Shown here: piece by piece, positions 1-63,862 of the stretch
How positions within the stretch are numbered: position 1 is the first letter of the stretch
How the letters are laid out: each line of letters begins with the position of its first letter
NCBI GenBank assembly: GCA_019429125.1
Contig: JAHYJO010000005.1
Span: 1 to 63,862, forward strand
Source: Nanobdellati archaeon
GTDB lineage: Archaea > EX4484-52 > GLR71
Length of the DNA stretch: 63,862 nt
Reading direction: 5' to 3'
Translations under genes and position numbers: made by a program
Notes under the pieces: generated by a model
What the model saw: only the letters and a program-made list of their open reading frames with translations
Told to the model about the DNA's origin: nothing
Databases searched by the model: none

Positions 1-1
1 T

Positions 2-2596
2 GACAATTATTCAAGGTTAAACGATTTCATAACTGCCTGGGAAGACTTTGAAAAGTTAAAGAAAGAAAAAAATTACTTAGACTTTTCAGACCTCAATTAT
101 TATACATTAAAATTATTTCGTGAATTTAGCGCAAATAAAGAACAATATAAATACATATTCATAGACGAATTTCAAGACACAAACAAATTACAATTTGAAC
201 TGATAGAATTTATCGCTGACCAAAACATAACTGTAGTGGGCGACCCAAACCAGTCAATCTACGGATTCAGGGGTTCCTACAAAGAAAGTTTTGAACATTT
301 CAAAAAAGTATTCAATGTAGAACAAGTCCACAAGCTAGACAAAAGCTGGAGGTCACCGAATCAAATATTAAATGCTGCGCACGAGCTAATCAAAAACAAT
401 TATGAAAACGAAGAAGATTGCATTATAATCCAAAATGCAGAAAATATAGAAGGCGATAAAGTCAAAGTAACAGAATTAGTAAACAAAAATGAGGAAGCAA
501 GATACATCTCAGACCTGGTACAACAAAAGATAGACGAAGGGGTACCTAAAGACCAGATATGCATCCTTCACAGAACCCACAGCCAGGCCGAAGAAATAAA
601 AAATACACTAAAACTTAAAAACATACAATTTATCTCAGCCGGAAAAATTGACATGCTCCAAAAAAGAGAAATAAGAACAGTAATAGGATATCTGAGCATT
701 CTATCAAACTTAATTGACAGGTCAGGAACAGGCGAACAATCCTGGTGGGACCTGTTTCATTTTCAAAACACATTAAGCCCAGATGATTCAGTCAAGATTG
801 GCAGATACCTAAAAAAACATAATTCTTATGACACACCAATTGAAGACCAAATTGGCATTGACCAACTCCTGTTAAATGCCACCTCACAACTAGACCTCTC
901 CCAAGAAGGAAAGACAATAATAACACGAATAGTCAATAGATTACAAGAACTTATGAAATCCTCAAACAAACCATTACCACAAATAATACTTGACATCTAC
1001 GAAATTTCAGGATTGAACCGCGCATTCAGTCATCAAAGAAACATAAGTAACATTGAAAGCTTGATGAACCTAAAAAAGTTCTATGAACTTGCCGAAAGTT
1101 ACTATAATATCCACGAAAAAAACCTAACTGAATTTATCCGTTACCTAGAAATGGTAGACACATTAGGCGTCAACATTGACGCCTCAAAAATACTGCACGT
1201 AGATGCGGTACGATTAATGACAATACACGCCTCAAAAGGTCTCGAATTTGATGTAATCATAACCTGCAACCTTGCAAAAGACAGATTCCCAGTGGGCAGG
1301 ACACAAAATGAACCGTTAATCCCTAAAGAATTATTACCCGACTTCAAAGCACAAATTGATGACTGGAAAGAAGAGGGACTTGACGAGAAAGAGATTGAAA
1401 AAAAGATAAAAGATTACAATAAATCCATCCAGCTTTTTGAAGAGCGCCGACTCTGTTACGTCGCCTGGACAAGAGCTAAAAAAGAATTGTTTTTAACTTA
1501 CGCAACAAGTTACAACGACAAACCAGATTCTACTACAAGATCCATATTCTTAGACGAGATAAATTACACAGAAACATGCGATTTCACAAAAGACGAAGAC
1601 GAAAAATCATTATTTTTAGCGCCCAATTCCAATTCAGAGATGTACAAATCCATGCTAAAAGATCAACTAATGAAATCATTAGACACTGAAGACCTGACTG
1701 ACCTAAAAAAAAGACTGGTCACATATCTAGTCTGTCGAGATAAAAAATTAATTGACGACCCCTCAGCCGACCCAGACGAACTAAAGCGCCACCTTGAAAA
1801 ATGTACTGATAACCTTTCAGGGATAAAGTTCAGTGCAGAGACCTTCACATTCAGTCCAACTGCATTAATTGAATACTCTGAATGTCCAAAAAGGTTTGAA
1901 TTGCAAAAGATATACCAGATGCCACAACGTGGTGCATTCAAAACAAATGGTGCAGGAGCTGCAATGGGATTATTTATTCACAAGGTCTTAGAACTGGGCG
2001 TAATCCAAAAAGCAGATACTATCGATGCATACATAACTATTGCAACAAATCTGCAAAAAGAAAAGGTATGGAACCCAATAATAATTGATGACGCCATCCC
2101 TTTAATACAAATATTTTGGGAACGAAACAACCATAAAATAAATGGTAACTCAAAAACAGAAATAACATTGCCCTTAAAAATAGGCGATTTCAGATTCTTC
2201 GGTATCGCAGACAGGATTGACATATTAGAAGACGGTACAGTTGAACTGATTGACTACAAGACCAATAAAGGTTCAATAGCTCCCGAAAAAAGAGCACTGC
2301 AATTAGGATTCTATACACTAGCGCTCCAGGAAAAAGGCTACAAAGTATCCCGACTGACATTGGACATGCTAAAACTAGATAAGCCAATTGAGATGAAAAT
2401 TGATGGTGACAATGTCATCGCAGTGACTGGCTGCAATAAGACTGCAAACTTCAAGTTATCTGAATTAAAAGAAAAACTAATCCAATTAGCAAATAATATC
2501 AAAGACGATTATGAGCATTCTTTTGATTGCGCCGATAACGACGCATCTTGCCAGTTCTGCGGGTACAAGTTTTATTGTCCAAAATGGGATGAATGA
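2..2596 (+). CDS. UvrD/PcrA-family SF1 helicase fused to C-terminal PD-(D/E)XK nuclease with Fe-S cysteines (AdnA/AddA-like); 5' end lies outside the window
   Basis: The frame is open from base 2 and reads YIFIDEFQDTN (Walker B), VGDPNQSIYGFRG, LMTIHASKGLEF and EERRLCYVAWTRAK. The C-terminus has GIADRID...IDYKT plus CPKRF...CQFCGYKFYCP. Confidence 0.9.
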   Translation, partial: DNYSRLNDFITAWEDFEKLKKEKNYLDFSDLNYYTLKLFREFSANKEQYKYIFIDEFQDTNKLQFELIEFIADQNITVVGDPNQSIYGFRGSYKESFEHFKKVFNVEQVHKLDKSWRSPNQILNAAHELIKNNYENEEDCIIIQNAENIEGDKVKVTELVNKNEEARYISDLVQQKIDEGVPKDQICILHRTHSQAEEIKNTLKLKNIQFISAGKIDMLQKREIRTVIGYLSILSNLIDRSGTGEQSWWDLFHFQNTLSPDDSVKIGRYLKKHNSYDTPIEDQIGIDQLLLNATSQLDLSQEGKTIITRIVNRLQELMKSSNKPLPQIILDIYEISGLNRAFSHQRNISNIESLMNLKKFYELAESYYNIHEKNLTEFIRYLEMVDTLGVNIDASKILHVDAVRLMTIHASKGLEFDVIITCNLAKDRFPVGRTQNEPLIPKELLPDFKAQIDDWKEEGLDEKEIEKKIKDYNKSIQLFEERRLCYVAWTRAKKELFLTYATSYNDKPDSTTRSIFLDEINYTETCDFTKDEDEKSLFLAPNSNSEMYKSMLKDQLMKSLDTEDLTDLKKRLVTYLVCRDKKLIDDPSADPDELKRHLEKCTDNLSGIKFSAETFTFSPTALIEYSECPKRFELQKIYQMPQRGAFKTNGAGAAMGLFIHKVLELGVIQKADTIDAYITIATNLQKEKVWNPIIIDDAIPLIQIFWERNNHKINGNSKTEITLPLKIGDFRFFGIADRIDILEDGTVELIDYKTNKGSIAPEKRALQLGFYTLALQEKGYKVSRLTLDMLKLDKPIEMKIDGDNVIAVTGCNKTANFKLSELKEKLIQLANNIKDDYEHSFDCADNDASCQFCGYKFYCPKWDE

Positions 2597-2726
2597 ATAA
2601 AAACCCAAACCTCATCATGAACTAATAATAGTTCATATAAACTAAAAAGAGTTCAATAGTTTTTATCTGTTCAGCTGAACTGGCTTAATAAACGCTATCT
2701 TCTACCATTTTTCTGACGTCAGCAAA

Positions 2727-3345
2727 ATGGTTAAATTAGGATCTGATGCAGAAAGAAACATTGATGATATAATACTAACAAGATACGCATGTTATATCAT
2801 AGCACAAAATGGTGATCCCAGAAAAGAAGAGATTGCTTTTGCCCAGAGTTATTTTGCTATCCAGACAAGAAAACAAGAGCTTATAGAAGAAAGAATAAAA
2901 CTTAAAGAACGTTTTGATGCCAGAGAAAAACTAGTAAACTCCGATACCGAATTATCAGAATTGATATATGAACGCGATGTTGATGAAAAAGGTTTTGCAA
3001 TGATTCGTAGCAAGGGTGACAAATCATTATTCGGAGGATATACAACTAAAGAGATGAAAGTAAAACTTAACATTCATCAAAACAGACCCATTGCAGACTT
3101 TTTACCGACAGTGACAATAGCTGCAAAGAATTTAGCAACAGAGATAACCAATTTCAATGTAAAAAAAGAGGATTTACGAGGTGAAAATAGTATTACTTAT
3201 GAACACGTCAAAAATAATCAAGATGTGAGAAAACTTTTAGGCAAGAGTGGAATAAAACCAGAGAAACTGCCCTCCTGAAGAAGATATAAAAAAAGTTGAA
3301 CGACGACTGAAAACAAACGAACAATCCTTGGTAGATAAATCCTGA
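2727..3345 (+). pseudogene. dinD: DNA-damage-inducible protein D (DinD), N-terminally truncated with a frameshift near the 3' end
   Basis: Contains [35 protein letters not shown] and FAMIRSKGD. There is an upstream in-frame stop at 2676. One extra C near 3270 gives LPS*, whereas the shifted frame continues [13 protein letters not shown]. Confidence 0.75.
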
Positions 3346-3438
3346 GCATAAATTAAATACTAAAAAATAAATATCTCCCAAAATTATAATAGGTACTTTA
3401 AACAATATCTATATATAATTATAGATTGTTTATAAAAT

Positions 3439-4689
3439 ATGGTTTTTACTATGAATCAAAAAGATATAGAATTTGAAATTAATCCACTCAGATTACAATA
3501 TATCCTAGATTTATATAGGTTATCTAATGACGATTTTATCAAATTATTAAATTCTGGGCGAAAAAAAGAGTTATTAAATTTAGATAGATTAAATTCTATA
3601 TTAACAAAAAAAGAAAAGATAAATATTTCTGTCTTAAAAAATATAGATAATATTTTCAAAAAAGGTTTAACCTGGTATATTTCTAATAGGGATCTTCCCG
3701 AAAAAAAAGCAAGTAGCATATTCTTTAGAAAAGACACATTTAATAGTGACTTAAACTTTGAATCAAAAAAACGAATAGCAAATTATGAGGAATTAAAATT
3801 GGAATTAGAAATACTTTGTAAACAAATTGATTTTACACCTAAAAAAAGACTTAACAAATACAGACTATCTGATACTCCTAATGTTGTTGCAAAAGAGATA
3901 TTGACAATTTTTAATGAAATGGAAACACAGATGATTGAAAAGAAATATATTAAAAAAGCGAGTTGTGATCGTGATTATCTCAAGAATTTATTTAGGGTCT
4001 GCGAACAGTTCAATATTTTTATATTTGAATTTATCGATAGAAATCGAAAAGAAGAGAAAGTAATAAGTTTCAATGGCATGTTTATGTTACCAAACATGAT
4101 TGTTCTCAAACGGCAACAACCCTATTTGAGACGAGAAATATTTACATTATTGCATGAATTAGCTCATTATCTGCTAGATTTTGAAGAAATAGATGAAACC
4201 GTTGAGACTAATGCTTTTGATAATTTAAATTCAGTTGAAAGATGGTGCAATGATTTTACATATCATTTCTTGATAAAAGGCTATGATACAGAATTATCTG
4301 ATTTAAAACAAGCATCAATTGATAATGATTTCTATAAGGGTGAAATGAAAAATCTGCATGACAAGACTTATTTGAGTGAATTTGCATTATTTACTCGATT
4401 AAAGATAGAGAGTAAGATATCTAGTTCTGATTATATTCAGATAAAAAATGAAATGTTAAAGACTCTTGCGAAACAGAAACAAGATGAAACGAGACAGTTT
4501 GAAGGAAAAAAATTATTAGCAGAAGAACAAGGAAAAAAACTATTCATTTGTGGACCTAAAGAAATAAGATCCAAGTTATTTGAAGAGATTGTAAAAATAA
4601 ATTATTTTGAAGGAAAAATAAATGAAAACAAATTAAGGGAACACCTAAAAATCAAATCTGACATGAGTATTGATAAGGTGATTTATTGA
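3439..4689 (+). CDS. ImmA/IrrE-family metallopeptidase with putative N-terminal HTH-like region
   Basis: REIFTLLHELAH (HExxH) followed by ERWCNDF, typical of the family. Confidence 0.8.
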   Translation: MVFTMNQKDIEFEINPLRLQYILDLYRLSNDDFIKLLNSGRKKELLNLDRLNSILTKKEKINISVLKNIDNIFKKGLTWYISNRDLPEKKASSIFFRKDTFNSDLNFESKKRIANYEELKLELEILCKQIDFTPKKRLNKYRLSDTPNVVAKEILTIFNEMETQMIEKKYIKKASCDRDYLKNLFRVCEQFNIFIFEFIDRNRKEEKVISFNGMFMLPNMIVLKRQQPYLRREIFTLLHELAHYLLDFEEIDETVETNAFDNLNSVERWCNDFTYHFLIKGYDTELSDLKQASIDNDFYKGEMKNLHDKTYLSEFALFTRLKIESKISSSDYIQIKNEMLKTLAKQKQDETRQFEGKKLLAEEQGKKLFICGPKEIRSKLFEEIVKINYFEGKINENKLREHLKIKSDMSIDKVIY

Positions 4690-4690
4690 T

Positions 4691-5260
4691 ATGGGTGTAC
4701 GTTTTGTTATTGATGCATGCAGTATTTTAGATTTTCAAAAATATTATATATTTGATAAATTAAATGGTGGAATTGTTTATTCCAAACTGATTGGTTTTTT
4801 ATTATCAAAAGTAAAATTTGGTGAAATAATCATAATTGATAAAGTTTATAACGAGATATACACAACTAAATATACCAAAAGCCTAAAATCTGCTGTTAAA
4901 CCTTATATTGTTGACACTCTTTTTCTGTTTCCTGAAGTTGAAAAATTAATAAAAAACAATACAAGAAATGATGTGATAGACTTGTTTGAATTGAGTAAAT
5001 CTCAAATAGAATATAAATTACGCAAATATGAAGATCAACACGCCGATTTATATATGATTGCTTATTGTGAATTTTTAAAGAAAAAAAAGATAGAATCTAT
5101 TTTGATTACTGAAGAAACATTCAACAATGATAAAAAGATAATCGAAAAGATACCTACTATCTGTAAAAAAGAAAAGATAGAATTTAGAAAAGTTCCTTAT
5201 TTTTTATTTGATATCTATAAAGATGAATTAAAATTTAAATTAGATCTTGAAATCCAATGA
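4691..5260 (+). CDS. DUF4411-like PIN-domain protein
   Basis: N-terminal VIDACS, then ADLYMIAY, ILITEE and KIPTICK. Lies 1 nt after the ImmA/IrrE gene, which is the usual pairing. Confidence 0.7.
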   Translation: MGVRFVIDACSILDFQKYYIFDKLNGGIVYSKLIGFLLSKVKFGEIIIIDKVYNEIYTTKYTKSLKSAVKPYIVDTLFLFPEVEKLIKNNTRNDVIDLFELSKSQIEYKLRKYEDQHADLYMIAYCEFLKKKKIESILITEETFNNDKKIIEKIPTICKKEKIEFRKVPYFLFDIYKDELKFKLDLEIQ

Positions 5261-5592
5261 ATGGATGTTATTTATTTTGTGTTACGTCCTATGATTATGT
5301 CACCCTAGGGATACGTTTAAGTTTTCATAACAAATTATCAACAAAACAAAAAGTTCTTTATACACATCTCAATTAACTATATAAATGTGACCGACTAATA
5401 TATCTTATAGTGAAAAACAACTTTTCCTATGCTTATTTAAGGTGGTTTTAAAAGAAAACAAAGTATTAAAGACAATTCTGGCACAATCTTCGTAAAATGA
5501 TAAGATTTATGCCTTTGCCGAACTTGTTTTTTCAAATACTCCAACAATATTATAATTAGCAAAAGATATTGACTTTTATTGATGTGAAACAG

Positions 5593-7974
5593 ATGGATAC
5601 AGACGAGACAAACAACATAAAAAAAGAATATGGTGGGAACCAGATTAAAGTTCTTGAAGGTCTTGAAGCCGTACGTAAACGTCCCGGAATGTATATAGGA
5701 GACACAGGACAAAGAGGGCTCCATCATTTAGTCTATGAGATTGTGGACAATTCTATTGATGAATCTCTGGCAGGATATTGCAAAAACGTATTAGTTATAG
5801 TAAATAAAGACGGAACAGTATCCGTTGAAGATGACGGCCGTGGAATACCGGTTGACATCATGCCTGAACACGGAAAACCTGCAGTCGAGATAGTGCTTAC
5901 AAAACTGCACGCCGGTGGTAAATTTGACAAAGATTCTTATAAAGTCTCAGGCGGTCTTCACGGTGTGGGTATCTCAGTTGTAAATGCACTTTCAGAAACT
6001 CTTGAAGTCACAGTAAAACGCAACGGCAAATTATACAACCAAAAATATTCGCGTGGTGCACCCCAAACAGAACTAACAATAATTGGCGACAGTGACTCAA
6101 CCGGTACTAAAGTAACATTCTTGCCAGACAACACAATATTTCCGGAGATAGCATTTAATTCAGACATCTTAAAAGGCAGAATCAAAGAGCTGGCATACCT
6201 GAACAAAGGTATAAAGATAATATTTACAGACAAGAGAACCGATGAGGAAATAATATACCAGTTTGAAGGTGGTATAATGTCGCTTGTCGAAGAGTTAAAT
6301 GAGGCAAGGACAAAATTACACGAAAATGTAATCTATCTAACAAAGACAGACAATGACGTTGAAGTAGAGATTGCAATGCAGTACACAGACTCATATTCAG
6401 AGATGATTTTATCTTTTGTAAACAGCATAAACACAATTGAAGGCGGCACTCACTTAAGCGGTCTTAAATCAGCTTTATCAAAAGTAACAAACAGCTACAT
6501 AAAAAACAACAAGATTTCAAAAGAAGAAGTCCTTCTTACAGGCACAGATTTCCGTGAAGGTCTAACTGCCGTAGTATCAATTAAAGTGCAAGAACCACAA
6601 TTTGAAGGTCAGACAAAGACAAAACTAGGTAACAGTGAAGTCAAAGGTATAGTGGAATCAATAGTATCCTCAACATTATCCGAATTCTATGAAGAGAACC
6701 CAACAACTGCAAGACTAATCTGCGACAAAATCTTATCTGCATCAAAGGCACGTCTAGCTGCACAGAAAGCCCGAGACCTTGTAAGGCGAAAGTCAGCATT
6801 ATTTTCATCAAGTTTGCCTGGAAAACTGGCCGATTGCGCAGAAAAAGACGCATCCAAATGCGAGATATACATCGTGGAAGGAGACTCAGCTGGCGGTTGT
6901 TTTTCTGGAGATACACTCGTTGCTTTAGCTGATGGACGTAATTTAAGTTTTAAAGATATCATAAAAGAACAAGAAGTGGGAAAAGAACATTTCTGTTATA
7001 CTATTAAAAAAGATGGCAAAGTAGGTCTTGAACGCATAATCAATCCGCGTATGACAAAAGCAAATACTGACGTTATAAAAATCAATTTAGATAATGGTAA
7101 TGATATCATCTGCACTCCTGACCATCCATTTATGTTAAGGGACGGTACATTTAAACCAGCAGAATCATTAGTTCAAGATATATCGCTTATGCGTGTCTTT
7201 GATAAAAAATCAGAATCAATTCCAATGTCAGATGCAATAGCAACTTCAAATTCTAATATAGTTTCTATTGAAAAAATAAAAAACCAAATGGATGTCTATG
7301 ACATTGAAGTACCAAACACTCATAATTTTGCTCTTGCAAGTGGTATCTTTGTACACAACAGTGCCAAGCAAGGCAGATCCCGACACAACCAAGCAATATT
7401 GCCATTGAAAGGAAAAATATTAAATGTAGAAAAGGCAGGCATGGCAAAGATGTTCAAAAGTGAAGAGATAACAAACCTGATTACAGCTATTGGCACAGGT
7501 GTCGGTGACCAGTTTGACCAAACAAAATTAAGATATCACAAGATTATAATAATGACCGATGCAGATGTTGACGGGGCTCACATAAGCACACTTATCCTGA
7601 CATTTTTATACCGTTACATGAAAGAGTTAGTTGAAGAGGGAAACATCTATCTTGCAATGCCACCTCTTTACAAGATCCAGTCCGGAAAGACAATAACTTA
7701 TGCGTATACTGACAAGGAAAAAGAAGCGATATTAAGTTCAGATGAATTACGATCCAGTGCAAAGATCCAGAGATACAAAGGTCTTGGTGAAATGAACCCT
7801 GACCAGCTTTGGGAAACTACCATGAACCCAGAGACCAGGTCACTCAAAAAGATATCAATAACCGATGCGATTGAAGCTGACAAGACATTCACAGTCCTTA
7901 TGGGCGACAATGTAGAACCACGACGGAAGTTCATAGAGGACCATGCAGGTGAAGTAACTAATTTAGATGTATAA
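5593..7974 (+). CDS. gyrB: DNA gyrase subunit B (intein-containing)
   Basis: Motifs IKVLEGLEAVRKRPGMYIG, LHAGGKFD, EGDSAGG, IMTDADVDG and QRYKGLGEMNP. ATG at 5593 is preferred over the TTG at 5569. Confidence 0.97.
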   Translation: MDTDETNNIKKEYGGNQIKVLEGLEAVRKRPGMYIGDTGQRGLHHLVYEIVDNSIDESLAGYCKNVLVIVNKDGTVSVEDDGRGIPVDIMPEHGKPAVEIVLTKLHAGGKFDKDSYKVSGGLHGVGISVVNALSETLEVTVKRNGKLYNQKYSRGAPQTELTIIGDSDSTGTKVTFLPDNTIFPEIAFNSDILKGRIKELAYLNKGIKIIFTDKRTDEEIIYQFEGGIMSLVEELNEARTKLHENVIYLTKTDNDVEVEIAMQYTDSYSEMILSFVNSINTIEGGTHLSGLKSALSKVTNSYIKNNKISKEEVLLTGTDFREGLTAVVSIKVQEPQFEGQTKTKLGNSEVKGIVESIVSSTLSEFYEENPTTARLICDKILSASKARLAAQKARDLVRRKSALFSSSLPGKLADCAEKDASKCEIYIVEGDSAGGCFSGDTLVALADGRNLSFKDIIKEQEVGKEHFCYTIKKDGKVGLERIINPRMTKANTDVIKINLDNGNDIICTPDHPFMLRDGTFKPAESLVQDISLMRVFDKKSESIPMSDAIATSNSNIVSIEKIKNQMDVYDIEVPNTHNFALASGIFVHNSAKQGRSRHNQAILPLKGKILNVEKAGMAKMFKSEEITNLITAIGTGVGDQFDQTKLRYHKIIIMTDADVDGAHISTLILTFLYRYMKELVEEGNIYLAMPPLYKIQSGKTITYAYTDKEKEAILSSDELRSSAKIQRYKGLGEMNPDQLWETTMNPETRSLKKISITDAIEADKTFTVLMGDNVEPRRKFIEDHAGEVTNLDV
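6898..7359 (+). mobile_element. Mini-intein (154 aa, no homing endonuclease) in the GyrB TOPRIM motif
   Basis: EGDSAGG|CFSGDTLVALADG...CTPDHPF...VYDIEVPNTHNFALASGIFVHN|SAKQGR. Cys1, block B TxxH, terminal His-Asn and Ser+1 are all present. Confidence 0.95.
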
Positions 7975-7994
7975 TTATAGAAGCGTGAAATTTT

Positions 7995-10817
7995 ATGGAT
8001 AATAACGAGAAGTCTGAAGACGGAAACAAGAACATAATACAGGTATCTCTTGAAAGGGAGATGAAAAGGTCTTACTTAGATTATTCTATGAGTGTCATTG
8101 TAGGTCGTGCTTTACCTGACGTCAGAGACGGTCTGAAACCAGTCCATAGACGTGTTCTTTACGCAATGTATGACACCAGTCTTCTATCAAACAAACCATA
8201 TCGAAAAAGTGCAAGGCTAGTGGGAGAAGTCCTAGGTAAATATCACCCTCACGGTGACACGGCAGTATATGATACGATTGTCCGTATGGCTCAAGATTTC
8301 TCATACAACCACACACTAGTGGATGGTCACGGCAATTTCGGTTCAGTTGACGGTGACTCAGCTGCAGCAATGCGATATACAGAAGTCCGGATGTCGAAAA
8401 TTTCTGAAGAGCTTCTTCGCGACATAAACAAGGAGACTGTAGATTTCAAACCTAATTTTGATGATTCATTGCAAGAACCGTGCGTACTTCCATCAGTTGT
8501 ACCTCATCTGCTTTTAAACGGTTCAGAAGGGATTGCAGTTGGTATGGCAACAAAGATGCCACCTCACAACTTAAGGGAGGTGTGCAATGCAGTCATCATG
8601 CAGATGGATAACCCTCAAGTATCAGTTACAGACCTTAATGAGGTATTATTAGGACCCGATTTTCCTACTGGAGGATTGATGTATGGCAAGACTGGCATCA
8701 TGTCAGCCTACAAGACAGGTCGCGGAAAAATTAAGTTACGGGCAAGAGCAGTAATTGAAGATGACACAGACTCAAAAGAGAGAATCATAATCACAGAATT
8801 GCCATACCAGGTAAACAAGGCAAATCTTATCAAAAAGATTGCAGGGTTAGTGTCTGAAAAAGTCATTGAGGGTATTAGAGATATAAGAGATGAATCAGAC
8901 CGTGATGGTATGCGCGTCGTCATCGAACTTTCAAGGAATGCAAATTCACAGGTAGTTCTTAACCAGCTATTCAGGCACACAGACATGGAGATAACTTTTG
9001 GTATAATAAATCTTGCACTTGTTGACAATAAACCCCGAGTTCTTGCATTAAACGAGATCATCGCATATTTCATAGACCACCGAATAATTGTCATAACCAG
9101 AAGGACTGTGTTTGAACTTAAAAAAGCAGAAGCACGTGCACACATCCTTGAAGGTTTAAGAATAGCGCTCTCAAACATTGATGACATAGTGACATTAATC
9201 AAATCATCCAAATCCAAAGAAGAAGCTAAAGAACGTTTGATGGACAAATATTCATTTTCAGAACTTCAGGCAGATGCAATTCTTGCCATGCGCCTTTCAA
9301 CACTCACTGGTCTAGAACGTGAAAAGATAGATGCTGAGTACGATGAATTATTAAAGATTATAACTCGCCTTAAAGAAATCTTAGAGTCTCGTGAGGAAAT
9401 CATGAAGATTATAAAAGATGACCTTTTAGATATTAAAGAAAAATACGGTCATGATAGGTTGACTGAGATAGCTTCAGGCGGCGACATCGACATGATTGAA
9501 GATGAAGACTTAATCCCAAGAGAAGAGATGGTCGTAACAATCACTGAGGCAGGATACATAAAACGAGTAAACCAAGACGAATATAAAGCACAGCGCCGTG
9601 GCGGTAAAGGTGTCATCGGCATGACGACCAAAGAAGAAGACTCAGTCGCGGACATGTTTACTGCATGCACACACGATTACCTTTTATTCTTCTCAGACCA
9701 GGGCCAGATTAGGTGGATGAAAGTTTACGAATTGCCTGAAGGCGGAAGATATTCCAAAGGTCGCGCAATAGCCAACGTATTAGATTTACGAGACGGTGAA
9801 GAGATAAGGTCTGTATTACCTTCAAACCAGCTTGACGACAAACATTATTTGGTTATGGTATCAAGGAACGGTGTAATAAAGAAAACAAGCGCAGCACTGT
9901 TCGCAAAACCAAGAAAGGGCGGTATCCGCGCACTAACTTTACGTGAAGGTGACGACCTAGTATCTGTAAGTCTCACAGACGGCACAAAAGACATATTTAT
10001 AGGCAGTCAAGGTGGTAAGGCTATCCATTTCAATGAGAGCGAGATTAGACCTATGGGCCGTACTGCAGCCGGTGTCCGTGGCATAAAACTAAATGAGAGC
10101 GACTATGTCATAGGTATGGCAATAACTGAGTCCACAGGTTGTATTTTGACAATATCTGAGAAAGGATACGGTAAGAGGACACAGGTATCGGAGTACAGGG
10201 AAACCAAGCGTGGCGGTAAAGGTGTGCGCAACCTATTAGTTACGGAAAAGACAGGTAATGTCATGGCTGTCCGTTCAGTTGTAGACTCAGACGAAATCAT
10301 GTTAACAAGCGCAGCCGGTAAATTAATCAGGACTTACATTTCAGACATATCAATCATCGGAAGGAGTACTCAAGGTGTTAGAATCATGCGCATAGGTGAC
10401 GATGATAAGGTCATGGCAGTTAGCATCATACCGGAGAAAGAAGATGAAGATGAAGAGTCTGATAAAACTGAGACTGATACAAAATATTATGATTCGGGTT
10501 CAAGTGTTGTAGCAGTTACAGGAGCGGGTGTTGTAGCATCTTCAGTCAGTGTAGATAAAGATGATGCTGACGAAGATATTGAGACTGATGGCGAAGAAGC
10601 TGAAGAAGATAATGAGGATGAGATTGATATTGCAGAAGATGATGAAGAAGTAAAAGAGGAAAATGATGAAGTGGATGAGGATGATGAGGAAGTAGATGAA
10701 GCAGTATATACAGATGACGTAAAAGCTAAAAAAGATAAAGATAAAGATAACCCTGAATTGTTCGGTGACGATGACGAGATAGATGCTGATGGAGAAGAGA
10801 ACTCAGAAGAAGAATGA
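7995..10817 (+). CDS. gyrA: DNA gyrase subunit A with long acidic C-terminal tail
   Basis: [31 protein letters not shown] (catalytic Tyr), GyrA-box QRRGGKG and beta-pinwheel repeats. Confidence 0.97.
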
Positions 10818-11370
10818 TTTTGTAATATTTGATTATATGTTTTATTTAGGTATAATTTAAATTAGTATGTGTTAATAACCTACGTTTAACAGTTTAAGAC
10901 TATTTCATTCTGAAACCTATTTGACAGAAGTTAATTCTTGGGAATTTTTGCTCAAGACATTATGTAATTCTTTGATTTTTTATTGTATTACCCACAATAA
11001 AAAAGCTTGAAATTCACAAAAGACTTTAAAATTTCTTGATTTTTGACTAAAAATAAGTTGAATTCGGGATAAAAATAAGGATAAATGTCTATTTGTTTCA
11101 TAATTTTTGTAAATTTTAACCCAACTGTCAAATTCATTTGGCTAATTTTTGTGAATTTTCTTAATTTTTATTCTATATTAAATCTGAATTTCAATATAGA
11201 TCAAACCATAATAACCTATTTTGATTTCTGAATACAAACTGTCAAATGAGGTATTGAAAAATAGGTGAAAAAACATAAAAAACGCAATCAATTAACATAC
11301 TAATATCTGTCGAATTCAGGTATTTAAAAAACGCAAAAAAAACAAAAAAGTCCGAAATGTCAAAGTTGGG

Positions 11371-11536
11371 TTTTAACAGTTCTATTTTATTTTTGATTGC
11401 ATTAAATAACGTTTGGTGATCACTACTTTTCTATATTCTTTAATATCTCTTCACCAACTTTCTGATTTAATAGTTCAAATTCCTCTTTAGCGTTTCCAGT
11501 AATCATTACTTTTATTGTTTTTATCTTATGATTCAT
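11371..11536 (-). pseudogene. Frameshifted, truncated small gene; possibly the toxin (RelE-like) half of a TA-like pair
   Basis: Reads MNHKIKTIKVMITGNAKEEFELLNQKVGEEILKNIE, then shifts frame and continues SSDHQTLFNAIKNKIELLK. Its start overlaps the restored stop of the upstream gene (ATGA). The family call is from recollection only. Confidence 0.4.
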
Positions 11537-11807
11537 AGTTCTACACCATTTTTGATTGCACTATCTAATTTTGGACTTGATTATATATCCATAAAATCCC
11601 TTTTCGTCCGTCTATAATCTTCCCACCATCTTCAAGATATTTTAATATTAGGTTAAGTGTTTGATGCATTATTTTTTTTGGAAGTTTTTCTTTCAACTCC
11701 TCTCTTGTCACTAAAGTTGTCACTTCTTTCAATGTGTCTTCTACCATCAATACAGTTTTAAGACTAGGATAATGTATTATGTTTAATTCATTTTTTTGCA
11801 TAGTCAT
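11533..11807 (-). pseudogene. Small winged-HTH-like protein, apparently frameshifted near the C-terminus
   Basis: HYPSLKTVLMVEDTLK...KIMHQTLNLILKYLEDGGKI. The ORF stops at 11565, but adding one base gives NPSPKLDSAIKNGVEL* ending at 11533. Confidence 0.5.
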
Positions 11808-11943
11808 TACCTCTAATTGATTAAATCTATATAAACTTATATAAATAGTTATATAAATATATATATTTTTATCTTTGGTTTCATAACTTTAAATCTAAAA
11901 AGAATTAACAAAAGAAAAACAATCTAAGAAAAAAATAAAAGTT

Positions 11944-12321
11944 TTACTTAACGATTACGCCATTAAGTATTCCATGTTGACCCGGTCTTGATGTAATTTT
12001 TATATTCCCAGCTTTAGTCTTGACAATTGCGCCCTTGGTAACAATTCCAGCTCGTACAAATTGAAGATTTGCTTTGTTTTCGACAACACTATCAATCATT
12101 TCAACTTTAGTCTTGCCTTTTTCATCAGAAAAATTAACTTTATTGTCCTGTCTGAGTGCAATGCTTTCATTACCACCACGACCTCTTAAGACACGTACCT
12201 TCTTCTCACCTATTACAGTCTTAGTGAATTCACGACCGACCTGATGGTTTTTTTTAGCCACATAATCCTTGTGAAGACCACCTGTAGGTTTCCTTTTTGA
12301 TCTTGTATGATAGATTGCCAT
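11944..12321 (-). CDS. rps8e: 30S ribosomal protein S8e
   Basis: RSKRKPTGG, RGRGGN, IVTKGAIVKT and ITSRPGQHGILNG. Confidence 0.96.
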   Translation of the reverse strand: MAIYHTRSKRKPTGGLHKDYVAKKNHQVGREFTKTVIGEKKVRVLRGRGGNESIALRQDNKVNFSDEKGKTKVEMIDSVVENKANLQFVRAGIVTKGAIVKTKAGNIKITSRPGQHGILNGVIVK

Positions 12322-12366
12322 ATATAATCACGTTTTTTTCGGGATAGTTCTTATTTCACAGAAAGG

Positions 12367-12414
12367 TTTATAAAACTAATCACAAACATCATTTATATTC
12401 AAAATCTTTAAATA
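12367..12414. promoter_or_regulatory. Putative divergent archaeal TATA boxes for rps8e and Lsm
   Basis: TTTATAAA at 12367-12374 and A-rich-preceded TTTAAATA at 12407-12414, each about 40-46 nt from the respective start codon. Confidence 0.35.
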
Positions 12415-12453
12415 AGTTTCTATGAATATATACTGTACTGGTAAGTGATTTAG

Positions 12454-12678
12454 ATGACTGGAAGACCGATAGACGTATTGAACGAAGCAAAAGGCAAAAA
12501 CGTAATGTTGAAGCTTAAGAACAGGACTCAGGTATCTGGTATAATAAAAGCATTTGATATGCATATAAATGTATGGCTTGAAGATGCAGATGTAACTGAT
12601 GCTGATGGAAATACAACAAAATTAGGCAATACTTTAGTTAGGGGAGACAGTATCATTTATATATCTCCGGTGCAATAA
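12454..12678 (+). CDS. Sm-like (Lsm/SmAP) RNA-binding protein
   Basis: RPIDVLN, GIIKAFDMHINVWLEDA and LVRGDSIIYISP. Conserved position upstream of rpl37e. Confidence 0.93.
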   Translation: MTGRPIDVLNEAKGKNVMLKLKNRTQVSGIIKAFDMHINVWLEDADVTDADGNTTKLGNTLVRGDSIIYISPVQ

Positions 12679-12710
12679 AAAATAACTTACTAATTTTATG
12701 GTGATATTTA

Positions 12711-12899
12711 ATGACAAAAGGGAAACAATCTTTTGGTAAGATGAACAAGTCCGTTCACAAGAATTGCAGGCGATGCGGCAGTCATTCTTTCCACATAAGT
12801 AGGCATGAATGCAGTTCATGTGGTTTTGGCAAGAGTGCAAGTCTAAGGAGTTATTCTTGGCAAAACAAGGGTGGATTAGGCACGTACAAGAAGAAATAA
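12711..12899 (+). CDS. rpl37e: 50S ribosomal protein L37e
   Basis: MTKGKQSFGK and zinc finger CRRCG...CSSCGFG. Confidence 0.95.
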   Translation: MTKGKQSFGKMNKSVHKNCRRCGSHSFHISRHECSSCGFGKSASLRSYSWQNKGGLGTYKKK

Positions 12900-12932
12900 A
12901 TTATTTGTTAGCTATTTTTGAATAGTTTTCAT

Positions 12933-13006
12933 ACGGTAGTGGTCTAGTCTGGCTAGGATACCACCCTGCCACGGTGGATGCCCGAGTTCAAATCTCGGCT
13001 ACCGTA
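12933..13006 (+). tRNA. tRNA-Gly (anticodon GCC), no encoded CCA
   Basis: Acceptor stem ACGGTAG/CTACCGT, anticodon arm CCACC-CTGCCAC-GGTGG, T arm CCGAG-TTCAAAT-CTCGG. Confidence 0.93.
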
Positions 13007-13089
13007 TTTCATCTTTATAATTTTAATTCTGATATGATTACAGCTTAAAAACAGTAAAATATATAAGTTTTTGGGATAATTGTATTGGT

Positions 13090-14052
13090 ATGGCGGGAGT
13101 TATTGATTCTGCAGAAATACAGCAGTATAATGCTGGCTTAATGGGTCATTTGCCAGTGGGTTCAGATTATCAGTATGTTTTAGGACCTGTTTATCCTGTT
13201 ATACGAAATGCTATTGAGGGGCGTATACAAGATTTTGGGACACATACACGTTTCTCTAACTGTTGTCCTGATATTATGACTGTTATAAGTCATATTCTTA
13301 AAAATGATATAGGTCCCACCAAAGCGGTCCATTTATTTTGCAAAAACCCACGTCCTGATGATGTCTGGTCAAATAGTATAATCGAAAATTCTGAAGCTGA
13401 ACTAATTTATTCTGATGTAATGTTACCTAAAAATCACGATTATATGCTGTCTTTTGTGACTGACGAAGACAGTAATTATTTGTATTCTTTTGATCTTGAT
13501 TCAAATATTTTAGAGTTGTGCATGATTCAGGATTCTTCAAATAATATATCTATACCTAATCTTAGTTCTGTGAACAATTTGTTCAAAAAATTTATAGAAA
13601 TTGATTCTTGTGTGATATGTGCTGATTTTCGTGGTTCTGGATTAGATTCTGATAGGGTCAATGAGATTCGTAATTCTGAAATGTATTTAGACATTTTTAA
13701 TGACATTACTGCAAAATTGAACAATTATTATAAATTCTTGTCTGGTAACAGTTATCCTGTTGAATTTAGATCAATTGTGGGACTTACTTATGGATGTGAT
13801 GAGAGTGGTACGTATTGTGATCCATCTGAATATGAATTATCAGACACTACAGCTAGGTTGGTTGAATCCAAAAATGGGATAAATATGACCTTATATTGTG
13901 TCCGCTTTGATAGTCGTTTTGATTTTCCTCATGTAATCCTATCTCCAAAATCATCTAACTCTAAATTAATACCTCTTGCAAATTCATCAAAAGAAATATT
14001 GGATTTGTTAATGCCTAAACCTCTATTGTCTGGTGCTGATTTAAATGGATAG
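13090..14052 (+). CDS. Hypothetical protein (320 aa)
   Basis: Long open frame in AT-rich DNA with no recognised motif. Confidence 0.65.
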   Translation: MAGVIDSAEIQQYNAGLMGHLPVGSDYQYVLGPVYPVIRNAIEGRIQDFGTHTRFSNCCPDIMTVISHILKNDIGPTKAVHLFCKNPRPDDVWSNSIIENSEAELIYSDVMLPKNHDYMLSFVTDEDSNYLYSFDLDSNILELCMIQDSSNNISIPNLSSVNNLFKKFIEIDSCVICADFRGSGLDSDRVNEIRNSEMYLDIFNDITAKLNNYYKFLSGNSYPVEFRSIVGLTYGCDESGTYCDPSEYELSDTTARLVESKNGINMTLYCVRFDSRFDFPHVILSPKSSNSKLIPLANSSKEILDLLMPKPLLSGADLNG

Positions 14053-14083
14053 ATTAAGTACTGTCAATTAAATAAAATGCGGC

Positions 14084-14293
14084 TCATTCTTTTTCAGGTA
14101 TCACAATAGCAAAGAGTATATACAATAATATGCCGACTCCACCAAAAACTGCAGATACAATCCATAATATGCGCACGATGGTAGGATCAATGTCTAAGTA
14201 TTCACCAAGACCCCCACAGACACCTGCAAGCATCCTGTTGTCCTTTGACCTGCAAAGTTTTTTGATTTCCCCTTTTTTCACATTTCTGGCCAT
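14084..14293 (-). CDS. pspC: PspC domain membrane protein
   Basis: KKLCRSKDNRMLAGVCGGLGEYLDIDPTIVRILW plus a transmembrane helix. Confidence 0.9.
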   Translation of the reverse strand: MARNVKKGEIKKLCRSKDNRMLAGVCGGLGEYLDIDPTIVRILWIVSAVFGGVGILLYILFAIVIPEKE

Positions 14294-14380
14294 TTTTAGT
14301 CACCTCTTTAATTTGTAATCTGATATTAATATGCGTTTCCGTCCTAAACCTTAAAAACAGACAGCATCAAATATTGTGTA

Positions 14381-14752
14381 GTGACTATGTTCAAGAAACG
14401 TCCACGCGGAAAAAAGAAGACATGGCAGGTAGAGATTGCTGAGGAACGCATGCATATCCTTTTTAGTGAGGCTGACAGGCGTTTCAAGACTTATCCTGAC
14501 CTATCTGACCGGTATGTGGAAATGGCCCGTAAGATAAGCACCAAGCTTAACGTGCCCATACCTTGCGAGTTGAAGCGTCAGTTCTGTAAAAACTGCGGTG
14601 CATACTTAGTCTATGGTGCAAACGCCCGGCAACGCGTAAACTCTGAGAAGCAGTATGTTATAATGACATGCCTTAAGTGTAATCATAAGAAACGGATACC
14701 TTATACTGATGAAAAGAAAAAAGCCCGAAAAGAAAAAGAAAAAAAGGATTAG
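14381..14752 (+). CDS. rnp4: Ribonuclease P protein component 4 (Rpp21)
   Basis: IAEERMHILF, RYVEMARKIS, KRQFCKNC...TCLKC. Confidence 0.92.
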   Translation: MTMFKKRPRGKKKTWQVEIAEERMHILFSEADRRFKTYPDLSDRYVEMARKISTKLNVPIPCELKRQFCKNCGAYLVYGANARQRVNSEKQYVIMTCLKCNHKKRIPYTDEKKKARKEKEKKD

Positions 14753-14900
14753 TTAATATTTATTTCATTTTTATGGTGCTCGCAACCTATGCAAATGTTT
14801 ATAAAGCTAACATAATAAATTTGGTCAGAAATTATTATTCTGGATGCGGCACCGGAATAAAGTTGCTGATTTCTATCTAATTTATATATACGGTGAAAAA

Positions 14901-15323
14901 ATGGTAACAGTTTTTGATGTTGAACCCAACAAGCTTATAGAAGAAGCTTCAGAAGAACTAAAGAAGATAGAGGCAATAGTGCCACCTGTATGGGTTCCTT
15001 TCGTAAAGACCGGGTCTCATAATGAACGGGTTCCTGAGAATCCTGACTGGTGGTACATACGAGCTGCGTCTATCCTTAGAAAAGTTTATATATCTCCCCA
15101 TGGTGTTGGTGTAGATAGGCTAAAGACAGTATACGGTGGCCGAAAGAACAAAGGATACAAACCTGAAAAGAGGCGAAATGCGTCAGGTAACATAATCCGA
15201 AAATGTTTTCAGCAACTAGAAACTGCAGGTTTTGTCACAAAAGTTCCAAAAGGACGATGGATAACTCCTAAAGGTCAGAAGTTCCTTGATAATCTTGCAT
15301 ACAAAGTTCATAAGGCTAAGTGA
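14901..15323 (+). CDS. rps19e: 30S ribosomal protein S19e
   Basis: FVKTGSHNERVPENPDWWYIRAASILRK. GGTGA SD precedes the ATG at 14901. Confidence 0.96.
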   Translation: MVTVFDVEPNKLIEEASEELKKIEAIVPPVWVPFVKTGSHNERVPENPDWWYIRAASILRKVYISPHGVGVDRLKTVYGGRKNKGYKPEKRRNASGNIIRKCFQQLETAGFVTKVPKGRWITPKGQKFLDNLAYKVHKAK

Positions 15324-15329
15324 TTTCAG

Positions 15330-15671
15330 ATGTCATTATCTCTTGAAGAGATTAAAAGGCGGCGAATGGAACAATTCGCACAGCAGCAAAATCAAGCACA
15401 TAATTTTGCAACCGGGTATGATTCTCGTGCTCAGATGTCCCAGCTTGAATCGGAACTTGCGCGCACTATGCCAAACATACTAGATCCCGATGCCATGGAA
15501 CGCCTGAATATGATAAAGTCTACAAAGCCAGAGTTTGCGATGCAGGTTCAGGTTTATCTTGTGTCGATATATCGGCAAGGCAAGATACATCAACCTTTAG
15601 ATGATATCTCATTCAAGCAGATACTTGATAACCTTGTAAAGAAACCTGATTGGAACATAAGACGAAAATGA
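15330..15671 (+). CDS. PDCD5/TFAR19-family DNA-binding protein
   Basis: LEEIKRRRMEQ, ILDPDAMERLNMIKSTKPEFA and terminal NIRRK. Conserved position after rps19e. Confidence 0.88.
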   Translation: MSLSLEEIKRRRMEQFAQQQNQAHNFATGYDSRAQMSQLESELARTMPNILDPDAMERLNMIKSTKPEFAMQVQVYLVSIYRQGKIHQPLDDISFKQILDNLVKKPDWNIRRK

Positions 15672-15774
15672 TTAAAAAGTATTTAATATGCAAAACATGC
15701 AAAACAAATATAATATTATAGATTACGATTTACAAGATAACATAAAATATTAATATAATGAGAATGTGATTATT

Positions 15775-15948
15775 ATGTCAAAACACAAGACTTTTGCAAA
15801 AAAGATGAAGATGCTTAAAGAGAAAGCAATCTCAAAAGCAGCTCCACGATGGATAGACTTGAAAGTATATGGTCTTCAGAGAGCAAGACACAAGACTGTA
15901 AAAAGGTTCAGATCCCGAAGTTGGAAACGAAGTAGCATAAAATACTAG
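15775..15948 (+). CDS. rpl39e: 50S ribosomal protein L39e (divergent)
   Basis: MSKHKTFAKK...APRWI...RSWKRS. Located upstream of rpl31e. Confidence 0.8.
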   Translation: MSKHKTFAKKMKMLKEKAISKAAPRWIDLKVYGLQRARHKTVKRFRSRSWKRSSIKY

Positions 15949-15958
15949 GTGAATGATT

Positions 15959-16507
15959 ATGGCAGAAAAAAGGCTTTACACAATCCCTCTACGTGATGCA
16001 TGGAATGCGTCCATCAAGAAACGAAGTAAACGAGCAATGTCAGTCATAAAAATCTTTGCAGAAAGACACATGAAGACTGATTCTGTAAAGATTGGTGCAG
16101 AACTGAATCATTTTATTTGGGCAAGGGGTATAAAGAACCCTCCACGAAAAGTAAAAGTTCAGATGGTACCAAAAAAGACAGACGACGTTGAAGTTGTATG
16201 GGTAGACGTTGCAACATCATCTATGGATTATCTTAACGACGAAAAAGAAGAGAAGAATGATAAAAATAAATCCAAAGTTAAAGATGCACCTAAAGTGGAT
16301 GCAACAGAAACAAAAAAAGAGATTAAAGCAGAGCCAAAAAAAGCCGACGCAAAACCAAAAACAGAATCAAAAAAAGCTAAGCTTGCAAATGCTTCAGAAG
16401 TAAAAGCTACAAAATCTCCTGTAAAACCTAAAGTTACACCAAAAGTTACACCAAAAACTGATATAAAAACTGAGGAAAAGAAAAAGGTTACTCCTGCAAA
16501 AAAATAG
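15959..16507 (+). CDS. rpl31e: 50S ribosomal protein L31e with Lys-rich C-terminal extension
   Basis: ERLYTIPLR-like start, KRSKRAM, ELNHFIWARGIKNPPRKVKV. GGTGA SD precedes 15959. Confidence 0.93.
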   Translation: MAEKRLYTIPLRDAWNASIKKRSKRAMSVIKIFAERHMKTDSVKIGAELNHFIWARGIKNPPRKVKVQMVPKKTDDVEVVWVDVATSSMDYLNDEKEEKNDKNKSKVKDAPKVDATETKKEIKAEPKKADAKPKTESKKAKLANASEVKATKSPVKPKVTPKVTPKTDIKTEEKKKVTPAKK

Positions 16508-16563
16508 ATTTCTTTTTTCTTTTCATACATTTTTTATTTTTATCTAATTTATAAGTGATTATT

Positions 16564-17244
16564 ATGCGTGTTATAAAAACAACCTTAAATGGTGATCCAA
16601 ACGTAGGTCTCTATGGTATGGCAACCGATAGGTATGCGATAATCTCTGATTCAAACGCAGACAAAGCCGTAATCTCTGAAGTGTTAGGTGTGCCTGTAAT
16701 AGTCACACGCATTGCAAGGACTGATTTGACTGGTATATTTATTGCTGGCAATTCAAATGCCGTGCTTCTTCCAGACATAATAGAATCAAAAGAGCTTGAA
16801 ATAATCACAGAGGGTATTAAAAAGATATCAAAAGACATAGTTGTAAAAGTAATAAAGACAAATAACACAGCTTTAGGGAACCTAATTCTCGCAAATGACA
16901 AGGCAGCCGTAATCTCAACACTTCTTGAAGAGCAAAAAGATGAGATATCGGAAGCTCTCAAGGTACCGGTAATAGTCGCAGATCTTATGGACTTGTCAAT
17001 TATAGGCTCAATCTGCATAACTACAAACAAAGGTTTCTTGATGAACATGCATGCAGAAAAAGAGGACTTTGAACTTGTTGAACAAAACATAAAAGTTGAA
17101 GGCGACATAGGCACAGTCAATTTCGGTGGACCTTTCGTCCGAAGTGGTCTGATTGCAAACTCAAACGGTTACCTTATAGGGAACCAGACAACTGGTCCTG
17201 AAATATCAAGAATTGATGAAGCACTAGGATTCATAAATGTTTGA
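16564..17244 (+). CDS. eif6: Translation initiation factor 6 (aIF6)
   Basis: GDPNVGLYG, ALGNLILAND, GTVNFGGPFVRSGLIANSNG and TTGPEISRIDEALG. Confidence 0.95.
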   Translation: MRVIKTTLNGDPNVGLYGMATDRYAIISDSNADKAVISEVLGVPVIVTRIARTDLTGIFIAGNSNAVLLPDIIESKELEIITEGIKKISKDIVVKVIKTNNTALGNLILANDKAAVISTLLEEQKDEISEALKVPVIVADLMDLSIIGSICITTNKGFLMNMHAEKEDFELVEQNIKVEGDIGTVNFGGPFVRSGLIANSNGYLIGNQTTGPEISRIDEALGFINV

Positions 17245-17360
17245 TTTATTTGATATTTTATATATTTGATTTATTTGATATTTTATATATTTGGTTTATT
17301 TGATCTCTTATATGTTTGATTTATCGGATATCTGATATATTTGATTTATTAGATATATAA
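17240..17360. repeat. 25-bp tandem repeat, about 5 degenerating copies
   Basis: TTTGATTTATTTGATATTTTATATA at 17240 and 17265 (identical), with variants at 17290, 17315 and 17340. Confidence 0.85.
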
Positions 17361-17438
17361 TCAATTTAATATTTTTGATATACCTGTTTATACATATTTA
17401 AATGAGTTAACCTAAATTAACAATTACGATGTGGTATT

Positions 17439-17852
17439 ATGGATGAGCAAGAGATGCAGTCAAAATTAATGGAAATCGAGATGATTAAACAGCAGTTGAC
17501 TCAGCTTGACCAGCAGAGGATGCAAGTAAATGCACGGCTTATGGATTCTGATGCAGCCCTTAAGACCTTAAAAGATCTTGAAACAGGAACTGGCATTGTT
17601 GAAACTTTTGTTCCTTTTGGTGGTGGTATATTTTCAAAAGCTACATTTCCTGAAACAAGACAAGTTCTAGTAAATGTCGGACAAGACATAGCGGTTGAAA
17701 AAACAGTAGCTGAAGCAAAGACTATAATAGAGCAGACAATAGCAGGATATGAAAAGATGTTCACGGATCTTGATAGTCATATCATGATGCTTCAAAAGCA
17801 TGCTGAATTGATTTATTATTCAATTGAAGCGGCAAGTGCATCAAAAAGATAA
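17439..17852 (+). CDS. pfdA: Prefoldin subunit alpha
   Basis: Coiled coils flank ETFVPFGGGIF...VLVNVGQDIAVEKT. Located between eIF6 and ftsY. Confidence 0.92.
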   Translation: MDEQEMQSKLMEIEMIKQQLTQLDQQRMQVNARLMDSDAALKTLKDLETGTGIVETFVPFGGGIFSKATFPETRQVLVNVGQDIAVEKTVAEAKTIIEQTIAGYEKMFTDLDSHIMMLQKHAELIYYSIEAASASKR

Positions 17853-17895
17853 AGATAAATATAATATTTAAAAATTATTTAGGGGGGGTAGATGC

Positions 17896-18978
17896 TTGGT
17901 GTTTGGTCGTTTCAAAAAAAAGTTAAATGAAGTCATACAAAAAGTTTCAGAGACTGTTACTCCTACAGACTCTAGAGAAAAATCAATTGAACATCATGAA
18001 CTTGTCGAGTCAGAATCTATTATTTCAGAGAATTGCGCAGATATAAGGTATTTAGATAAAAACACAAAAGACAAAAATCAAAAAACCAAAAAGACAATTT
18101 CTGAGAAATTAAAAAGCGCAGTTAAAGTAGTCTCTGAAAAAAAGATTGATGCTGATGTCCTAGACAATGCACTGTGGGAACTTGAACTTGTCCTTCTTGA
18201 AAACAATGTGGCCTCTGAAATGTCAGAAGCAATCTGTACCGAGATAAAGATGTGCCTTGTTGGAAAGTCAGTCAGCCGTTTTGAAGTAAAAAACATAATT
18301 GAAGAGACTTTCAAAAAAAATGTACGGGAAAGTCTTGAGTGTGAACCTCTTGATATTTATGGTATCATAGAAAAAAACAAAGCAGAAAAAACCCCAACAC
18401 TAATCATGTTCTTAGGCTTTAACGGCGCCGGAAAAACCACAAACCTAGCAAAGTTAGGTTATTTATTAAAAGATAAAGGCTATTCATGTGTATTCGCGGC
18501 AGGCGACACTTTCCGTGCAGCTGCAATCCACCAGCTGGAAGTACATTCTGAAACCCTTAAAATTCCGATGATAAAACACGACTATGGTTCAGATGCGGCA
18601 GCAGTTATTTTTGATGCAAAAAAACACGCAAAAGCCAAAGGTATTGATGTAATCCTTGCAGACACGGCAGGCCGTACACACATGAACAAGAACCTTCTTG
18701 AAGAATTAAAAAAGATAGTGAAAGTTAACAGGCCGGATATAAATATTTTGGTTGTAGAATCAATTGCAGGAAACGACATAGTTGAGCAGGGTCGAGTATT
18801 CAGTGAAGCCAGAGTTGATGGTATTATCCTATCCAAATGGGATGTTGACCCAAAAGGTGGAGCAGCATTATCATTAACAAAAGCTATTGACAAACCGATA
18901 GTGTTTTTGGGTACTGGTCAAGATTATAAAGACTTAAAAGAGTTTAACATTGAAGAGGTCATAGATAATATAATTTGA
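17896..18978 (+). CDS. ftsY: Signal recognition particle receptor FtsY
   Basis: GFNGAGKTT, GDTFRAAA, DTAGR, SKWDVDPKGGAALS and GTGQDYKDL. Confidence 0.96.
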   Translation: MVFGRFKKKLNEVIQKVSETVTPTDSREKSIEHHELVESESIISENCADIRYLDKNTKDKNQKTKKTISEKLKSAVKVVSEKKIDADVLDNALWELELVLLENNVASEMSEAICTEIKMCLVGKSVSRFEVKNIIEETFKKNVRESLECEPLDIYGIIEKNKAEKTPTLIMFLGFNGAGKTTNLAKLGYLLKDKGYSCVFAAGDTFRAAAIHQLEVHSETLKIPMIKHDYGSDAAAVIFDAKKHAKAKGIDVILADTAGRTHMNKNLLEELKKIVKVNRPDINILVVESIAGNDIVEQGRVFSEARVDGIILSKWDVDPKGGAALSLTKAIDKPIVFLGTGQDYKDLKEFNIEEVIDNII

Positions 18979-19097
18979 TGTATAAATCTAAAATATCAAT
19001 CAAGATATCATTAATTTAAAGAATTATAATATTTATCAGATAACGAATGATTTATATATGTGTTGAACCTATAACTAATACAAAAGGTTGTGAATTT

Positions 19098-19589
19098 ATG
19101 AGCAAGAATATTTCTGTTGATATAAAAGAGGGCACATTGACCTTCAAGGTAAATCCTAATGTATATCCGATAGGTGTAATATTTCAAGCCGCTGATGTAT
19201 TTATAGAAAAAGCTTATGTTTATATTGAGGGCGACCCAGAAGAAGAGATATCTGTAACACTGAAACCAAAAGAAGATAAAGCCAATTTAGAGGATTATGC
19301 AGGCGAATTCAACAATGAGCTTGTAAGCTATGCTGCATATTTTGTAAGGTCACAAGTGAACAGGGATGTTCGCGAAGCTATGCTTAAACGTGCTTTCTTC
19401 TCAGTCTCACCAAACAATAATTCAGAAACCAAAGATGAAAAAGAATTCGAGTCAAAAAAGCTTGAGAAAGTAAAGATTGATATAGGTTCAAAAGTACCTA
19501 TAATGGATAATATTGAGGATGATGACACATGTTTAGAAGACATCTCAAAACCCTGGGATGAACAGAAAGGTAAGATTGATAATTGCTGA
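19098..19589 (+). CDS. hxsD: His-Xaa-Ser system protein HxsD-like
   Basis: VNPNVYPIGVIFQAADVFIEKAYVYI...GEFNNELVSY...RDVREAML. First gene of the Hxs cluster; ATG 19098 is preferred over 19047. Confidence 0.7.
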   Translation: MSKNISVDIKEGTLTFKVNPNVYPIGVIFQAADVFIEKAYVYIEGDPEEEISVTLKPKEDKANLEDYAGEFNNELVSYAAYFVRSQVNRDVREAMLKRAFFSVSPNNNSETKDEKEFESKKLEKVKIDIGSKVPIMDNIEDDDTCLEDISKPWDEQKGKIDNC

Positions 19590-20574
19590 GTTAGGTCCTA
19601 TGGAAAATTCAATTACCTCTGTTGATATAAAATTTGGATATAGTTGTAACAATAACTGTGTGCATTGTGTTATTGCCGGTCATGTGGATCGTCTTAAAAA
19701 AGAGAACAAGCCAATAGACCGTACAACTGATGAGATAAAAGAGCACATTCTTGATGCAAAATCAAAAGGTGCAATGTCAGTAGTATTCACAGGCGGCGAA
19801 GTAACTATAAGACCTGATTTTCTTGAACTTCTTGAGTTTTCAGAATCAAATGGCGTGCATCCCGGTTTACAAACCAATGGTCGATCTTTTTGTGTCAGGC
19901 AATTTGCACAGAAAACATTAAATATGGTGCCTAACCTCCATTTTGAAGTAGCCCTACACTCCTCAAAAAAAGAGATTCATGATAAAATCACAAGGGTAGA
20001 TGGATCATTTGATCAGACCGTAACTGGCATTAAAAATCTAATCCTCCTCGGTGCAAAAAGCGTAAATTTCAAAGTGGTGATATCACGCAGCAATTTCAAA
20101 GACTTAAAAGACATAATTGCTCTTGCAAAAGACCTAAACATAAACCAAGTGGATATAGCATATCCTCATGGTATGGGCAATGCACGAAAATATTGGTTTG
20201 ATATAGTGCCTAAATACACAGAAATACATCCATTCGTTCTTGAGGCAGCCACCTTCGCAAAGGAGAACAATGTAGAGATTTCATTTGAAGCAATACCTTT
20301 ATGTTTCCTTGCGGGATTTGAAAAACATGCTTCTGAACTTGAATTTATAATACAATATATGAATGGTAAGTCAAGCGAACTGCGGCAAGTGGGGGAACTA
20401 GAAATAAACTGGCAGACTGAACGATTGAGGATAAAGACAAAACTGTCCCAGTGCAAAAAATGCAGTTATTTCAATGTTTGTGAAGGTGTATGGTGTGAAT
20501 ATGTTGAATTTTACGGAGGAAATGAATTTGCACCTGTTAAAGGAAAGACATTAACCTTAAAAGATATCTTATAA
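19558..20574 (+). CDS. Radical SAM protein, HxsC-like (paralog 1); true start may be 19600
   Basis: CNNNCVHC, FTGGEVT, LQTNGR and C-terminal CKKCSYFNVCEGVW. Confidence 0.85.
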   Translation: MNRKVRLIIAELGPMENSITSVDIKFGYSCNNNCVHCVIAGHVDRLKKENKPIDRTTDEIKEHILDAKSKGAMSVVFTGGEVTIRPDFLELLEFSESNGVHPGLQTNGRSFCVRQFAQKTLNMVPNLHFEVALHSSKKEIHDKITRVDGSFDQTVTGIKNLILLGAKSVNFKVVISRSNFKDLKDIIALAKDLNINQVDIAYPHGMGNARKYWFDIVPKYTEIHPFVLEAATFAKENNVEISFEAIPLCFLAGFEKHASELEFIIQYMNGKSSELRQVGELEINWQTERLRIKTKLSQCKKCSYFNVCEGVWCEYVEFYGGNEFAPVKGKTLTLKDIL

Positions 20575-20636
20575 GCTATAAAATAAATAGATTGTATTTA
20601 TATAACTTCAGAAAAAATTATAGTTAGTGTATTATT

Positions 20637-20894
20637 ATGTTGCCGATTGAATTCAAAGACAAAGACAATGCAAAGATATCATTCAATTCCGATTTTTATA
20701 GTATGTACTCCCTTTCAGAAGTTTGTGAAAGGTTCCAGTCAATATTTAAGATGAAGGTAGAATACCAAAGAGACAATAAAAAGATAAATGTTTATTTTAG
20801 ACTAAAAGAGAAATTGACACAAGACGAATTCAAGACTGCACTTCTTGAATTTATGAATCATGCGATTCATGAAGAAGTAAGTGTAGTTAAATGA
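20637..20894 (+). CDS. Second small HxsD-like protein
   Basis: ISFNSDFYSMYSL...LEFMNHAI parallels the pattern of the 19098 protein. Lies directly upstream of hxsB. Confidence 0.55.
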   Translation: MLPIEFKDKDNAKISFNSDFYSMYSLSEVCERFQSIFKMKVEYQRDNKKINVYFRLKEKLTQDEFKTALLEFMNHAIHEEVSVVK

Positions 20895-20904
20895 AGATGA
20901 TAAT

Positions 20905-22371
20905 ATGGGTAAAACACAGTCAGTTGATATGGATAAATATATAATAGGTAGCTACACCCATAAGCAGTTATCTCCAGGCAGAATCCTTGTGACAGCACCA
21001 CACGGTGGTTGGGCAATATTAGATGACAAAGAATTCAAGCTTTTAAGGTTGGGAGAAGTTGAGAAAGACTCTAATTTATATTCACTTCTATTTAACGAGG
21101 GCATAATCCTTTCAGAAAATAACATTCCTTTTGCGACAAATCAGTGCAGAAACAAATTCATTCAACTCTCAATTGCGACAACACTACACATCTTGACACC
21201 CACCTTAAGATGCAACCAGAAATGTGTATACTGTTATGCTGCATCAAAACCCGAGAACGACAAGACTTACGATATGACAGAAGATACTGCAAGAGCAGTT
21301 GTTGATTTCATATTTCAAGCACCATCCAATAAACTTACAATTGAGTTTCAGGGCGGAGAACCGCTTCTTAATTTTGATATTGTTAAGTTTGTAGTTAAAT
21401 ACGCAAAAGAAAAAGCTAAACAGACAAAAAAAGATATTAATTTCAGGATTGTGACAAATCTAACCATCATGGACGACGAGAAACTGTCATGGCTTGTCGA
21501 AAACAAGATACTATTAAATTCATCTTTTGACGGTCCAAAGATAGTCCATGACAAAAATCGTTTCTATGATAACGGAAAAGGAACCTATGATGAAGTTACT
21601 GCCTGGATAAAAAAACTTAAAGATAAAGATATACATGTAGGCTTTATGCCTACAATAACACGACATTCACTTCCTTACTGGAAAGAGATTATTGATGAAT
21701 ACCTAAAATATGGACAGAACAGGTTCTGGGCGCGACGGATGAATGTTGGCGGGTTTGCAGTAGATACCTGGAACAAGATAGGTTATACTTCAGAGGAATA
21801 TCTTGATTTCTGGAAAAAAGGACTTGATTACATAATAGAGCTTAACAAGGATGGTAAAGAAATAGTTGAGGGCACAATTAACATCTTCCTAAAAAACATA
21901 ATCTTCTCAAAAAAGTATCAGGGTTTTGTATGTCTTGCGTCCCCCTGTGGTTGCGCATGGTCTCAAGTTTCATACAACTACAAAGGTGACATCTACACAT
22001 GTGACGAGGCAAGAAGCTTTGATGTTTTCAAGTTAGGAAATGTAAAAGAGACAACATATAAGGATCTTTATTCATCATGGGATGTCTTAAACATTGTTGA
22101 TATGACAACAGGTGAATCTTTTGATTGCGCAGAATGTGTATATCATCCATTCTGTGGACCATGTATAGTTGACGAATACGGTGAGCACGGTAACATTATA
22201 AAGAAACCGAATTCATTCAATTGCCGAGTGAAAAAAGGTATTTTTGAACACATCTTCAACAACTTGATGGAAGACAAAGAAAAATGGGACATTGTGAAAG
22301 GTTGGCTGATAAATTCTGACAAGAAATCATGCACACCCGATAAAGACTGTAAATGCAAAGAAAAATCTTAA
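20905..22371 (+). CDS. hxsB: His-Xaa-Ser system radical SAM/SPASM maturase HxsB
   Basis: LHILTPTLRCNQKCVYC, TIEFQGGEPLLNF, SPCGCAWSQVSYNYKGDIYTCDEAR and CAECVYHPFCGPC, with an N-terminal extension. Confidence 0.85.
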   Translation: MGKTQSVDMDKYIIGSYTHKQLSPGRILVTAPHGGWAILDDKEFKLLRLGEVEKDSNLYSLLFNEGIILSENNIPFATNQCRNKFIQLSIATTLHILTPTLRCNQKCVYCYAASKPENDKTYDMTEDTARAVVDFIFQAPSNKLTIEFQGGEPLLNFDIVKFVVKYAKEKAKQTKKDINFRIVTNLTIMDDEKLSWLVENKILLNSSFDGPKIVHDKNRFYDNGKGTYDEVTAWIKKLKDKDIHVGFMPTITRHSLPYWKEIIDEYLKYGQNRFWARRMNVGGFAVDTWNKIGYTSEEYLDFWKKGLDYIIELNKDGKEIVEGTINIFLKNIIFSKKYQGFVCLASPCGCAWSQVSYNYKGDIYTCDEARSFDVFKLGNVKETTYKDLYSSWDVLNIVDMTTGESFDCAECVYHPFCGPCIVDEYGEHGNIIKKPNSFNCRVKKGIFEHIFNNLMEDKEKWDIVKGWLINSDKKSCTPDKDCKCKEKS

Positions 22372-22376
22372 GATTC

Positions 22377-23369
22377 CTAATCAACTTTTCCGATTTCATC
22401 AACAAATTCCTTTGCACTTGTTATTTTTTCACCTAAAACTGGCTTAAATTCTGAAATACCAAAAACATCCGGATACTCTTTCCAGACACCCATACACACA
22501 TTAAAATATTTGCATTGTTTGCAGACATTGAATTTAGTGCGTCTGCCTACCTCAAGATCAAACAGTATACTTTCTTTAGAGTTATCATTATCGCGTATAC
22601 TTTTATCTGCCTCAATTGATGTGATAATGCTTGTCTGTATATCATAATTATATTTTTCATATCCTTTCATAAAACAGAAAGGTATTGCGCCAAATTTAAT
22701 ATCTAATCCTAATTTAACTGCATAATCTATAGCTTTTTTGATGTGTGGTGCAATTTCAGTATGGTTCACTGCCACATCTTTCCAATTGATAAGAAGATTG
22801 CCGTTCATCTGCGGGGCTGATAAATTATACTGTTTTGCACCGATATCTTTTGCAAGTTTTGCAATGTTAACAACATCTGTATAATTATATTTATTTATAA
22901 CCGTCTTTATATTAATATTTTTGCACCCAACATCAACAAGATTCAGTATTCCTGTTATCGTTTGTCTAAAACTGCCACTGATACGAGTAATCATGTCATG
23001 AACTTCTTCTTTAGTGCTATGTATAGGTATTGTGACAGACAAATCTGGTTTTATATGCATTATATTTTCACTGAATTTCTTGTCAGCAAAAGTCCGACCA
23101 TTGCTCTGTATAGACACTTTCATTTTATTTTTTTTAACACATTGTGCAAGTTCTAAAAAATCAGGTCTTATAGTTGCTTCTCCACCTGTGAAAGTTATTG
23201 ATTTGTATCCATCTTCAGCATATTTATTAATTGCTTTTTCAAGTTGAGAAAAAGTTTTGTCAAGTGGTAATTTTCGTGTTTTCAAACCCTCTCGTGTATT
23301 TTCCATAAAACAATGTATACATCTGTTGTTACAGGTATGTCCGACTATAAGATCTACATGTTTTGGCAT
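22377..23369 (-). CDS. Radical SAM protein, HxsC-like (paralog 2)
   Basis: CNNRCIHC, FTGGEATIRPDF, IQSNGR and CKQCKYFNVCMGVWKEY. Confidence 0.85.
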   Translation of the reverse strand: MPKHVDLIVGHTCNNRCIHCFMENTREGLKTRKLPLDKTFSQLEKAINKYAEDGYKSITFTGGEATIRPDFLELAQCVKKNKMKVSIQSNGRTFADKKFSENIMHIKPDLSVTIPIHSTKEEVHDMITRISGSFRQTITGILNLVDVGCKNINIKTVINKYNYTDVVNIAKLAKDIGAKQYNLSAPQMNGNLLINWKDVAVNHTEIAPHIKKAIDYAVKLGLDIKFGAIPFCFMKGYEKYNYDIQTSIITSIEADKSIRDNDNSKESILFDLEVGRRTKFNVCKQCKYFNVCMGVWKEYPDVFGISEFKPVLGEKITSAKEFVDEIGKVD

Positions 23370-23420
23370 AATTTTATATATAGACTACATTTTAAAAAGT
23401 TTTGCAACTAAAATATATTT

Positions 23421-24428
23421 ATGTCTGGCTTTAGTTTCTGGGTACCATTCAATGGTGATTTCAAACTTCTTGAAGAATTAAAGGTACATTTTGCAAATGA
23501 TATAAATGGTAACAAGATAGAAGGTCTCTATTTTCCAGCATCTCAAGAATATTTCGGTTCAGCCAGAGTAGTCAAGAAATTAACAATAGATAACGCAAAA
23601 AAAGTAATTGATTTTTGCAAAAACATGGGCTGGAAATCAAACATGCTTATGAATTCAAGTTGTGGTGGTGCTGATTGGTATTCACCAAAGACAATATCAA
23701 AAACACTTTTATTAATTAAAAATATGAAACTTGCAGGTTTAACCTCAATTACTATTACAAATCCAATATATCTTCAAAAGATAAAAAAAGAGATACCTGA
23801 TATAAACATAATTGTATCAGTAATTTCTGAGATTGAATCAGTCCAGAGAGCTAAATTTTTTGAAGATTTGGGTGCGGATTCATTTGTCCCAGACCGCGAT
23901 ATAAACCGCAATCTTGAACTTTTAAAAGAAATAAAAGATTCAACTGACATGAACATGATTCTGATGGTAAATGAAGGCTGTCTTTACAGATGTCCTCAAA
24001 GAAACATCCATTATAATTTCATATCACATTGGTCAACAACAGAAAAAGAGAAATATTCAGATTTTATGACAAATTATTGTGTCAATTTAAGGGGGGTAAA
24101 ACCCGAAGAACTACTTAAAATGCAATTCATCCTTCCTCAACATCTAAAACATTATGCGTGTATAACATCCTCATTTAAAATTGTGGGTAGAACAAGGTCA
24201 ACAAAAGATATATTACAGATAACAAAAGCATATCTGGCAGAAAAATGGGATGGCAATATTCTTGATTTAATGTCAAGTGCAACACCTTCTGTACGAGACA
24301 AATATGGTTATGGTATCTCTGCAAATACATTGGATGATATCTTTTTCAAAAAAGTCACAACATGTGATAACAATTGTGAAAAATGCAATTTCTGTAAGAA
24401 TTTTACAGAGAATATCTCATCTTCTTGA
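23421..24428 (+). CDS. Peptidase U32-family Fe-S protein (probable hydroxylase-type enzyme)
   Basis: NMLMNSSC, VSVISEIES, PDRDINRN, LMVNEGCLYRCP, FKIVGR and C-terminal CDNNCEKCNFC. Confidence 0.75.
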   Translation: MSGFSFWVPFNGDFKLLEELKVHFANDINGNKIEGLYFPASQEYFGSARVVKKLTIDNAKKVIDFCKNMGWKSNMLMNSSCGGADWYSPKTISKTLLLIKNMKLAGLTSITITNPIYLQKIKKEIPDINIIVSVISEIESVQRAKFFEDLGADSFVPDRDINRNLELLKEIKDSTDMNMILMVNEGCLYRCPQRNIHYNFISHWSTTEKEKYSDFMTNYCVNLRGVKPEELLKMQFILPQHLKHYACITSSFKIVGRTRSTKDILQITKAYLAEKWDGNILDLMSSATPSVRDKYGYGISANTLDDIFFKKVTTCDNNCEKCNFCKNFTENISSS

Positions 24429-25301
24429 CTGTCCAAGTATCAAAGTTTCTTCAACACATGAATACTCTTTCATATTCTCAACAACTTTTGCTATAATAGT
24501 CTGTATATTATCTTTGAATTCAATAGAGGTCTCATTATTATTACATTTGACATAAAATTTTTCATCAGGATTGATATATGAATATTCAATAATCTCATCA
24601 TAGTTCTTGCTCTCATAAATTTCGTTTTCTTTTTTAAAATTCTGTGAAAACTCATTAAATTTCTCCGAAAATGCATACGAAAAGCCCATCTCAAGATTAA
24701 CAAAGACATTTGTATCTGTTTCATGTATAAAATTACCTTTAAGGACAATCATAATCTCTTTTGTGTCTTGTTCTATATATGAAAATGTGGTATATAAGGT
24801 TACAAGCTTAAATTCTTGTATTTCCCTTGGCATATTTTCAATCATTCTAAAGTATGCAAGATGACCAAAACTTTTGTCTGTGTGTATAATGTTCTTAAAT
24901 ATTTTCATCATTTTTTCATTCTGTGTCATATCACTTAAACTTAGTATATTTGAATCAATATGACTATTGGTCTGTATTAATGTAAACAGAGAATTCTCCA
25001 TTCTCCAGGAAATATATGTTCTTGATTTTTCAATCATTTTTTTTGCAATAATAAATTGTGGTATATATCCGTAATATATTTTTGTGTTTTCTACATCACA
25101 ATCCTCAATAAATTCCAGTTCTGAAACATCTACGTTTTCTTCTTTTAACAACAGAAATGTATCATTTTTGTCCTGATAAACGCAACCATAACGTAAATGT
25201 TTAATATCTCTAAGATTATTGATTATAAATTCTCCAACTTTATATCCATTGTCTGAGATGTCTGGAAGAATTGACCACTTTTCAGATATTAACTCCTGCA
25301 T
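24417..25301 (-). CDS. Hypothetical protein (294 aa) inside the Hxs cluster
   Basis: Long ORF convergent with, and overlapping, the U32 gene end. No motif recognised. Confidence 0.65.
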   Translation of the reverse strand: MQELISEKWSILPDISDNGYKVGEFIINNLRDIKHLRYGCVYQDKNDTFLLLKEENVDVSELEFIEDCDVENTKIYYGYIPQFIIAKKMIEKSRTYISWRMENSLFTLIQTNSHIDSNILSLSDMTQNEKMMKIFKNIIHTDKSFGHLAYFRMIENMPREIQEFKLVTLYTTFSYIEQDTKEIMIVLKGNFIHETDTNVFVNLEMGFSYAFSEKFNEFSQNFKKENEIYESKNYDEIIEYSYINPDEKFYVKCNNNETSIEFKDNIQTIIAKVVENMKEYSCVEETLILGQSRR

Positions 25302-25345
25302 GTATTAAATACCAACTCATACATATTTAAACATTTGTATACTTA

Positions 25346-26419
25346 TTGTTTAATATGTTTGATCAATTTATATTTATGGATTATATTCGGATAATTGTTC
25401 TGATCCTATTTTCAGCATGCATAATAAGTACCGATATAAAACTAAAAAAGATATACAATAAAGATATAATTTTGATGTCTGTAGTAGGATTTATTTTTTT
25501 CCTATTTGGTCTTAACTTTGATCTTTTACCTTCCCTTTTAACAAATTTCAGTCTTGCATTACTATTTGGTATCTTTCTCTGGAAAATAAATATCTGGAGT
25601 GCTGGTGACGGAAAACTGTTTGCAGCATGTTCACTTTATCTCCCATATAAAATGTACCTTCCATTTTTTTCATCACAGTTGATAGTGATTAATGTATTTA
25701 TCCTTGCTTTTTTATTCTGGCTTGTTCCTATGATTTTTAAGACAAAAAGACATGAAAAGATAGATTCATTTAAATTAAGTTTTGCACCAAAGAACATAAT
25801 AAACCTGTCTCTTGTACTTTTCGGTGCCTTTTATTTTATTTGGCAAGGTGTATATCTATTGGGTCTAGGTCTTTATTCTGGTAGTTTCTTGATAAGCCTT
25901 GCGATATCACTTATTACATTTGCAGTACTGCGGAAACTTTTAACTTCCAAAGTAACGTATGTATTTTTGATTCTGGCTTTAGCACGACCATTTTTTGATC
26001 CATCTTTTGCATCGTTTGAAACTCTATTGACTCTTGTTTTGACTATGTCTGCACTTCTTTTTGCAGGTACGGTCGGAAACCTTTCTATGTATATATCTTA
26101 TTCTGAAAAAAAACTTTCGGACATGGGCGTGGGTGATATACCTATCGGTGTACTGGCTAAAGGAAAGAACAAGATAGATGATTTTGGACTATTTATGGGA
26201 AAAGAGTTCAAAAATAAAGAAAAAATACTAAAAACTGGTTTCACATTAGATGATATAGCCAAAGCAAAAAAGATAAGGAATATAGATGGTTTCATAGTAA
26301 AGAAGACAATAAGTTTTGCACCCCTTCTTTGTATCGCCACATTTGTGACAATTTTATTAGGTACTGATATATTACTTTATCTTGCTTCATTAATATATGA
26401 CGGTTGGTTTTATGGATAA
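25346..26419 (+). CDS. A24-family prepilin/preflagellin peptidase (polytopic membrane aspartic protease)
   Basis: STDIKLKKIYN (Asp1), WSAGDGKLF (GxGD-type Asp2), C-terminal ISFAPLL, and many transmembrane segments. Confidence 0.82.
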   Translation: MFNMFDQFIFMDYIRIIVLILFSACIISTDIKLKKIYNKDIILMSVVGFIFFLFGLNFDLLPSLLTNFSLALLFGIFLWKINIWSAGDGKLFAACSLYLPYKMYLPFFSSQLIVINVFILAFLFWLVPMIFKTKRHEKIDSFKLSFAPKNIINLSLVLFGAFYFIWQGVYLLGLGLYSGSFLISLAISLITFAVLRKLLTSKVTYVFLILALARPFFDPSFASFETLLTLVLTMSALLFAGTVGNLSMYISYSEKKLSDMGVGDIPIGVLAKGKNKIDDFGLFMGKEFKNKEKILKTGFTLDDIAKAKKIRNIDGFIVKKTISFAPLLCIATFVTILLGTDILLYLASLIYDGWFYG

Positions 26420-27788
26420 GAAAAAGAAAAAGAAAAAGATTATACTTGTGATTTTTATATTATTAATATTAGTTTTATCTTTGTTTATATTCTATATAGG
26501 GGATACAAATAATTCCGCAACAATGACACATACAAACGGCGAACTCATCTGGCCGACATACAAGCATGATTTTTCAAGAACAGGAAATCTTAACTTAAAA
26601 GAATATGAAATAACAGATGGTTTAAGTATGAGTACGGTAAGTAGCAATGCTCCCGAAAGTATAAACCAGGAATTCTTTGAAACAGGAGATAACCCTTCTC
26701 CAATTTTTGTTGATGTAGACAATGATGGTGATGACGAAGTCATAAGCTATTATAAAAATGTAGTATATGACAAGAAGGCACACACAAGACCTTTCAGAGA
26801 TTTTGTAATGCTCATAGACTACAAGGAAAATCCGACCATGCTTGAGAAATTAGAATTTGGGGAAGTCCCCTTCAGGCGAAAATGGATATTTATCCCAGGT
26901 GGCGAGGTCCATACCTCATTTGCAGCAGGTGACATTGATAATGATAATGATATTGAGATCGTTTTTGGCAGTGATGACAATTATTTATATGCACTTGATG
27001 GAAACGATGGTAAACTGGAATGGAAATTCAAGGCTGAAGACAAGATACGGTCAAGCCCAGCAATAGGCGACATTGATTCTGATGGAATTCAGGAAATAGT
27101 TTTTGGCAGTGACGACGGTTATCTGTATGTTCTTGATGGGACTAATGGAAAACTAAAATGGAAGTTCAAAGCAGGAGATAAGATTCAAAGCAGTCCTACT
27201 TTATTTATTGATAGGGGTGTGCAAGTAACATTCGGGAGTGATGATAAACATATTTATGTTCTTGATGGATATGGAAAAAAGATATGTGATTTCAAAGCGG
27301 AGGGGATAATAAAATCATCGCCCTTAATATATAACGACAACATTGTCTTTTCTGACGTTGATGGAATTATATATTATCTCTCAAAATCATGTAAACTAAA
27401 TGACAAATTTAAAACAGGCGGAAACATTTTAGGTAGTGGCACAATATTTAAAGACCAAGTAATATTTGCAGCAGATGATGGTATGTTATATCTAACAGAT
27501 CCTAAAGGTATAAATGAGCTGATAAACGTGTTTTCTCCTTCAATTTCTACACCCGTCAATATTGCAGATAATTTTATATTTTTATCAACAACTGATGGGG
27601 AACTGATTTCTGTAAATGATACAGGTATTTACACACATTTTAAAAACAACCAGAGTATAGATTTCTCATGTTCTCCGTCTATTGGTGTGATTCAAAAAGT
27701 ACTTAGTTATTCTTGTTTTTATGTACAGGTTGATAATTACAAAAATTACGCAGGGATATTTGTGAATTCATTTATGTATTTATTATGA
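26412..27788 (+). CDS. Membrane-anchored PQQ-like/FG-GAP beta-propeller protein
   Basis: Poly-Lys then a transmembrane helix, WPTYKHDFSRTG, and repeated GDIDxDxxxEIVFGSDD.YLYxLDG..GKLxWKF. Overlaps both neighbouring genes. Confidence 0.8.
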   Translation: MDKKKKKKKIILVIFILLILVLSLFIFYIGDTNNSATMTHTNGELIWPTYKHDFSRTGNLNLKEYEITDGLSMSTVSSNAPESINQEFFETGDNPSPIFVDVDNDGDDEVISYYKNVVYDKKAHTRPFRDFVMLIDYKENPTMLEKLEFGEVPFRRKWIFIPGGEVHTSFAAGDIDNDNDIEIVFGSDDNYLYALDGNDGKLEWKFKAEDKIRSSPAIGDIDSDGIQEIVFGSDDGYLYVLDGTNGKLKWKFKAGDKIQSSPTLFIDRGVQVTFGSDDKHIYVLDGYGKKICDFKAEGIIKSSPLIYNDNIVFSDVDGIIYYLSKSCKLNDKFKTGGNILGSGTIFKDQVIFAADDGMLYLTDPKGINELINVFSPSISTPVNIADNFIFLSTTDGELISVNDTGIYTHFKNNQSIDFSCSPSIGVIQKVLSYSCFYVQVDNYKNYAGIFVNSFMYLL

Positions 27789-28768
27789 TGCAGGGGATAC
27801 AAATGAATTGTGATGTTAATTCTGTTAATTTGCGAATTGGTTATTTTTGTAATAATAATTGTAGTTACTGTATGATTGATGAGAACAAAAAGAAGTTATT
27901 AAAACAAGACAAACCTATATTCTTAACATTTGATAAAATCAAATTACAACTTAATGATTTAATCAAAAAAAAATTAAAATCAATCACACTTACTGGTGGC
28001 GAACCAACAATTAGAGATGATTTTTTTGAAATTTTATATTTTTTAAAACAAAATAATTTTGTTGTAGAACTCGAAACAAACGGTCGTATGTTTGCAGACA
28101 CAACTTTTGCAAAAAAGACAATAAATATCTTTCCGGATTTATATTTTGAAATATCTTTACTTTCCACAATACCTGAGAGTCATGATATGTTAACACGGGT
28201 GTCAAATTCATGGAAACAAACAACAACAGGTATTAAAAATTTAATTAAATTAGGTGTGACTGAGTTTAATATTATTGTTGTAATTACAAAACAGAACTAT
28301 AAGGATATCAAAAATATACCACAATATCTTAAAAGTTTAGGTGATGTTAAATGGACAATTGGTTATACCTTTCCTATGATTCAAGGTAATGCAAAACTAC
28401 ATAGTGTGTTAATAATTCCAAAATATGAACAGATTCAAAAATATCTTTTTGAAAGCATAAAGAATGCATTAAACCTCGGTATTAATTTTAATTTATTTAA
28501 TATGCCTTTTTGTGTTATTGAAGATTATATTAAGTATAGTGTAGAATTTAATAATAATTTAGCACATACTGATTTGTTATTATATGAGTTGGAAGACTCT
28601 ATTAGTACTTGGAACAAGGAACGTATTAACTCAAAAATCAAATGTATATCGTGTAAATCTTGTAAATATTTCAGGTTATGTGAGGGGGTTTGGAATAGAT
28701 ATATTAAAATGTATGGTGTGGATGAATTAGTGCCAATTAAGGGAAAACAAATAAATACCCTTCTATAA
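27785..28768 (+). CDS. Radical SAM protein, HxsC-like (paralog 3)
   Basis: CNNNCSYC, LTGGEPTIRDDF, LETNGR and CKSCKYFRLCEGVW. ATGA overlap with the upstream gene. Confidence 0.85.
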   Translation: MMQGIQMNCDVNSVNLRIGYFCNNNCSYCMIDENKKKLLKQDKPIFLTFDKIKLQLNDLIKKKLKSITLTGGEPTIRDDFFEILYFLKQNNFVVELETNGRMFADTTFAKKTINIFPDLYFEISLLSTIPESHDMLTRVSNSWKQTTTGIKNLIKLGVTEFNIIVVITKQNYKDIKNIPQYLKSLGDVKWTIGYTFPMIQGNAKLHSVLIIPKYEQIQKYLFESIKNALNLGINFNLFNMPFCVIEDYIKYSVEFNNNLAHTDLLLYELEDSISTWNKERINSKIKCISCKSCKYFRLCEGVWNRYIKMYGVDELVPIKGKQINTLL

Positions 28769-28775
28769 TTATATT

Positions 28776-29159
28776 TTAACCATAATTCAAATATACATAA
28801 TTCTTGTGAGCTACGTTAACACTACCATGCCACCCCCCCCAACCATCATCACTATCATGAGAATCATGAGACGAATGTCCACTGCAATGACTTTCTGGCA
28901 CTCCATCTGCAGAACTATGTACACCCCACCCTACCGCCCCCCCACTACCATGTCCAGGATCACAATGATCGTGCAATGCAGAAAGCTGTGCACCTGCAAC
29001 GACTTTTGAAAGAAAACCGACAACATCAATACCTGCAAGCAATGCTCCCATAGAGATTAATGTCTGTTTTGATGCTCCACCTTTTTCTTCAAGCATGAAT
29101 GATTTTAAATCTTTTTTTATTGCAGGAATAAGATTATTCTTAACAGTCTTCTTTTGCAT
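28776..29159 (-). CDS. His-Xaa-Ser repeat precursor peptide (HxsA-like) with pilin-like leader
   Basis: Seven HxS triplets (HGS, HSS, HCS, HSS, HDS, HDS, HGS) in a Gly/Trp-rich C-terminal half. A basic leader FMLEEKG|G is followed by a hydrophobic stretch. Confidence 0.8.
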   Translation of the reverse strand: MQKKTVKNNLIPAIKKDLKSFMLEEKGGASKQTLISMGALLAGIDVVGFLSKVVAGAQLSALHDHCDPGHGSGGAVGWGVHSSADGVPESHCSGHSSHDSHDSDDGWGGWHGSVNVAHKNYVYLNYG

Positions 29160-29387
29160 AACATTATTATTTGTATGTCATGTATATAAATGTTTATCTT
29201 TTTAGGCACTGTTCAAAAAGTGAGTGATGGCTAAGAATGTATAAAAGAGCAAAAACCTAAGTTATTTTACTACAAAAAACAGGTTTTGCTCTATGACTAA
29301 TATACAGATGTGTCTTAATAACTTTAACGGTGTTGAACGATTGCTCAGCATATTTCCTCAAAGCAATGACTTTGAGTTTACTTCTAA

Positions 29388-30931
29388 CCTTAACTCTGCA
29401 CTTTAGGGAATATGTTCAATCCAAGCAGTTCATCTAACTCTTTGACTTTTTTTGGTACTTCTGTAATTATATTTTTGTCTTCAATCTTTAGATTGTATAC
29501 TTTTCCAAATTTTTGTAACAAATCAATCGGTGTAATTTTATGATTTAATTTAGCAGTTTTCAACATTTTTTCGATAGCACAATGAATATATAGCGATAAA
29601 AATGCTATGAATATATGACCAAATACACTTTCATCATCTTGCAGATATAACTTATCTGCATTAAGGACAGTTTTATAAGTGTCAAACATTTTTTCTATAT
29701 TTTCTCGTTTTTTGAACAAATAAAATATTTCTTTTGGTTCAATGTCAAGATTAGATAATATCAGTATTATCCCAGTCCTTTTCATTTTTTCATCAATTTG
29801 TTTTTTGGTAATTTTTCCGTCTTCAAGTTTCATATATAATGTTTTTTGTTCTTCAAGTTTCAGATCCATATCTTCAAAAACATATGCTACACTTTTATCT
29901 AATTTCCTTTTTCCAGACCTTATCAGTCTTTTATGATATATTAAGTGATTATTACAATGTATACGATTTTCATAATATTTACTATTTCTTCGTACGGGTA
30001 ATACATATGACATTTGAATAGTTTCAAGAAATGTCATAATTTCATCTGAAAAGAAACCCCTATCCAGAACCATTATTTTACCTTTAACACCAACTTATTT
30101 TATTGAGGTGTAAAGGGTTTTTATATCCTTTACACTTCCAGGTATTGTCCGAACCATTGTTGGCATCCCAGTATCTATGCTACACATAAGTGCGATATTT
30201 ATCTGAGGTATCTGTAAATGATCTTTATTATATCCTTTTTCAGCTTGACCAATATTCATAGAATGTGAAAACATAGAACTAAAATCATATATCAATTGAT
30301 TGCTTTGATCTGTAAGTTGTTTGAATATTAAATTTTGACCGTCACGATTCATACCTATTTGATGTAATGTCTTTGAAATATTTTTTGGATTTAATTTTGG
30401 ATTTATATGTTCTTGGTTATACAATCTATCCCATGAATCGTTTGTCCGTTTTATAGGCATGTAACCATTTACACGAACCATTGCAAGTGAATATATTTAC
30501 TCCCAACAATCAGGAAATGCTTCTTTAATTACTGATTTTAATGGTTCTATTGCCTTATGCAATAACATAGAATTTCCATATTCTTTTATCGTTCTGATGT
30601 CTGCAGAAGTAATGTTTTTTTGTTTATTTGCAAGAATTAGTCCTTTATCTTTATCGAGTTTTCCTAAATACTTTGAGATTTTTTTAGTTTTTTTAGCATC
30701 TTTGTCCCACTGTGTTGTAGAATTATAAACATAATAATTTTTACCAATCAGCTTGATTTCAAGACACAGTTTACCCTGTTGTCTTTACCCATCCAACCAT
30801 GTTTTTGTCCAGTCCTCCATAATCCCTATTTAGGGATTATACCTTTATAAATCTTTCGGTAAATTTCGAATACAAGAGCTAACTATTAAAAGAATTAACT
30901 GAAATTATACCCTATTTCGGCAAAGTTAAGG
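29388..30931 (-). mobile_element. IS1634-like insertion sequence
   Basis: Terminal inverted repeats CCTTAACTCTGC (29388) and GCAAAGTTAAGG (ending 30931) enclose a DDE transposase. Confidence 0.75.
29390..30820 (-). pseudogene. IS1634/IS4-like DDE transposase with three in-frame TAA stops
   Basis: Single 476-codon frame reading MEDWTKTWL...LIYDFSS...VLDRGFFS...RENIEKMFDTYK. TAA stops at 30785, 30497 and 30095. Confidence 0.85.
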
Positions 30932-31240
30932 TTTATAAATATTTATGTGATAAAATTGATTTTTTGATGAATTTGTTAATATTTTTGAAAATTTAATCCA
31001 TTTAAAAAAATAGTATCCAGTTAAGGGTTGAAAAATTGGGCTTAACTGGATGAGCTCTTCAATGAACAGTGCCATATATCCTACTCCTTTATATTCTTAA
31101 AAATCAAATAATTGTTAGGATTTATTGCTTATAATAGTTAGAATTGATTATTCAATTAACGCACTTATATATTCCTATCAAGAATGGTTAATTTTTTAAG
31201 CAAAAATAGGTTTACAAGATAATTGATTTTAGGTGTATAG

Positions 31241-34200
31241 ATGTCTTTTGAGTTTAATAAATTAAAAAAGAATAATCTGCATGTCTTATTGCTCTTTTTT
31301 TTATTAATCCTTATTCTTATAATTTTAATAAAACCCTACGGCATATATACTGGTAATCTATTAGCCTCAACATCAACCGAATCATTTAGATTATCACCTG
31401 AATCAATTAATCTCTGCAGTATTGAAAATAATATTGCTAATTTATCTTTTGGACCCTTAAATCAGACCTCAATAATTTGCAAAAATGATTCTTATTCTTT
31501 CTCACAATCTTCACCCTCATCATCTTTGCCTTCATCTTCATCTTTATCAGGATTGTCATCTTATCTAGAATTAACATTTTCAGAAATATCATCAGATAAC
31601 TTTAACATTACAGGCACTGACCTAATCTTTGATTGGTACTCTGAAGTTGTCTACGATGCCCAGATATTTTATCAAGCAGATAATGGGACTTATGAAAAGG
31701 TATGTACTCTTAAAATACCAAACACTCAAAGCCAGTCAATTTGTGATTTATCAGACAATATCCAATCCATATCCAATCTGCATAATGCGACAGTGCGCAT
31801 CTACTTCCAAGAAATCCCCATAACCACTACAATATCCAATTTGATAACAGGTAAAGTTTTAGGTGTAATGAACAACAACGAATCACAGACTCAGACTCTT
31901 GACAACTCCTCAAATGATAATATTTCAGTAGATAATACAACAATAGGTGATGAAATAAGTGGCGATATAGATACTTCCAAATCTATTGAAAACAACACCT
32001 TAAATTTGACAGACAACAGTACAATTACAAATATTACTGAATCAGTCAATATTACAACAGATAACATTACTGCCGATAACATAACAATCGAAAACCTAAC
32101 AAATACTACTCTCTCACTTGACAATATAACAACTGATAACCTTACAACAGAAAACATTACAAATTCTACAATAATTTTTGATAATATAACAACTGATAAT
32201 GTCACAATAAACAACATTACTATTGATAACCTCACAACTGACAACATTACCTACACAAATAAAACAATAACTGACAATCTAACAGATACAAATACTAATT
32301 TAAGTTCTAATCATCCAATTTTAGATAACTATACACTAAATATATCCCTTCCATCTCCGGCAGATAACACAACAACAAATAACACATTGACAGATAATTC
32401 ATCCACTCAAAATGCAACAATCCATATTTCAAACATATTTTTAAATATAAAATATATTATCTATAATGCGATAACTCTTAACATGTATTCAGACATTACT
32501 GAATACTTCCCAAACGACAATGTCTCAATCTACATCTCTGGCGACAGCAAGATAATAGACAAAATCCAACTTACAATAGACCAAAACGATTACGAATTAA
32601 AAAACATTTCAGAAAACAAATGGAAATTTATCTGGACTGCGCCACAAAACTCATCAACCAAAGATGTAAAAGTCACAGTCACAGCATATGATTTAAAAGG
32701 CAAACGTCTGGATGCAGTAACATTAAAACTATCTCCCAAAAATATGATTGCTACTTCAATCCCTGAAACAAAAAAAGAGACTGCAGTTAATTCAACAGAT
32801 ATCAAATTCGGTGCAAGATTAATCTATGAGAACAACAGCGCATATAAAGGTGCACAGTTATTTTTTGGTTGCAATCAGACAGATGGCAGTTACACTTATT
32901 TAGGTACAAACATTACAGACGATTCCGGCTGGGCAGTGCTGACCTCAGACAATTCATCAGTACCTGAAGACTGTTTCTTATATGTAGATTACAGAGGAAA
33001 TACAACTTTGCATACTCTTCCAAGTTTCAACAGTTCTTTGGGTCTTCCAGTGGCAATCCCTTACAAACTAAAAGACCTACCGACTGACATAAATATCTAT
33101 GACAGCATAACAGGCGAACTAATCCCTTACAATCAATATGCATCTTTGAAAAGTCCAAAAAAAATCAATCTGCGCCTCGCCGATTCAACCGGTTTCATCT
33201 TCTTTGATTCAGTAGATTTAGATTATATAAATACATCCAAAAGACCATCAATAATCAAGGATTCCAAACTGAAACAAAAGATAGAAAAAAAGACAAAAGA
33301 GACAGTCAACGATTTAATCTGGGTCGAAGCAGATGACTTTGTACCAAACACAACTGGTGGAAAAATAATCCTGCCATCAATAGGTTACAAGACCTTTAAG
33401 TGCGATGGCACACTCGAAGATCCAGATTGTTTTGAAATAGATACCTGTTCAGTATCAGAAAAACCATGTTACGAATATGACAACGGAACTACGATTATCT
33501 ACGTCAATCATTTCTCGGGCGCTTTCAATACAATCAACTGGACAACAGACGATGATTGGAACACGGGTACTCATGTGAACACGACCAGTTCAGCAGGTGA
33601 CCTTATCCTTTCAGGCACAAACACAACCGGATATTATCTTTCAAACACAACTGATACAACTTATACAATAATAAGAATTAAACCTATATGGAATTCAACC
33701 GAGCAGGATGCAAACAAGAACATAACAGTTGAAATCTCAGCAGATAACGGCACAACTTGGTTAACTACCACAAACAACACAAATTACACAACAGGTGCTG
33801 GCATCAGTACAGGACATGAACTAGTATATCGTATAAACTTATCAACAAATGATTCTGCAACCTCTCCGAAAGTCCACGACATAACATTGGATTACTATGT
33901 AATAATTCCAAACATATCAATATCCCTAGATACCGATAAGACTACTGCAACACCTAATGAAAAAATAACAGTTACAGGTTATGCAGTCCTCCAACCAGGT
34001 GATACTGATGTTGTAAATAATATTATGTATCTATGGTTTGATGAAACACTCATAAGTCCCTCTGAGTGGTGGAATACTTCATGGCGATATAGAGTACCTA
34101 TAACTGTTGACACTGGCAATTATGGTCCAATAATAAACGAGAACATATTCAAAAGGATTAATTTCAGACAGATGCTTGACAATCAAGGCATTTCTGAAGA

Positions 34201-37200
34201 TGTTGATAACAATTCCATACGTGTAATTAGTGATACTGGTAAAGAGGTAGAAAGTAATGTAATTTTCTGGTACACAGGCAATGAGGGTCTTGTATGGTTT
34301 TACATTAACACAACAATCCCTACAAATACGGAGAAGATATATTATGTGTATTTTGAGACTACAAGCAATCCAAAAACACCAAAGATATATGCGAGATCAC
34401 CACCACCTGATGTAGCAGTACAGTTTCAGGGTGGTAGCGACAACGGTGGCAGTGGCGGAATAACACGCATCATGGGCGACTACAATGGAAGCTTTACAAT
34501 ATACAATAATGACATACCAAATCCCGGTGCAAATTCACACGATTCTCAATGTATTGCGGATTTCGATAATGATGGGGACTGGGATTATGTGATGAGTAAA
34601 AATACGGATTCAAACATTTATTATTACCGTAATAATGGCAATGGTGACGGTTTTTCAAATTTCACAAGTATGGGCTCAATAGGTACGAGATCTTCAACAT
34701 CCCACTTTATGGCCTGTGCAACGGCAGATTTCAATAAAGACGGAAACATGGATTTCATATCTTTCAGTGATACAAATTGTTGCCGTGACCTATTCTTAGG
34801 GAACGGTGACGGAACATTCAACAAGACTGAAAATGCTCTAGCCAATGGTGTCTATAACAGAGACATATCTGTAGGTGATTTTGATGGTGACGGCAACATG
34901 GATATTGCTATAGGTCATTATGGTGCCTATAATTGGTATATTTATTATGGCTTTGGTGATGGTAATTTTACTGCACCAATTTATATCGGTAATTATGGTG
35001 GTTCAAATGCAGACCCATATGCAGTCGCATCTGGGGACTGGAATCATGATGGTGTTTTAGACATAATTGTAGGTGGTGCATATTATGGTCACGATGGCAC
35101 TGCAAGAAAGAAATTCCAAGGTAAAACTGGTGGTCAAGGACCTTCATATTTCACAGATATGGGCTACTGGACAGGACCTAATGGTATTGATATAGGTGAT
35201 GGTTCAAGATCTAATGTTCATGGTTGGATGGAAGGTTATGACTGGAACCATGACGGCAATGATGATATAATAGGGAATATATATGCTGATAATATTGCAT
35301 CTCAATGCGGTATTTATTATTGGCAGGGCACTTCTGCAGACTGGGGATTTGAGAACGCGGTCAAGTTAGGTGTCGGTGCAAGATGTTGGATGGGTGAAGG
35401 TGGAACATCACCTCAGGTAGGACATAATTTAGGTTACTATGTAATATCTCCAAATGATTTAGAACAAATCCTCATAACAAACAATACTGGATTTTATAAT
35501 TACACATTTATTGCGACATCAGTAACAGGAACACACACACTAAAAATAAATACAACTGATGAAAATGAAGTATATGGTGAAAATTCAACAAACATAACAC
35601 AACCGTCAATAATCATCTCCGACCAACAAGCGATATCTATTGAAAGTCAGACAAAATATATTCTGATAGACGAACAGATAAATATTTCGGTAAAAGTTTA
35701 CAAGAATATTGACAATCCGATTGATTCGGTCTGGGTAAACATAACGATGCCTAATTCAACAGTAAAAACTTATTTTTTAGACAACACAACAAATAGGACT
35801 GAGACACAGATATGGGATGTCATATTAGACACAACATCAGAATTTGATAATTTAATAGGGACGTACAATATAACATTTTATGCAAATTCAACACTTGAAA
35901 ACGGTTCTACAATAATCCAACAAGTGCCTACACAACTGATTAATTTTTATATTCAAAAATTAGTAGTTTTTGTAAAAAATAAAGATGGTTCATCCGTTTC
36001 AGATGCCAATATTATAGTTTATGTTCACAACACTACTGATATTGTCTGTCAAGGTAATACTACTACTAATGGTCAATTTGATTGCAGTGCTGTTGAAACC
36101 TCAAAAGCTTATGATATATTATATGACAATATTCCCGGTCGTTTCTCTCAACTCTGGAAACGTATGGTCTTTATACCTAATAACACAATTGAATTTGTAA
36201 CTCCTTATACATATTCCTGTTCCGATGGAAGCGGTTCAAATTGTGATGTTTACAGCGATCTTGAAGTCCGTGTCTATGAAGATTTAATTAATTTAAAAAC
36301 ACCAGGTGGCAACCTTTTGGCAATCATCCACACAACCACATCCGGACTCTCAAACGACACTAGTGCCACAAACGGTGCCACTATAACTTTTGATAAAAAC
36401 ATAACGTCTGTCTGGGACAATCCAGTATGTACAGATGGTTATTATTATGGTTGGGGCAAAGAATACGATTACGGTGCCGAAGGTTTTATTTTCTTATTTA
36501 ATTCTCAGGATAATATTGTCGGTTGTAATCAAAAAATAAAAATCACAAATGCAACCGGTTCATTCGAATCTTACCTCCTTGTCAATATCTATGAGACCAC
36601 CACCGGTTTTTTATCATGTAGTGGTCATACCAATTCAGAAGGTACGATAAATTGCGGGTTATCTTCAGGTTTATATGACCTGAAGACAGAAAACGGTTCT
36701 TATGCATTAAACGTTTCAAAAAACTCAACAGTCACACTTATTGCCTATGATAGTCCTAAGACTCTTTCCGATTTGACAATAAAACTTACAAATTCTACAG
36801 GTGACGCATTACCATATATCCCATTAAACATTTATGAAAATGACACAGGTAATATAGTTTGTTCAGTCACCTCAAATGAAGATGGATATATCATCTGTTC
36901 CTTAGATTCCGCAAAGACCTATGACGTTTTAAATTATACAAACATTTCATTGCCAGATTCATACATAATTGACATTACTCAATATCTTTTTGAAATACAG
37001 ACATTAGAGTATGGAATACCTATAAAGGACAATCATATAATTGTAAAAGATGGTTCAACGACAAAATGTGATGGTTATACAGACATCAATGGTATGTATT
37101 TGTGCTCTATACAGTCTAATAATTACGATATCTATGTTGGCACAGATAATGAACTAGTCGAAAACGTCAAATTCACATTATCATCCTCTGAGTCTCATAT

Positions 37201-40200
37201 CCTTGAGATGTCACCATACCTATTAAAAACTGAAGTTATTGCAACGGGTGGTGGTATTAATTTTAGTGAAATAAATGTATTTGACCACGAATCCAGCAAT
37301 CTTGTTTGTCAAGCTTCGGATTTTCAGGGCATTAATTACACTGTTCGTTGTTATCTTGCAAACAGATCCATAGCTTATGATGTTTTGTATAACAACACAA
37401 TCGGCACAATAGACCACATGTGGAAAAAGACAGTATTATTACCTGAAAATTTAACATTTCATGAATCTGAAGATTATCCAGACTACTGTAATTTAGAATT
37501 GCGTATCTATGATAAATATTATACGGATACTATGCCTGACGGTCTTTTGCTTGGTACAGTTCTGCATGGTATTGGCAAGTGTTCAGATATGGATATCTAT
37601 GGTTTTGATAGTACTGTAACTAGTGAATGGAACAACCCTGTATGTACTGGAAATAATTTTTATGTATGGACCTATTCTGGAATAGGTAAACGTTCAGCAC
37701 ATTATAATTTTTCAGGTTCAGTCTCTGGCTGTAATCTAGATATAACTGTGAAAAACACATATAATGAAACATTGACATTTGCAAGTGTTTCAGTCTATGA
37801 TAAAGACACACAGATTTTAAGATGTGTTGGCAATACTAATTCTAATGGACTTTTAAGTTGTGGTCTTCCTGTTGGTAATTATAGTATACGTGCCTGTTTT
37901 GCCGGTTATTGTGCCTATCAAGATATTTCATCACTCGGTTCATATTCAGTTACTATCCCAAACATTATGAATACAATTTCAGTTGTAGTTACAGATATTT
38001 TAAATGAAGACCCATTAGTTTCAGATGCCAATATTATAGTTTATGTTCACAACACTACTGATATTGTCTGTCAAGGTAATACTAATACCAATGGTTTATA
38101 TAATGGTCAATTTGATTGCAGTGCTGTTGAAACCTCAAAAGCTTATGATATATTATATGACAATATTCCCGGTCGTTTCTCTCAACTCTGGAAACGTATG
38201 GTCTTTATACATAACACAATTGAATTTGTAACTCCTTATACATATTCCTGTTCCGATGGAAGCGGTTCAAATTGTGATGTTTACAGCGATCTTGAAGTCC
38301 GTGTCTATGAAGATTTAATTAATTTAAAAACACCAGGTGGCAACCTTTTGGCAATCATCCACACAACCACATCCGGACTCTCAAACGACACTAGTGCCAC
38401 AAACGGTGCCACTATAACTTTTGATAAAAACATAACGTCTGTCTGGGACAATCCAGTATGTACAGATGGTTATTATTATGGTTGGGGCAAAGAATACGAT
38501 TACGGTGCCGAAGGTTTTGGATATATGTTCAATTCAACAAATGATATATCTGGTTGTAATCAATCTATTACAATAATTAATGAATCCGGCAGTCTTTTAA
38601 ATAATATCAATGTCAAGATCTATAATTTTATAACCGGCAAACTTAATTGTGAAGGTAAGACGAACACTAATGGAATAATTAAGTGTGGTTTTTATTCTGG
38701 GAATTATAACATAACTACAGAGTATGGTGCATACATTTTAGATGCAACCATTTCAAACGATTATATTATTCAGAAATATAATTCCTCAACCATAATGGAA
38801 ACTCTTGATGTCGAGTTGAAAGATATAATTGGAGATTCAATATCTTATGATAAACTTACATTCTATGACGCAGAGACATCAATAATTGCATGTCAAGGAT
38901 ATCCAAACGAACAGTCAAGACTTATCTGCTCATTAAATGCATCCAAAAATTATACCGTCATGGTCTGGGAAGGTAATGTTTCTTATACTCTATCAACACA
39001 TAAAAATATTGAGTTACCTGACACAACATCAATACAAGAGAATGTAGATTTAACTGTATTAAAATATACATCCGATAAAAATTACATTCCTTTATCTGAG
39101 GAAATTATTAAATTATATTCTGGTGGAATTTATGTTGCCCAAGGTATGAGTAACGAACAAGGTCACATTGGTTTTGCATTAGATATTGCACCAACCTATT
39201 ATCTTAATATTTTTGATTATATTGGTACAGATGCTATAATTGCAGTTCCATTAACAACAACAACATATGTATATGTCTCTCTTTCACCAAAACTAAATAA
39301 AACGGATGTAATGTCTGGAGAGACCATATTATTGAATGGTACAACAATATTTCAGCCAACAGGGGACTTACTTCCTAATTTAAATGTAAGTGTATACCTT
39401 AATGGTACTCTCTTAGGAAATACAACAACAAATGCAAGTGGTGAATATGCATACCAGATTACAGCGCCAACAACAGACGGAAATTTTACTTTAATGGTAA
39501 ATACCACAGATTTAAATGGTATTTATGGTGAATATTTAACCAATTTTATAGTAGATACTTCTCCTCCAAATATAACGATAATATCTCCTAAGAACAGATC
39601 TTATACATCATCAGTTTGGTTCAATCTCAGTGTAACAGATATAAGGGGTACTGATTGGTGTGGCTATTCATTAGACAACACAGCAAATATCACCTTATCA
39701 AATGATACACTAACTAATTTCTACGATGTTAATAGTTCTATGACTGAGGAGACACATACTGTCATATTTTACTGTAATGACACTGCTGGAAAATTAAATT
39801 ATACAACTGAATACTTCAATATCGATTTAACTTTACCGACAATAACACTTGATGCTCCTGTTAATAATACAGTTATAACAGAGCCACCATTATGGATTAA
39901 TTTAACAATGGCGGATGATTTATTATTAGATACATCTTGGTGGTCAAACAATTCAGGAACAATCAATTATACATTAAATTCACCTTGGGATATAGATATG
40001 AGCGAATGGCCTGAGGGAGACAATATAATTCATGTTTGGGTAAATGACAGTGCAGGTAACACAGTACAGAAAGTATATCTATTTATATTAAACAGGTATC
40101 ATCCAGAAATAGAATTTGTAGACCCAACAGACAATAATAGTGGTCTTGTAAACCGAGATTGGAGTTATATTAATGTCTCTGCATCAAATTTAGGTAGCGA

Positions 40201-43200
40201 AGATAACATCACCGTTTTCTTAGATTGGAACAACTCCCTTGTGGGTTGGTGGAGGTTCAACAATGAATCTGGAGAAAACGAGACATACTTCAAAGATTGG
40301 TCAAGCTACGGTAACAACGGAAGTTGCATAACCACAACTTGCCCGAATTATACGACAGGATATCTAGGCAAAGCATTGCAGTTTGATGGAAGTGATGATT
40401 ATGTAAATGCTGGAAATGATGCAAGTTTGAATCTCACAAATGAAATAACTATAATGGCATGGGTAAAACCAACAGGAACTATAGGTTCTGGTGGGTATGC
40501 AATTATATCTGAAAACGGAAATCATTATACTCAAATAAGAAGAGATAACGGTTCAGGCTCAAAAATTGCATTTTGGCATGCATCTGCAGGCATATGGTTT
40601 GAATCAAATACAGATGTTCCAATGAATCAGTGGAGTTTTATAGTAGTTACTTTCAACAAGTATGATATAAATCAAAATGTGAAGTTTTATTTGAATGGCG
40701 TTGCAAATGGTACTGGTGACACGACAACTGCCTTAGTTCCGACAGCAAACAATATTTGGTTTGGAAATGTATATACAACAAGCAGGTATTTCAACGGTAC
40801 AATAGATGAAGTCAAGATATTCAATCGCGCACTCACTCCAGCAGAGATCAACTCATCCTACGATGCCGGACTTTACAGGTTGGAAAAAAACATAACCAAT
40901 CTCGTAGATGGAACTTACACATACACAGCGCATGTCCAAGATTTAGTAGGTGATCTTAACCAAACAGAAACACGAACTTTGACAGTTGATACAATTTCAC
41001 CAATAGTAACGCTAATTAGTCCAGAACAGGATGATTACATTTCTTCAATTTTAATCAATTTCGTATTCAAAATTATTGATAATCTTAATACATCAATGGT
41101 TTGTTCTTTATATATAAATAACATATTAATTACAACAAACTCATCAACCAACAACGATACAGAGACTACATTTTCAAATATTACAGTCTCTGAAAATATA
41201 AATCAAAACTGGACTGTAAAATGTTCTGATGGTGTTAATAAAAATGAACTTTCAATCAGAACATTCAGTACAGATACGACCTCACCATCCATCGAATTCA
41301 TCTCACCTACAAAAGATAACAATTCTTATATCTCAGAAAACTACACTTATATCAATTGGACTTTAACTGAAATTAATCCCGATACTATCCTCTTAAATTG
41401 GGCAGGTACAAATGAGACCATGTCACAGAATTATTTAAATAAGACTGGTTTGACAGATGGAATCTATACTTATTATGTCTGGGTAAATGATACATCTGGG
41501 ACATCAAATCAAACCGAAACAAGAACACTAACAGTTGATACACTACCACCAATAGTAACACTAGTTAGTCCAGAACAGGATGATTACTTATCTTCAACTT
41601 CAATGGATTTCATATTCAATGTTACAGATAACCTTGAGACCTATATGGTCTGCTCTTTATACATAAATGGTACATTAATCAAAACAAAATCATCAACCAA
41701 CAATGATAGTGCGACTACATTTTCAAGTATTACAGTCTCTGAAAATATAAATCAAAACTGGACCGTAAACTGTTCTGATGGTGTTAATACAGCTCAACCT
41801 TCAATAAGAACATTCAATATAGACACAACTCCACCCTACATAGAATTCATCTCACCTACAGAAGATAACAATTCTTATATCTCCAAAAACTACACTTACA
41901 TCAATTGGTCTTTAAGTGAAATTAATTCCGATACTATCTTCTTAAATTGGGCAGGTATAAATGAGACCATGTCACAGAATTATTTAAATAAGACTGGTTT
42001 AACGGAGAGTATCTATACTTATTATGTCTGGGCTAATGACACTGCTGGAAACTCAAATCAAACAGAGACAAGAACTCTGACAATTGACACAACTGCACCT
42101 ACCGTAACTTTAGTTTCTCCAATAGATAACATATATTCTTCTGCAACAACAATGGATTTCATATTCAATGTTACAGATAACCTTGAGACCTATATGGTCT
42201 GCTCTTTATACATAAATGACACATTAATTACAACAAACTCATCAACATACAACGCAACAGACACGACTTTCTCAAGCATAGCAGTATCTGAAAATATAAA
42301 TCAAAACTGGACGGTAAACTGTTCTGATGGTGTTAATACAGCTCAACCTTCAATAAGAACATTCAATATAGACACAACTCCACCATCAATATCAATTCAA
42401 TCCCCAACCCCAACAATATACGGAACCTTAAATATCGACCTCAATTACAGCGCACAAGACACAAATGGAATCTTATCCTGCCTCTACGAACTAAACGGTG
42501 CAAACACTACCCTCACATCTTGTCAAAACACAACAATAACAGCAGTTGAAGGAAATAACAACCTCAAACTTTACGCAAAAGACACCTTTAACAACTGGAA
42601 CATGGCTGAAGTAGATTTCACTGTCAACCTTATCTCTTTGCAAATTACAAAATACCTGTCTCCAGATGTCCTTATTGCCGGTGAAAACGAGACAATAACC
42701 GTTAACACAACCCTAAAAATCAACCAGACAAAAAATGATGTATATTCAATAAAAATAACAGATGAAGTCCCTTATGACTTCTACAACTCAACAGTTATAA
42801 CAGTCTATTTCAAGAATGCGACAACCGCCGAATTGACAGAATTGACAACAAATATAATCATAAATATAGTTGATCTGGCGCAAAATAACAACACCCAAAT
42901 TCAGGTCAACATAACAAACATTTCAGAGACAAATCTCGCAGGATACATCAAAGAAAACGATTCAATTATCCTGACTTATGAGATGACATCATCCCAGCTG
43001 GATTCCGGAGACACAAGGACCATGTACATTAATGTCACCGCAACAGATATAAATGAAAACCAGAAAGACGCATACACGACAAAAAACATTTCAGCCTCAG
43101 GCGCAGTCCTACGCGGTTCAAAATCAATTTACATAAACCCTGCCAACCCGCAGGACATAACAGTCACAATAGTAGTTGATGTAATCGGTGACGCCGGCAT

Positions 43201-44041
43201 GAGCGAAATTTTACTTTCTGATTTCCTACCGTTAGGTGCAACAATAAATAACAAGACAGTAACTTATTACAACAACAGCAACAGCCAGACATATAGCCTG
43301 TACAACGACTCCGATTACTTTGTAGGCAACCCCGCACAAGATACTTTACCAGACGGAGTTCAAGTAGATATCTACCACTACAATTTCACCTACAACTACA
43401 CTAACTGGAGCGGTACATTATACGACAATGACAGCATCACTATAATCTATAATGCAAAACTTTTAGGTGGTGGTTCCTGGCTATTGCCGACAATCCTTGG
43501 TGGTTATGACCCCGCATACAAGACTCACATAATAACTGAAATGTACACAGATGTCAACATACCATTATTTGATATTATATTAAAAGTACTGACAAAAACC
43601 GTATCCCTCGGAAACCCAGTAACTGCACTATTGACAATGGAAAATGTAGGAGGACCAAAAGCAAAAGTAGATGTCATGATAAATTATGCAATAAAGACTC
43701 AAGAAGGACAACATATAACTGGAAGCACAGACACTATCGCCATAACAGATAAGAAAGAAACAATCCTTAATCTTGAGCTTCCTAAAGGTGTTAAGGAAGG
43801 CGTATATACGTTTGAGGCACTTGTTACCTATACTGGACGGGAAGCTATATCTACCCGTGATTTTGAAGTCATAGATTATTATAGGCCTGAAAATAATGAT
43901 AACTTAATAACTATAGGTCTCAGTATAATTATCATACTACTCATAATAATATTTATTTGGAACCAGACTTATACTGTCAAAAAGAGAAACATTAATTTAA
44001 AAAATAACAACATGAAACATTTTTATGAGAGACAATCCTAA
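31241..44041 (+). CDS. Giant (4266 aa) membrane-anchored surface glycoprotein/adhesin: Thr/Asn-rich region, DUF2341-like, FG-GAP repeats, Cys-rich modules, LamG-like, Ig-like repeats, C-terminal TM
   Basis: Hydrophobic helices at both termini. WWNTSWRYRVPITV, ADFDNDGDWD/GDFDGDGNMD, LVGWWRFN...ALQFDGSDDYV...FNGTIDEVKIFNRALT, repeated xDTTxP and dense N-x-S/T sequons. Confidence 0.88.
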   Translation: MSFEFNKLKKNNLHVLLLFFLLILILIILIKPYGIYTGNLLASTSTESFRLSPESINLCSIENNIANLSFGPLNQTSIICKNDSYSFSQSSPSSSLPSSSSLSGLSSYLELTFSEISSDNFNITGTDLIFDWYSEVVYDAQIFYQADNGTYEKVCTLKIPNTQSQSICDLSDNIQSISNLHNATVRIYFQEIPITTTISNLITGKVLGVMNNNESQTQTLDNSSNDNISVDNTTIGDEISGDIDTSKSIENNTLNLTDNSTITNITESVNITTDNITADNITIENLTNTTLSLDNITTDNLTTENITNSTIIFDNITTDNVTINNITIDNLTTDNITYTNKTITDNLTDTNTNLSSNHPILDNYTLNISLPSPADNTTTNNTLTDNSSTQNATIHISNIFLNIKYIIYNAITLNMYSDITEYFPNDNVSIYISGDSKIIDKIQLTIDQNDYELKNISENKWKFIWTAPQNSSTKDVKVTVTAYDLKGKRLDAVTLKLSPKNMIATSIPETKKETAVNSTDIKFGARLIYENNSAYKGAQLFFGCNQTDGSYTYLGTNITDDSGWAVLTSDNSSVPEDCFLYVDYRGNTTLHTLPSFNSSLGLPVAIPYKLKDLPTDINIYDSITGELIPYNQYASLKSPKKINLRLADSTGFIFFDSVDLDYINTSKRPSIIKDSKLKQKIEKKTKETVNDLIWVEADDFVPNTTGGKIILPSIGYKTFKCDGTLEDPDCFEIDTCSVSEKPCYEYDNGTTIIYVNHFSGAFNTINWTTDDDWNTGTHVNTTSSAGDLILSGTNTTGYYLSNTTDTTYTIIRIKPIWNSTEQDANKNITVEISADNGTTWLTTTNNTNYTTGAGISTGHELVYRINLSTNDSATSPKVHDITLDYYVIIPNISISLDTDKTTATPNEKITVTGYAVLQPGDTDVVNNIMYLWFDETLISPSEWWNTSWRYRVPITVDTGNYGPIINENIFKRINFRQMLDNQGISEDVDNNSIRVISDTGKEVESNVIFWYTGNEGLVWFYINTTIPTNTEKIYYVYFETTSNPKTPKIYARSPPPDVAVQFQGGSDNGGSGGITRIMGDYNGSFTIYNNDIPNPGANSHDSQCIADFDNDGDWDYVMSKNTDSNIYYYRNNGNGDGFSNFTSMGSIGTRSSTSHFMACATADFNKDGNMDFISFSDTNCCRDLFLGNGDGTFNKTENALANGVYNRDISVGDFDGDGNMDIAIGHYGAYNWYIYYGFGDGNFTAPIYIGNYGGSNADPYAVASGDWNHDGVLDIIVGGAYYGHDGTARKKFQGKTGGQGPSYFTDMGYWTGPNGIDIGDGSRSNVHGWMEGYDWNHDGNDDIIGNIYADNIASQCGIYYWQGTSADWGFENAVKLGVGARCWMGEGGTSPQVGHNLGYYVISPNDLEQILITNNTGFYNYTFIATSVTGTHTLKINTTDENEVYGENSTNITQPSIIISDQQAISIESQTKYILIDEQINISVKVYKNIDNPIDSVWVNITMPNSTVKTYFLDNTTNRTETQIWDVILDTTSEFDNLIGTYNITFYANSTLENGSTIIQQVPTQLINFYIQKLVVFVKNKDGSSVSDANIIVYVHNTTDIVCQGNTTTNGQFDCSAVETSKAYDILYDNIPGRFSQLWKRMVFIPNNTIEFVTPYTYSCSDGSGSNCDVYSDLEVRVYEDLINLKTPGGNLLAIIHTTTSGLSNDTSATNGATITFDKNITSVWDNPVCTDGYYYGWGKEYDYGAEGFIFLFNSQDNIVGCNQKIKITNATGSFESYLLVNIYETTTGFLSCSGHTNSEGTINCGLSSGLYDLKTENGSYALNVSKNSTVTLIAYDSPKTLSDLTIKLTNSTGDALPYIPLNIYENDTGNIVCSVTSNEDGYIICSLDSAKTYDVLNYTNISLPDSYIIDITQYLFEIQTLEYGIPIKDNHIIVKDGSTTKCDGYTDINGMYLCSIQSNNYDIYVGTDNELVENVKFTLSSSESHILEMSPYLLKTEVIATGGGINFSEINVFDHESSNLVCQASDFQGINYTVRCYLANRSIAYDVLYNNTIGTIDHMWKKTVLLPENLTFHESEDYPDYCNLELRIYDKYYTDTMPDGLLLGTVLHGIGKCSDMDIYGFDSTVTSEWNNPVCTGNNFYVWTYSGIGKRSAHYNFSGSVSGCNLDITVKNTYNETLTFASVSVYDKDTQILRCVGNTNSNGLLSCGLPVGNYSIRACFAGYCAYQDISSLGSYSVTIPNIMNTISVVVTDILNEDPLVSDANIIVYVHNTTDIVCQGNTNTNGLYNGQFDCSAVETSKAYDILYDNIPGRFSQLWKRMVFIHNTIEFVTPYTYSCSDGSGSNCDVYSDLEVRVYEDLINLKTPGGNLLAIIHTTTSGLSNDTSATNGATITFDKNITSVWDNPVCTDGYYYGWGKEYDYGAEGFGYMFNSTNDISGCNQSITIINESGSLLNNINVKIYNFITGKLNCEGKTNTNGIIKCGFYSGNYNITTEYGAYILDATISNDYIIQKYNSSTIMETLDVELKDIIGDSISYDKLTFYDAETSIIACQGYPNEQSRLICSLNASKNYTVMVWEGNVSYTLSTHKNIELPDTTSIQENVDLTVLKYTSDKNYIPLSEEIIKLYSGGIYVAQGMSNEQGHIGFALDIAPTYYLNIFDYIGTDAIIAVPLTTTTYVYVSLSPKLNKTDVMSGETILLNGTTIFQPTGDLLPNLNVSVYLNGTLLGNTTTNASGEYAYQITAPTTDGNFTLMVNTTDLNGIYGEYLTNFIVDTSPPNITIISPKNRSYTSSVWFNLSVTDIRGTDWCGYSLDNTANITLSNDTLTNFYDVNSSMTEETHTVIFYCNDTAGKLNYTTEYFNIDLTLPTITLDAPVNNTVITEPPLWINLTMADDLLLDTSWWSNNSGTINYTLNSPWDIDMSEWPEGDNIIHVWVNDSAGNTVQKVYLFILNRYHPEIEFVDPTDNNSGLVNRDWSYINVSASNLGSEDNITVFLDWNNSLVGWWRFNNESGENETYFKDWSSYGNNGSCITTTCPNYTTGYLGKALQFDGSDDYVNAGNDASLNLTNEITIMAWVKPTGTIGSGGYAIISENGNHYTQIRRDNGSGSKIAFWHASAGIWFESNTDVPMNQWSFIVVTFNKYDINQNVKFYLNGVANGTGDTTTALVPTANNIWFGNVYTTSRYFNGTIDEVKIFNRALTPAEINSSYDAGLYRLEKNITNLVDGTYTYTAHVQDLVGDLNQTETRTLTVDTISPIVTLISPEQDDYISSILINFVFKIIDNLNTSMVCSLYINNILITTNSSTNNDTETTFSNITVSENINQNWTVKCSDGVNKNELSIRTFSTDTTSPSIEFISPTKDNNSYISENYTYINWTLTEINPDTILLNWAGTNETMSQNYLNKTGLTDGIYTYYVWVNDTSGTSNQTETRTLTVDTLPPIVTLVSPEQDDYLSSTSMDFIFNVTDNLETYMVCSLYINGTLIKTKSSTNNDSATTFSSITVSENINQNWTVNCSDGVNTAQPSIRTFNIDTTPPYIEFISPTEDNNSYISKNYTYINWSLSEINSDTIFLNWAGINETMSQNYLNKTGLTESIYTYYVWANDTAGNSNQTETRTLTIDTTAPTVTLVSPIDNIYSSATTMDFIFNVTDNLETYMVCSLYINDTLITTNSSTYNATDTTFSSIAVSENINQNWTVNCSDGVNTAQPSIRTFNIDTTPPSISIQSPTPTIYGTLNIDLNYSAQDTNGILSCLYELNGANTTLTSCQNTTITAVEGNNNLKLYAKDTFNNWNMAEVDFTVNLISLQITKYLSPDVLIAGENETITVNTTLKINQTKNDVYSIKITDEVPYDFYNSTVITVYFKNATTAELTELTTNIIINIVDLAQNNNTQIQVNITNISETNLAGYIKENDSIILTYEMTSSQLDSGDTRTMYINVTATDINENQKDAYTTKNISASGAVLRGSKSIYINPANPQDITVTIVVDVIGDAGMSEILLSDFLPLGATINNKTVTYYNNSNSQTYSLYNDSDYFVGNPAQDTLPDGVQVDIYHYNFTYNYTNWSGTLYDNDSITIIYNAKLLGGGSWLLPTILGGYDPAYKTHIITEMYTDVNIPLFDIILKVLTKTVSLGNPVTALLTMENVGGPKAKVDVMINYAIKTQEGQHITGSTDTIAITDKKETILNLELPKGVKEGVYTFEALVTYTGREAISTRDFEVIDYYRPENNDNLITIGLSIIIILLIIIFIWNQTYTVKKRNINLKNNNMKHFYERQS
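35996..36487 (+). repeat. Intragenic duplication, copy A (492 bp)
   Basis: Near-identical to 38018-38518. Confidence 0.9.
38018..38518 (+). repeat. Intragenic duplication, copy B (501 bp)
   Basis: Differs from copy A mainly by a +12 and a -3 in-frame indel. Confidence 0.9.
40961..42385 (+). repeat. 549-bp (183-aa) tandem repeat of paired Ig-like domains, about 2.6 copies
   Basis: QTETRTLT[VI]DT starts at 40961, 41510 and 42059, with long identical DNA stretches between copies. Confidence 0.85.
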
Positions 44042-44059
44042 TTGATTTAACGTGTAGAA

Positions 44060-44227
44060 GGCACTGTTCATTTTTCGAGTGATTTCAAACAGAATGTAGT
44101 TAATTAAATACCTTTATTTCTTTTGTAATTCGACGTGAAATGTGTATATTAAATGGATTTCTGCAGGAGTTTATAAACAAACAATATTTAAAAAATATTC
44201 AAAATCACTAACTTTTTGGATAGTGCC
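44060..44227. mobile_element. 168-bp MITE with 8-bp target site duplication
   Basis: Ends GGCACTGTTCA...TGGATAGTGCC, flanked on both sides by GTGTAGAA (44052-44059 and 44228-44235). The body recurs at 58864. Confidence 0.85.
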
Positions 44228-44286
44228 GTGTAGAATATAAACCTAAATAATAAATTAAACATTATACAAATGTATTGAATACTCGT

Positions 44287-45846
44287 TCATGCAATTTTTT
44301 TATTCTCAGAAGATTTAGTTTCTATTCGCGAATCATAATCCTCAATCAATGACTCTAAAGAGTCATTAGGTACAGAATTGATATCAGGTTTAAGATTAGA
44401 TTTTTTTTCGGTTTCATCAGAAAAATCATTTTGTTCTTGTACACTGATAGTTTTTGAAGCATCATCTTCAAATTCTAAAAAAACATCTTGTTTCTCATAT
44501 ATTTCTTTATCATCTGCTTTTATCTTATCAGTTTGTGTAGTTTTGATACCTTCATCTATCTGAGTTACATTATTCTTTTGTGTTATATCTATTTGATTAT
44601 TTATAGTGTCTTGTGGTATATAATTATCGGTAGAAGTATCAATAACATCATCATTTGCAACCATCTGTTTCTCATTTACAATTGTCTTTTCATTCAGTGT
44701 TGATACAAGATTAATAATATTTTCCATCTGATTCTTATTGTCTCCAAGGACAGCATCTAATTGTTTTTTTATATTCTGCAAATCATTACCTATAACATTT
44801 TCAATATTTTTTTCAATTTCTTTAATTGCATGCACATTATCTTCAGACAGTTCTGTATTCTTTTCAATCTGTGAATTTATATGACTTAAACTTTCTTCTT
44901 TCTTATTGATTTTAGTCTCATTTGCCATTGTTTTTTCAATCAATATAGACATAAGATCTTTAATGTTTAACATTTTTTCTTCAGTCTTATCCACTCTTAA
45001 ACCCAACTCTTTTTTGATTATACCCATATCTTTTTTAGTAATCATATTATCAAATTTAAGTTCAACTGCATCAATTGCACGTATGTTATCTTCAAGAAGT
45101 TCTTTATTGTCTTGTATCATAACATCTATATTATCTAAAGTCTCTTGTTTCTTGTTCAGTTCAAAGAATATCTGTTCAACCTTTGAAGTGGTACGGTTGA
45201 TATAATCTTTTTCATCTTTTATTTTCTTAATCTGTTTATCTATATAAGTAGTAATATTGGTTAAACTTTCAATACTTTTGATATTATCATAGACTTTATT
45301 TATTTTAGTTATCTGTTTCTCAAACGTTGTGTTACGTTCAGTTTCCATGTCAAGTTTGGCTTCAAGTTCAAGTATTTTTTTCTCTTTCCTATCCATATCT
45401 ATTTTGATTCTTTCAGGATTTATCTCCTCAGTTGCATCTTTTATCTTTTCAAACTTAGTAAGTACATCACTAAATGATTTCTCTCTGTCAAATATCATTG
45501 AACGCAATTCGCCAATTTCTTCTGTAAGTTTTGATATCTCTTCATTCTTATCTTTTTCAATGCTATCAATCATCTCAAGTTTTCCTTCAATCTTATCAGT
45601 CTTGATTGTCATTTCATCTATTGTTCTCTTGACTTTATCGATTTCAGTATCTTCTTTAGGATTATATGCTGTTACAATGTTATCATTTGTTTTTTTGGTA
45701 TTGTTGCCTTTGCTGACTAATTTATCAAATATGCCAGATACGGATTTCTTTTTCTCTTTATTTTCAAGATTATCAAAATCACCGACACTAATTACATTCT
45801 CAGATTCTTCAATGTCTTTTATGTCATCTTTCGTATCTTCAGCCAT
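44287..45846 (-). CDS. Long coiled-coil protein (519 aa) with acidic termini, downstream of the ATPase-fused giant protein
   Basis: Heptad-rich K/E/I/L sequence (EISKLTEEIGELRSMI) with no transmembrane segment. 29-nt gap from the upstream gene. Confidence 0.8.
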   Translation of the reverse strand: MAEDTKDDIKDIEESENVISVGDFDNLENKEKKKSVSGIFDKLVSKGNNTKKTNDNIVTAYNPKEDTEIDKVKRTIDEMTIKTDKIEGKLEMIDSIEKDKNEEISKLTEEIGELRSMIFDREKSFSDVLTKFEKIKDATEEINPERIKIDMDRKEKKILELEAKLDMETERNTTFEKQITKINKVYDNIKSIESLTNITTYIDKQIKKIKDEKDYINRTTSKVEQIFFELNKKQETLDNIDVMIQDNKELLEDNIRAIDAVELKFDNMITKKDMGIIKKELGLRVDKTEEKMLNIKDLMSILIEKTMANETKINKKEESLSHINSQIEKNTELSEDNVHAIKEIEKNIENVIGNDLQNIKKQLDAVLGDNKNQMENIINLVSTLNEKTIVNEKQMVANDDVIDTSTDNYIPQDTINNQIDITQKNNVTQIDEGIKTTQTDKIKADDKEIYEKQDVFLEFEDDASKTISVQEQNDFSDETEKKSNLKPDINSVPNDSLESLIEDYDSRIETKSSENKKIA

Positions 45847-45875
45847 GTTATCTACCCTTTATTATTTTTGTACCT

Positions 45876-48800
45876 TTATGGTTTATATCTTTTCAGATGT
45901 TCCATAAGTGATGAGATGTATATCTCAGCAATCCTGAACCGTCCCTGTTTGAGTTTGTTCTTTGCAAGTTTGAGTTCAAGTTCAAAGTCACCAGTATTTA
46001 TATTTTTATTTTTGAGTCCCTCAATCATTGACTCAATCTTTTCAAGTTTCTCAGAAAAGTCCTTATATTTATCAAGATCTTCATTAAGAATTTTATGTGG
46101 TGAATGCCATGTAGGCCTAAATGATATGAACCATGGCTTACCATTATTGTATTTAGGATTCTGTATCATCCCGACTCCTATTCCTTGCCTTGAAATCCTA
46201 TTTGCGAAGTCAAGACCATATTTATTTTTCCATTTTTCGATATCACTCAATGATTTTGTATTGAGCTGGATTTCAGTAAGTACATTACCACTTATAGCTT
46301 CCTTGAAATCTGATGATACTTGTGATATCATAATAAGTCCGATACCCCATTTCCTGAATTCACGACATGCTTTCTCAACTTCTGTATATCCACCGCTACC
46401 ACCATATTTTTCAAGTAGCCGATGTACCTCGTCAAGAACGATAATCATCTTAAGTTCAGTTGATTCTTCCCATGTCTGTGCAAATAATGTCTTTATGATA
46501 GACCTTATTGCGATGTCATACTCCCCAGTCTTTAATTTATTAAGTGTAAATACAGTGATTTCACCTGGATTCATATATTTCTTGAAATCTACCTGTATAT
46601 TAGGGTCTGTGACCTCTTCAATTACACCTTTATATGACCTCCTGTATCGGGGGTCCATACCAAATTGGGAGTATCTGTTAAGTATAAAGTCATCTTTACA
46701 CGGTTTCATAAACCCAGTCCATTGAACTGTGGGGTCAAAGACAACGACAGGTATATTATGTTCAAGTGCCTCTTCAACAATGACTGACGCTGCTACACTT
46801 TTACCAGATCCAGTAGACCCTGCAACCAAAAGATGCGTTGTCAGATCTTTAGGATTGAAATATGATTTCCTGTCAGTTTCTGAAATTTTACCCACACAAA
46901 ATGAATCATTGGTTTTACCGGGAAGAAGTGAGTAATTGACAGGCTGTATATACCTTTCATTCCTGTGCTTGTATCTTATATATCTTATCCGACCATAGTA
47001 GCCGACAACAAGAAGCGATAATATTATAATGCTCCATTTGACGCGGTTACCCATCGTAGTCTCCCAGAAAGTCAGCACAACCTCAAAAGTATCAACTGAT
47101 GATTTTTGTGTAATTGTCGTATCTCCATAGGTAGCAAGAACTTCAAGATAATATTCCCCAAGACCAACAGTATTGATGTCTGCAAGTGATAGTGTCTTTC
47201 TTAATGTTATAGACTCAGTCAAGAAGATAGTTTCATTGACAACCTTAATTATTTCTTCAGTCTTTGAATTCTTAACAATATAATCTAAGGTGACATTAAA
47301 TCCTTTATTTTTAGCAAGGTTTGAGAATATTATATTGAATTTTATATCCTCATAAGGTCTAATTTTTTTAGTAATCAGTTGAATCTTAATATCCATCTCT
47401 TGCAACATGCTTGAAGTCGATGTAATCTTGAGTGCTACAGGAACTCGTGTAGTCTGGTTGATTGAATCAAATATCAATGTACCATAATAAGTTCCAGGGA
47501 CAGCTGTGTCTTCTGCAGATACATATAAATTTACAATCCTGTTTTCAGATGCTTTAAGTTCAAGAGTTACCTTTGAGAAATTTATATAGTCAATGATTTC
47601 ACCTAAAACTGAGATATTGACAAGTTGTGAAGTATTAAGCAGATTCTGTATAGATAAATTATATGTTTTATTTTCTCCAGGAGTTAAAAATATGTTACCA
47701 ATATTACTGTCAACCGAGAAGAATTCAGTAATGCTCTTACAATCAATTGGGCAATTTACAGAATTTTCACCTGTCTCACATACATCATTACCACAGACAC
47801 TTCTTGCAGGACTACTTCCACCGCCTGAGGAACTAGGACTTGGAGGGTCAGCAATATACCCACACGTTGTCCCACGACACCATTCAGCGATTGCATATGC
47901 AGATGTGCTCGTAATATTGAAAGTTATTGTATTTAGTTTAGTATCAAGTGCAACATTACCATACTTAACAAAATCAGTGGCACAAGATCTTGTTGTCATG
48001 TTCCACTCTGAACATTTGTAAATTCTTAGGTAATCTTCAGAAATTGTATGACCAATATCCAGCAACCCTTGTGTATAGTTCAATGTAATTTCAGCAGATG
48101 TATAATTAATATATGGGATATAAATTCCCAGTGCAAGCAAAGGATCCTGTCCTGCATCAGGTGCAGTGGTCGGCAAAGTTATCTGTCCTATGTCAAGTGA
48201 ATCATTAAGTGTCACAAGATCCAACTTAAACACATCTGTAACATTTGTTGCGTTGCTGTCATTATGCTGGTTCTGCATAATTGTGCTGATATTGACATCT
48301 CGTAATTTAATGCTGTGCTTTGCATCCCACAAGTTATAGATTTTAATATCATATATCCTCTTATGTATGTCCCATTTATATGTTCCATTGACGCCTACAC
48401 TAAAATCATGTATTGCCCAGTCAGTCCCATTTTTGTATAACTGGAAATCACCAGTGATAAAATCATCGTTTGTATCTTTTAGTACTCCTGAAAATTCAAG
48501 GTCTGTATATACATCAAAATAACCTGTAGTTTCATTCACAGTGCTTGAGACAAGACCATGAGCACTATCATTTGCAGATATGTCTATCTTGTAGTCGCCA
48601 ATTTGGTTAGTTGTTATAAGGTCAAATGTCCAGATGTCATCTGAAACCAAAGTCAGACTATATGGCATTACACTTGCATCTGGATAAGTGACATTGGCCA
48701 AAACCTGTGATATGCCCGTATTGTCTGTGACATTAACAAGCACATTAATAAGATTTATATTATCATTCCAGTCAATATTCCCCTCACTGTCGCTGACATT

Positions 48801-51800
48801 TAAAGTGATAGAATTAATAGTTGGTGGCATGATATCATCATACTTAACTGCATTTGCCTGTTCTGCAGTAAATATCATCATAGTGCTGTTGTCAATTGCA
48901 TAATATCCAGTAACTTTAAGTGTATTGTTAATCTTATTGCCGTCAATTAAAGGTGCATTACACTGTAGTTCATAATCATATGTTGTGCCGACATAAGGGA
49001 AATTAAATATTGTGGCGCCCTCATATAAGCAAGGTAATCCACTGACATTGATGCTCCAATTAATCTTATTGGAATCAGTAATTTTCATATAATTATATTC
49101 TGCATCCACATATATTGTAATGTTATGAGAGCTATTGACAGGACCTGCCTGTAGGCTTTCAGTTGGGTATGTAATGTCAATACTTAATGCGCTCACATCT
49201 AAAGATAATACTTCATTAACAAATTCGGGAACAAGAGTAGTATCATTGCTTGTAATTGTAATATTTATATCATGTTTACCTAATGATGCCTCAGACACAT
49301 TATAATATATATCAAGAATTCCTGTAAAGTTGGCAGGTATAGTGTAATTATCCTCTGATATAATTTGCGAAACAGTACCATTTATTGTAATATTTGTAGT
49401 GATATAACTGCTTCCGTTTCCAGTGATATTGATGATAAATGTAAAATTATGGTTTAGCATATTAAAGATCGTTACAGGTTTAAATTTCCCAATTTCTGTA
49501 GGCCCACCTTTACCTGCCACAACATCATAGTCTTCTACAACAACTTTCCAATCAACATCCTTAATTGTTATGTTGATAAGTATCATGTCTGAACAGAAAT
49601 CATAATCCCCCATGCATAATGACTCTGTATCATTTGCAATGATATATGTCCAGTAATTACCCATTAGACTTTTGTTTTCAGGAACCGTTATGTTCACAGT
49701 TATAGTTAAATTATCATAAAAATCAATATCAAAATTATTTCCACTGTAATTCAACCAGTCATTTATAATTGATGAATTTCCACCGGTAGTATTAAGTGAT
49801 ATGTTGTATAAGGGTGTATTTCCAAATGCAGATATTGTAACGTTACCAAGAGTTTTGATATCGCCATATGAGATTTCAGAAGAATCAATCTGCACATCTA
49901 TAATTTTTAGATAGGTAGTATGTAATACATCAATTACAATACTTTCATTTGAAAAATCAGTATTATTATTATCCCATATCAATGTGAAATTGAGTGTATT
50001 ATTACCAAGGGTTGCATACTGTGTAATATTAATAATTATGTTCGTTGTGCAATTCCCAGAGGGTGTTATGCTTTTGCATTTATTTGATGCTGTCACAAAT
50101 CCAGTCTTTTCAAAAAACAGGATTGTAGGATTAAACATATCAAAATCACCTGTGTTATTTATCAACACACTTATATTGAGTGTAGCATTCCAATCATGAG
50201 TTATATTTTTAGCAGATAAATATGATGAATTAATTCTGAGTTGACCTGAAGTCTTGTCATCTGAAAAACTGACATTGACTGTATCAGACCAGTTTTGGCT
50301 AATATTATAGTATAAATCCGGTACATCACTTATGTTACACACAATAGGATGGCTTCCAATTATGCTTGTAGAATCTACCCAGGTGTATGTGGCAATGCCG
50401 TCATAATTTGTATTTGTTGTACCAAGGAATGTCAGATTGTCATAGAAACCGACTGAATAATTAAATATACTAGTTGATATGTTTGCATCACTGACATTAC
50501 ATGTTATATTCACAGTTGAGTCTAGAAAACATCTAAGCCCATCTTCAGAACAACTCGAAGATGAAACTGTTATATCTGAAATCTGACTAAAGCCAAAGAT
50601 ATTTACATTAACATATTCCTTATCAAGTACATAGTAAGGTCCAGTTGCATAAGCAATAATCTTTTGTGATCCTACACTATGATTCATAAATGAGGTCCAA
50701 GTAGTATTGCCACTTCCTGCAGACGTTTTAGTATCATAATCAACCGATATGTCTGAACTGACAATGGAATTGATGCAAGTTCCATTTATGTCAGAGATGC
50801 AGATGTAATCAATATCTATGTCTGTGGATTCTCCATTTCCCTCGTCCACAATGGTTATGTTAATATTTGTAGAACCATTAATCTGCGCATCATTGCATAT
50901 CTTTGTCTTCCAACTAATATCTTCCAATTCAGTAAAATTATTAAGATCACAAATATAATCTCCAATAATTAATGATACATTAGCATATTCAGATTGATAT
51001 CTAAAACTTTGCCTGTACCGTATTTTTACATATTCACTAAGTATAGGTTCAAAAAGCGTCTGTGACACATTTTTTGTATTACTTAATGCTGAAATAGATA
51101 GTACACTAATATTGCCAACATAGGTGGCAGTACCATCACCTGTCCAATACTCAGTGCTATTATTTGAAAAGTCATTGTTTCTGATAAACGATAATTTATA
51201 CTCAACATAGGGATTTGGATTTTGTTCATCCAAATATAACATATAACTCTGGCTTTCATTAGCGCTCATATTAATCAGGAAAACAATTTCAGAATAACTA
51301 TTCATATATTTCTGGCCAATGCTTATGTTCTGTATCTGGATAGGCACATTGATTTCAGTATCCTGATCAATATAATTAAGTCTTGTAGAATTAATTTTCC
51401 ATGAACTTACATTAACATCATAACTCTCAAGGTCAGATGCTTTAATTATGACTGGTCTGTCTGTAATATTTCTACTAGATATTTCAGTAATATTTAATGC
51501 AATGACTTTGTTGACTGTATACCAGTTAATAGCATATGTATTTTGTTCCTGTGTATCGCATCCATCAGTCGCGCTACTATTCAGTTTAATCTCATCGCCT
51601 TTATAGAATTGCTGATTGTCTGAAGGTGTGTATATAGTAATTGCAATATTATCGGTCAACCTTACATCATAATCATCATTATAGTCTAAAGTGTAATTGA
51701 AAGGTACTATATTATTGATTGTCACATTTACTCCATAATCACCAAGAGTTATATATGAACAATCCGGGTTCCAGTTATAAGTACACAATCCATTAGTATT

Positions 51801-54800
51801 TACAGAACTTGACCCAATTTCAGTGTTATTGAAATACCAAGTGCAAGTATAATTGGTTGTATTAATTGTTGTAGCAGTCACATCTATGTTATATTCATCA
51901 GTTAGTTGTGCACTAAATGTTATAGTTGTATCTCTCAATATACTTTCATTGCTGTAGGGTGCCACAACGCCTATACTGACATTACCTTTGACATTGACAG
52001 TATAATTGGTAGTATTTAGCAGATTATAATATTTTGAGTCAATTGATACATTCCAAATCTGACCACCGACAGAATAATTACTGTTCAGATCAAAATTAGA
52101 ACTGCAATAACCTGTACTGTTTACATTATTCATATTATATAATGTCTTATTAATTCCATCTTTACTGACATATACTGCGCAACTGATACCATCTATATTT
52201 ACAGGGACACCAACTGTGGTATCATTAAATATCACTTCAATTCGTGTTGAATCATTTTCTCTGTATACAATAGAATCATTTCCAAACACACTGGATACAG
52301 TGACATTATGTTTTACAATTACTGGTCCTGAATAGTCACTTGTATTTTTCTTACTGTGTATTTTATATCCTGTTGAATTAAAATCAAAATATTCAAACTT
52401 GTATGAATTTGCGGCCAAAACCCACTCTTTAGTTGACTCTATATTGTTAAATTCAACCAGACCCTCACCATTAACAGTTATCGTGCCTTTATCAGTCCAA
52501 CTATCATTTATTGTCACCCACAATGTAACATTGACAGAGTCTCCATCGCTGTCGTTGACATATATGGAATAATTGAATAGGTCTCCCCAGATTCCAGATT
52601 CAGCAGTCACATTTGCATCTGTCATATTCGTTTCAAGATTAAGTGCTGCCTTGACTATATATCTTGTAGATGTGCCTGCAGTAATATTTGGTTGTATCCA
52701 TTTAACAAAGTCATAGATACCATTATCATTTGTATCATTTTTACATGCCGAAAACCCAAGCGCCAACGAAGTGTCCATAGTGGGGCAAGCCGTTGCCGGT
52801 GTAATATCAAACTCAGTCTGCCCCCATATGACACTTATTTTTATATCTCCATGAACTTCAGGGTCACTATCATCTATTGTAGCATTTGCAGTTATAGCTG
52901 TAAATAAGCTAGAGCTATATATTATTTCATTTCTAATTGTTACATTTTTGATAGCATCAAAATTATCAGTATAATATGTCTTTAAAACACCAGACTCATT
53001 TATAGTTATTGGTATCTCAAATCTCATACGATTATCCCAGAGAACTTTAGATATTGTTTCCTGCGCATCCACATCAAAAGTTTTAGACGTGATATCACAA
53101 TAATTGTAATCTTTTATTGTAACATTTACATATTCCTCATCAAAACCGCAGATTGTGGCAGTATCATTAATTTTTATGTATCTGACAATCATCCTTATAG
53201 TAGGGTTATCAAATGTGATATTTTTTCCTTGCGATACTATAGATTCATTTACGGAGATGCTATCTGTCCGTGACCAGTAATCTATTATCTCATAATCAAT
53301 AAAATTAGATGCATTATAATCGTAGCTGATATTTATTGAAGACAAATTAAGGTATCCTCTAGACTCATTATTTAATGCATATATCTTTGATGGTATATTA
53401 CAAAGATCTGTTGCGCAAGTACTATCAATATAAGTGTTAAAGTTATTACTGATATTTGCATTAACATCATCTAATTTTTCAGTTGACCTAAGCCGTCCAT
53501 CACCTGTAGTATAGTTCCAATCATATTTGTCATCAGAATTTATGTCAATAGTAACATTAGTTGGGAAACTGTCGTAGTTTAGTACATATAAGTATCCACT
53601 ACTGGTACTTCCAACAACATCATATATGTTTGTACCATTACTTGATATCACAATTCCGTGTGTAACTGAACTTACAACCCAATCCGTTAAATATTCGAGT
53701 ATGATATCTCCCGTAGAATTTAATACATATATGTACTTATTATCTGCGCCGATAATGATTTCATTTCCATCATATATATCACTAAATTCTCCAATATCTA
53801 CAGATAATATTTGTGTATCTCCATGGATTGTAAAATTCCAAAGTTCATCAAGAGTAGAATTTAATATATAAAGGGTTGAATTTTGAGTAGCAACCGCAAT
53901 TTCATATCCAAAGTCCTCATTAATATCACCAATTGCAATGTCCCAAACATTACTATCTTTGGTCCAATTATCTATTTCAGAACCGGTTTTGTTTAGCACA
54001 TATATTTTTCCGCTATAAGTAGCTACGACGATTTCCATATCTGTATCTTGATTAATGTCTGCGATTTCAAGCGCATTAATACTACTGTCTGCTGAAAAAG
54101 TCCATACAACATCTTTACTTGAATTTATAAGGTAAACGGATGGGTCTGTATCAGCACTACCGAAAACAATTTCATTTCCTACATCAGATATAATATCTCC
54201 TATGGCTACACTTTTACCTGTTCCTGGTGGGCTAAATGTCCATAGCAAAGAACCAGTATTATTATAAAGCATCATACCTGAACCTTCTTCTGCTGTAATG
54301 ATTTCATTTCCGGGGTCTGATGTAAAATCACCTGTTATTATATCGTGTCGATTATAGTTGGGTATTGTTGCAGGCATATCCCATATCAGTATATTTGTGG
54401 AACTTATAAGTCTTAAATTATTAACTGTGTTGTGGAGTCCTAAAATCATTTCATTTCCAGGATAATTTGGGTCTATGTCATCAATCACGACCGCTAATAT
54501 CTCTAAACCCGTATAATAAATAATTGGATATATCTGCCCAGTAATATCTATCGTTGATGAAGTCACATTTGCCGTTTTAGGTAAACTTATCTCAAAAGTA
54601 ACATAATTATTTAAATCAAACAAGAACAATTCACTATAAGCAGTATCATTCAATTGATTCTGTTCATAACTCAAAACAGGATTATCAAGATCTAATTCAA
54701 AAGTTTTCTGGTTTGTAAATGCATTATTGTATGCTTGTGCCTTATTACCAAAGACAAATTCAATTGTATGTTTTCCAGTAGACCATACATCACTTATGAG

Positions 54801-55193
54801 TTTACCTTCTCCATAATTCCAATAAGTACTTATAGAATCATCTGTCATCCCAGATAGAAGTTTTACCCAATTATTTTGATTATCTATATTATTGTCCTTA
54901 TAATACATAGAATTAAATGAGACTTCACCAGGATTAAAATTATCAATTTGTAAAAGACCAGTGCCTGTAGTATTAAATAATACTATCCAAGTACCACCAA
55001 CTTCCGGTGTAGAATATTGATTTATAATGTCTATTGTCTGAATCTCGTAAGGCTGACTATAATGGTAGGGTGTTGGACTATTTATTGCTACGCTCCCAGT
55101 AGTGAATCCTATCATAATGAGTGCAATGATAAATACTATAGCTAATATGAGGTGTGTAGTCCTTTTCGTAATGTTGCTATTTGAAATATCCAT
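45876..55193 (-). CDS. Giant (3105 aa) surface protein with TM helix and C-terminal cytoplasmic HerA/FtsK-type (DUF87-like) ATPase
   Basis: N-terminal signal, FG-GAP repeats (AIGDIxxDxGxEI), Ig-like array, CGNDVCETGENSVNCPIDC and TM WSIIILSLLVVGYYG. The ATPase follows: HLLVAGSTGSGKS, VVVFDP, IIVLDEVHR, REFRKWGIGLIMISQ. Confidence 0.9.
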   Translation of the reverse strand: MDISNSNITKRTTHLILAIVFIIALIMIGFTTGSVAINSPTPYHYSQPYEIQTIDIINQYSTPEVGGTWIVLFNTTGTGLLQIDNFNPGEVSFNSMYYKDNNIDNQNNWVKLLSGMTDDSISTYWNYGEGKLISDVWSTGKHTIEFVFGNKAQAYNNAFTNQKTFELDLDNPVLSYEQNQLNDTAYSELFLFDLNNYVTFEISLPKTANVTSSTIDITGQIYPIIYYTGLEILAVVIDDIDPNYPGNEMILGLHNTVNNLRLISSTNILIWDMPATIPNYNRHDIITGDFTSDPGNEIITAEEGSGMMLYNNTGSLLWTFSPPGTGKSVAIGDIISDVGNEIVFGSADTDPSVYLINSSKDVVWTFSADSSINALEIADINQDTDMEIVVATYSGKIYVLNKTGSEIDNWTKDSNVWDIAIGDINEDFGYEIAVATQNSTLYILNSTLDELWNFTIHGDTQILSVDIGEFSDIYDGNEIIIGADNKYIYVLNSTGDIILEYLTDWVVSSVTHGIVISSNGTNIYDVVGSTSSGYLYVLNYDSFPTNVTIDINSDDKYDWNYTTGDGRLRSTEKLDDVNANISNNFNTYIDSTCATDLCNIPSKIYALNNESRGYLNLSSINISYDYNASNFIDYEIIDYWSRTDSISVNESIVSQGKNITFDNPTIRMIVRYIKINDTATICGFDEEYVNVTIKDYNYCDITSKTFDVDAQETISKVLWDNRMRFEIPITINESGVLKTYYTDNFDAIKNVTIRNEIIYSSSLFTAITANATIDDSDPEVHGDIKISVIWGQTEFDITPATACPTMDTSLALGFSACKNDTNDNGIYDFVKWIQPNITAGTSTRYIVKAALNLETNMTDANVTAESGIWGDLFNYSIYVNDSDGDSVNVTLWVTINDSWTDKGTITVNGEGLVEFNNIESTKEWVLAANSYKFEYFDFNSTGYKIHSKKNTSDYSGPVIVKHNVTVSSVFGNDSIVYRENDSTRIEVIFNDTTVGVPVNIDGISCAVYVSKDGINKTLYNMNNVNSTGYCSSNFDLNSNYSVGGQIWNVSIDSKYYNLLNTTNYTVNVKGNVSIGVVAPYSNESILRDTTITFSAQLTDEYNIDVTATTINTTNYTCTWYFNNTEIGSSSVNTNGLCTYNWNPDCSYITLGDYGVNVTINNIVPFNYTLDYNDDYDVRLTDNIAITIYTPSDNQQFYKGDEIKLNSSATDGCDTQEQNTYAINWYTVNKVIALNITEISSRNITDRPVIIKASDLESYDVNVSSWKINSTRLNYIDQDTEINVPIQIQNISIGQKYMNSYSEIVFLINMSANESQSYMLYLDEQNPNPYVEYKLSFIRNNDFSNNSTEYWTGDGTATYVGNISVLSISALSNTKNVSQTLFEPILSEYVKIRYRQSFRYQSEYANVSLIIGDYICDLNNFTELEDISWKTKICNDAQINGSTNINITIVDEGNGESTDIDIDYICISDINGTCINSIVSSDISVDYDTKTSAGSGNTTWTSFMNHSVGSQKIIAYATGPYYVLDKEYVNVNIFGFSQISDITVSSSSCSEDGLRCFLDSTVNITCNVSDANISTSIFNYSVGFYDNLTFLGTTNTNYDGIATYTWVDSTSIIGSHPIVCNISDVPDLYYNISQNWSDTVNVSFSDDKTSGQLRINSSYLSAKNITHDWNATLNISVLINNTGDFDMFNPTILFFEKTGFVTASNKCKSITPSGNCTTNIIINITQYATLGNNTLNFTLIWDNNNTDFSNESIVIDVLHTTYLKIIDVQIDSSEISYGDIKTLGNVTISAFGNTPLYNISLNTTGGNSSIINDWLNYSGNNFDIDFYDNLTITVNITVPENKSLMGNYWTYIIANDTESLCMGDYDFCSDMILINITIKDVDWKVVVEDYDVVAGKGGPTEIGKFKPVTIFNMLNHNFTFIINITGNGSSYITTNITINGTVSQIISEDNYTIPANFTGILDIYYNVSEASLGKHDINITITSNDTTLVPEFVNEVLSLDVSALSIDITYPTESLQAGPVNSSHNITIYVDAEYNYMKITDSNKINWSINVSGLPCLYEGATIFNFPYVGTTYDYELQCNAPLIDGNKINNTLKVTGYYAIDNSTMMIFTAEQANAVKYDDIMPPTINSITLNVSDSEGNIDWNDNINLINVLVNVTDNTGISQVLANVTYPDASVMPYSLTLVSDDIWTFDLITTNQIGDYKIDISANDSAHGLVSSTVNETTGYFDVYTDLEFSGVLKDTNDDFITGDFQLYKNGTDWAIHDFSVGVNGTYKWDIHKRIYDIKIYNLWDAKHSIKLRDVNISTIMQNQHNDSNATNVTDVFKLDLVTLNDSLDIGQITLPTTAPDAGQDPLLALGIYIPYINYTSAEITLNYTQGLLDIGHTISEDYLRIYKCSEWNMTTRSCATDFVKYGNVALDTKLNTITFNITSTSAYAIAEWCRGTTCGYIADPPSPSSSGGGSSPARSVCGNDVCETGENSVNCPIDCKSITEFFSVDSNIGNIFLTPGENKTYNLSIQNLLNTSQLVNISVLGEIIDYINFSKVTLELKASENRIVNLYVSAEDTAVPGTYYGTLIFDSINQTTRVPVALKITSTSSMLQEMDIKIQLITKKIRPYEDIKFNIIFSNLAKNKGFNVTLDYIVKNSKTEEIIKVVNETIFLTESITLRKTLSLADINTVGLGEYYLEVLATYGDTTITQKSSVDTFEVVLTFWETTMGNRVKWSIIILSLLVVGYYGRIRYIRYKHRNERYIQPVNYSLLPGKTNDSFCVGKISETDRKSYFNPKDLTTHLLVAGSTGSGKSVAASVIVEEALEHNIPVVVFDPTVQWTGFMKPCKDDFILNRYSQFGMDPRYRRSYKGVIEEVTDPNIQVDFKKYMNPGEITVFTLNKLKTGEYDIAIRSIIKTLFAQTWEESTELKMIIVLDEVHRLLEKYGGSGGYTEVEKACREFRKWGIGLIMISQVSSDFKEAISGNVLTEIQLNTKSLSDIEKWKNKYGLDFANRISRQGIGVGMIQNPKYNNGKPWFISFRPTWHSPHKILNEDLDKYKDFSEKLEKIESMIEGLKNKNINTGDFELELKLAKNKLKQGRFRIAEIYISSLMEHLKRYKP

Positions 55194-55504
55194 AGAATCT
55201 CACATAAGAATCATAATCAATAATATAGTATACTTTATTAGTACTTATTCGCGATGTTTATATTTATTCAAGATGTATATATATAGATTGTATATGTCTA
55301 TCAACTTAAAAGCCATTATCCTATCAAATTTACATCAATTTTTTTAGGATTCATATGAATCTATATTAATGTCATCTGCACAAATATTCCTATCAATAAC
55401 TAGTATATATAAAAACCAGTAATAATTGTTAGTATGATTGGTAGCAAAACACATCTGTCTTATATAAGGCGAGTTGCAGAAAAATATAGTATGTGGGTTT
55501 ATCT

Positions 55505-58500
55505 ATGAAAAATAAAATTGTAAACAATAATCTCGTGGTCTTATTCATCGTACTGTGTACATTATATTTATCCTTTAATTCAGCTTTTGCATTAATAGAA
55601 AACCCCACGGCTTATATAAATGAAGAAGTGACCTATTATTATAATACTGATGGTTCAGTATCTTATTTTATTCCTCCTGTGGGTAATGTGGAAGTAGAAG
55701 TATCAAACACGCATGATGTTCTTCAATACTTAAAATTAAATCTATCAAATGCAGAGCTTGCCTACACAAATATACTTTCAAACACAGCTTATGCCTCTGT
55801 TGCAGCATCAACTAGTATTGGTGCTAAGACCCGAATGTTATTAAATACTGATAATGGTCCAAAAGATGTAAGTTACAAGATCACAAATTCAAATATTGTT
55901 CCCGTAATAGGTTTAACCTTCAATTACCAAAATGTTGATGGTGGCTCTGATTTATCTGCAGGTAAAACTAATACTTTGCGTTTTAATATCTTTATTGATT
56001 CAACAAAAGATCTTAATGATGTCACTCTTTATTTTAAAATACCAATAAACATTAATGGGTCAAATGATGCTGCCAATCTTTATAGTCCAAGTGTTGCAGA
56101 TGGCACTATCACAGTTTATGATTCAGATGGTGATAAAATTGATGATTCTTTGGTCTGGCGGGGGAATTTGACTGTTGCAGGTCTAAATCTCTATGTGTAT
56201 GCAGACACGACTCCAGGCATAAATTTTGATGATGCTTCGTATTCACTTGATCTCATGTGTACCTCTTGTGTGTATGCAATTAATTATGGTCCGACATTTA
56301 CAGGACTTTCTTTTTCAAATCTGTTTTCAAGAGGTCCAATAAATAATGGGATTTATATCATGTTTCAGAATGAGACCTACGTTAGGGGTTTTATGAAAAA
56401 TATTGCAAGGGGTTTAAATTATGCAGTTGATGGTTGGAAACTATATAATATAAGTAATTTTGATACACCTATAATATCTGATTCAACACCATTTATCCTT
56501 TATCCTAATGATATGTATAACACTGATTTTTATAAGGTAACAAATGCTTCTGAAAAATATTTTACAGTGGCTTTTGATTGGGGTATAATATGGAACCCCT
56601 CTGTATATACAGGTACTACTAGGAGTTTTATAGATTTGCCAACAATATATGAGGGTGATATAAGTTTAGGTAAATCGTCAACTCATAGTTTGTCTGACAA
56701 TAATGTATCTGTTGTTGTTGCAGGTACTTATGTAGGTAATGAAAATCTTGAAATACGTTCAGTCTCAATAAATTCTATAATTCCTCATCAATCTGAAGGT
56801 GGAATAGTTCATGTATGGGATGTGATTGATTGGTCTGATATTGTTGTATATCATATTAATTCTTCAGGTAATAAAACACAAATAGTTGTTACTGAAGATA
56901 TGGTAGTTTTACAGATTCCAAATGCGACTGATGATGGTTTTATGTATCTAAATATAGATAATATCTCTCAAAAAACAGGTTATTATCTAACTTTGAATAA
57001 CGATATACAGATAACTTATAATCTCTCAACAACTCCTTTGGATACTCAAAATATTTTTTCATTCAACACAACTGTCATTGCAAAAACTTTATCTGGAACT
57101 CCTATACTCAGAACTATAGTAGAAAATGTGACCTTGTATGGCGAAGGTATTGTTTCAGAACCTCCTAGTGGTGGTGGCTCTCCAGGTGGTGCGGGTGGTT
57201 CTCCCCCTCCTCCAGAACGTGTGATTGAGCTTGTTAAGGCTGCTGTAAAATTAAATCTTATTGATTCTAATACTGCTGATATATCCGGCACATATAAGCT
57301 TATAGACCCCGAAGATATTGGTATAAACGATATGGTAATTCTGTTAGATATACCCGAGGACGCATTAATATTTAATCCTCAATCCATTGAGATTATGCGA
57401 TATGATTCAAAATTGGGTTATTGGGTTGATTTCGATGACAAAAATATAATCCTTGAGAAAGACTATGCTTATGTATCTGGTAAAGTTTTTTTTCAGATTA
57501 ACATAAATAATTATGGTGTTAAGGGTAGTGGTCCAATATTGAAGGATGATGATCTTTTGAAAATAAGTTATGTTCTGACATTACCTTATGGTTCCTATGA
57601 TCTGGTGTTGCGTGCACAGATACCTGTAACAACTACAAGTACTCAAAGTGGTCTAAAAGAGACAGATATACACATTCCTATAAGGATAACAAATGATGTT
57701 GGTCTAGCAGAATCGCTTATAATCACTGAAAGCCAATTTGAGGTTGAAAATATTTATGTTGGTATCTCTCCTGTATGGACAAAGACTATCGAGGTACATA
57801 ATCCAAACGCATATTCTATGAGTCATACATTTGATATTGAGATTTTACCTGATTTTTTAAATGTTAACCTTACTACTGCAGGTACTCCTATAATTAATTC
57901 AATAAAAAATGTAGATGGCAATCTTACTGTCGGATGGAAAGAGACGTTTAAACAAAATGAGACAAAGACCTATATATTAAATATCACTACTGCTCCTGTA
58001 ATACGGACTTTAGAGAATTATACAGTCCTTGAAGCAACTGAGGAGAATGTACGCATGCTTGCGACAGTGCGACTTACAAATCCAAGTGGGACTGATTATG
58101 GGAATGTAACCTTCTTGTATATTGGTGACCTAGATATAATTGATGTATCTGATAGTGATGGAAATACACTAGATTTTATTGTAACTGATGAAGCGACAAC
58201 AATAATAGTCCCATTGATAAAAAACAATTCTTCTGAATACATATTGATAAAATATTATGATTACTCTGATGTTTTGGTGGTAAGTCTTGATAAGCTGGTA
58301 TATACGCCAGGTGATACAAAATATAATATTTTATATGTTCCATCACGGGACGAAAAAACAATAAGTATTAGTGTTGAAGTATTGGGTTCTGCATCTTCAA
58401 AAGCATTCACCACAACATACGCAGATGTTATAATACTTGAAAATATATCTCGCCATAATGAAGTCAATATATTTGATACCTTGAAATTCAGTCCATTGTC

Positions 58501-58735
58501 TTCTGGAGTCCATACAATTTTTGTACAGGTATATTCTAAAGACCGGCTTATAGGGGAAGATTCAGAGACGTTCACTGTATCGGTAGATTACGATAAAAAT
58601 AGTTATTCAATAAATAGCTATACTCTTTCAATTCTAGTTATTTTGATAATGTCTTTAATCTTGTTACGGATTTATAAGAAAAGAGGGTTCAATGATAGTC
58701 TTAATGCTCTTAAGAGAAGATTAGATACAGTTTGA
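55505..58735 (+). CDS. Large secreted, C-terminally anchored protein (1080 aa), paralog of 59498-62824
   Basis: Signal peptide, DVLQYLKLNLS, FSRGP, FDW, LPTIYE, a Gly/Pro linker, and a C-terminal TM with basic tail. Confidence 0.82.
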   Translation: MKNKIVNNNLVVLFIVLCTLYLSFNSAFALIENPTAYINEEVTYYYNTDGSVSYFIPPVGNVEVEVSNTHDVLQYLKLNLSNAELAYTNILSNTAYASVAASTSIGAKTRMLLNTDNGPKDVSYKITNSNIVPVIGLTFNYQNVDGGSDLSAGKTNTLRFNIFIDSTKDLNDVTLYFKIPININGSNDAANLYSPSVADGTITVYDSDGDKIDDSLVWRGNLTVAGLNLYVYADTTPGINFDDASYSLDLMCTSCVYAINYGPTFTGLSFSNLFSRGPINNGIYIMFQNETYVRGFMKNIARGLNYAVDGWKLYNISNFDTPIISDSTPFILYPNDMYNTDFYKVTNASEKYFTVAFDWGIIWNPSVYTGTTRSFIDLPTIYEGDISLGKSSTHSLSDNNVSVVVAGTYVGNENLEIRSVSINSIIPHQSEGGIVHVWDVIDWSDIVVYHINSSGNKTQIVVTEDMVVLQIPNATDDGFMYLNIDNISQKTGYYLTLNNDIQITYNLSTTPLDTQNIFSFNTTVIAKTLSGTPILRTIVENVTLYGEGIVSEPPSGGGSPGGAGGSPPPPERVIELVKAAVKLNLIDSNTADISGTYKLIDPEDIGINDMVILLDIPEDALIFNPQSIEIMRYDSKLGYWVDFDDKNIILEKDYAYVSGKVFFQININNYGVKGSGPILKDDDLLKISYVLTLPYGSYDLVLRAQIPVTTTSTQSGLKETDIHIPIRITNDVGLAESLIITESQFEVENIYVGISPVWTKTIEVHNPNAYSMSHTFDIEILPDFLNVNLTTAGTPIINSIKNVDGNLTVGWKETFKQNETKTYILNITTAPVIRTLENYTVLEATEENVRMLATVRLTNPSGTDYGNVTFLYIGDLDIIDVSDSDGNTLDFIVTDEATTIIVPLIKNNSSEYILIKYYDYSDVLVVSLDKLVYTPGDTKYNILYVPSRDEKTISISVEVLGSASSKAFTTTYADVIILENISRHNEVNIFDTLKFSPLSSGVHTIFVQVYSKDRLIGEDSETFTVSVDYDKNSYSINSYTLSILVILIMSLILLRIYKKRGFNDSLNALKRRLDTV

Positions 58736-58863
58736 TGTTTGTTATTATCTATTAATCTCTATTAATCTCTATTATAATCTATTATTGTATATTATTGAGT
58801 ATCATTCAAAAATGGACTTCATATATCATATATAATTCTCAGCGTGATTTAAATTACAATAAC

Positions 58864-59385
58864 GTCACAGTTCATTTTTTGAGTGATTTCAAACAAAATG
58901 TAGTTAATTAAATACCTTCATTTCTTTTGTAATTTGACGTGAAATGTGTATATTAAATGGATTTCTGCAGGAGTTTATAAACAAACAATAGAGGACTTGG
59001 AATAACTCCTTATTTTTTTATTAAGTCTCATTTTTTGAATAAATATAAAATTTATACATAGTTTATCCTAATTTTCACATCAAATCTTGTCATTTTTCCT
59101 TATTTCTCCTCATATTTTGTTACAAATTATATAGCTCTCGCTAGGTTCTTATTGTCTTGTGTAACTAAATTATAGAGATTATATGCGACACATTTAAACA
59201 TTTCTTTTATTGAAACTCGTTCAATTCGTTTAACCCTAGTTCTTTCGCCATTAAACACCCTTTTTATTACAGAGAACGGTCTTTCTCCAAGTGCTCTTTT
59301 TTTTGAAATTCTATAATTTCTACGTTTTTCTCTAACTGTCAATATTTAAAACATATTCAAAATCACTCACTTTTTGAACAGTGCC
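58864..59385. mobile_element. Second MITE copy, interrupted by a ~350-bp IS5-like fragment
   Basis: 58864-58990 and 59340-59385 match the 44060 element. The insert at 58991-59339 is flanked by CAATA on both sides. Confidence 0.8.
59127..59342 (-). pseudogene. C-terminal fragment of IS5-family transposase
   Basis: RNYRISKKRALGERPFSVIKRVF...AYNLYNL matches the R-x3-E-x6-K signature. Confidence 0.75.
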
Positions 59386-59497
59386 GATAACCTGTGGTAT
59401 TTATATAGTAGGAATGATAAAATAAAAATGTCAATAGTATTAAGCATTAATATTAATGTTATTTGCTTTTAATAATTGTTGTTTGCAGGTGATCGAT

Positions 59498-62400
59498 ATG
59501 GATAAGTTTAAAAAATGTATTTTGGTTATGCTCTTTAGCATATGTTTCTTATTTGGCACTGTTTCAGGTGTAGTCGGTCCGCGAATATTTATAACTGAAA
59601 CTGTTTTAGGTGGCAATCCTACTTATACTGCAGGTGATGCTGGTGCAGGTGGAGGTGGTGGTTTTGGTTATACTAATCCCGTAACACGTACAGGTAATGT
59701 ATATGTGTATGTCCCAAACACAGTTGATGTTTTGCAATATGTGCGGGTGAATCTGTCATCTGAAGCCAGCTCTCGTGCAGACATCGAGACTTGGACCATG
59801 GCTGGCGACAAATATAGTGGTGGATACACAGCCTATAAGAATTACGCATTATCTTATCCGACATTAGCTTCTAGTACCTCAATGTTCTTGAACACAAGTG
59901 GTGATGGTGATACGACTGACGATGATTTGAGTTATCTACCCGATTATGACTGGGCACCTTCTTTAAATCTTACAATGACTGTAGTAAACACTGCAGGTGG
60001 TGATGATCTTTATTCAAGTGATAACTTAGCATCTGGCACAAACATAATGAACTATACATTCACAATAAGAAATGATGCGGGTTCAGGTGGTATAACCTTA
60101 AACGGTGTAGACTTTACAATATTGTTTGATACAGATACTAATGGTGGTTCAGATGCATTAAATATCACCGCAAGTACAATAACAACAACTGGTGGTGGCA
60201 CTTCAACAGAATCGAGCAGTGATGGTGCTGATGGTTATATTGATAAAATTGCTTGGAATGGCAACATTGCAGCAAACACAACAATCACAATATCATTTAA
60301 TGCGACTATAATAAGTGGTATAAATTATCTTGGTACTTCAAATGAAATAAACCTTAACGGTGAAACAGGAACTACAGGTGCACGAGCAGAATACACAAGT
60401 AATGCACTTATGACAGGCATCACAGTAACTGGCGAATTTTCAAGAGGCCCCGTAAGAGAAGGTGTTGACCTTGTAAGTGCTACTCCTTGGCAGATAAGAG
60501 GTTTCTTCAAGAATACTGCGACCTCTTCTGCGACAGGAAATCTTACATATAATGTTACAACTGCGGAGATTTATACAGTAAATCCAACTACTGGTCTTCC
60601 GATTACACCTGCAAATCTATCCAATACTTGGAATTATCTATCAGTCCCAGGCATGCAGAATTATACTGCGTATACTGATGGACCTAGTGATGATTCAAAA
60701 CCATATATGGCTGCATCATTTGACTGGTATGTCATGTGGAATGATACAAACAAGTATACATATTCTTCAATAATAAACACATCTATGCAATTACCTACAC
60801 TTTATGAAATCGACATGGATTATTCAAAGAAAATATCTGGTACATTAGCACCTGCGATTCCAGATATAGTTATAACACTTAATGATACTATAAAAAATAC
60901 AGGTAATTCAAACAGTCAGGTTGATGCAGATAACATAACACTGATTGCACAGATTCCAAGATATGCTGATGGAACGAATAATTACAGGAACTTTACAATA
61001 AATACAAGTTCAATAAAAGTATATCTTAATGATACTATTGCTAATTTCGAACTTGACCAATCTGATTTTACTGTAACAACAGTTCAGTCAAGTGAAAATA
61101 ACAATGGTACAATAACAGTAAATATAAATGACTTAAGCACTGTCACTTATGTAGTTGGTGGAAGTCCAGTAGGTCGTGACTTAAAAGGTGCCAATGTTGA
61201 TTCAATTATTATATCCTATAATGTAATTACTGCAGCGCCTTTATCTCTAAATGGCGAAACTTTTTCATTCACAGGCAATGCAACATTAGTCTCCCAATCT
61301 GGAACAACATTGACAGAAGCACCAGTTGCACCTATGTATTTAAGTGCAAGTCAGAACTCATTGAGTGGTTATAAAGAATTATGGATTTCAAACCCAGCCG
61401 TACCAACAATTGTTAATGCAATAATCAATGTAAGTATTGTAGGGACTGTTAATGACATAAAATTCATGGATTACATCCCTGCAGACATCTCATTTAGTAT
61501 CGCAGGAAATAGTGTGATTGTTAAAAAAGGCGCTACAACTCTTGTCAATGGCACAAATTATTACCTTGAATTCATAGGTTACACAATCTTAAGTGACGGT
61601 CTAAACGTCAGTGTATGGGAATATAGACTAGATGCATTGAATGGTTGGGATCTAACTAATGATTATATCCAGGTTGGATATGAGATGGATATATCGACCG
61701 GTGGTGTCTACACATTACCTGTACAGATAGCAGCATTCGACCCAATTGTGGGTAAAGGCATAAGTACTGCCAACATGGGCGTTGTCCAAGTTTACATCCC
61801 AAAAACTCTAGAACCATTGGATGTGACTGATGATGGAACTTTCCAGCTTGCAAAATCAGTCATCGTAGGTACTCCTGCATTATGGATAAAGAATTTCGAA
61901 GTTCAGAATTCTAATGCACGATCAACAGAAGCACGATTTACAACATCCATATTTGAAGACACAATAAATGCATATGCAACATATTACGATATGGGTGGTG
62001 CAAAAGTTGAAGAGTCATTAGATATAGATACAACAAATGACGGAACTGAAGCATTCTGGAACTCAAAAATATATGCAATGGAATCAAGACTATATACTAT
62101 AAGTATTACTACACCTCCTGTAATAAACATTGACAAGACTACTGAAGTTGTAGAAAAACTTGATAACAAAAGGGTATTGGTCAAGACTGACATATTCCTT
62201 AAAAACTTAGCAAAAGCGAAATATACAAACATAAAGCTAAATACTGGAATCGGTGCAGATAACATAGTTTCAGTACAGGACTCATTCGGCAATGACTTAG
62301 AATTCAAAGGTGGCGAGGCAACTTCAACAGTAGTTATACCTGCGATGGAAGGCGAAGGATTAGCAACAGTAACTATCATATATGAGCAGGCTTATCCTAC

Positions 62401-62824
62401 AATAATAGTTAATCCAAAAAATGATAAGTATGATTCCGGAACATCTGGATACCTTGAAATCCTAATCATAAATGGCGGTGACAAGATAGATCAAGCATAT
62501 CTTGAAAGTGAAATTTATACACAAGATATGGAACTTATTCATATCAATGTACAGACTTTAGCAGCATTAGAACCTCTTGAAAAGACAGAACTTTCAGAGA
62601 AATTTATGATTCCTATGTCATCACCGACAGGGATGTACATTGCAAATGTAAAATTCAAGGAAGATTTCACAACCTTAGCAGCAACTACGGGACAATTCTA
62701 TGTCACAGGAGCAACATCAACCGGTTTAAGAGTGATTGAGACTTTGTTGTTGATATTGATAGGTGGTGTTTTGATATTCTATCTTCATAAAAGAATAGTC
62801 ACAATAAATACAAAAAAAGTATAA
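59498..62824 (+). CDS. Large secreted, C-terminally anchored protein (~1110 aa), paralog of 55505-58735
   Basis: GGTGA SD then ATG 59498, signal peptide, DVLQYVRVNLS, FSRGP, FDW, LPTLYE and a C-terminal TM. Confidence 0.85.
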   Translation: MDKFKKCILVMLFSICFLFGTVSGVVGPRIFITETVLGGNPTYTAGDAGAGGGGGFGYTNPVTRTGNVYVYVPNTVDVLQYVRVNLSSEASSRADIETWTMAGDKYSGGYTAYKNYALSYPTLASSTSMFLNTSGDGDTTDDDLSYLPDYDWAPSLNLTMTVVNTAGGDDLYSSDNLASGTNIMNYTFTIRNDAGSGGITLNGVDFTILFDTDTNGGSDALNITASTITTTGGGTSTESSSDGADGYIDKIAWNGNIAANTTITISFNATIISGINYLGTSNEINLNGETGTTGARAEYTSNALMTGITVTGEFSRGPVREGVDLVSATPWQIRGFFKNTATSSATGNLTYNVTTAEIYTVNPTTGLPITPANLSNTWNYLSVPGMQNYTAYTDGPSDDSKPYMAASFDWYVMWNDTNKYTYSSIINTSMQLPTLYEIDMDYSKKISGTLAPAIPDIVITLNDTIKNTGNSNSQVDADNITLIAQIPRYADGTNNYRNFTINTSSIKVYLNDTIANFELDQSDFTVTTVQSSENNNGTITVNINDLSTVTYVVGGSPVGRDLKGANVDSIIISYNVITAAPLSLNGETFSFTGNATLVSQSGTTLTEAPVAPMYLSASQNSLSGYKELWISNPAVPTIVNAIINVSIVGTVNDIKFMDYIPADISFSIAGNSVIVKKGATTLVNGTNYYLEFIGYTILSDGLNVSVWEYRLDALNGWDLTNDYIQVGYEMDISTGGVYTLPVQIAAFDPIVGKGISTANMGVVQVYIPKTLEPLDVTDDGTFQLAKSVIVGTPALWIKNFEVQNSNARSTEARFTTSIFEDTINAYATYYDMGGAKVEESLDIDTTNDGTEAFWNSKIYAMESRLYTISITTPPVINIDKTTEVVEKLDNKRVLVKTDIFLKNLAKAKYTNIKLNTGIGADNIVSVQDSFGNDLEFKGGEATSTVVIPAMEGEGLATVTIIYEQAYPTIIVNPKNDKYDSGTSGYLEILIINGGDKIDQAYLESEIYTQDMELIHINVQTLAALEPLEKTELSEKFMIPMSSPTGMYIANVKFKEDFTTLAATTGQFYVTGATSTGLRVIETLLLILIGGVLIFYLHKRIVTINTKKV

Positions 62825-62869
62825 GATTAAAGTAATTTGGTAATATAATAGAATATGACGTGATTATGT

Positions 62870-63073
62870 ATGTATATATTTGGAATCAGTATTGAATTAT
62901 TGGATTTTATAACTCTTTTTTTTGTTATCCTAGTAACTTATATAATCATATTAGAATATGAATTCAAGCAGGTCTTGAGTATTGTAAAAAAATATGATGG
63001 TGAAGAGATGATGCTTAGTAAAAACATAAGAGAACTAAAAGAAGAATTGCAAAAATTAAGAGATAATATCTGA
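62870..63073 (+). CDS. Small membrane protein with coiled-coil tail
   Basis: Transmembrane helix then EFKQVLSIVKKYDGEEMMLSKNIRELKEEL. Confidence 0.7.
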   Translation: MYIFGISIELLDFITLFFVILVTYIIILEYEFKQVLSIVKKYDGEEMMLSKNIRELKEELQKLRDNI

Positions 63074-63152
63074 ACTCTAAAAAATAGTGAGTGTGTATGA
63101 GTGCATATAATACTGAATATTGATGAAATATAAAAATTATGGATTGATTTAT

Positions 63153-63599
63153 ATGAATATACCTTTTCTTGGAATCTTTTTCCCTATTGAAGAAGCGATA
63201 GTAATCACATGCATTATCATTATAGTATATTTGATTGTGTTTAGATTTGAATTCAAGCAATTGTCAATAATCTCAAAAAAGATTGGTGATGAAGAGACTG
63301 AACTTAACAAGGATATAAAAGAATTACAGCAAGAATTGAGTGCATTTGGTGGCAACATAAAAAGTATAGATGCTGTGTCTTCCGCCGTATCTTCAGCAAC
63401 TAAATCAGAGGATTCGGATGAGTATGACATGCCAACAGACGACATAAAGTCTGATGATACAAAATCCGAAGATATAAAAGTCGATGCTGTCAAAGCCGAT
63501 AATATCAAATCATCCGACCCAAAAGTGAATAAGATCAAAGCAGATAATCAAAAAACAGAAAATTCTGAGATTGACAGGCTCAAAAAGATGCTGGATTAA
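63153..63599 (+). CDS. Small membrane protein, paralog of 62870-63073, with D/K-rich repeat tail
   Basis: Transmembrane helix then EFKQLSIISKKIGDEETELNKDIKELQQEL, followed by DDIKS-like pentapeptides. Confidence 0.7.
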   Translation: MNIPFLGIFFPIEEAIVITCIIIIVYLIVFRFEFKQLSIISKKIGDEETELNKDIKELQQELSAFGGNIKSIDAVSSAVSSATKSEDSDEYDMPTDDIKSDDTKSEDIKVDAVKADNIKSSDPKVNKIKADNQKTENSEIDRLKKMLD

Positions 63600-63683
63600 A
63601 TCTAATTTTATTCTTTATTTTTTTATATCTTAATTTTTATATTTTTTTAAATTATTTATACATTTTAAAATTAAGTCGAACTC

Positions 63684-63735
<52 letters not shown>

Positions 63736-63743
63736 GTATTTGT

Positions 63744-63860
63744 TTAGCAAAAACATAGATTCTTTATCAGCATCTGTTTAAGTTCTGCTTTTAAATCCAA
63801 ATCATTTAGTTGCCATGTTGCCATCAATGATGCCATTATCTCATAATTTTCTTTTCCTGA
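63744..63860 (-). mobile_element. 3' end of a probable IS66-family transposase (continues beyond the window)
   Basis: The minus frame reads SGKENYEIMASLMATWQLNDLDLKAELKQMLIKNLCFC*, resembling archaeal IS66 TnpC C-termini as I recall them. Confidence 0.5.
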
Positions 63861-63862
63861 TT

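What the first reader, a model, noticed from the sequence alone, without database searches (positions are those of the whole stretch)
19098..29159. Expanded archaeal His-Xaa-Ser RiPP-like cluster with accessory genes beyond the canonical hxsABCD
Seen: 11 contiguous genes right after ftsY, comprising HxsB, three HxsC-like radical SAMs, two HxsD-like proteins, a U32 protein, an A24 peptidase, a membrane beta-propeller, an orphan, and a 127-aa precursor with seven HxS triplets. Known: the bacterial His-Xaa-Ser system is defined as HxsA-D and, to my knowledge, has no established product. Inference: this is an archaeal variant that crosslinks or modifies His-x-Ser motifs (the three-residue spacing recalls triceptide cyclophanes), then processes and displays the product at the membrane.
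Basis: partly seen in the sequence, partly recalled or inferred. Interest (0 to 1): 0.88.

Follow-up and report, generated by a model that had tools for sequence, protein, structure and literature searches.

The report
Archaeal His-x-Ser maturation cluster with own peptidase
A small-genome archaeon carries an enlarged version of the bacterial His-x-Ser (HXS) protein-modification system, now known as an antiviral defence, and here it includes its own pilin-type leader peptidase, which suggests how the modified protein is cut and placed at the cell surface.

Summary
Eleven contiguous genes follow ftsY: HxsB (428 bits, NCBIfam cut-off 370), three HxsC-like radical SAM paralogs, two HxsD-like proteins, a U32 Fe-S protein, a conserved orphan, an A24 aspartyl peptidase, a membrane-anchored beta-propeller, and a 127-aa protein with 7 HxS triplets (1.2 expected; 0 of 20000 shuffles reach 7).

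The statement that the system has no established product is out of date. A 2026 paper shows that bacterial HXS blocks phage DNA entry through rSAM-matured, N-terminally cleaved HxsA carrying a +8 Da change.

What looks new is the archaeal form. Its substrate has a conserved leader followed by a hydrophobic helix, laid out like a prepilin. A dedicated A24 peptidase with both catalytic Asp intact recurs beside HxsB in 14 of 24 archaeal loci and in 0 of 2 bacterial loci. A complex model places the leader and helix on the peptidase (0.68 against 0.01 for the best control).

U32, the propeller, the orphan and extra HxsC-like genes recur with this substrate subtype on independent metagenome contigs. 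The 12-kb cluster is an indel within the genus, with an empty site in one congener.

Best reading: multi-enzyme maturation of a pilin-like His-rich surface protein, possibly antiviral. This is a new variant of a known kind.

The parts
19098..19589 (+). g1, HxsD-like protein (163 aa from ATG 19098; the ORF opens at 19047), overlapping g2 by 32 nt
   Evidence: TIGR03976 40.8 bits, E 2e-10, below the cut-off of 50. Overlap. Orthologs in L035 and L046.
19558..20574 (+). g2, HxsC-like radical SAM paralog a (CxxxCxxC at residue 30; C-terminal CxxCx5C)
   Evidence: HxsC4 133 bits and HxsC 97.6 bits, both below cut-off. Radical_SAM 67.4 bits. Cys positions.
20637..20894 (+). g3, second HxsD-like protein (HxsD_rel type), 10 nt upstream of HxsB
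   Evidence: NF038315 32.8 bits, E 6e-8, cut-off 41. The D-D'-B order recurs in L022, L023, L034, L049 and L051.
20905..22371 (+). g4, HxsB radical SAM/SPASM maturase
   Evidence: TIGR03978 428.4 bits, above the cut-off of 370, covering profile positions 6-466. It is the only such gene in the genome.
22377..23369 (-). g5, HxsC-like radical SAM paralog b
   Evidence: HxsC4 124 bits and HxsC 113.3 bits. 39% identical to g2.
23421..24428 (+). g6, U32-family protein with nine conserved Cys, including a C-terminal CxxxCxxCxxC
   Evidence: PF01136 40 bits. Best PDB match 5d88, E 6e-8. Invariant Cys in alignment A3. Homologs beside HxsB in L026, L046, L047, L053, L066 and L067.
24417..25301 (-). g7, conserved protein of unknown fold (294 aa)
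   Evidence: No Pfam, NCBIfam or Atlas hit. Nine homologs at 46-81% identity in the 5.8-billion-protein set. Partial copies in L047 and L066. AF2 model pLDDT 49, unusable.
25346..26419 (+). g8, Hxs-linked A24 aspartyl peptidase (357 aa) with catalytic D30 and D88 (GDGK)
   Evidence: PF01478 27.9 bits, above the cut-off of 26.5. D30 and D88 invariant in 7 of 7 Hxs-linked homologs. A second, divergent A24 lies on contig C25. Complex model with the substrate, 0.68 against 0.01.
26397..27788 (+). g9, membrane-anchored beta-propeller, overlapping g8 by 23 nt and g10 by 4 nt
   Evidence: Propeller families. N-terminal hydrophobic segment at 10-39 and overlaps. Orthologs in G006:C77 and in L066 (382 bits), L067 (290 bits) and L068.
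27785..28768 (+). g10, HxsC-like radical SAM paralog c
   Evidence: HxsC4 108 bits and HxsC 100.9 bits. 36-40% identical to g5 and g2.
28776..29159 (-). g11, substrate: basic/acidic leader (1-31), hydrophobic helix (32-57), and a His/Cys/Asp/Gly-rich core (58-127) with 7 HxS
   Evidence: Alignments A1 and A4. HxsA3 19.9 bits.
29163..31057 (.). IS1634-like element with a broken transposase (ORFs 29390-30073 and 30095-30481, minus strand). It forms the right edge of the island and ends 3 nt from the g11 start codon.
   Evidence: NF033559 92.9 and 41 bits, both below the cut-off of 100. Multi-copy ends in the genome. Inverted repeat at 29205-29215 and 31063-31073.

Best explanation
The cluster is an expanded archaeal form of the Hxs radical-SAM protein-maturation system. 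Its product is a modified, pilin-like, His-rich protein at the cell surface.

Proposed path:
1. g11 is made with a conserved N-terminal leader, one hydrophobic helix and a roughly 70-aa His/Cys/Asp-rich core.
2. In the cytoplasm, HxsB (g4, preceded by the small HxsD-like g3) and three HxsC-like rSAM enzymes (g2, coupled to HxsD-like g1; g5; g10) install covalent changes on the core. The U32 Fe-S protein (g6) probably adds a further redox step.
3. The protein inserts into the membrane with its core outside. The dedicated A24 aspartyl peptidase (g8) cuts off the leader at or next to the invariant Gly27, in the way prepilin peptidases cut class III signal peptides.
4. The mature protein stays anchored by its helix, possibly together with the anchored beta-propeller (g9).

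Shown here: the gene content, the homologies, the conservation of the leader and of the catalytic Asp pair, the recurrent linkage of these genes, and the status of the cluster as an island.

Inferred: the chemistry, the cleavage site, the topology and the role. By homology with bacterial HXS, the most likely role is an envelope-level barrier against virus entry. I give that role about one chance in three. The 0.6 confidence is for the maturation and processing pathway.
For: - HxsB is above the curated cut-off. The HxsC-like and HxsD-like proteins hit those families best. All four rSAM proteins have CxxxCxxC.
- Substrate family: the leader is invariant at K15, F21, E25, G27 and K31 across 8 archaeal substrates and across 18 members of the g11 subfamily, while the cores vary. 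One member, L052, keeps the leader but has no HxS.
- A24: jackhmmer from g8 finds a homolog in 14 of 24 distinct archaeal HxsB loci and in 0 of 2 bacterial loci. D30 and D88 are invariant in 7 of 7.
- In the 42 genomes of the phylum, a g8-type A24 (at least 130 bits) occurs in 9 genomes. All 9 are among the 28 with HxsB, and none is among the 14 without. All 7 same-contig HxsB/A24-like pairs lie within 3.3 kb.
- The genome has a separate A24 on C25, which the Hxs-linked profile does not match at E<=0.01.
- Complex model of g8 with g11 residues 1-62: score 0.68, best of 3 controls 0.01. The mark was reached by 58 of 80 solved complexes and by 2 of 110 mismatched pairs. The runs agree in at least 91% of contacts, and the partner's pLDDT is at least 68. 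The interface includes D30, residues 82-88 and substrate residues 17-55.
- Accessory genes: on 6 metagenome contigs with a g11-type substrate, HxsC-like genes are present in 5, the propeller in 3, U32 in 2, and HxsB plus HxsD' plus the orphan in 1 (L066).
- Operon structure: g1/g2, g8/g9 and g9/g10 overlap.
- Island: G007 joins ftsY directly to window position 31074, with no cluster. G003 and G006 share the cluster at 77-87% DNA identity.
- Published precedent: in bacteria, HxsB, HxsC and HxsD are needed for N-terminal cleavage of HxsA and for a +8 Da change, HxsC binds HxsD, and the system blocks phage DNA entry. The protease is not identified (PMC13128918, sections 8, 9 and 11).
Against: - HxsC, HxsD and HxsA membership fails the NCBIfam cut-offs.
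- The gene order differs from the bacterial D-B-C-A order, and g11 lies 6.4 kb from HxsB on the other strand.
- The g11 core is acidic (D+E 8, K+R 1). Bacterial HxsA is reported to have basic, DNA-binding repeats and a peptidoglycan-binding domain, so the bacterial effector mechanism may not carry over.
- The sequence around Gly27 is not a canonical class III site. The genome's own pilin-like proteins have [KR]KG followed at once by a much more hydrophobic stretch, whereas the g11 helix scores only 1.78 on Kyte-Doolittle.
- No A24 was seen on any of the 6 metagenome contigs with a g11-type substrate. These contigs are 1.2-10.5 kb, and the cluster runs to the contig end in L066.
- The controls of the complex model were unrelated soluble-type proteins, not other membrane helices, so part of the score may be generic helix packing.
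- An IS end lies 3 nt upstream of the g11 start codon, so expression of the substrate in this genome is uncertain.
- No defence genes were found nearby.
- No experiment exists for any archaeal member.
Confidence: 0.6

Rival explanations
1. The same maturation machinery is at work, but the product is a structural or adhesive surface component, a modified pilin-like protein used by this small-genome and probably host-dependent archaeon for cell-cell contact. It would not be an antiviral barrier.
For: - The substrate has a prepilin-like layout and its own A24.
- The g11-type gene lies divergently beside large secreted proteins homologous to parts of the window's 4266-aa FG-GAP protein in L065, L066 and L068 and in the window itself. 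In G004:C52 the cluster also abuts a giant ORF.
- The Trp-rich sister clusters sit beside runs of pilin-like genes.
- The core is acidic and not DNA-binding in character.
Against: - The only experimental precedent for the family is antiviral (PMC13128918).
- The cluster is dispensable within the genus (empty site in G007), while the giant ORF is kept.
- No pilus assembly ATPase or platform gene is present in the cluster.
Confidence: 0.2
2. The product is a metal-binding surface protein or peptide. Its invariant His/Cys/Asp motifs would chelate Ni, Zn or Cu, and the rSAM, U32 and (elsewhere) YcaO enzymes would build or rigidify the binding site.
For: - Invariant HDHCDPGH, HSSAD and SHC motifs occur in 18 of 18 subfamily members.
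- The 71-residue core has 10 His.
- A YcaO sits in the L066 cluster, and a molybdopterin oxidoreductase with a MobA-like gene sits inside the G006 cluster.
Against: - The evidence is composition only.
- No transporter or metal regulator is in the cluster.
- The same residues could equally be the cross-link sites.
Confidence: 0.12
3. The cluster makes a released antimicrobial RiPP. The leader would be removed and the core exported as a toxin against competitors.
For: - The logic is leader plus variable core, with many tailoring enzymes.
- A subtilase follows HxsB in L049.
Against: - No ABC/PCAT exporter or immunity gene is in the cluster.
- After A24-type cleavage the hydrophobic helix would stay on the product.
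- The core is long (about 70 aa) and conserved like a small domain.
Confidence: 0.05

Closest known systems
Bacterial HXS antiphage system (HxsA-D; E. coli, Klebsiella), PMC13128918
   Same: - HxsB ortholog above the NCBIfam cut-off.
- A second class of HxsC-like rSAM, and small HxsD-like partners.
- A His-x-Ser-rich substrate with an N-terminal hydrophobic export element.
- N-terminal processing of the substrate is expected.
- Accessory, island-like distribution.
   Different: - The host is an archaeon.
- Three HxsC-like paralogs and two HxsD-like proteins are present, instead of one of each.
- There are added genes: A24 peptidase, U32, beta-propeller and an orphan.
- The substrate has an extra conserved roughly 30-aa leader, no peptidoglycan-binding domain, and an acidic rather than basic core.
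- The gene order is not D-B-C-A.
- The paper reports 99.7% of systems in Pseudomonadota, and a term search of its text finds no mention of archaea or of any peptidase.
NCBIfam variant families HxsA3 (NF038309), HxsA4 (NF038313), HxsC4 (NF038332) and HxsD_rel (NF038315)
   Same: - The archaeal substrates hit HxsA4 and HxsA3 best (42-53 and 29-43 bits).
- g2, g5 and g10 hit HxsC4 best, and g3 hits HxsD_rel.
- One database relative of the leader family is named HxsA4, from a Candidatus Omnitrophota bacterium.
   Different: - Every one of these hits is below the curated cut-off.
- No NCBIfam model matches the A24.
- I found no publication that describes these variant families.
Archaeal class III signal peptide processing by A24 peptidases (FlaK, PibD, EppA; names recalled, not from a call)
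   Same: - Two-Asp A24 fold with the GxGD-type motif.
- An Arc_PepC domain in the G038 homolog and in the sister-cluster proteins.
- The substrate has a charged leader, a conserved Gly, then a hydrophobic helix.
   Different: - The leader is longer, with an acidic EE(E/K)G block and a polar spacer before a weakly hydrophobic helix.
- The peptidase is a separate paralog, about 360 aa, with extra membrane segments.
- No pilus assembly genes are in the cluster.
Three-residue cyclophane (triceptide) rSAM/SPASM maturases (GrrM/OscB, YhhB, AmcB)
   Same: A SPASM-type rSAM acts on a short repeated motif with an aromatic or His first residue. The sister clusters have W-x-x-W-type repeat cores.
   Different: HxsB scores 81, 79 and 74 bits against cut-offs of 310, 445 and 425. 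The only measured Hxs modification is +8 Da, not -2 Da (PMC13128918, section 9).
U32-family Fe-S enzymes acting as O2-independent hydroxylases (UbiU/UbiV, TrhP, RlhA; recalled, not from a call)
   Same: U32 domain with conserved Cys.
   Different: Only the N-terminal third of the Pfam model is matched. An extra C-terminal four-Cys motif is present. The context is protein modification, and no activity is known.

Membership tests
Hxs (His-Xaa-Ser) system | HxsB-type rSAM/SPASM maturase (TIGR03978) above the curated cut-off | tested here: met
   428.4 bits against a cut-off of 370, profile positions 6-466. Same result on the genome scan.
Hxs (His-Xaa-Ser) system | HxsC rSAM (TIGR03977, or the HxsC4 variant NF038332) above the cut-off | tested here: not met
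   g2, g5 and g10 score 97.6, 113.3 and 100.9 bits against 267.9 for HxsC, and 133, 124 and 108 bits against 500 for HxsC4. These are nevertheless their best-scoring families.
Hxs (His-Xaa-Ser) system | HxsD small protein (TIGR03976 or HxsD_rel) | tested here: inconclusive
   g1 scores 40.8 bits against 50 (E 2e-10). g3 scores 32.8 bits against 41 (E 6e-8). The positional homolog in L056 passes, at 52.5 bits against 50.
Hxs (His-Xaa-Ser) system | HxsA substrate with repeated His-Xaa-Ser | tested here: inconclusive
   Seven HxS triplets, enriched over shuffles. TIGR03979 gives no hit, and HxsA3 gives 19.9 bits against 65. Within the subfamily only some of the triplets are conserved.
Hxs (His-Xaa-Ser) system | Gene order hxsD-B-C-A (99.6% of bacterial systems, per PMC13128918 section 10) | tested here: not met
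   The order here is D-C-D'-B, then C (minus strand), U32, orphan (minus strand), A24, propeller, C, and A (minus strand).
Hxs (His-Xaa-Ser) system | Antiviral function with a cleaved, +8 Da modified effector | not testable with these tools
   Needs expression and mass spectrometry. PADLOC v2 (2023) gave no Hxs-named match: g2, g4, g5 and g10 hit only its viperin (pVip) models, plus two weak hits of no bearing on g3 and g9.
Peptidase A24 (prepilin-type aspartyl peptidase) | Pfam PF01478 above the gathering score and two catalytic Asp | tested here: met
   27.9 bits against 26.5. D30 and D88 (GDGK) invariant in 7 of 7.
Class III (type IV pilin-like) signal peptide substrate | Short charged leader, [KR]G at the cleavage site, followed immediately by a strongly hydrophobic helix | tested here: inconclusive
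   g11 has K26-G27-G28 and then ASKQ before a helix with a Kyte-Doolittle score of 1.78. The genome's pilin-like ORFs have [KR]KG followed by stretches scoring 2.3-3.9. The complex model supports docking.
Peptidase U32 family | Pfam PF01136 above the gathering score | tested here: met
   40 bits against 22.4, but only profile positions 8-86 of 233 are matched. PDB 5d88, E 6e-8.
Triceptide / three-residue cyclophane maturases | Membership of the GrrM/OscB, YhhB or AmcB models | tested here: not met
   81.1, 79.1 and 74.3 bits against cut-offs of 310, 445 and 425.

The most novel reading that the evidence does not exclude
Archaea, including small-genome DPANN-type lineages and some Methanosarcinales, have their own branch of the HXS envelope defence. 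In it, a prepilin-like protein is first rewritten by several radical SAM enzymes and then released from its leader by a dedicated A24 peptidase. This would be the first link between type IV pilin-style processing and rSAM protein modification. It would also point to the kind of protease missing from the bacterial HXS model.
Probability: 0.3. Interest if true: 0.8.

Novelty: new variant of a known kind. Interest (0 to 1): 0.62.

Why it matters
Bacterial HXS was assigned a function only in 2026, and that paper leaves two things open: who cleaves HxsA, and what the chemistry is (PMC13128918, sections 8 and 11). The archaeal clusters name a candidate for the cleavage step, because they encode an A24 aspartyl peptidase next to HxsD, HxsB and HxsA. 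They also offer natural variation for working out the chemistry: 1 to 6 HxsC-like enzymes, U32, YcaO, and cores built from HxS, Trp-rich or other motifs.

These clusters would extend an envelope-level antiviral mechanism to archaea, where few such systems are known. HxsB-like genes occur in 28 of the 42 genomes held for this phylum, so the system is a major and unstudied part of the biology of these small-genome archaea, whatever its role turns out to be.

Tried and rejected
- PADLOC gave no Hxs-named match: g2, g4, g5 and g10 hit only its viperin (pVip) models. The library dates from 2023, before the HXS paper, so this says nothing either way.
- A sequence search of g8 against PDB chains found nothing at E<=10.
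- g7: no Pfam, NCBIfam or Atlas relative. The AlphaFold2 model on a 10-row alignment has a mean pLDDT of 49.3. I judged it too poor for a fold search and ran none.
- Cyclophane reading: considered and not adopted (see the membership test).
- DNA binding by basic repeats, as in E. coli HxsA: not adopted for this copy, because its core is acidic.
- A second HxS-rich ORF in the genome (C17, 6 HxS in 91 aa) is an out-of-frame tandem DNA repeat overlapped by longer ORFs, so I dismissed it.
- Literature: searches for 'His-Xaa-Ser', HxsA-D, 'peptidase U32' + 'radical SAM' + 'precursor peptide' (0 papers), 'prepilin peptidase' + 'radical SAM' + archaea + repeat (0 papers) and 'peptidase A24' + 'radical SAM' (2 papers). 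I checked one of the two, PMC4158269, by passages, and it is unrelated. The other I saw only in the search listing (title and start of abstract), a Vibrio harveyi study that I judged unrelated. None describes an archaeal Hxs cluster or an A24 link. For PMC9062424 I saw passages only.
- Supplementary files were not consulted. Those of PMC13128918 may list rare non-proteobacterial systems.
- The genome-wide census I wanted, of contigs encoding each homolog, needs look-up of encoding contigs, which is closed.

Full report
OBSERVATION

The window is contig C15 of a 1.16-Mb, 93%-complete archaeal genome of about 33% G+C. Housekeeping genes lie upstream: gyrB with an intein, gyrA, L31e, eIF6, prefoldin alpha and ftsY.

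Family scans give the following:
- g4 is HxsB: 428.4 bits against a cut-off of 370.
- g2, g5 and g10 are three paralogous rSAM proteins, 36-40% identical to one another. Their best families are HxsC4 and HxsC, far below the cut-offs.
- g1 and g3 are two HxsD-like proteins, just under the cut-offs.
- g6 is a U32 protein.
- g8 is an A24 peptidase.
- g9 is an anchored beta-propeller.
- g7 is an orphan.
- g11 is a 127-aa protein with seven HxS triplets. Shuffles give a mean of 1.17, and 0 of 20000 reach 7.

The gene pairs g1/g2, g8/g9 and g9/g10 overlap.

WHAT IS KNOWN NOW

I read sections 8-11 of PMC13128918 (Nat Commun 2026). They show the following for bacteria:
- HXS blocks phage DNA entry.
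- HxsB, HxsC and HxsD are all needed for a non-canonical N-terminal cleavage of HxsA and for a +8 Da change on an SHRSS motif.
- HxsC binds HxsD.
- 99.7% of the systems are in Pseudomonadota, in the order D-B-C-A.

A term search of that paper finds no mention of archaea or of any peptidase. It names no protease for the cleavage.

THE ARCHAEAL FAMILY

HxsB-like genes (E<=1e-50) occur in 28 of the 42 genomes held for this phylum. I examined three sets of loci:
- 14 loci fetched from relatives.
- 13 loci from the species-genome collection. One of these, L048, is the same contig as L035 and was dropped. L047 is G006:C71. That leaves 24 distinct archaeal and 2 bacterial loci. Their record titles name Candidatus Nanohaloarchaea (88-92% identity to the window's HxsB), Aenigmatarchaeota, Iainarchaeum, Woesearchaeota and Methanosarcinales, plus two Firmicutes.
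- 6 metagenome contigs.

A common archaeal core emerges: an A24-type membrane peptidase, HxsD, a second HxsD-like protein, HxsB, and a 78-182-aa substrate, often with one to six HxsC-like rSAM genes nearby. L056 shows this clearly.

The substrates share a leader that is invariant at K15, F21, E25, G27 and K31 (window numbering). A hydrophobic helix follows, and then a variable core. One member, L052, keeps the leader but has no HxS.

A profile of these substrates finds only 145 proteins among 5.8 billion. Nearly all are unnamed or labelled hypothetical, and one is labelled HxsA4 from an Omnitrophota bacterium. The archaeal substrates score just under the HxsA4 and HxsA3 cut-offs.

THE A24 PEPTIDASE

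- jackhmmer from g8 recovers a homolog in 14 of the 24 archaeal loci and in neither bacterial locus.
- The ten misses include four contigs that end at or just beyond the cluster (L022, L034, L046, L053). They also include G006:C71, whose genome has the g8 ortholog on other contigs next to g6-g7.
- Three further misses (L031-L033) carry a polytopic membrane protein in the same position, which I could only align by position.
- Both catalytic Asp residues are invariant in 7 of 7 Hxs-linked A24s.
- Across the phylum, g8-type A24 genes (at least 130 bits) occur in 9 of 42 genomes. All 9 have HxsB, and none of the 14 genomes without HxsB has one. All 7 same-contig pairs lie within 3.3 kb. These genomes are kin, so the counts overstate independence.
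- The window's genome has a second, divergent A24 elsewhere.

A complex model of g8 with residues 1-62 of g11 passed its test:
- The score is 0.68, and the best of three controls is 0.01.
- The mark was reached by 58 of 80 solved complexes and by 2 of 110 mismatched pairs.
- The runs agree in at least 91% of contacts, and the partner's pLDDT is at least 68.
- The interface covers D30, residues 82-88 and substrate residues 17-55.

There are two caveats. The controls were not membrane helices. And the site around Gly27 differs from the [KR]KG-plus-strong-helix signals of this genome's own pilin-like proteins.

THE EXPANDED GENE SET

g11 belongs to a distinct subfamily. Eighteen sequences were aligned, 42-79% identical to g11 (BLASTP). 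The subfamily has an invariant leader and core motifs (HDHCDPGH, HSSAD, SHC, and a C-terminal NY..L.YG). The HDSHDS stretch of the window copy is a private insertion.

Six metagenome contigs carry this subtype:
- HxsC-like genes are present in 5 of 6.
- The g9-type propeller is present in 3 (382, 290 and 82 bits).
- U32 is present in 2.
- L066 also has HxsB (753 bits), HxsD', the g7 orphan and a YcaO (138 bits).
- No A24 is seen on these contigs. They are short, and the L066 cluster runs to the contig end.

Within the genus, G003 and G006 share g1-g9 at 77-87% DNA identity, and G006 has additional inserted genes. G001, G002 and G005 have a simpler D-D'-B-A form whose substrates are 30-35% identical to g11.

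So the U32, the propeller, the orphan and the multiple HxsC-like genes are recurrent parts of one subtype.

ISLAND STATUS

In G007, ftsY is joined within 133 nt to the sequence that lies at window position 31074. Positions 19002-31073, which hold the cluster and an IS, are therefore an indel within the genus.

The IS1634-like element (about 29163-31057) has a broken transposase and several copies in the genome. It ends 3 nt from the g11 start codon. Whether g11 is still expressed here is therefore open.

MECHANISM AND ROLE

I read the cluster as multi-enzyme maturation of a prepilin-like, His-rich protein, followed by A24 cleavage and surface anchoring. My confidence in this is 0.6.

The role is less certain. 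Homology and island behaviour favour an antiviral envelope barrier. Several points leave room for an adhesion or metal-binding role: the acidic core, the absence of neighbouring defence genes, and the repeated adjacency to giant FG-GAP surface proteins.

The cyclophane idea is not supported by family scores or by the published +8 Da shift.

VERDICT

This is a real, conserved and, in the searches I ran, undescribed archaeal variant of a system that is now known. It is worth experimental follow-up because it supplies a candidate protease and rich natural variation.

Noticed in passing
L025-L033 (e.g. L026 8241-11921; L027 7566-11941): A sister cluster type occurs in the same phylum. It has a roughly 100-aa protein with a basic N-terminus, an EKTGVV-type hydrophobic helix and a Trp-rich repeat core (W-x-N-W, HCWW). 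This is followed by an HxsC-like rSAM, an HxsB-like rSAM (220-320 bits, below the cut-off) and a roughly 290-aa membrane protein. That membrane protein carries the archaeal A24 C-terminal domain (Arc_PepC; 38.3 bits in L026), but no A24 catalytic domain was detected. The cluster often lies beside runs of pilin-like genes.
   Followed up: partly
window 29163-31057: An IS1634-like element with its transposase split into 227-aa and 128-aa ORFs. Its ends are repeated on contigs C2, C5, C21, C27, C28 and C31. It abuts the g11 start codon and forms the right edge of the island.
   Followed up: partly
window 31241-44041 (+) and 45876-55193 (-): Two giant ORFs of 4266 and 3105 aa. The first has FG-GAP repeats. 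Large secreted proteins homologous to parts of it lie divergently beside g11-type genes in L065, L066 and L068, and a giant ORF also abuts the cluster in G004:C52.
   Followed up: partly
L066 8484-10121 (-); L047 2094-3095 (-) and 5186-7755 (-): Other members of the expanded cluster type carry further enzymes. L066 has a YcaO (138 bits). In G006 there is an extra radical SAM between HxsB and g5, and a molybdopterin oxidoreductase with a MobA-like gene between U32 and the orphan.
   Followed up: no
L024 9256-10536: In a genome of another archaeal family (G049), the HxS protein is 426 aa long. It has 14 HxS triplets followed by a roughly 300-aa C-terminal domain of unknown kind, and it lies beside a short A24-like ORF, HxsD, HxsB and HxsC-like genes.
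   Followed up: no
L049 4453-5943 and 7191-7421: In an Aenigmatarchaeota-labelled contig, a subtilase (S8, 134 bits) directly follows HxsB. A long pure (A/S/G)SH repeat ORF runs off the contig end.
   Followed up: no
window 5569-7974: The gyrB gene contains an intein (Intein_splicing, 57 bits) between the GyrB and Toprim domains.
   Followed up: no
L060 (G006:C2) 1644-2372: A 115-nt remnant resembling the 3' end of ftsY sits between the end of one giant ORF and the upstream region of another. This suggests that the ftsY/giant-ORF junction has been duplicated in that genome.
   Followed up: no

What the first reader, a model, noticed from the sequence alone, without database searches (positions are those of the whole stretch)
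31241..63599. A ~32-kb locus of related giant surface proteins, an ATPase motor, a coiled-coil protein and small membrane proteins: candidate envelope-spanning contact/translocation machine
Seen: seven genes (4266, 519, 3105, 1080, ~1110, 67 and ~149 aa). All four large proteins have an N-terminal signal or anchor, a C-terminal TM, and shared modules. One carries a cytoplasmic HerA/FtsK-type ATPase. Known: this ATPase superfamily forms ring translocases, and host-dependent archaea often encode giant surface proteins. Inference: the genes encode one multi-subunit apparatus for host attachment and ATP-driven uptake or secretion, matching no named secretion system I recognise.
Basis: partly seen in the sequence, partly recalled or inferred. 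Interest (0 to 1): 0.87.

Follow-up and report, generated by a model that had tools for sequence, protein, structure and literature searches.

The report
SPEARE-type giant ATPase surface-protein locus
A small-genome archaeon carries a conserved gene cluster built around a 3,105-residue surface protein with an ATP-burning motor on its inner end; this protein class (SPEARE) is already described, but its constant partner genes appear not to have been reported.

Summary
All seven ORFs are real, with the stated sizes and topologies. The 3,105-aa protein has a signal anchor, a 2,700-aa glycosylation-rich ectodomain, one TM helix and a cytoplasmic HerA-clade P-loop ATPase with a helical tail. This is the architecture published for nanohaloarchaeal SPEARE proteins (Hamm 2019; Reva 2023), which were already proposed to be secretion or host-interaction devices, so the core idea is not new. 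I could not align it to a named SPEARE protein.

What the papers I read do not describe:
- A cytoplasmic coiled-coil gene lies directly downstream of the ATPase gene in 68 of 80 related loci, and in 30 of 45 places in 42 sister genomes.
- In the ~3,000-aa subfamily, a ~1,100-aa surface protein and one or two small TM/coiled-coil proteins precede the giant gene. The small proteins were found in 12 of 12 loci with the same-strand layout.
- A P1/P4-like surface gene converges after the coiled-coil gene in 15 of 80 loci.
- The ATPase groups with HerA, not VirB4/TraG, and no type IV secretion parts were found.
- The family also occurs in records labelled Hydrothermarchaeota, with open frames above 10,000 aa.

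The mechanism (ring translocase versus anchoring hub) remains inferred. Verdict: a new variant of a known kind, of moderate interest.

The parts
45876..55193 (-). P0003, a 3105-aa SPEARE-type protein. It has a signal anchor, a ~2,700-aa ectodomain, one TM helix, a cytoplasmic HerA-clade ATPase and a C-terminal helical hairpin.
   Evidence: 214 relatives of 1707-5434 aa have the ATPase region at 54-65% identity in the best 120 listed. 351 cluster representatives score E<=1e-30.
45879..46976 (-). Cytoplasmic ATPase domain with helical tail (P0003 residues 2740-3105, stored as P0008). Walker A lysine is K2798 and Walker B glutamate is E2922.
   Evidence: Pfam DUF87 4.5e-13 and HerA_C 3.3e-7. PDB profile search: 8 of 10 matched sequences are HerA-type, best 4d2i at 4.1e-12. 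Foldseek top hit is HerA 4d2i at 4e-13, on a model of pLDDT 87.5. Invariant motifs are listed.
46959..47060 (-). Transmembrane helix of P0003 (residues ~2712-2745), followed by a basic stretch.
   Evidence: One long helix, 153-186 of the 546-aa model. Sequence.
47061..47396 (-). Membrane-proximal beta-sandwich module (residues 2600-2711). It is shared with P0001, the C16 giant and a C18 fragment.
   Evidence: Profile built from 24 relatives: P0003 5.2e-27, C16 giant 2e-17, C18 fragment 1e-12, P0001 6.5e-10.
53664..54365 (-). Beta-propeller-like region of P0003 (residues ~277-510).
   Evidence: BLASTP to the window's own propeller protein at 26397-27788 (2.5e-7) and to C30:6932-8584 (4e-10). 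Weak Pfam hits to FG-GAP and BBS7 propeller. Relatives carry PQQ_2 and Beta-prop families.
44287..45846 (-). P0002, a 519-aa acidic coiled-coil protein with no TM, 30 bp downstream of P0003. It is the conserved partner gene.
   Evidence: No Pfam family at E<=0.01. The conserved N-terminal core covers residues ~17-320.
31241..44041 (+). P0001, a 4266-aa type-I surface protein with FG-GAP propeller repeats, a LamG domain, Ig-like repeats, a P4/P5-like module, the pre-TM module and a C-terminal TM. It converges on P0002.
   Evidence: The same convergent position is held by P1/P4-like genes in 15 of 80 related loci.
34559..34930 (+). FG-GAP repeats of P0001 (residues 1107-1230).
   Evidence: Pfam FG-GAP_3 1.5e-18.
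40385..40852 (+). Laminin_G_3 domain of P0001 (residues 3049-3204).
   Evidence: Pfam 1e-28.
42644..43561 (+). P4/P5-type module inside P0001.
   Evidence: Profile A1, positions 422-737, E 5.6e-23.
55194..55492 (.). AT-rich divergent intergenic region between P0003 and P0004. It presumably holds two promoters.
   Evidence: Sequence read. No promoter test was run.
55493..58735 (+). P0004, a ~1,080-aa type-I surface protein with the DVLQY and FSRGP motifs. It is a paralogue of P0005.
59456..62824 (+). P0005, a ~1,110-aa type-I surface protein. The model shows a string of beta-sandwich domains.
   Evidence: mean pLDDT 60.5; residues 450-1085 are the well-modelled part. Foldseek matches are generic only, TM ~0.08-0.11.
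62870..63073 (+). P0006, 67 aa, with an N-terminal TM followed by a charged helix (inferred to be cytoplasmic).
63120..63599 (+). P0007, ~150 aa, a paralogue of P0006 with an acidic low-complexity tail.
   Evidence: In relative G024 the next genes are a DEAD-box helicase and a serpin-like protein, so the cluster ends here.

Best explanation
The locus is a SPEARE-type cell-envelope module of a small-genome (1.16 Mb) DPANN-like archaeon.

P0003 is exported by its N-terminal signal. It displays a ~2,700-aa glycosylated ectodomain (a propeller plus Ig-like domains) and crosses the membrane once. Directly under the membrane it places a HerA-clade P-loop ATPase, which by analogy with HerA is expected to form a ring. 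That would bundle about six TM helices and six ectodomains.

The cotranscribed cytoplasmic coiled-coil protein P0002 is its constant partner. P0005 (with its paralogue P0004), the small TM/coiled-coil proteins P0006 and P0007, and the adhesin P0001 are lineage-specific accessory surface subunits. P0001 shares one module with each side.

Most likely the ATPase does work at a cell-cell or cell-surface contact held by the giant ectodomains. That work would be either moving a polymer (DNA or protein) through or along the ring, or driving assembly or conformational change.

What is shown: gene structure, topology, intact catalytic motifs, HerA-like fold, and conserved synteny.
What is inferred: ring formation, physical association of the subunits, any substrate, and any host.

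My odds: about 0.85 that this is the SPEARE family, and about 0.35-0.4 that it is a true translocase.
For: Architecture and topology.

ATPase:
- Invariant Walker A, Walker B, R-E-x-R and S-Q motifs in 29 relatives.
- Pfam DUF87 and HerA_C.
- PDB profile search: 8 of 10 matched sequences are HerA-type.
- Foldseek: HerA 4d2i at 4e-13, followed by other HerA structures and the STIV2 B204 packaging NTPase.
- The ATPase evolves much more slowly than the ectodomain. Against G024 it is 90% identical versus 67% for the ectodomain. Against G007 it is 67% versus 38% over the whole protein.

Partner gene:
- Directly downstream in 68 of 80 loci, elsewhere in 2, and absent in 10, of which 4 have less than 1.5 kb of room.
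- Downstream in 30 of 45 places in 42 genomes.
- The same pair is duplicated in this genome on contig C16, as an 8,119-aa giant plus a 668-aa coiled-coil gene.

Accessory genes:
- P5-P6-P7-giant-cc are collinear in G007 and G006.
- P6/P7 homologues were found in 12 of 12 loci that have a same-strand P5 upstream.
- 15 of 16 loci with a visible start of a 2,900-3,110-aa giant have a P4/P5-family gene upstream (counted from the lists).

Published precedent: SPEARE architecture, proteomic detection and a secretion proposal.

Link to nanohaloarchaea: genomes labelled Nanohaloarchaea or Nanohalobium hold 7,869- and 8,315-aa frames whose ATPase is 54% identical. Each is followed by a second ATPase match in a 637-677-aa open frame, as Reva et al. 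describe.
Against: - No substrate, channel-forming polytopic protein, nuclease or known secretion component is encoded in the locus. Pfam, NCBIfam, PADLOC and PHROGs give nothing for P0002, P0004 and P0005, and only weak sub-threshold hits for P0006 and P0007.
- One TM helix per subunit is little to build a pore.
- HerA proteins of defence systems act as scaffolds rather than pumps, so a HerA fold does not prove transport.
- P4/P5/P6/P7 are confined to 3 of 13 genera in the sister set.
- In G031 they are unlinked from the ATPase.
- No alignment with a named SPEARE protein could be made here.
- P0003 has no LamG domain detectable by Pfam up to E=1, whereas Hamm et al. report at least one in every SPEARE ectodomain.
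- The family also occurs in records labelled Hydrothermarchaeota and Altarchaeum, which weakens a strictly host-directed role.
Confidence: 0.45

Rival explanations
1. Adhesion or surface-coat complex with no transport. The giants and the P4/P5 proteins form the outer coat or adhesive fibres. The ATPase ring and the coiled-coil protein act as a cytoplasmic anchoring, assembly or turnover hub, comparable to an integrin-cytoskeleton link or to scaffold-type HerA.
For: - The ectodomains are made of adhesion-type folds: FG-GAP, LamG and Ig-like strings.
- All membrane subunits cross the membrane only once.
- The universal partner is a long coiled coil with no enzymatic domain.
- HerA in Sir2 and DUF4297 systems is a scaffold; those structures are among the Foldseek neighbours.
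- The family is present in lineages not known to need hosts (their lifestyle is recalled, not tested).
Against: The catalytic motifs are invariant and the ATPase is the most conserved part. That suggests sustained ATP turnover rather than a passive anchor. No cytoskeletal family matched P0002.
Confidence: 0.25
2. A true type IV secretion-like effector injector (the 'straw' of Reva et al. 2023), in which the ATPase is a VirB4/TraG homologue.
For: Proposed in print. There are weak Pfam matches to TrwB_AAD_bind (2.7e-6) and T4SS-DNA_transf (1.6e-5).
Against: - Those matches cover only the P-loop region, about residues 20-100 of the domain.
- PF03135 (the VirB4 N-terminal domain) was not found in P0003, P0008 or the second ATPase of L115.
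- The profile search of the PDB at E<=0.001 returned no VirB4, VirD4/TrwB or FtsK chains, only HerA-type and WxLIP.
- The other six proteins match no T4SS family.
Confidence: 0.08
3. A surface-linked HerA defence or exclusion system, for example against viruses or competing symbionts. The ectodomain would sense contact and the ATPase would trigger a response.
For: PADLOC HerA models (8.2e-15) and mad8 (1.6e-14) match the domain. The ectodomains diverge quickly, as expected for proteins in conflict.
Against: No effector (Sir2, nuclease or similar) lies next to it, and P0002 matches no PADLOC model. The partner genes are structural-looking surface proteins.
Confidence: 0.07
4. DNA uptake with intracellular restriction (the original SPEARE reading of Hamm et al. 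2019).
For: Pfam ResIII matches the domain at 9.4e-6. That is the hit on which the published reading rested.
Against: ResIII is the helicase/ATPase subunit profile and here overlaps the P-loop core. No nuclease domain was found. Reva et al. reached the same conclusion.
Confidence: 0.03
5. A chance cluster of unrelated surface-protein genes.
For: In G031 the P1-P7 block and the ATPase-cc pair lie on different contigs. G006 has extra dispersed P4/P5 paralogues.
Against: Synteny is kept across families and across dozens of loci.
Confidence: 0.03

Closest known systems
SPEARE proteins of Nanohaloarchaeota (Hamm et al. 2019, PMC6642349; Reva et al. 2023, PMC10266531: SVXNc_0300, BNXNv_0298, NAR1_1133)
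   Same: - Sec signal, huge ectodomain with a beta-propeller and Ig-like domains, a single TM near the C-terminus, a conserved cytoplasmic P-loop ATPase hit by ResIII and TraG-type profiles, and a terminal coiled coil.
- Nanohaloarchaeal-labelled relatives with 54% identical ATPase have 7,869- and 8,315-aa frames and a second ATPase gene downstream.
- The same taxon spread (Aenigm-, Woese-, Micrarchaeota, Altiarchaeales) is seen in the labels.
   Different: - P0003 is shorter (3,105 aa).
- It has no LamG, protease-like or toxin-like region detectable by Pfam.
- It has no second ATPase gene next to it.
- Its locus adds P4, P5, P6, P7 and P1.
- The coiled-coil partner gene is not discussed in the passages and section I read.
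HerA (archaeal/bacterial HerA-NurA helicase; HerA of Sir2 and DUF4297 defence systems)
   Same: It is the best sequence and fold neighbour, and it shares the Walker A/B and arginine motifs.
   Different: It has no HAS-barrel, and a TM helix directly precedes the ATPase core. It has no NurA, Sir2 or DUF4297 partner. The genome has a separate canonical HerA with a HAS-barrel on C17.
Membrane-anchored FtsK/HerA-superfamily translocases (TrwB/VirD4 coupling proteins, FtsK, the EssC/EccC ATPase of type VII secretion). Their topology and composition are recalled, not tested.
   Same: The overall logic is the same: TM segment(s) followed by a cytoplasmic ring ATPase, accompanied by single-pass accessory proteins and a large ectodomain protein, as in type VIIb secretion (EsaA, EssA).
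   Different: Similarity to these families is limited to the P-loop (TrwB E=0.39). There is one ATPase domain, not three. There are no WXG-type substrates or T4SS parts.

Membership tests
SPEARE proteins | A very long protein that is mostly extracytoplasmic, with an N-terminal export signal. | tested here: met
   3105 aa. Hydrophobic N-terminal segment at residues 15-33. 145 N-x-S/T sequons.
SPEARE proteins | A TM helix towards the C-terminus, with the C-terminal region in the cytoplasm. | tested here: met
   Helix at about residues 2712-2745 followed by a basic stretch. The orientation is inferred from the positive-inside rule.
SPEARE proteins | A conserved intracellular NTPase region, published as 'type III restriction enzyme-like' and later as 'VirB4/TraG-like ATPase'. 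| tested here: met
   ResIII 9.4e-6, T4SS-DNA_transf 1.6e-5 and DUF87 4.5e-13 all fall on the same domain. It is the most conserved part of the protein.
SPEARE proteins | A coiled-coil or helical tip at the extreme C-terminus. | tested here: met
   Helices 478-503, 509-523 and 527-542 of the 546-aa model.
SPEARE proteins | At least one laminin-G domain in the ectodomain. This is a description in Hamm 2019, and Reva 2023 does not use it as a criterion. | tested here: not met
   No LamG hit in P0003 residues 1-2739 up to E=1. The neighbouring P0001 has one at 1e-28. I treat this as a variable feature of a variable ectodomain, not as a defining one.
SPEARE proteins | Sequence homology to a named SPEARE protein. 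| not testable with these tools
   No named SPEARE sequence was obtainable. The indirect evidence is 54% ATPase identity to giants in genomes labelled Nanohaloarchaea or Nanohalobium.
HerA helicase (canonical) | An ATPase core of the FtsK-HerA superfamily with Walker A/B and an arginine finger. | tested here: met
HerA helicase (canonical) | An N-terminal HAS-barrel domain. | tested here: not met
   There is no HAS-barrel hit in P0003 or P0008, whereas the genome's C17 HerA has one at 2.1e-5.
HerA helicase (canonical) | A NurA nuclease partner. | tested here: not met
   The downstream gene is a coiled-coil protein with no Pfam or NCBIfam family.
Type IV secretion (VirB4 / VirD4-TraG) | The VirB4 N-terminal domain (PF03135), or a full-length match to a coupling protein. 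| tested here: not met
   PF03135 is absent, and the TrwB and TraG profiles match only the P-loop stretch. No VirB4 or VirD4 chain appears at E<=0.001 in the PDB profile search.
Type IV secretion (VirB4 / VirD4-TraG) | Other T4SS components encoded in the locus. | tested here: not met
   None of the six other proteins matches a T4SS family.
HerA-based defence systems (Sir2-HerA, DUF4297-HerA) | An adjacent effector gene. | tested here: not met
   PADLOC matches only HerA and mad8 models, all on P0008. P0002 and P0004-P0007 have no match.

The most novel reading that the evidence does not exclude
The SPEARE ATPase with its constant coiled-coil partner, plus single-pass accessory subunits (P5, P6/P7) in one sublineage, is a distinct archaeal envelope-spanning machine. 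In it a HerA-clade ring is covalently fused to the adhesin it serves. It would move DNA or protein between cells in contact, and it is not confined to DPANN symbionts, because relatives occur in Hydrothermarchaeota and Altiarchaeales. This would be an archaeal counterpart of coupling-protein or type VII-like translocases that evolved independently of them.
Probability: 0.3. Interest if true: 0.8.

Novelty: new variant of a known kind. Interest (0 to 1): 0.52.

Why it matters
SPEARE proteins are the most conspicuous candidate host-interaction factors of DPANN archaea. In the papers I read they were treated as single giant proteins with disputed domain calls: restriction enzyme, then VirB4/TraG.

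This analysis adds three things:
- The ATPase belongs to the HerA clade.
- It almost always comes with a specific coiled-coil partner.
- In one large sublineage it sits in a fixed operon with three further membrane proteins.

That gives concrete subunits to test by pull-down, cross-linking and cryo-ET in the nanohaloarchaeal co-cultures that already exist.

The occurrence of frames above 10,000 aa of the same family in Hydrothermarchaeota-labelled genomes raises the question of whether the system serves host parasitism at all, or a more general cell-cell function.

Tried and rejected
- Complex prediction of the ATPase domain (alignment A2, residues 187-546) with the coiled-coil protein (A3, residues 1-330): no verdict, score 0.01 against a mark of 0.32. 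I count this neither for nor against binding.
- The look-up of sequencing runs on window 53600-63599: none was listed and no RNA holder was listed. Read laying was therefore not used, and nothing can be said about expression.
- Fusion (Rosetta-stone) test. In some relatives the ATPase is followed by C-terminal extensions of about 100-730 aa. phmmer of P0002 and of the C16 coiled-coil protein against 11 such extensions found nothing at E<=10.
- P0005 structure: mean pLDDT is 60.5 and the N-terminal 170 residues are poorly modelled. Foldseek gave only generic multi-Ig matches (complement C3, CD109, integrins; TM 0.07-0.11). I draw no fold assignment beyond 'string of beta-sandwiches'. An S-layer role for P4/P5 was considered but could not be tested.
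- The profile of the coiled-coil family matched only designed coiled-coil peptides in the PDB (E>=0.19). Pfam gave scattered coiled-coil noise. The Atlas search gave unnamed DPANN clusters at 0.90-0.92, which are leads only.
- The P4/P5 profile against the PDB gave nothing below E=0.5.
- The pre-TM module was not significant in P0004 (E 0.54) or P0005 (E 0.0039 in a four-sequence set, partial match).
- Literature:
  - Searches were too unspecific and found nothing relevant, apart from listing PMC10266531.
  - 'DPANN' + 'DUF87' found 0 papers.
  - 'SPEARE' + 'HerA' found 4 papers, none on archaea.
  - 'Nanohaloarchaeota/giant/VirB4/coiled-coil' found only Reva 2023 as relevant.
  - My statement that the partner genes and the HerA assignment are not in print therefore rests and on the texts read.
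  - Supplements are closed. SI Table S3 and Fig. S17 of Hamm 2019, which list Aenigmarchaeota relatives, and Table S6 of PMC9563170 were not seen and could bear on novelty.
- What I saw of each paper:
  - Reva 2023: passages and the whole of section 11.
  - Hamm 2019: passages.
  - PMC9563170: one passage.
  - bioRxiv 2023.02.24.529834: one passage.
  - bioRxiv 2025.05.02.651781: passages.
  - All others: search listing only.
- Recalled from memory and not taken from any call:
  - the composition of type VII secretion systems;
  - the topology of TrwB and FtsK;
  - the free-living lifestyle of Hydrothermarchaeota.

Full report
**Observation.** The ORF list and translations confirm seven genes between 31241 and 63599.
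- P0001: 4266 aa, + strand.
- P0002: 519 aa, - strand.
- P0003: 3105 aa, - strand.
- P0004: 1080 aa from GTG. An ATG four codons later is the likelier start.
- P0005: 1122 aa. It is 1108 aa from M15, as in the database record.
- P0006: 67 aa.
- P0007: 159 aa from TTG.

A hydrophobicity scan finds an N-terminal hydrophobic segment in each large protein and a C-terminal TM in P0001, P0004 and P0005. P0006 and P0007 each have one N-terminal TM, and P0002 has none. The two giants carry 4.7 N-x-S/T sequons per 100 aa, against a median of 0.59 in 478 crude ORFs of 250 aa or more from the same genome.

The genome (G000) has 1.16 Mb in 32 contigs, is 93% complete, and has an archaeal SSU rRNA. The window is a whole contig.

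**The ATPase.** P0003 residues 2740-3105 (P0008) match several profiles.
- Pfam DUF87/HerA central at 4.5e-13 and HerA_C at 3.3e-7.
- More weakly, and over the P-loop stretch only: AAA_10, TrwB_AAD_bind, ResIII, T4SS-DNA_transf and FtsK_SpoIIIE.

Against PDB sequences, single-sequence and profile searches return HerA-type chains. The best is Sulfolobus HerA 4d2i at 4.1e-12, and 8 of 10 sequences at E<=0.001 are HerA-type. The other two are a WxL-interacting surface protein that matches the ectodomain part.

A 546-aa model covering the pre-TM module, TM and ATPase has mean pLDDT 87.5. It shows beta-sandwich domains, one long helix (residues 153-186), a RecA-like core and a C-terminal helical hairpin. 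Foldseek ranks HerA structures first (4e-13). The list also includes the virus packaging NTPase B204.

In an alignment of 29 relatives, the Walker A G-x-T-G-x-G-K, a D-P-T-x-Q-W-x-G motif, the Walker B E-x-H-R, and the R-E-x-R-x-x-G-x-G and S-Q motifs are invariant. There is no HAS-barrel, and the TM helix leads almost directly into the ATPase. The genome has a separate canonical HerA with a HAS-barrel on contig C17.

**Family size and spread.**
- 214 proteins of 1707-5434 aa match the C-terminal 406 residues. The best 120 are 54-100% identical there and are named DUF87 or DUF853 proteins of Aenigmatarchaeota where they are named at all.
- A full scan of 1.84 billion representatives gives 351 at E<=1e-30, 513 at <=1e-10 and 1339 at <=0.001. 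The domain lies at or near the C-terminus, and lengths run up to 7,878 aa.
- In GTDB species genomes, 582 stretches encode relatives. Among the best 80 loci, most named records are labelled Aenigmatarchaeota. Others are labelled Nanohaloarchaea, Nanohalobium, Woesearchaeota, Parvarchaeota and Hydrothermarchaeum/-ales. A few carry labels that are probably wrong.
- In 42 sister genomes, all of one order, the domain is found in 28. Open frames reach 12,145 aa.
- The window's genome has a second copy: an 8,119-aa protein on C16 with a 50% identical ATPase.

**Already described.** Reva et al. 2023 (PMC10266531; passages, section 11 read in full) describe giant nanohaloarchaeal proteins of 9,409 and 8,880 aa. 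These have a Sec signal, an Ig-like domain, PQQ-type beta-propellers, long Ig-like strings, a TM helix, a cytoplasmic 'VirB4/TraG-like ATPase' and a terminal coiled coil, with a second ATPase gene immediately downstream. The authors re-interpret the SPEARE proteins of Hamm et al. 2019 the same way and propose secretion 'straws'.

Hamm et al. 2019 (PMC6642349, passages) report four points.
- The intracellular part is the most conserved.
- It looked like a type III restriction enzyme.
- Similar sequences occur in Woesearchaeota, Aenigmarchaeota, Micrarchaeota and Altiarchaeales.
- The protein was detected by proteomics.

P0003 fits this architecture, including the ResIII and TraG-type hits that explain both published annotations. 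Genomes labelled Nanohaloarchaea and Nanohalobium hold 7,869- and 8,315-aa frames with 54% identical ATPase, each followed by a second ATPase match in a 637-677-aa open frame. I could not obtain a named SPEARE sequence, so direct homology is inferred rather than shown. P0003 itself has no LamG hit. The neighbouring P0001 has one.

**Conserved partners.**

(a) The coiled-coil gene.
- P0002 lies 30 bp downstream of P0003.
- In the 42 sister genomes, 30 of 45 ATPase places have a P0002 match within 2.5 kb downstream on the same strand (from the tables). I did not check how many of the other 15 lie at contig ends.
- A profile of seven homologues (A3) hits 70 of the 80 loci. In 68 the hit is directly downstream of an ATPase ORF. 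Of the 10 loci without a hit, 4 have less than 1.5 kb of room.
- De novo clustering of neighbours finds this as the only family present in most loci (69 of 80).
- The conserved part is the N-terminal ~320 residues. No known family matches.

(b) P5, P6 and P7.
- In G007 and G006, which belong to another family of the order, the order P5, P6, P7, giant ATPase, cc lies on one strand. (The G006 contig ends inside the giant gene, so its cc gene is not seen there.)
- In G024, of the same genus, the layout equals the window's.
- In G031 the block P1-like, P4, P5, P6, P7 lies on a contig without the ATPase.
- Among the 80 loci, 12 have a P4/P5-family gene upstream on the same strand. All 12 have a P6/P7 homologue between it and the giant.
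- 4 loci have the P4/P5-family gene divergent, as here.
- Of 16 loci where the start of a 2,900-3,110-aa giant is visible with at least 1.5 kb upstream, 15 have such a gene (L056 is the exception). None of the six ~2,200-aa giants do (lists).

(c) The convergent gene. A P1- or P4-like gene converges after the coiled-coil gene in 15 of 80 loci.

(d) Range of P4/P5. The family is narrow: 12 of 42 sister genomes, in 3 of 13 genera, and 15 database clusters.

**Shared modules.**
- P0004 and P0005 align over ~990 residues.
- P0001 contains a P4/P5-type stretch (E 5.6e-23).
- P0001 also contains the ~105-aa membrane-proximal module of the ATPase giants (E 6.5e-10; P0003 scores 5.2e-27).
- P0003 and P4/P5 share nothing detectable.

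P0001 thus links both sets.

**Other layouts in the family.** Some 3,800+-aa relatives have a 255-336-aa signal-peptide/TM protein between the giant and the coiled-coil gene, followed by further coiled-coil genes. The nanohaloarchaeal-labelled loci have the second ATPase gene and a small zinc-ribbon/TM protein after the coiled-coil gene. Only the ATPase-cc pair is universal.

**How it probably works.**

Shown:
- an exported giant ectodomain;
- a single TM;
- an intact HerA-like ATPase inside the cell;
- a dedicated cytoplasmic partner;
- accessory single-pass proteins whose short tails or helices would face the same side.

Inferred:
- The ATPase forms a ring under the membrane, as HerA does.
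- The coiled-coil protein and the P6/P7 helices bind it.
- The assembly works at contacts held by the ectodomains.

The ATPase is far more conserved than the ectodomain. It is 90% versus 67% identical with G024, and 67% versus 38% overall with G007. This pattern fits a constant motor serving a fast-evolving recognition surface.

Transport of DNA or protein is the natural reading for this superfamily. Against it, the locus encodes no polytopic channel protein, no substrate and no known secretion part. Scaffold-type HerA proteins also exist. I therefore give about 0.85 to 'SPEARE-family module' and 0.35-0.4 to 'translocase'. An anchoring or assembly hub is the main rival. The T4SS reading in print is not supported by my tests, and neither is the restriction-enzyme reading.

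**Novelty and verdict.** The central idea, a giant surface protein fused to a cytoplasmic ATPase acting as a host-interaction or secretion device, is published, and relatives in Aenigmarchaeota were noted in 2019.

The following appear to be new, within the limits of the searches and without access to supplements:
- the HerA-clade assignment;
- the near-universal coiled-coil partner;
- the P5-P6-P7 operon and the convergent P1/P4-like gene of the ~3,000-aa subfamily;
- the presence of 10,846- and 11,081-aa members in Hydrothermarchaeota-labelled genomes.

This is a new variant of a known kind, of moderate interest.

Noticed in passing
G031:C8 (frame ending 16786), G021:C54, G025:C30, G044:C9:1125773-1126843, G045:C14:57486-58577: Open frames of 12,145, 10,914, 9,591, 10,846 and 11,081 aa end in the same ATPase domain. 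Two of them lie in genomes whose records are labelled Hydrothermarchaeum or Hydrothermarchaeales. All exceed the 9,409 aa that Reva 2023 calls the largest protein of a cultivated archaeon. The frames were not checked for assembly errors.
   Followed up: partly
G000 contig C16:83-26486 (not in the window): A second SPEARE-type pair lies in the same genome: an 8,119-aa giant starting at the contig edge and a 668-aa coiled-coil gene. A 1,973-aa ORF follows them.
   Followed up: partly
window 36067-36479 and 38101-38510: P0001 contains two stretches of about 410 nt that are 99-100% identical and lie ~2,031 nt apart. It also has three 549-nt tandem units at 40958-42355 that are 76-83% identical to the first unit. 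The exact copies could be a recent internal duplication or an assembly artefact.
   Followed up: no
window 29390-30481 (-): A DDE_Tnp_1 transposase fragment (227 aa, Pfam 1e-9) and a 128-aa ORF lie just upstream of P0001. This may be an IS remnant at the edge of the locus.
   Followed up: no
window 5569-7974 (+): GyrB carries an intein: the Intein_splicing domain falls at residues 453-597, between the GyrB and Toprim domains. GyrA follows at 7995-10817. Another 940-aa ORF of the same length lies on contig C13; their identity was not compared.
   Followed up: no
window 58736-59497: About 760 bp without a convincing ORF separate P0004 from the likely start of P0005. The same gap is 108 bp in G024. 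This may be an insertion or a regulatory region.
   Followed up: no
L077:11580-12497 and L065:11574-12584: In some 3,600-3,900-aa relatives the gene after the giant encodes a ~305-336-aa signal-peptide/TM protein. By eye, its C-terminal tail resembles the conserved helical tip of the ATPase proteins. This was not tested statistically.
   Followed up: no
A2 profile positions 97-271 (ectodomain just outside the membrane): The pre-TM ectodomain of the ATPase family matches the Enterococcus WxL-interacting protein EfmWxLIP1 (9i1y) at 5.9e-5. This hints at a shared Ig-like surface-anchor domain.
   Followed up: no
window 26397-27788 (+): A 463-aa beta-propeller protein (PQQ_2, FG-GAP_3, Beta-prop families) resembles the propeller of P0003 (BLASTP 2.5e-7).
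   Followed up: no

Follow-up and report, generated by a model that had tools for sequence, protein, structure and literature searches.

A SPEARE-type giant surface protein carrying a HerA-like ATPase in a DPANN-type archaeon

In the window, meaning the whole stretch of 63,862 nucleotides of archaeal DNA that was analysed, one gene appears to join a giant adhesin-like surface protein to an ATPase of the HerA/FtsK superfamily. This raises the questions of whether such a fusion is genuine, whether it belongs to a protein family already described and what a motor would be doing beneath an ectodomain of this size. DPANN archaea rely on touching other cells directly, and their genomes are tiny. Even so, a considerable part of their coding capacity goes into giants of the SPEARE type and, to our knowledge, nobody has shown what is moved by the SPEARE motor.

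Layout of the protein and recurrence of the fusion

The giant gene is read without internal stops over 3,105 aa, and from the N to the C terminus the protein consists of a Sec-type signal anchor, an ectodomain of ~2,680 aa rich in N-glycosylation sequons, one transmembrane (TM) helix, a HerA-like ATPase and a three-helix tail. The features are positioned as follows:

45876..55193, minus strand: giant gene, 3,105 aa, probable SPEARE-type surface protein with a cytoplasmic HerA-like ATPase (uninterrupted reading frame)
55080..55166, minus strand: N-terminal signal anchor or signal peptide, aa ~10-38 (Kyte-Doolittle maximum 3.09)
53895..54332, minus strand: distal FG-GAP/beta-propeller-like repeats, at least four GD..D.GNEI units, aa 288-433 (repeat motifs at aa 288, 332, 378 and 422)
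47739..47795, minus strand: Cys-rich knot CGNDVCETGENSVNCPIDC, aa 2467-2485, after a P/S/G linker (motif regular expression and family alignment)
47079..47729, minus strand: two juxtamembrane all-beta (Ig-like) domains, aa ~2489-2705 (AlphaFold2 cassette model)
46986..47042, minus strand: single TM helix, aa 2718-2736, then RIRYIRYKHRNER (hydrophobicity, alignment of relatives, AlphaFold2)
46089..46913, minus strand: HerA-like RecA-fold ATPase core, aa ~2761-3035
46797..46820, minus strand: Walker A GSTGSGKS, aa 2792-2799 (sequence, alignment, regular expression)
46428..46445, minus strand: Walker B IIVLDE, continuing as VHRLL, aa 2917-2922 (sequence, alignment, regular expression)
46344..46364, minus strand: REFRKWG, candidate arginine finger, aa 2944-2950, followed by ISQ
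46320-46328, minus strand: ISQ, aa 2956-2958
45891..46085, minus strand: C-terminal three-helix tail, aa ~3037-3101 (AlphaFold2, pLDDT ~95)

The first-pass annotation had described a giant ectodomain linked through one TM helix to a HerA/FtsK-superfamily ATPase, and this is what the gene encodes, as a single polypeptide with intact catalytic motifs and a cytoplasmic ATPase. The Walker A, Walker B, REFRKWG and ISQ motifs, the TM helix and the helical tail all lie where it had placed them, and only its overall range has to be corrected: 45876-47050 is not a multiple of three, and the in-frame piece is 45879-47051.

That two genes were joined by assembly or gene calling, or that the contig is chimeric, was a concern raised in the first-pass annotation, and we give such an artefact practically no chance. 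Nothing was found in its favour, and against it the C-terminal end lies on a single reading frame in all 79 related loci, which come from independent assemblies. A near-identical protein of 3,104 aa is known from another assembly (P0003, ATPase 94% identical), the spacing from TM to Walker A is constant across the family, and a second copy of the cassette with the same layout (at least 8,146 aa) is found elsewhere in the same 1.16-Mb genome. One locus (L004) matches the whole giant protein with 75.7% identity over 3,105 aa in BLASTP. The same fusion recurs in 213 large proteins (3,471 candidates, 1,707-5,434 aa) and at no fewer than 555 places in species-representative genomes. In its own phylum it is found in 27 of the 42 genomes, 8 of the 10 high-quality ones among them, and in 9 of 13 genera. 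Matching cluster representatives numbered 1,318 at E<=1e-3 and 352 under the stricter E<=1e-30, with total lengths of 353-7,878 aa, and the ATPases of the 120 listed relatives (own protein excluded) are 55-94% identical. An N-terminal methionine followed by a hydrophobic segment starts 140 of 236 relatives, the remainder being mostly 5'-truncated. An antisense frame (45868-46725, plus strand) was considered as a gene and dropped, as it matches 48 loci only by shadowing the conserved ATPase frame.

The TM helix is only moderately hydrophobic. The hydrophobic segment WSIIILSLLVVGYY (aa 2720-2733, window positions 46995-47036) gives Kyte-Doolittle values of 1.96 in a 15-residue span and 1.63 in a 17-residue span, under the threshold used in the scans, and the helix holds the most hydrophobic 15-mer of the protein downstream of the signal anchor. 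The stronger TM segments of relatives align at this place: of the 236 family proteins that extend far enough upstream, 233 have a TM 25-110 aa before Walker A. In the AlphaFold2 models the TM of the giant protein is a single unbroken helix (residues 2-31 of the C-terminal-piece model, pLDDT 86-97; cassette residues 273-306). N-x-S/T sequons number 142 in aa 36-2719, 2.6-fold above the 55.5 +/- 6.3 of shuffled sequences (none of 1000 shuffles reached 142), and 2 in aa 2737-3105, where 2.4 are expected; across the family the median density is 5.15 per 100 aa outside and 0 inside. Five K/R residues stand among the 20 residues C-terminal of the TM. The sequon distribution and this basic cluster therefore argue for an ectodomain outside and an ATPase inside the cell, which is the orientation that the first-pass architecture requires.

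Relation to the SPEARE family

Proteins of this design have already been printed. Hamm et al. 2019 (PMC6642349) described a protein that lies largely outside the cytoplasm, with a TM towards its C terminus and a conserved domain on the cytoplasmic side, the P-loop ATPase region of which was named 'type III restriction enzyme', and found similar cytoplasmic sequences in Aenigmarchaeota and other DPANN. Every protein of their set had at least one laminin-G (LamG) domain, and peptides of the N. antarcticus protein were detected by mass spectrometry; therefore one or more members of the family are indeed produced. In the description of Reva et al. 2023 (PMC10266531), a signal peptide is followed by Ig and beta-propeller domains and a TM, and the cytosolic part holds a 'VirB4/TraG-like' ATPase with a coiled-coil tip; a second VirB4-like ATPase is encoded directly downstream in SVXNc and BNXNv.

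The likeness between these proteins and the giant protein is extensive as far as the accessible text of both papers goes. Shared are the signal sequence with a huge extracytoplasmic part behind it, beta-propeller and Ig-like domains, the single TM near the C terminus, the cytoplasmic P-loop ATPase with its helical tip, the cytoplasmic part as the most conserved one and the several copies per small genome. There are also differences. The giant protein is shorter than the SPEARE giants described in the available text (5,998-9,409 aa), and, in contrast to the set of Hamm et al., Pfam finds no LamG domain in it (E<=0.1). A LamG domain is present in the neighbouring 4,266-aa protein (E 1e-28), and the ectodomain could still hold a divergent one, because Pfam recognises little of it. 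As ectodomains are the variable part of these proteins, we regard LamG as descriptive of SPEARE and not as defining it. Unlike the nanohaloarchaeal SPEARE, the present protein comes from a low-GC organism (~33%) and its cytoplasmic domain is not acidic in composition, and hence the organism is probably not a salt-in halophile.

It is very likely that the giant gene belongs to the SPEARE family, the giant membrane-anchored extracellular proteins of DPANN-type archaea. The link rests on architecture, on the similar cytoplasmic sequences that Hamm et al. noted in Aenigmarchaeota and further DPANN groups and on relatives from MAGs with Nanohalobium or Nanohaloarchaea in the title, not on alignment to NAR1_1133, AQV86_04780 or SVXNc_0300. 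Identity is 55% and 51% to two loci titled Candidatus Nanohalobium sp. (L066 and L080) and 54% to P0139, the cluster of which includes a member named Candidatus Nanohaloarchaea archaeon; for relatives in Nanohalobium- or Nanohaloarchaea-titled MAGs, identities of 87-94% are found in L005/L004. Judged by title and the start of the abstract, no printed description of the family was found beyond the SPEARE papers, and the clusters of the ten relatives contain none of the accessions cited by Hamm et al.

The architecture is thus genuine and widespread, and the novelty that the first-pass annotation implied is lost to these two papers. What is added here is the HerA affinity, a larger conserved cassette, a coiled-coil partner and the divergence of the distal tip. 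The conserved unit exceeds the ATPase and comprises two Ig-like domains, TM, ATPase and tail. AlphaFold2 places the beta domains at cassette residues ~53-151 and ~162-266 (pLDDT mostly 80-88), and this juxtamembrane region can be aligned in 23 family members, some only 580-790 aa long. Relatives also carry PF10633. The Cys-knot expression matches many relatives at an equal relative position, and the knot is also aligned in the family alignment. In the distal part, weak Pfam matches to FG-GAP and the BBS7 beta-propeller cover aa 327-400, and according to precomputed annotation relatives carry PQQ/beta-propeller families. Compared with the closest relative, P0003, the ectodomain is 73% and the cytoplasmic part 95% identical, with the fastest divergence in the distal part (56-65% identity over aa 1-600). 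Judging by these sequences, the motor has changed far more slowly than the distal tip.

Affinity of the ATPase

HerA is the translocase of the archaeal HerA-NurA DNA-end resection system and is also known from bacterial defence systems, and the arginine of its R-motif acts in trans. In profile as well as fold comparisons the ATPase of the giant protein matches HerA better than it matches VirB4, TrwB or FtsK. Pfam DUF87 (PF01935, the HerA central domain) matches aa 2766-2822 with E 7.4e-12 and 46.3 bits against a cut-off of 23.2 (50.4 bits in a second scoring), the best PDB sequence matches are HerA proteins, and HerA structures also come first by fold. Shared with HerA are the RecA-fold core, Walker A, Walker B and an (E/R)xxRK(Y/W)G...SQ motif, with REFRKWG aligning to KEGRKYGIG...SQ of the solved HerA 8wiv. 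Unlike HerA, the giant protein is membrane-anchored, fused to an ectodomain and devoid of the HAS-barrel N-domain, because TM and Walker A are only ~55 residues apart. The NCBIfam HerA models are far from their cut-offs (HerA_Thermprot 37.8 bits versus 800, helicase_HerA 22.6 versus 970), and separate canonical DUF87/HerA-type proteins are encoded in the genome, one of 659 aa and another in a 502-aa open frame. On sequence grounds the domain is therefore best classed as a HerA-like core and not as a HerA orthologue.

The catalytic residues are nearly invariant. In the family alignment G, T, G, G and K of Walker A do not vary (of 244 family proteins, 238 fit the expression), in DEVHRLL the E, H, R and L are likewise invariant with D conserved in at least 90% (236 of 244), and so are R, E, R and G of REFRKWG (238 of 244). 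The motor is under strong purifying selection. Such strict conservation of the catalytic set indicates that hydrolysis matters and does not indicate its purpose. The tail, modelled as helices at residues 323-348, 354-368 and 372-387 of the C-terminal piece (AlphaFold2), keeps the pattern ...LEL.LA..KLK.G.F.M.EIY..SL in relatives.

Both printed names of the ATPase can be traced to weak Pfam matches of this region, to ResIII (E 2.1e-4) on the one hand and to AAA_10 and TrwB on the other. The HerA-like scores of the present domain differ from either name, and the motor is neither a restriction enzyme nor a bona fide VirB4. This bears on the model of Reva et al. (PMC10266531), in which the giant protein is a T4SS-like 'straw', a secretion channel through which a VirB4/TraG-like ATPase drives effectors into the host. 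In the giant protein HerA outscores VirB4 in every comparison, the AAA_10 and TrwB_AAD_bind matches stay under the Pfam cut-offs, as does FtsK, and the VirB4 N-terminal domain (PF03135) is found neither in the protein nor anywhere in the 93.5%-complete genome.

Among membrane-bound motors, the crenarchaeal DNA-import (Ced) proteins CedB and CedD (PMC11868833) resemble the giant protein in being HerA-clade ATPases held at the membrane by their own TM helix, and differ from it in that they lack an ectodomain and carry a VirB4-NTD-like domain on the cytoplasmic side. Among the NCBIfam models CedD matches the ATPase best (E 5.2e-15), with 55.1 bits versus a cut-off of 600 and over the Walker A region only; CedB reaches 28.9 bits versus 700. 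No CedA-type channel gene was seen beside the cassette. TrwB/VirD4 and FtsK/SpoIIIE differ in having at least two TM helices per chain and no large ectodomain.

The coiled-coil partner and the work of the motor

Downstream of the giant gene follows one further feature:

44287..45846, minus strand: partner gene, 519 aa, cytoplasmic coiled-coil protein (29 nt past the stop of the giant gene)

This differs from SVXNc and BNXNv, where the published text at hand (PMC10266531) has a second VirB4-like ATPase in that place, and no mention of a coiled-coil partner was found in the available parts of the SPEARE literature (PMC6642349, PMC10266531). Of the 78 loci with room for it, 69 have a same-strand homologue downstream, in 55 cases within 400 nt, and the other 9 lack one; clustering of neighbours places the partner at 70 loci. 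The second cassette gene of the genome has its own partner copy (E 4e-17). No TM-like segment or Pfam family was found in the 519-aa partner, and its conserved core spans aa ~80-290. In the PDB profile search every match was a coiled coil of designed or generic type (best E 2.1e-5), and a Pfam scan of 28 partner members only coiled-coil-type families, each in at most 13 members. Identification as a PspA/ESCRT-III-like or Rad50-like protein was dropped after zero matches. When the ATPase (residues 36-391) and the partner core (residues 60-300) were modelled as a complex, both runs scored 0.00, which counts neither way.

The only other frequent downstream neighbours in the 79 loci are a short paralogue (14) and a convergent surface protein (12), and no conserved polytopic membrane gene was found there. 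With one TM helix per chain, and with the recognisable parts of the ectodomain being adhesin-like (beta-propeller repeats and Ig-like domains), this speaks against the straw of Reva et al., which we find improbable for this protein, and the conduit that the first-pass annotation had envisaged finds no positive support in it.

We lean, with modest confidence in the whole, towards a SPEARE protein whose ATPase would assemble into a ring beneath the membrane, like HerA, TrwB and FtsK in their solved structures. Since the fold matches to these proteins are mostly hexamers, oligomerisation into a ring or stalk is a reasonable inference, and the ring would bundle six ectodomains at one site. Six single TM helices in a ring offer no obvious pore. 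The ATPase is presumably active, given the near-invariant catalytic residues, and tail and/or ring may work with the coiled-coil partner. The fast-evolving distal tip would bind the surface of a host or partner cell, and the conserved ring would perform ATP-driven work at the contact site. By analogy with the DNA-handling HerA, FtsK, TrwB and CedB/CedD, DNA or nucleoprotein is a speculative first guess for its substrate.

The protein could also be an adhesin only, with an ATPase serving clustering, tension or retraction, signalling or turnover of the ectodomain and the coiled-coil protein acting as a cytoplasmic scaffold, so that nothing is moved between cells. The ectodomain does resemble a host-recognition adhesin in its divergence gradient and glycosylation sequons, the TM is single with no channel gene, the partner is a generic coiled coil without an enzymatic domain, and ATPase-less neighbours of ~300 aa appear to keep a similar C-terminal helix (a weak match, E 0.002-0.003). 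As the characterised relatives of the ATPase fold are polymer translocases, we nevertheless judge it rather unlikely. It differs from the ring-forming motor favoured above in the substrate question alone.

A bolder extension of the favoured reading, and a long shot in our estimation, is that the cassette (Cys knot, two Ig-like domains, TM, HerA-like ring and tail) and its partner make up a minimal trans-envelope machine that has gone unrecognised in DPANN and certain other archaea, in which a ring under the host contact, with six interchangeable adhesin arms, would pull DNA or another polymer across. If true, it would be an archaeal counterpart of the Ced/T4SS coupling motors made from one polypeptide and one scaffold protein, and it could explain how genome-reduced symbionts are supplied with nucleic acids from their hosts. 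The HerA-like motor, the conserved unit from the Ig-like domains to the tail and the near-constant coiled-coil companion sharpen the experiments on the role of the motor. The cassette is also present on a 1.9-Mb contig of a MAG titled Hydrothermarchaeum (L040), and therefore it may not be tied to a symbiotic lifestyle. In the window, four surface-protein genes and the partner gene (31241-62824) take up about half of the 63.9 kb.

Topology and extent of the conserved unit

The giant gene (45876-55193, - strand) is a single open frame of 3,105 codons, and the TM-like segment, the named motifs and the helical tail were each found where the first-pass annotation had put them:

46995-47036, - strand: TM-like segment (aa 2720-2733)
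46797-46820, - strand: Walker A, GSTGSGKS
46428-46445, - strand: Walker B, IIVLDE
46344-46364, - strand: REFRKWG
46320-46328, - strand: ISQ

The topology assumed at that stage, with the big part extracellular and the ATPase cytoplasmic, was also borne out. The ectodomain (aa 36-2719) carries 142 N-x-S/T sequons against 55.5 +/- 6.3 in shuffles of the same residues, a count matched by 0 of 1000 shuffles, whereas the part after the TM has 2 against 2.4 expected. Five K/R lie within the 20 residues after the TM. In the giant protein this segment is only moderately hydrophobic (Kyte-Doolittle 1.96 over 15 residues, 1.63 over 17) and scored below the hydrophobicity thresholds applied in this analysis; it is the protein's most hydrophobic 15-mer, signal anchor aside, lines up in the alignment with clear TM segments of relatives, and is modelled by AlphaFold2 as one long helix. 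Because of the sequon contrast, the positive residues and the aligned and modelled helix, the large part is placed outside and the ATPase inside.

Short family members (580-790 aa) align to the giant protein from about aa 2440 on, sharing the order P/S/G linker, Cys knot (CGNDVCETGENSVNCPIDC, aa 2467-2485, missing in some aligned members), two all-beta domains, TM, a conserved RY..P.....LP linker, ATPase and tail. In the model of this 666-residue cassette (pLDDT 84.9), two domains are beta-sandwiches, a helix of 34 residues and the ATPase follow, and three helices end the chain; the conserved unit as aligned and modelled is larger than the range originally annotated. The variable part is everything distal of the cassette. 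Compared with the closest relative, the cytoplasmic part is 95% identical, the juxtamembrane part 77% and the ectodomain 73%, falling to 56-65% over aa 1-600, the site of FG-GAP-like propeller repeats. Strong purifying selection with intact motifs is shown for the cytoplasmic part, and rapid change for the tip; such a gradient would be expected of an arm for host recognition mounted on a conserved engine.

The family was searched in four ways with the last 391 residues of the giant protein (P0002). There were 213 matches among 3,471 candidate proteins of 1,707-5,434 aa; the 120 matches listed, the window's own protein excluded, are 55-94% identical, and most of those listed come from MAGs named Aenigmatarchaeota. 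When 1.84 billion cluster representatives were searched without a word index, 1,318 proteins matched at E<=1e-3, 352 of them at E<=1e-30; the proteins are 353-7,878 aa long, and almost all are matched at their C terminus or close to it. Among 244 family proteins, Walker A is kept in 238, Walker B in 236 and the R-motif in 238, and a TM-like segment lies 25-110 residues ahead of Walker A in 233 of the 236 that extend far enough upstream; ectodomain length ranges from 51 to 7,488 aa (median 1,824). At least 555 places were confirmed in species-representative genomes, and 79 loci were kept. At E<=1e-30 the cassette is found in 27 of 42 genomes of the window's own phylum grouping, where it occurs in 8/10 high-quality genomes and 9/13 genera. 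The fusion of ATPase and ectodomain is real and not an artefact, since it recurs across independent proteins, including a 3,104-aa protein of another assembly that is 94% identical in the P0002 region.

The same genome has a second cassette gene (G000:C16, about 1-24442, + strand; also L002, L083 and L084) with a 50% identical ATPase, which forms the end of an open frame of 8,146 codons or more; judging by match position the frame must extend to about the contig start, and the protein may be longer still. The cassette was also detected at 53-61% identity in records not labelled DPANN, namely L040 (a 1.9-Mb contig titled Candidatus Hydrothermarchaeum profundi), L082 (titled Halobacteria archaeon) and L032 (titled Heimdallarchaeota), where MAG labels or binning could be in error. 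Correct labels would mean that the family extends beyond ultra-small symbionts.

The ATPase and the SPEARE family

Pfam assigns aa 2766-2822 to DUF87, the HerA central domain (E 7.4e-12, over the cut-off), with sub-threshold matches to HerA_C, AAA_10, ResIII, FtsK_SpoIIIE and TrwB_AAD_bind. An AlphaFold2 model of the cytoplasmic part from a 31-sequence alignment (pLDDT 92.7, pTM 0.90) had Sulfolobus solfataricus HerA (4d2i) as its top Foldseek match (E 1e-12), followed by defence-system HerAs, then TcpA, the viral packaging ATPase B204 and FtsK (figures: DndH C-domain 24.7, T. pseudethanolicus VirB4 23.7, TrwB 19.8, R388 VirB4 19.0, FtsK 18.3). At E<=1e-3 the PDB sequence search returned HerA-type proteins and no others, and NCBIfam ranked CedD (E 5e-15), HerA, CedB and TraC in that order, all far under their equivalog cut-offs. 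These rankings indicate a HerA-clade core. An orthologue of HerA itself was rejected because the HAS-barrel is missing and the TM lies just some 55 residues ahead of Walker A, and VirB4 because profile searches found no PF03135 match in either the giant protein or its genome. Canonical soluble DUF87/HerA-type ATPases are encoded apart in the same genome and are only distant relatives of the cassette ATPase (pairwise E 8e-13); the first has a long N-terminal part ahead of Walker A and a C-terminal extension:

G000:C17:30531-32510, + strand: DUF87/HerA-type ATPase, 659 aa
G000:C13:12276-12887, + strand: DUF87/HerA-type ATPase, in a 502-aa open frame

The novelty implied by the first-pass annotation did not hold, as the design is already in print; its interpretation is supported in part, for the fusion, motifs and topology, on the evidence of the reading frame, sequons and relatives. 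The excerpts of Hamm et al. 2019 (PMC6642349) deal with proteins of nanohaloarchaea that reach 8,553 aa, the N. antarcticus one having been detected by mass spectrometry; the region most conserved in them is cytoplasmic and was read as a type III restriction enzyme, with similar sequences in Woesearchaeota, Aenigmarchaeota, Micrarchaeota and Altiarchaeales. The excerpted re-annotation of this SPEARE family by Reva et al. 2023 (PMC10266531) gives a Sec signal peptide, an Ig-like domain, PQQ-type beta-propellers and more Ig/fibronectin-like domains, then a TM, a cytosolic 'VirB4/TraG-like ATPase' and a coiled-coil tip, and reports neither protease nor endonuclease. Both printed names can be traced to weak ResIII (E 2.1e-4), AAA_10 and TrwB matches on the same P-loop region. 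Beyond these papers the literature search yielded nothing more specific. The giant protein's ATPase is 55% and 51% identical to loci titled Nanohalobium sp., 94% (L004) and 87% (L005) to loci titled Nanohaloarchaea archaeon, and 54% to a 7,878-aa protein whose cluster has a member named Nanohaloarchaea archaeon. The giant protein, set beside the named SPEARE proteins by their descriptions, is a further member of a family that is known but uncharacterised.

A coiled-coil companion and possible working

The cassette is usually followed by a coiled-coil partner gene, represented in the window by a 519-aa gene with no TM-like segment and no Pfam family:

44287-45846, - strand: partner gene, 29 nt past the giant gene's stop

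One of the 79 related loci, whose sequence ends too soon after the cassette gene and which gave no match, was set aside. A same-strand downstream homologue is present in 69 of the 78 loci with room, starting within 400 nt in 55 and 0.8-4.3 kb off in 14; the other nine have no homologue. Independent clustering placed the partner in 70 loci (69 of them same-strand), with a median offset of 18 nt. Its conserved core (aa ~80-290) is matched in PDB and Pfam by generic coiled coils, and the genome's second cassette gene has its own copy (E 4e-17).

Where the partner is 2 kb off, a short cassette paralogue (625-700 aa) intervenes. Tandem short paralogues of 551-1,393 aa separate giant gene and partner in L029, L038, L050, L066, L069, L080, L014 and L027, in agreement with the small 'SPEARE' versions and the 'second ATPase' described in the excerpts of Hamm 2019 (PMC6642349) and Reva 2023 (PMC10266531), respectively. 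At about 0.9 kb, the gap is filled in 4/6 loci by a signal-peptide protein of ~300 aa and no ATPase:

L024:11133-12143, L036:6488-7438, L044:7687-8646, L068:11130-12047: signal-peptide proteins of ~300-340 aa between cassette gene and partner

Their C-terminal helix is weakly like the cassette tail (pairwise E only 0.002-0.003, two loci compared), which is no more than a lead. Should the likeness be real, docking of the partner would fall to the tail and not to the ATPase.

Most of the solved HerA, TrwB and FtsK structures that the fold search matched are hexamers, so by analogy the cytoplasmic ATPases would form a ring under the membrane, bundling six arms. From the context, the distal tip would bind the surface of another cell, and ring and partner would do ATP-driven work at the contact. 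Nucleic acid as the substrate is speculative, a guess by analogy with HerA, FtsK, TrwB and CedB/CedD (as excerpted, PMC11868833). Reva et al. 2023 (PMC10266531, excerpted) proposed a type-IV-secretion-like 'straw', but such a conduit looks less likely, as six single TM helices form no evident pore and the cassette is not accompanied by a channel gene: across the 79 related loci we found no conserved polytopic membrane protein and no other frequent gene downstream. A serious rival reading is a pure adhesin, in which the ATPase would serve clustering, tension or turnover.

Genomic surroundings

The window is archaeal, coding for ribosomal proteins S19e and L31e, eIF-6 and an intein-bearing gyrase B, with a low G+C of about 0.28-0.41, and its genome (1.16 Mb, 32 contigs) is 93.5% complete. 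Its other features are:

3439-4689, + strand: IrrE/M78-peptidase-domain protein
4691-5260, + strand: DUF4411 protein, after a 1-nt gap
5569-7974, + strand: gyrase B with intein (Intein_splicing, aa 453-597)
7995-10817, + strand: gyrase A, after gyrase B
29390-30073, - strand: DDE_Tnp_1 transposase piece, covering profile positions 81-198 of 200 only
31241-44041, + strand: 4,266-aa surface protein, convergent with the partner gene
55493-58735, + strand: 1,080-aa surface protein, divergent from the giant gene
59456-62824, + strand: 1,122-aa surface protein, divergent from the giant gene

The first two look like a two-gene regulatory or toxin-antitoxin-type module, and the transposase piece, just upstream of the surface-protein block, is probably a truncated IS remnant. 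The 4,266-aa protein has a signal anchor, a C-terminal TM, 202 sequons, FG-GAP_3 repeats, LamG (E 1e-28) and Big_13, and no ATPase; a neighbour of this type is also convergent in the 87%-identical relative L005. The 1,080- and 1,122-aa proteins match no Pfam family, each has a signal peptide and a C-terminal TM anchor, and relatives occur in 14 and 20 related loci, respectively. Surface-protein genes occupy 31241-62824, about half of the window.
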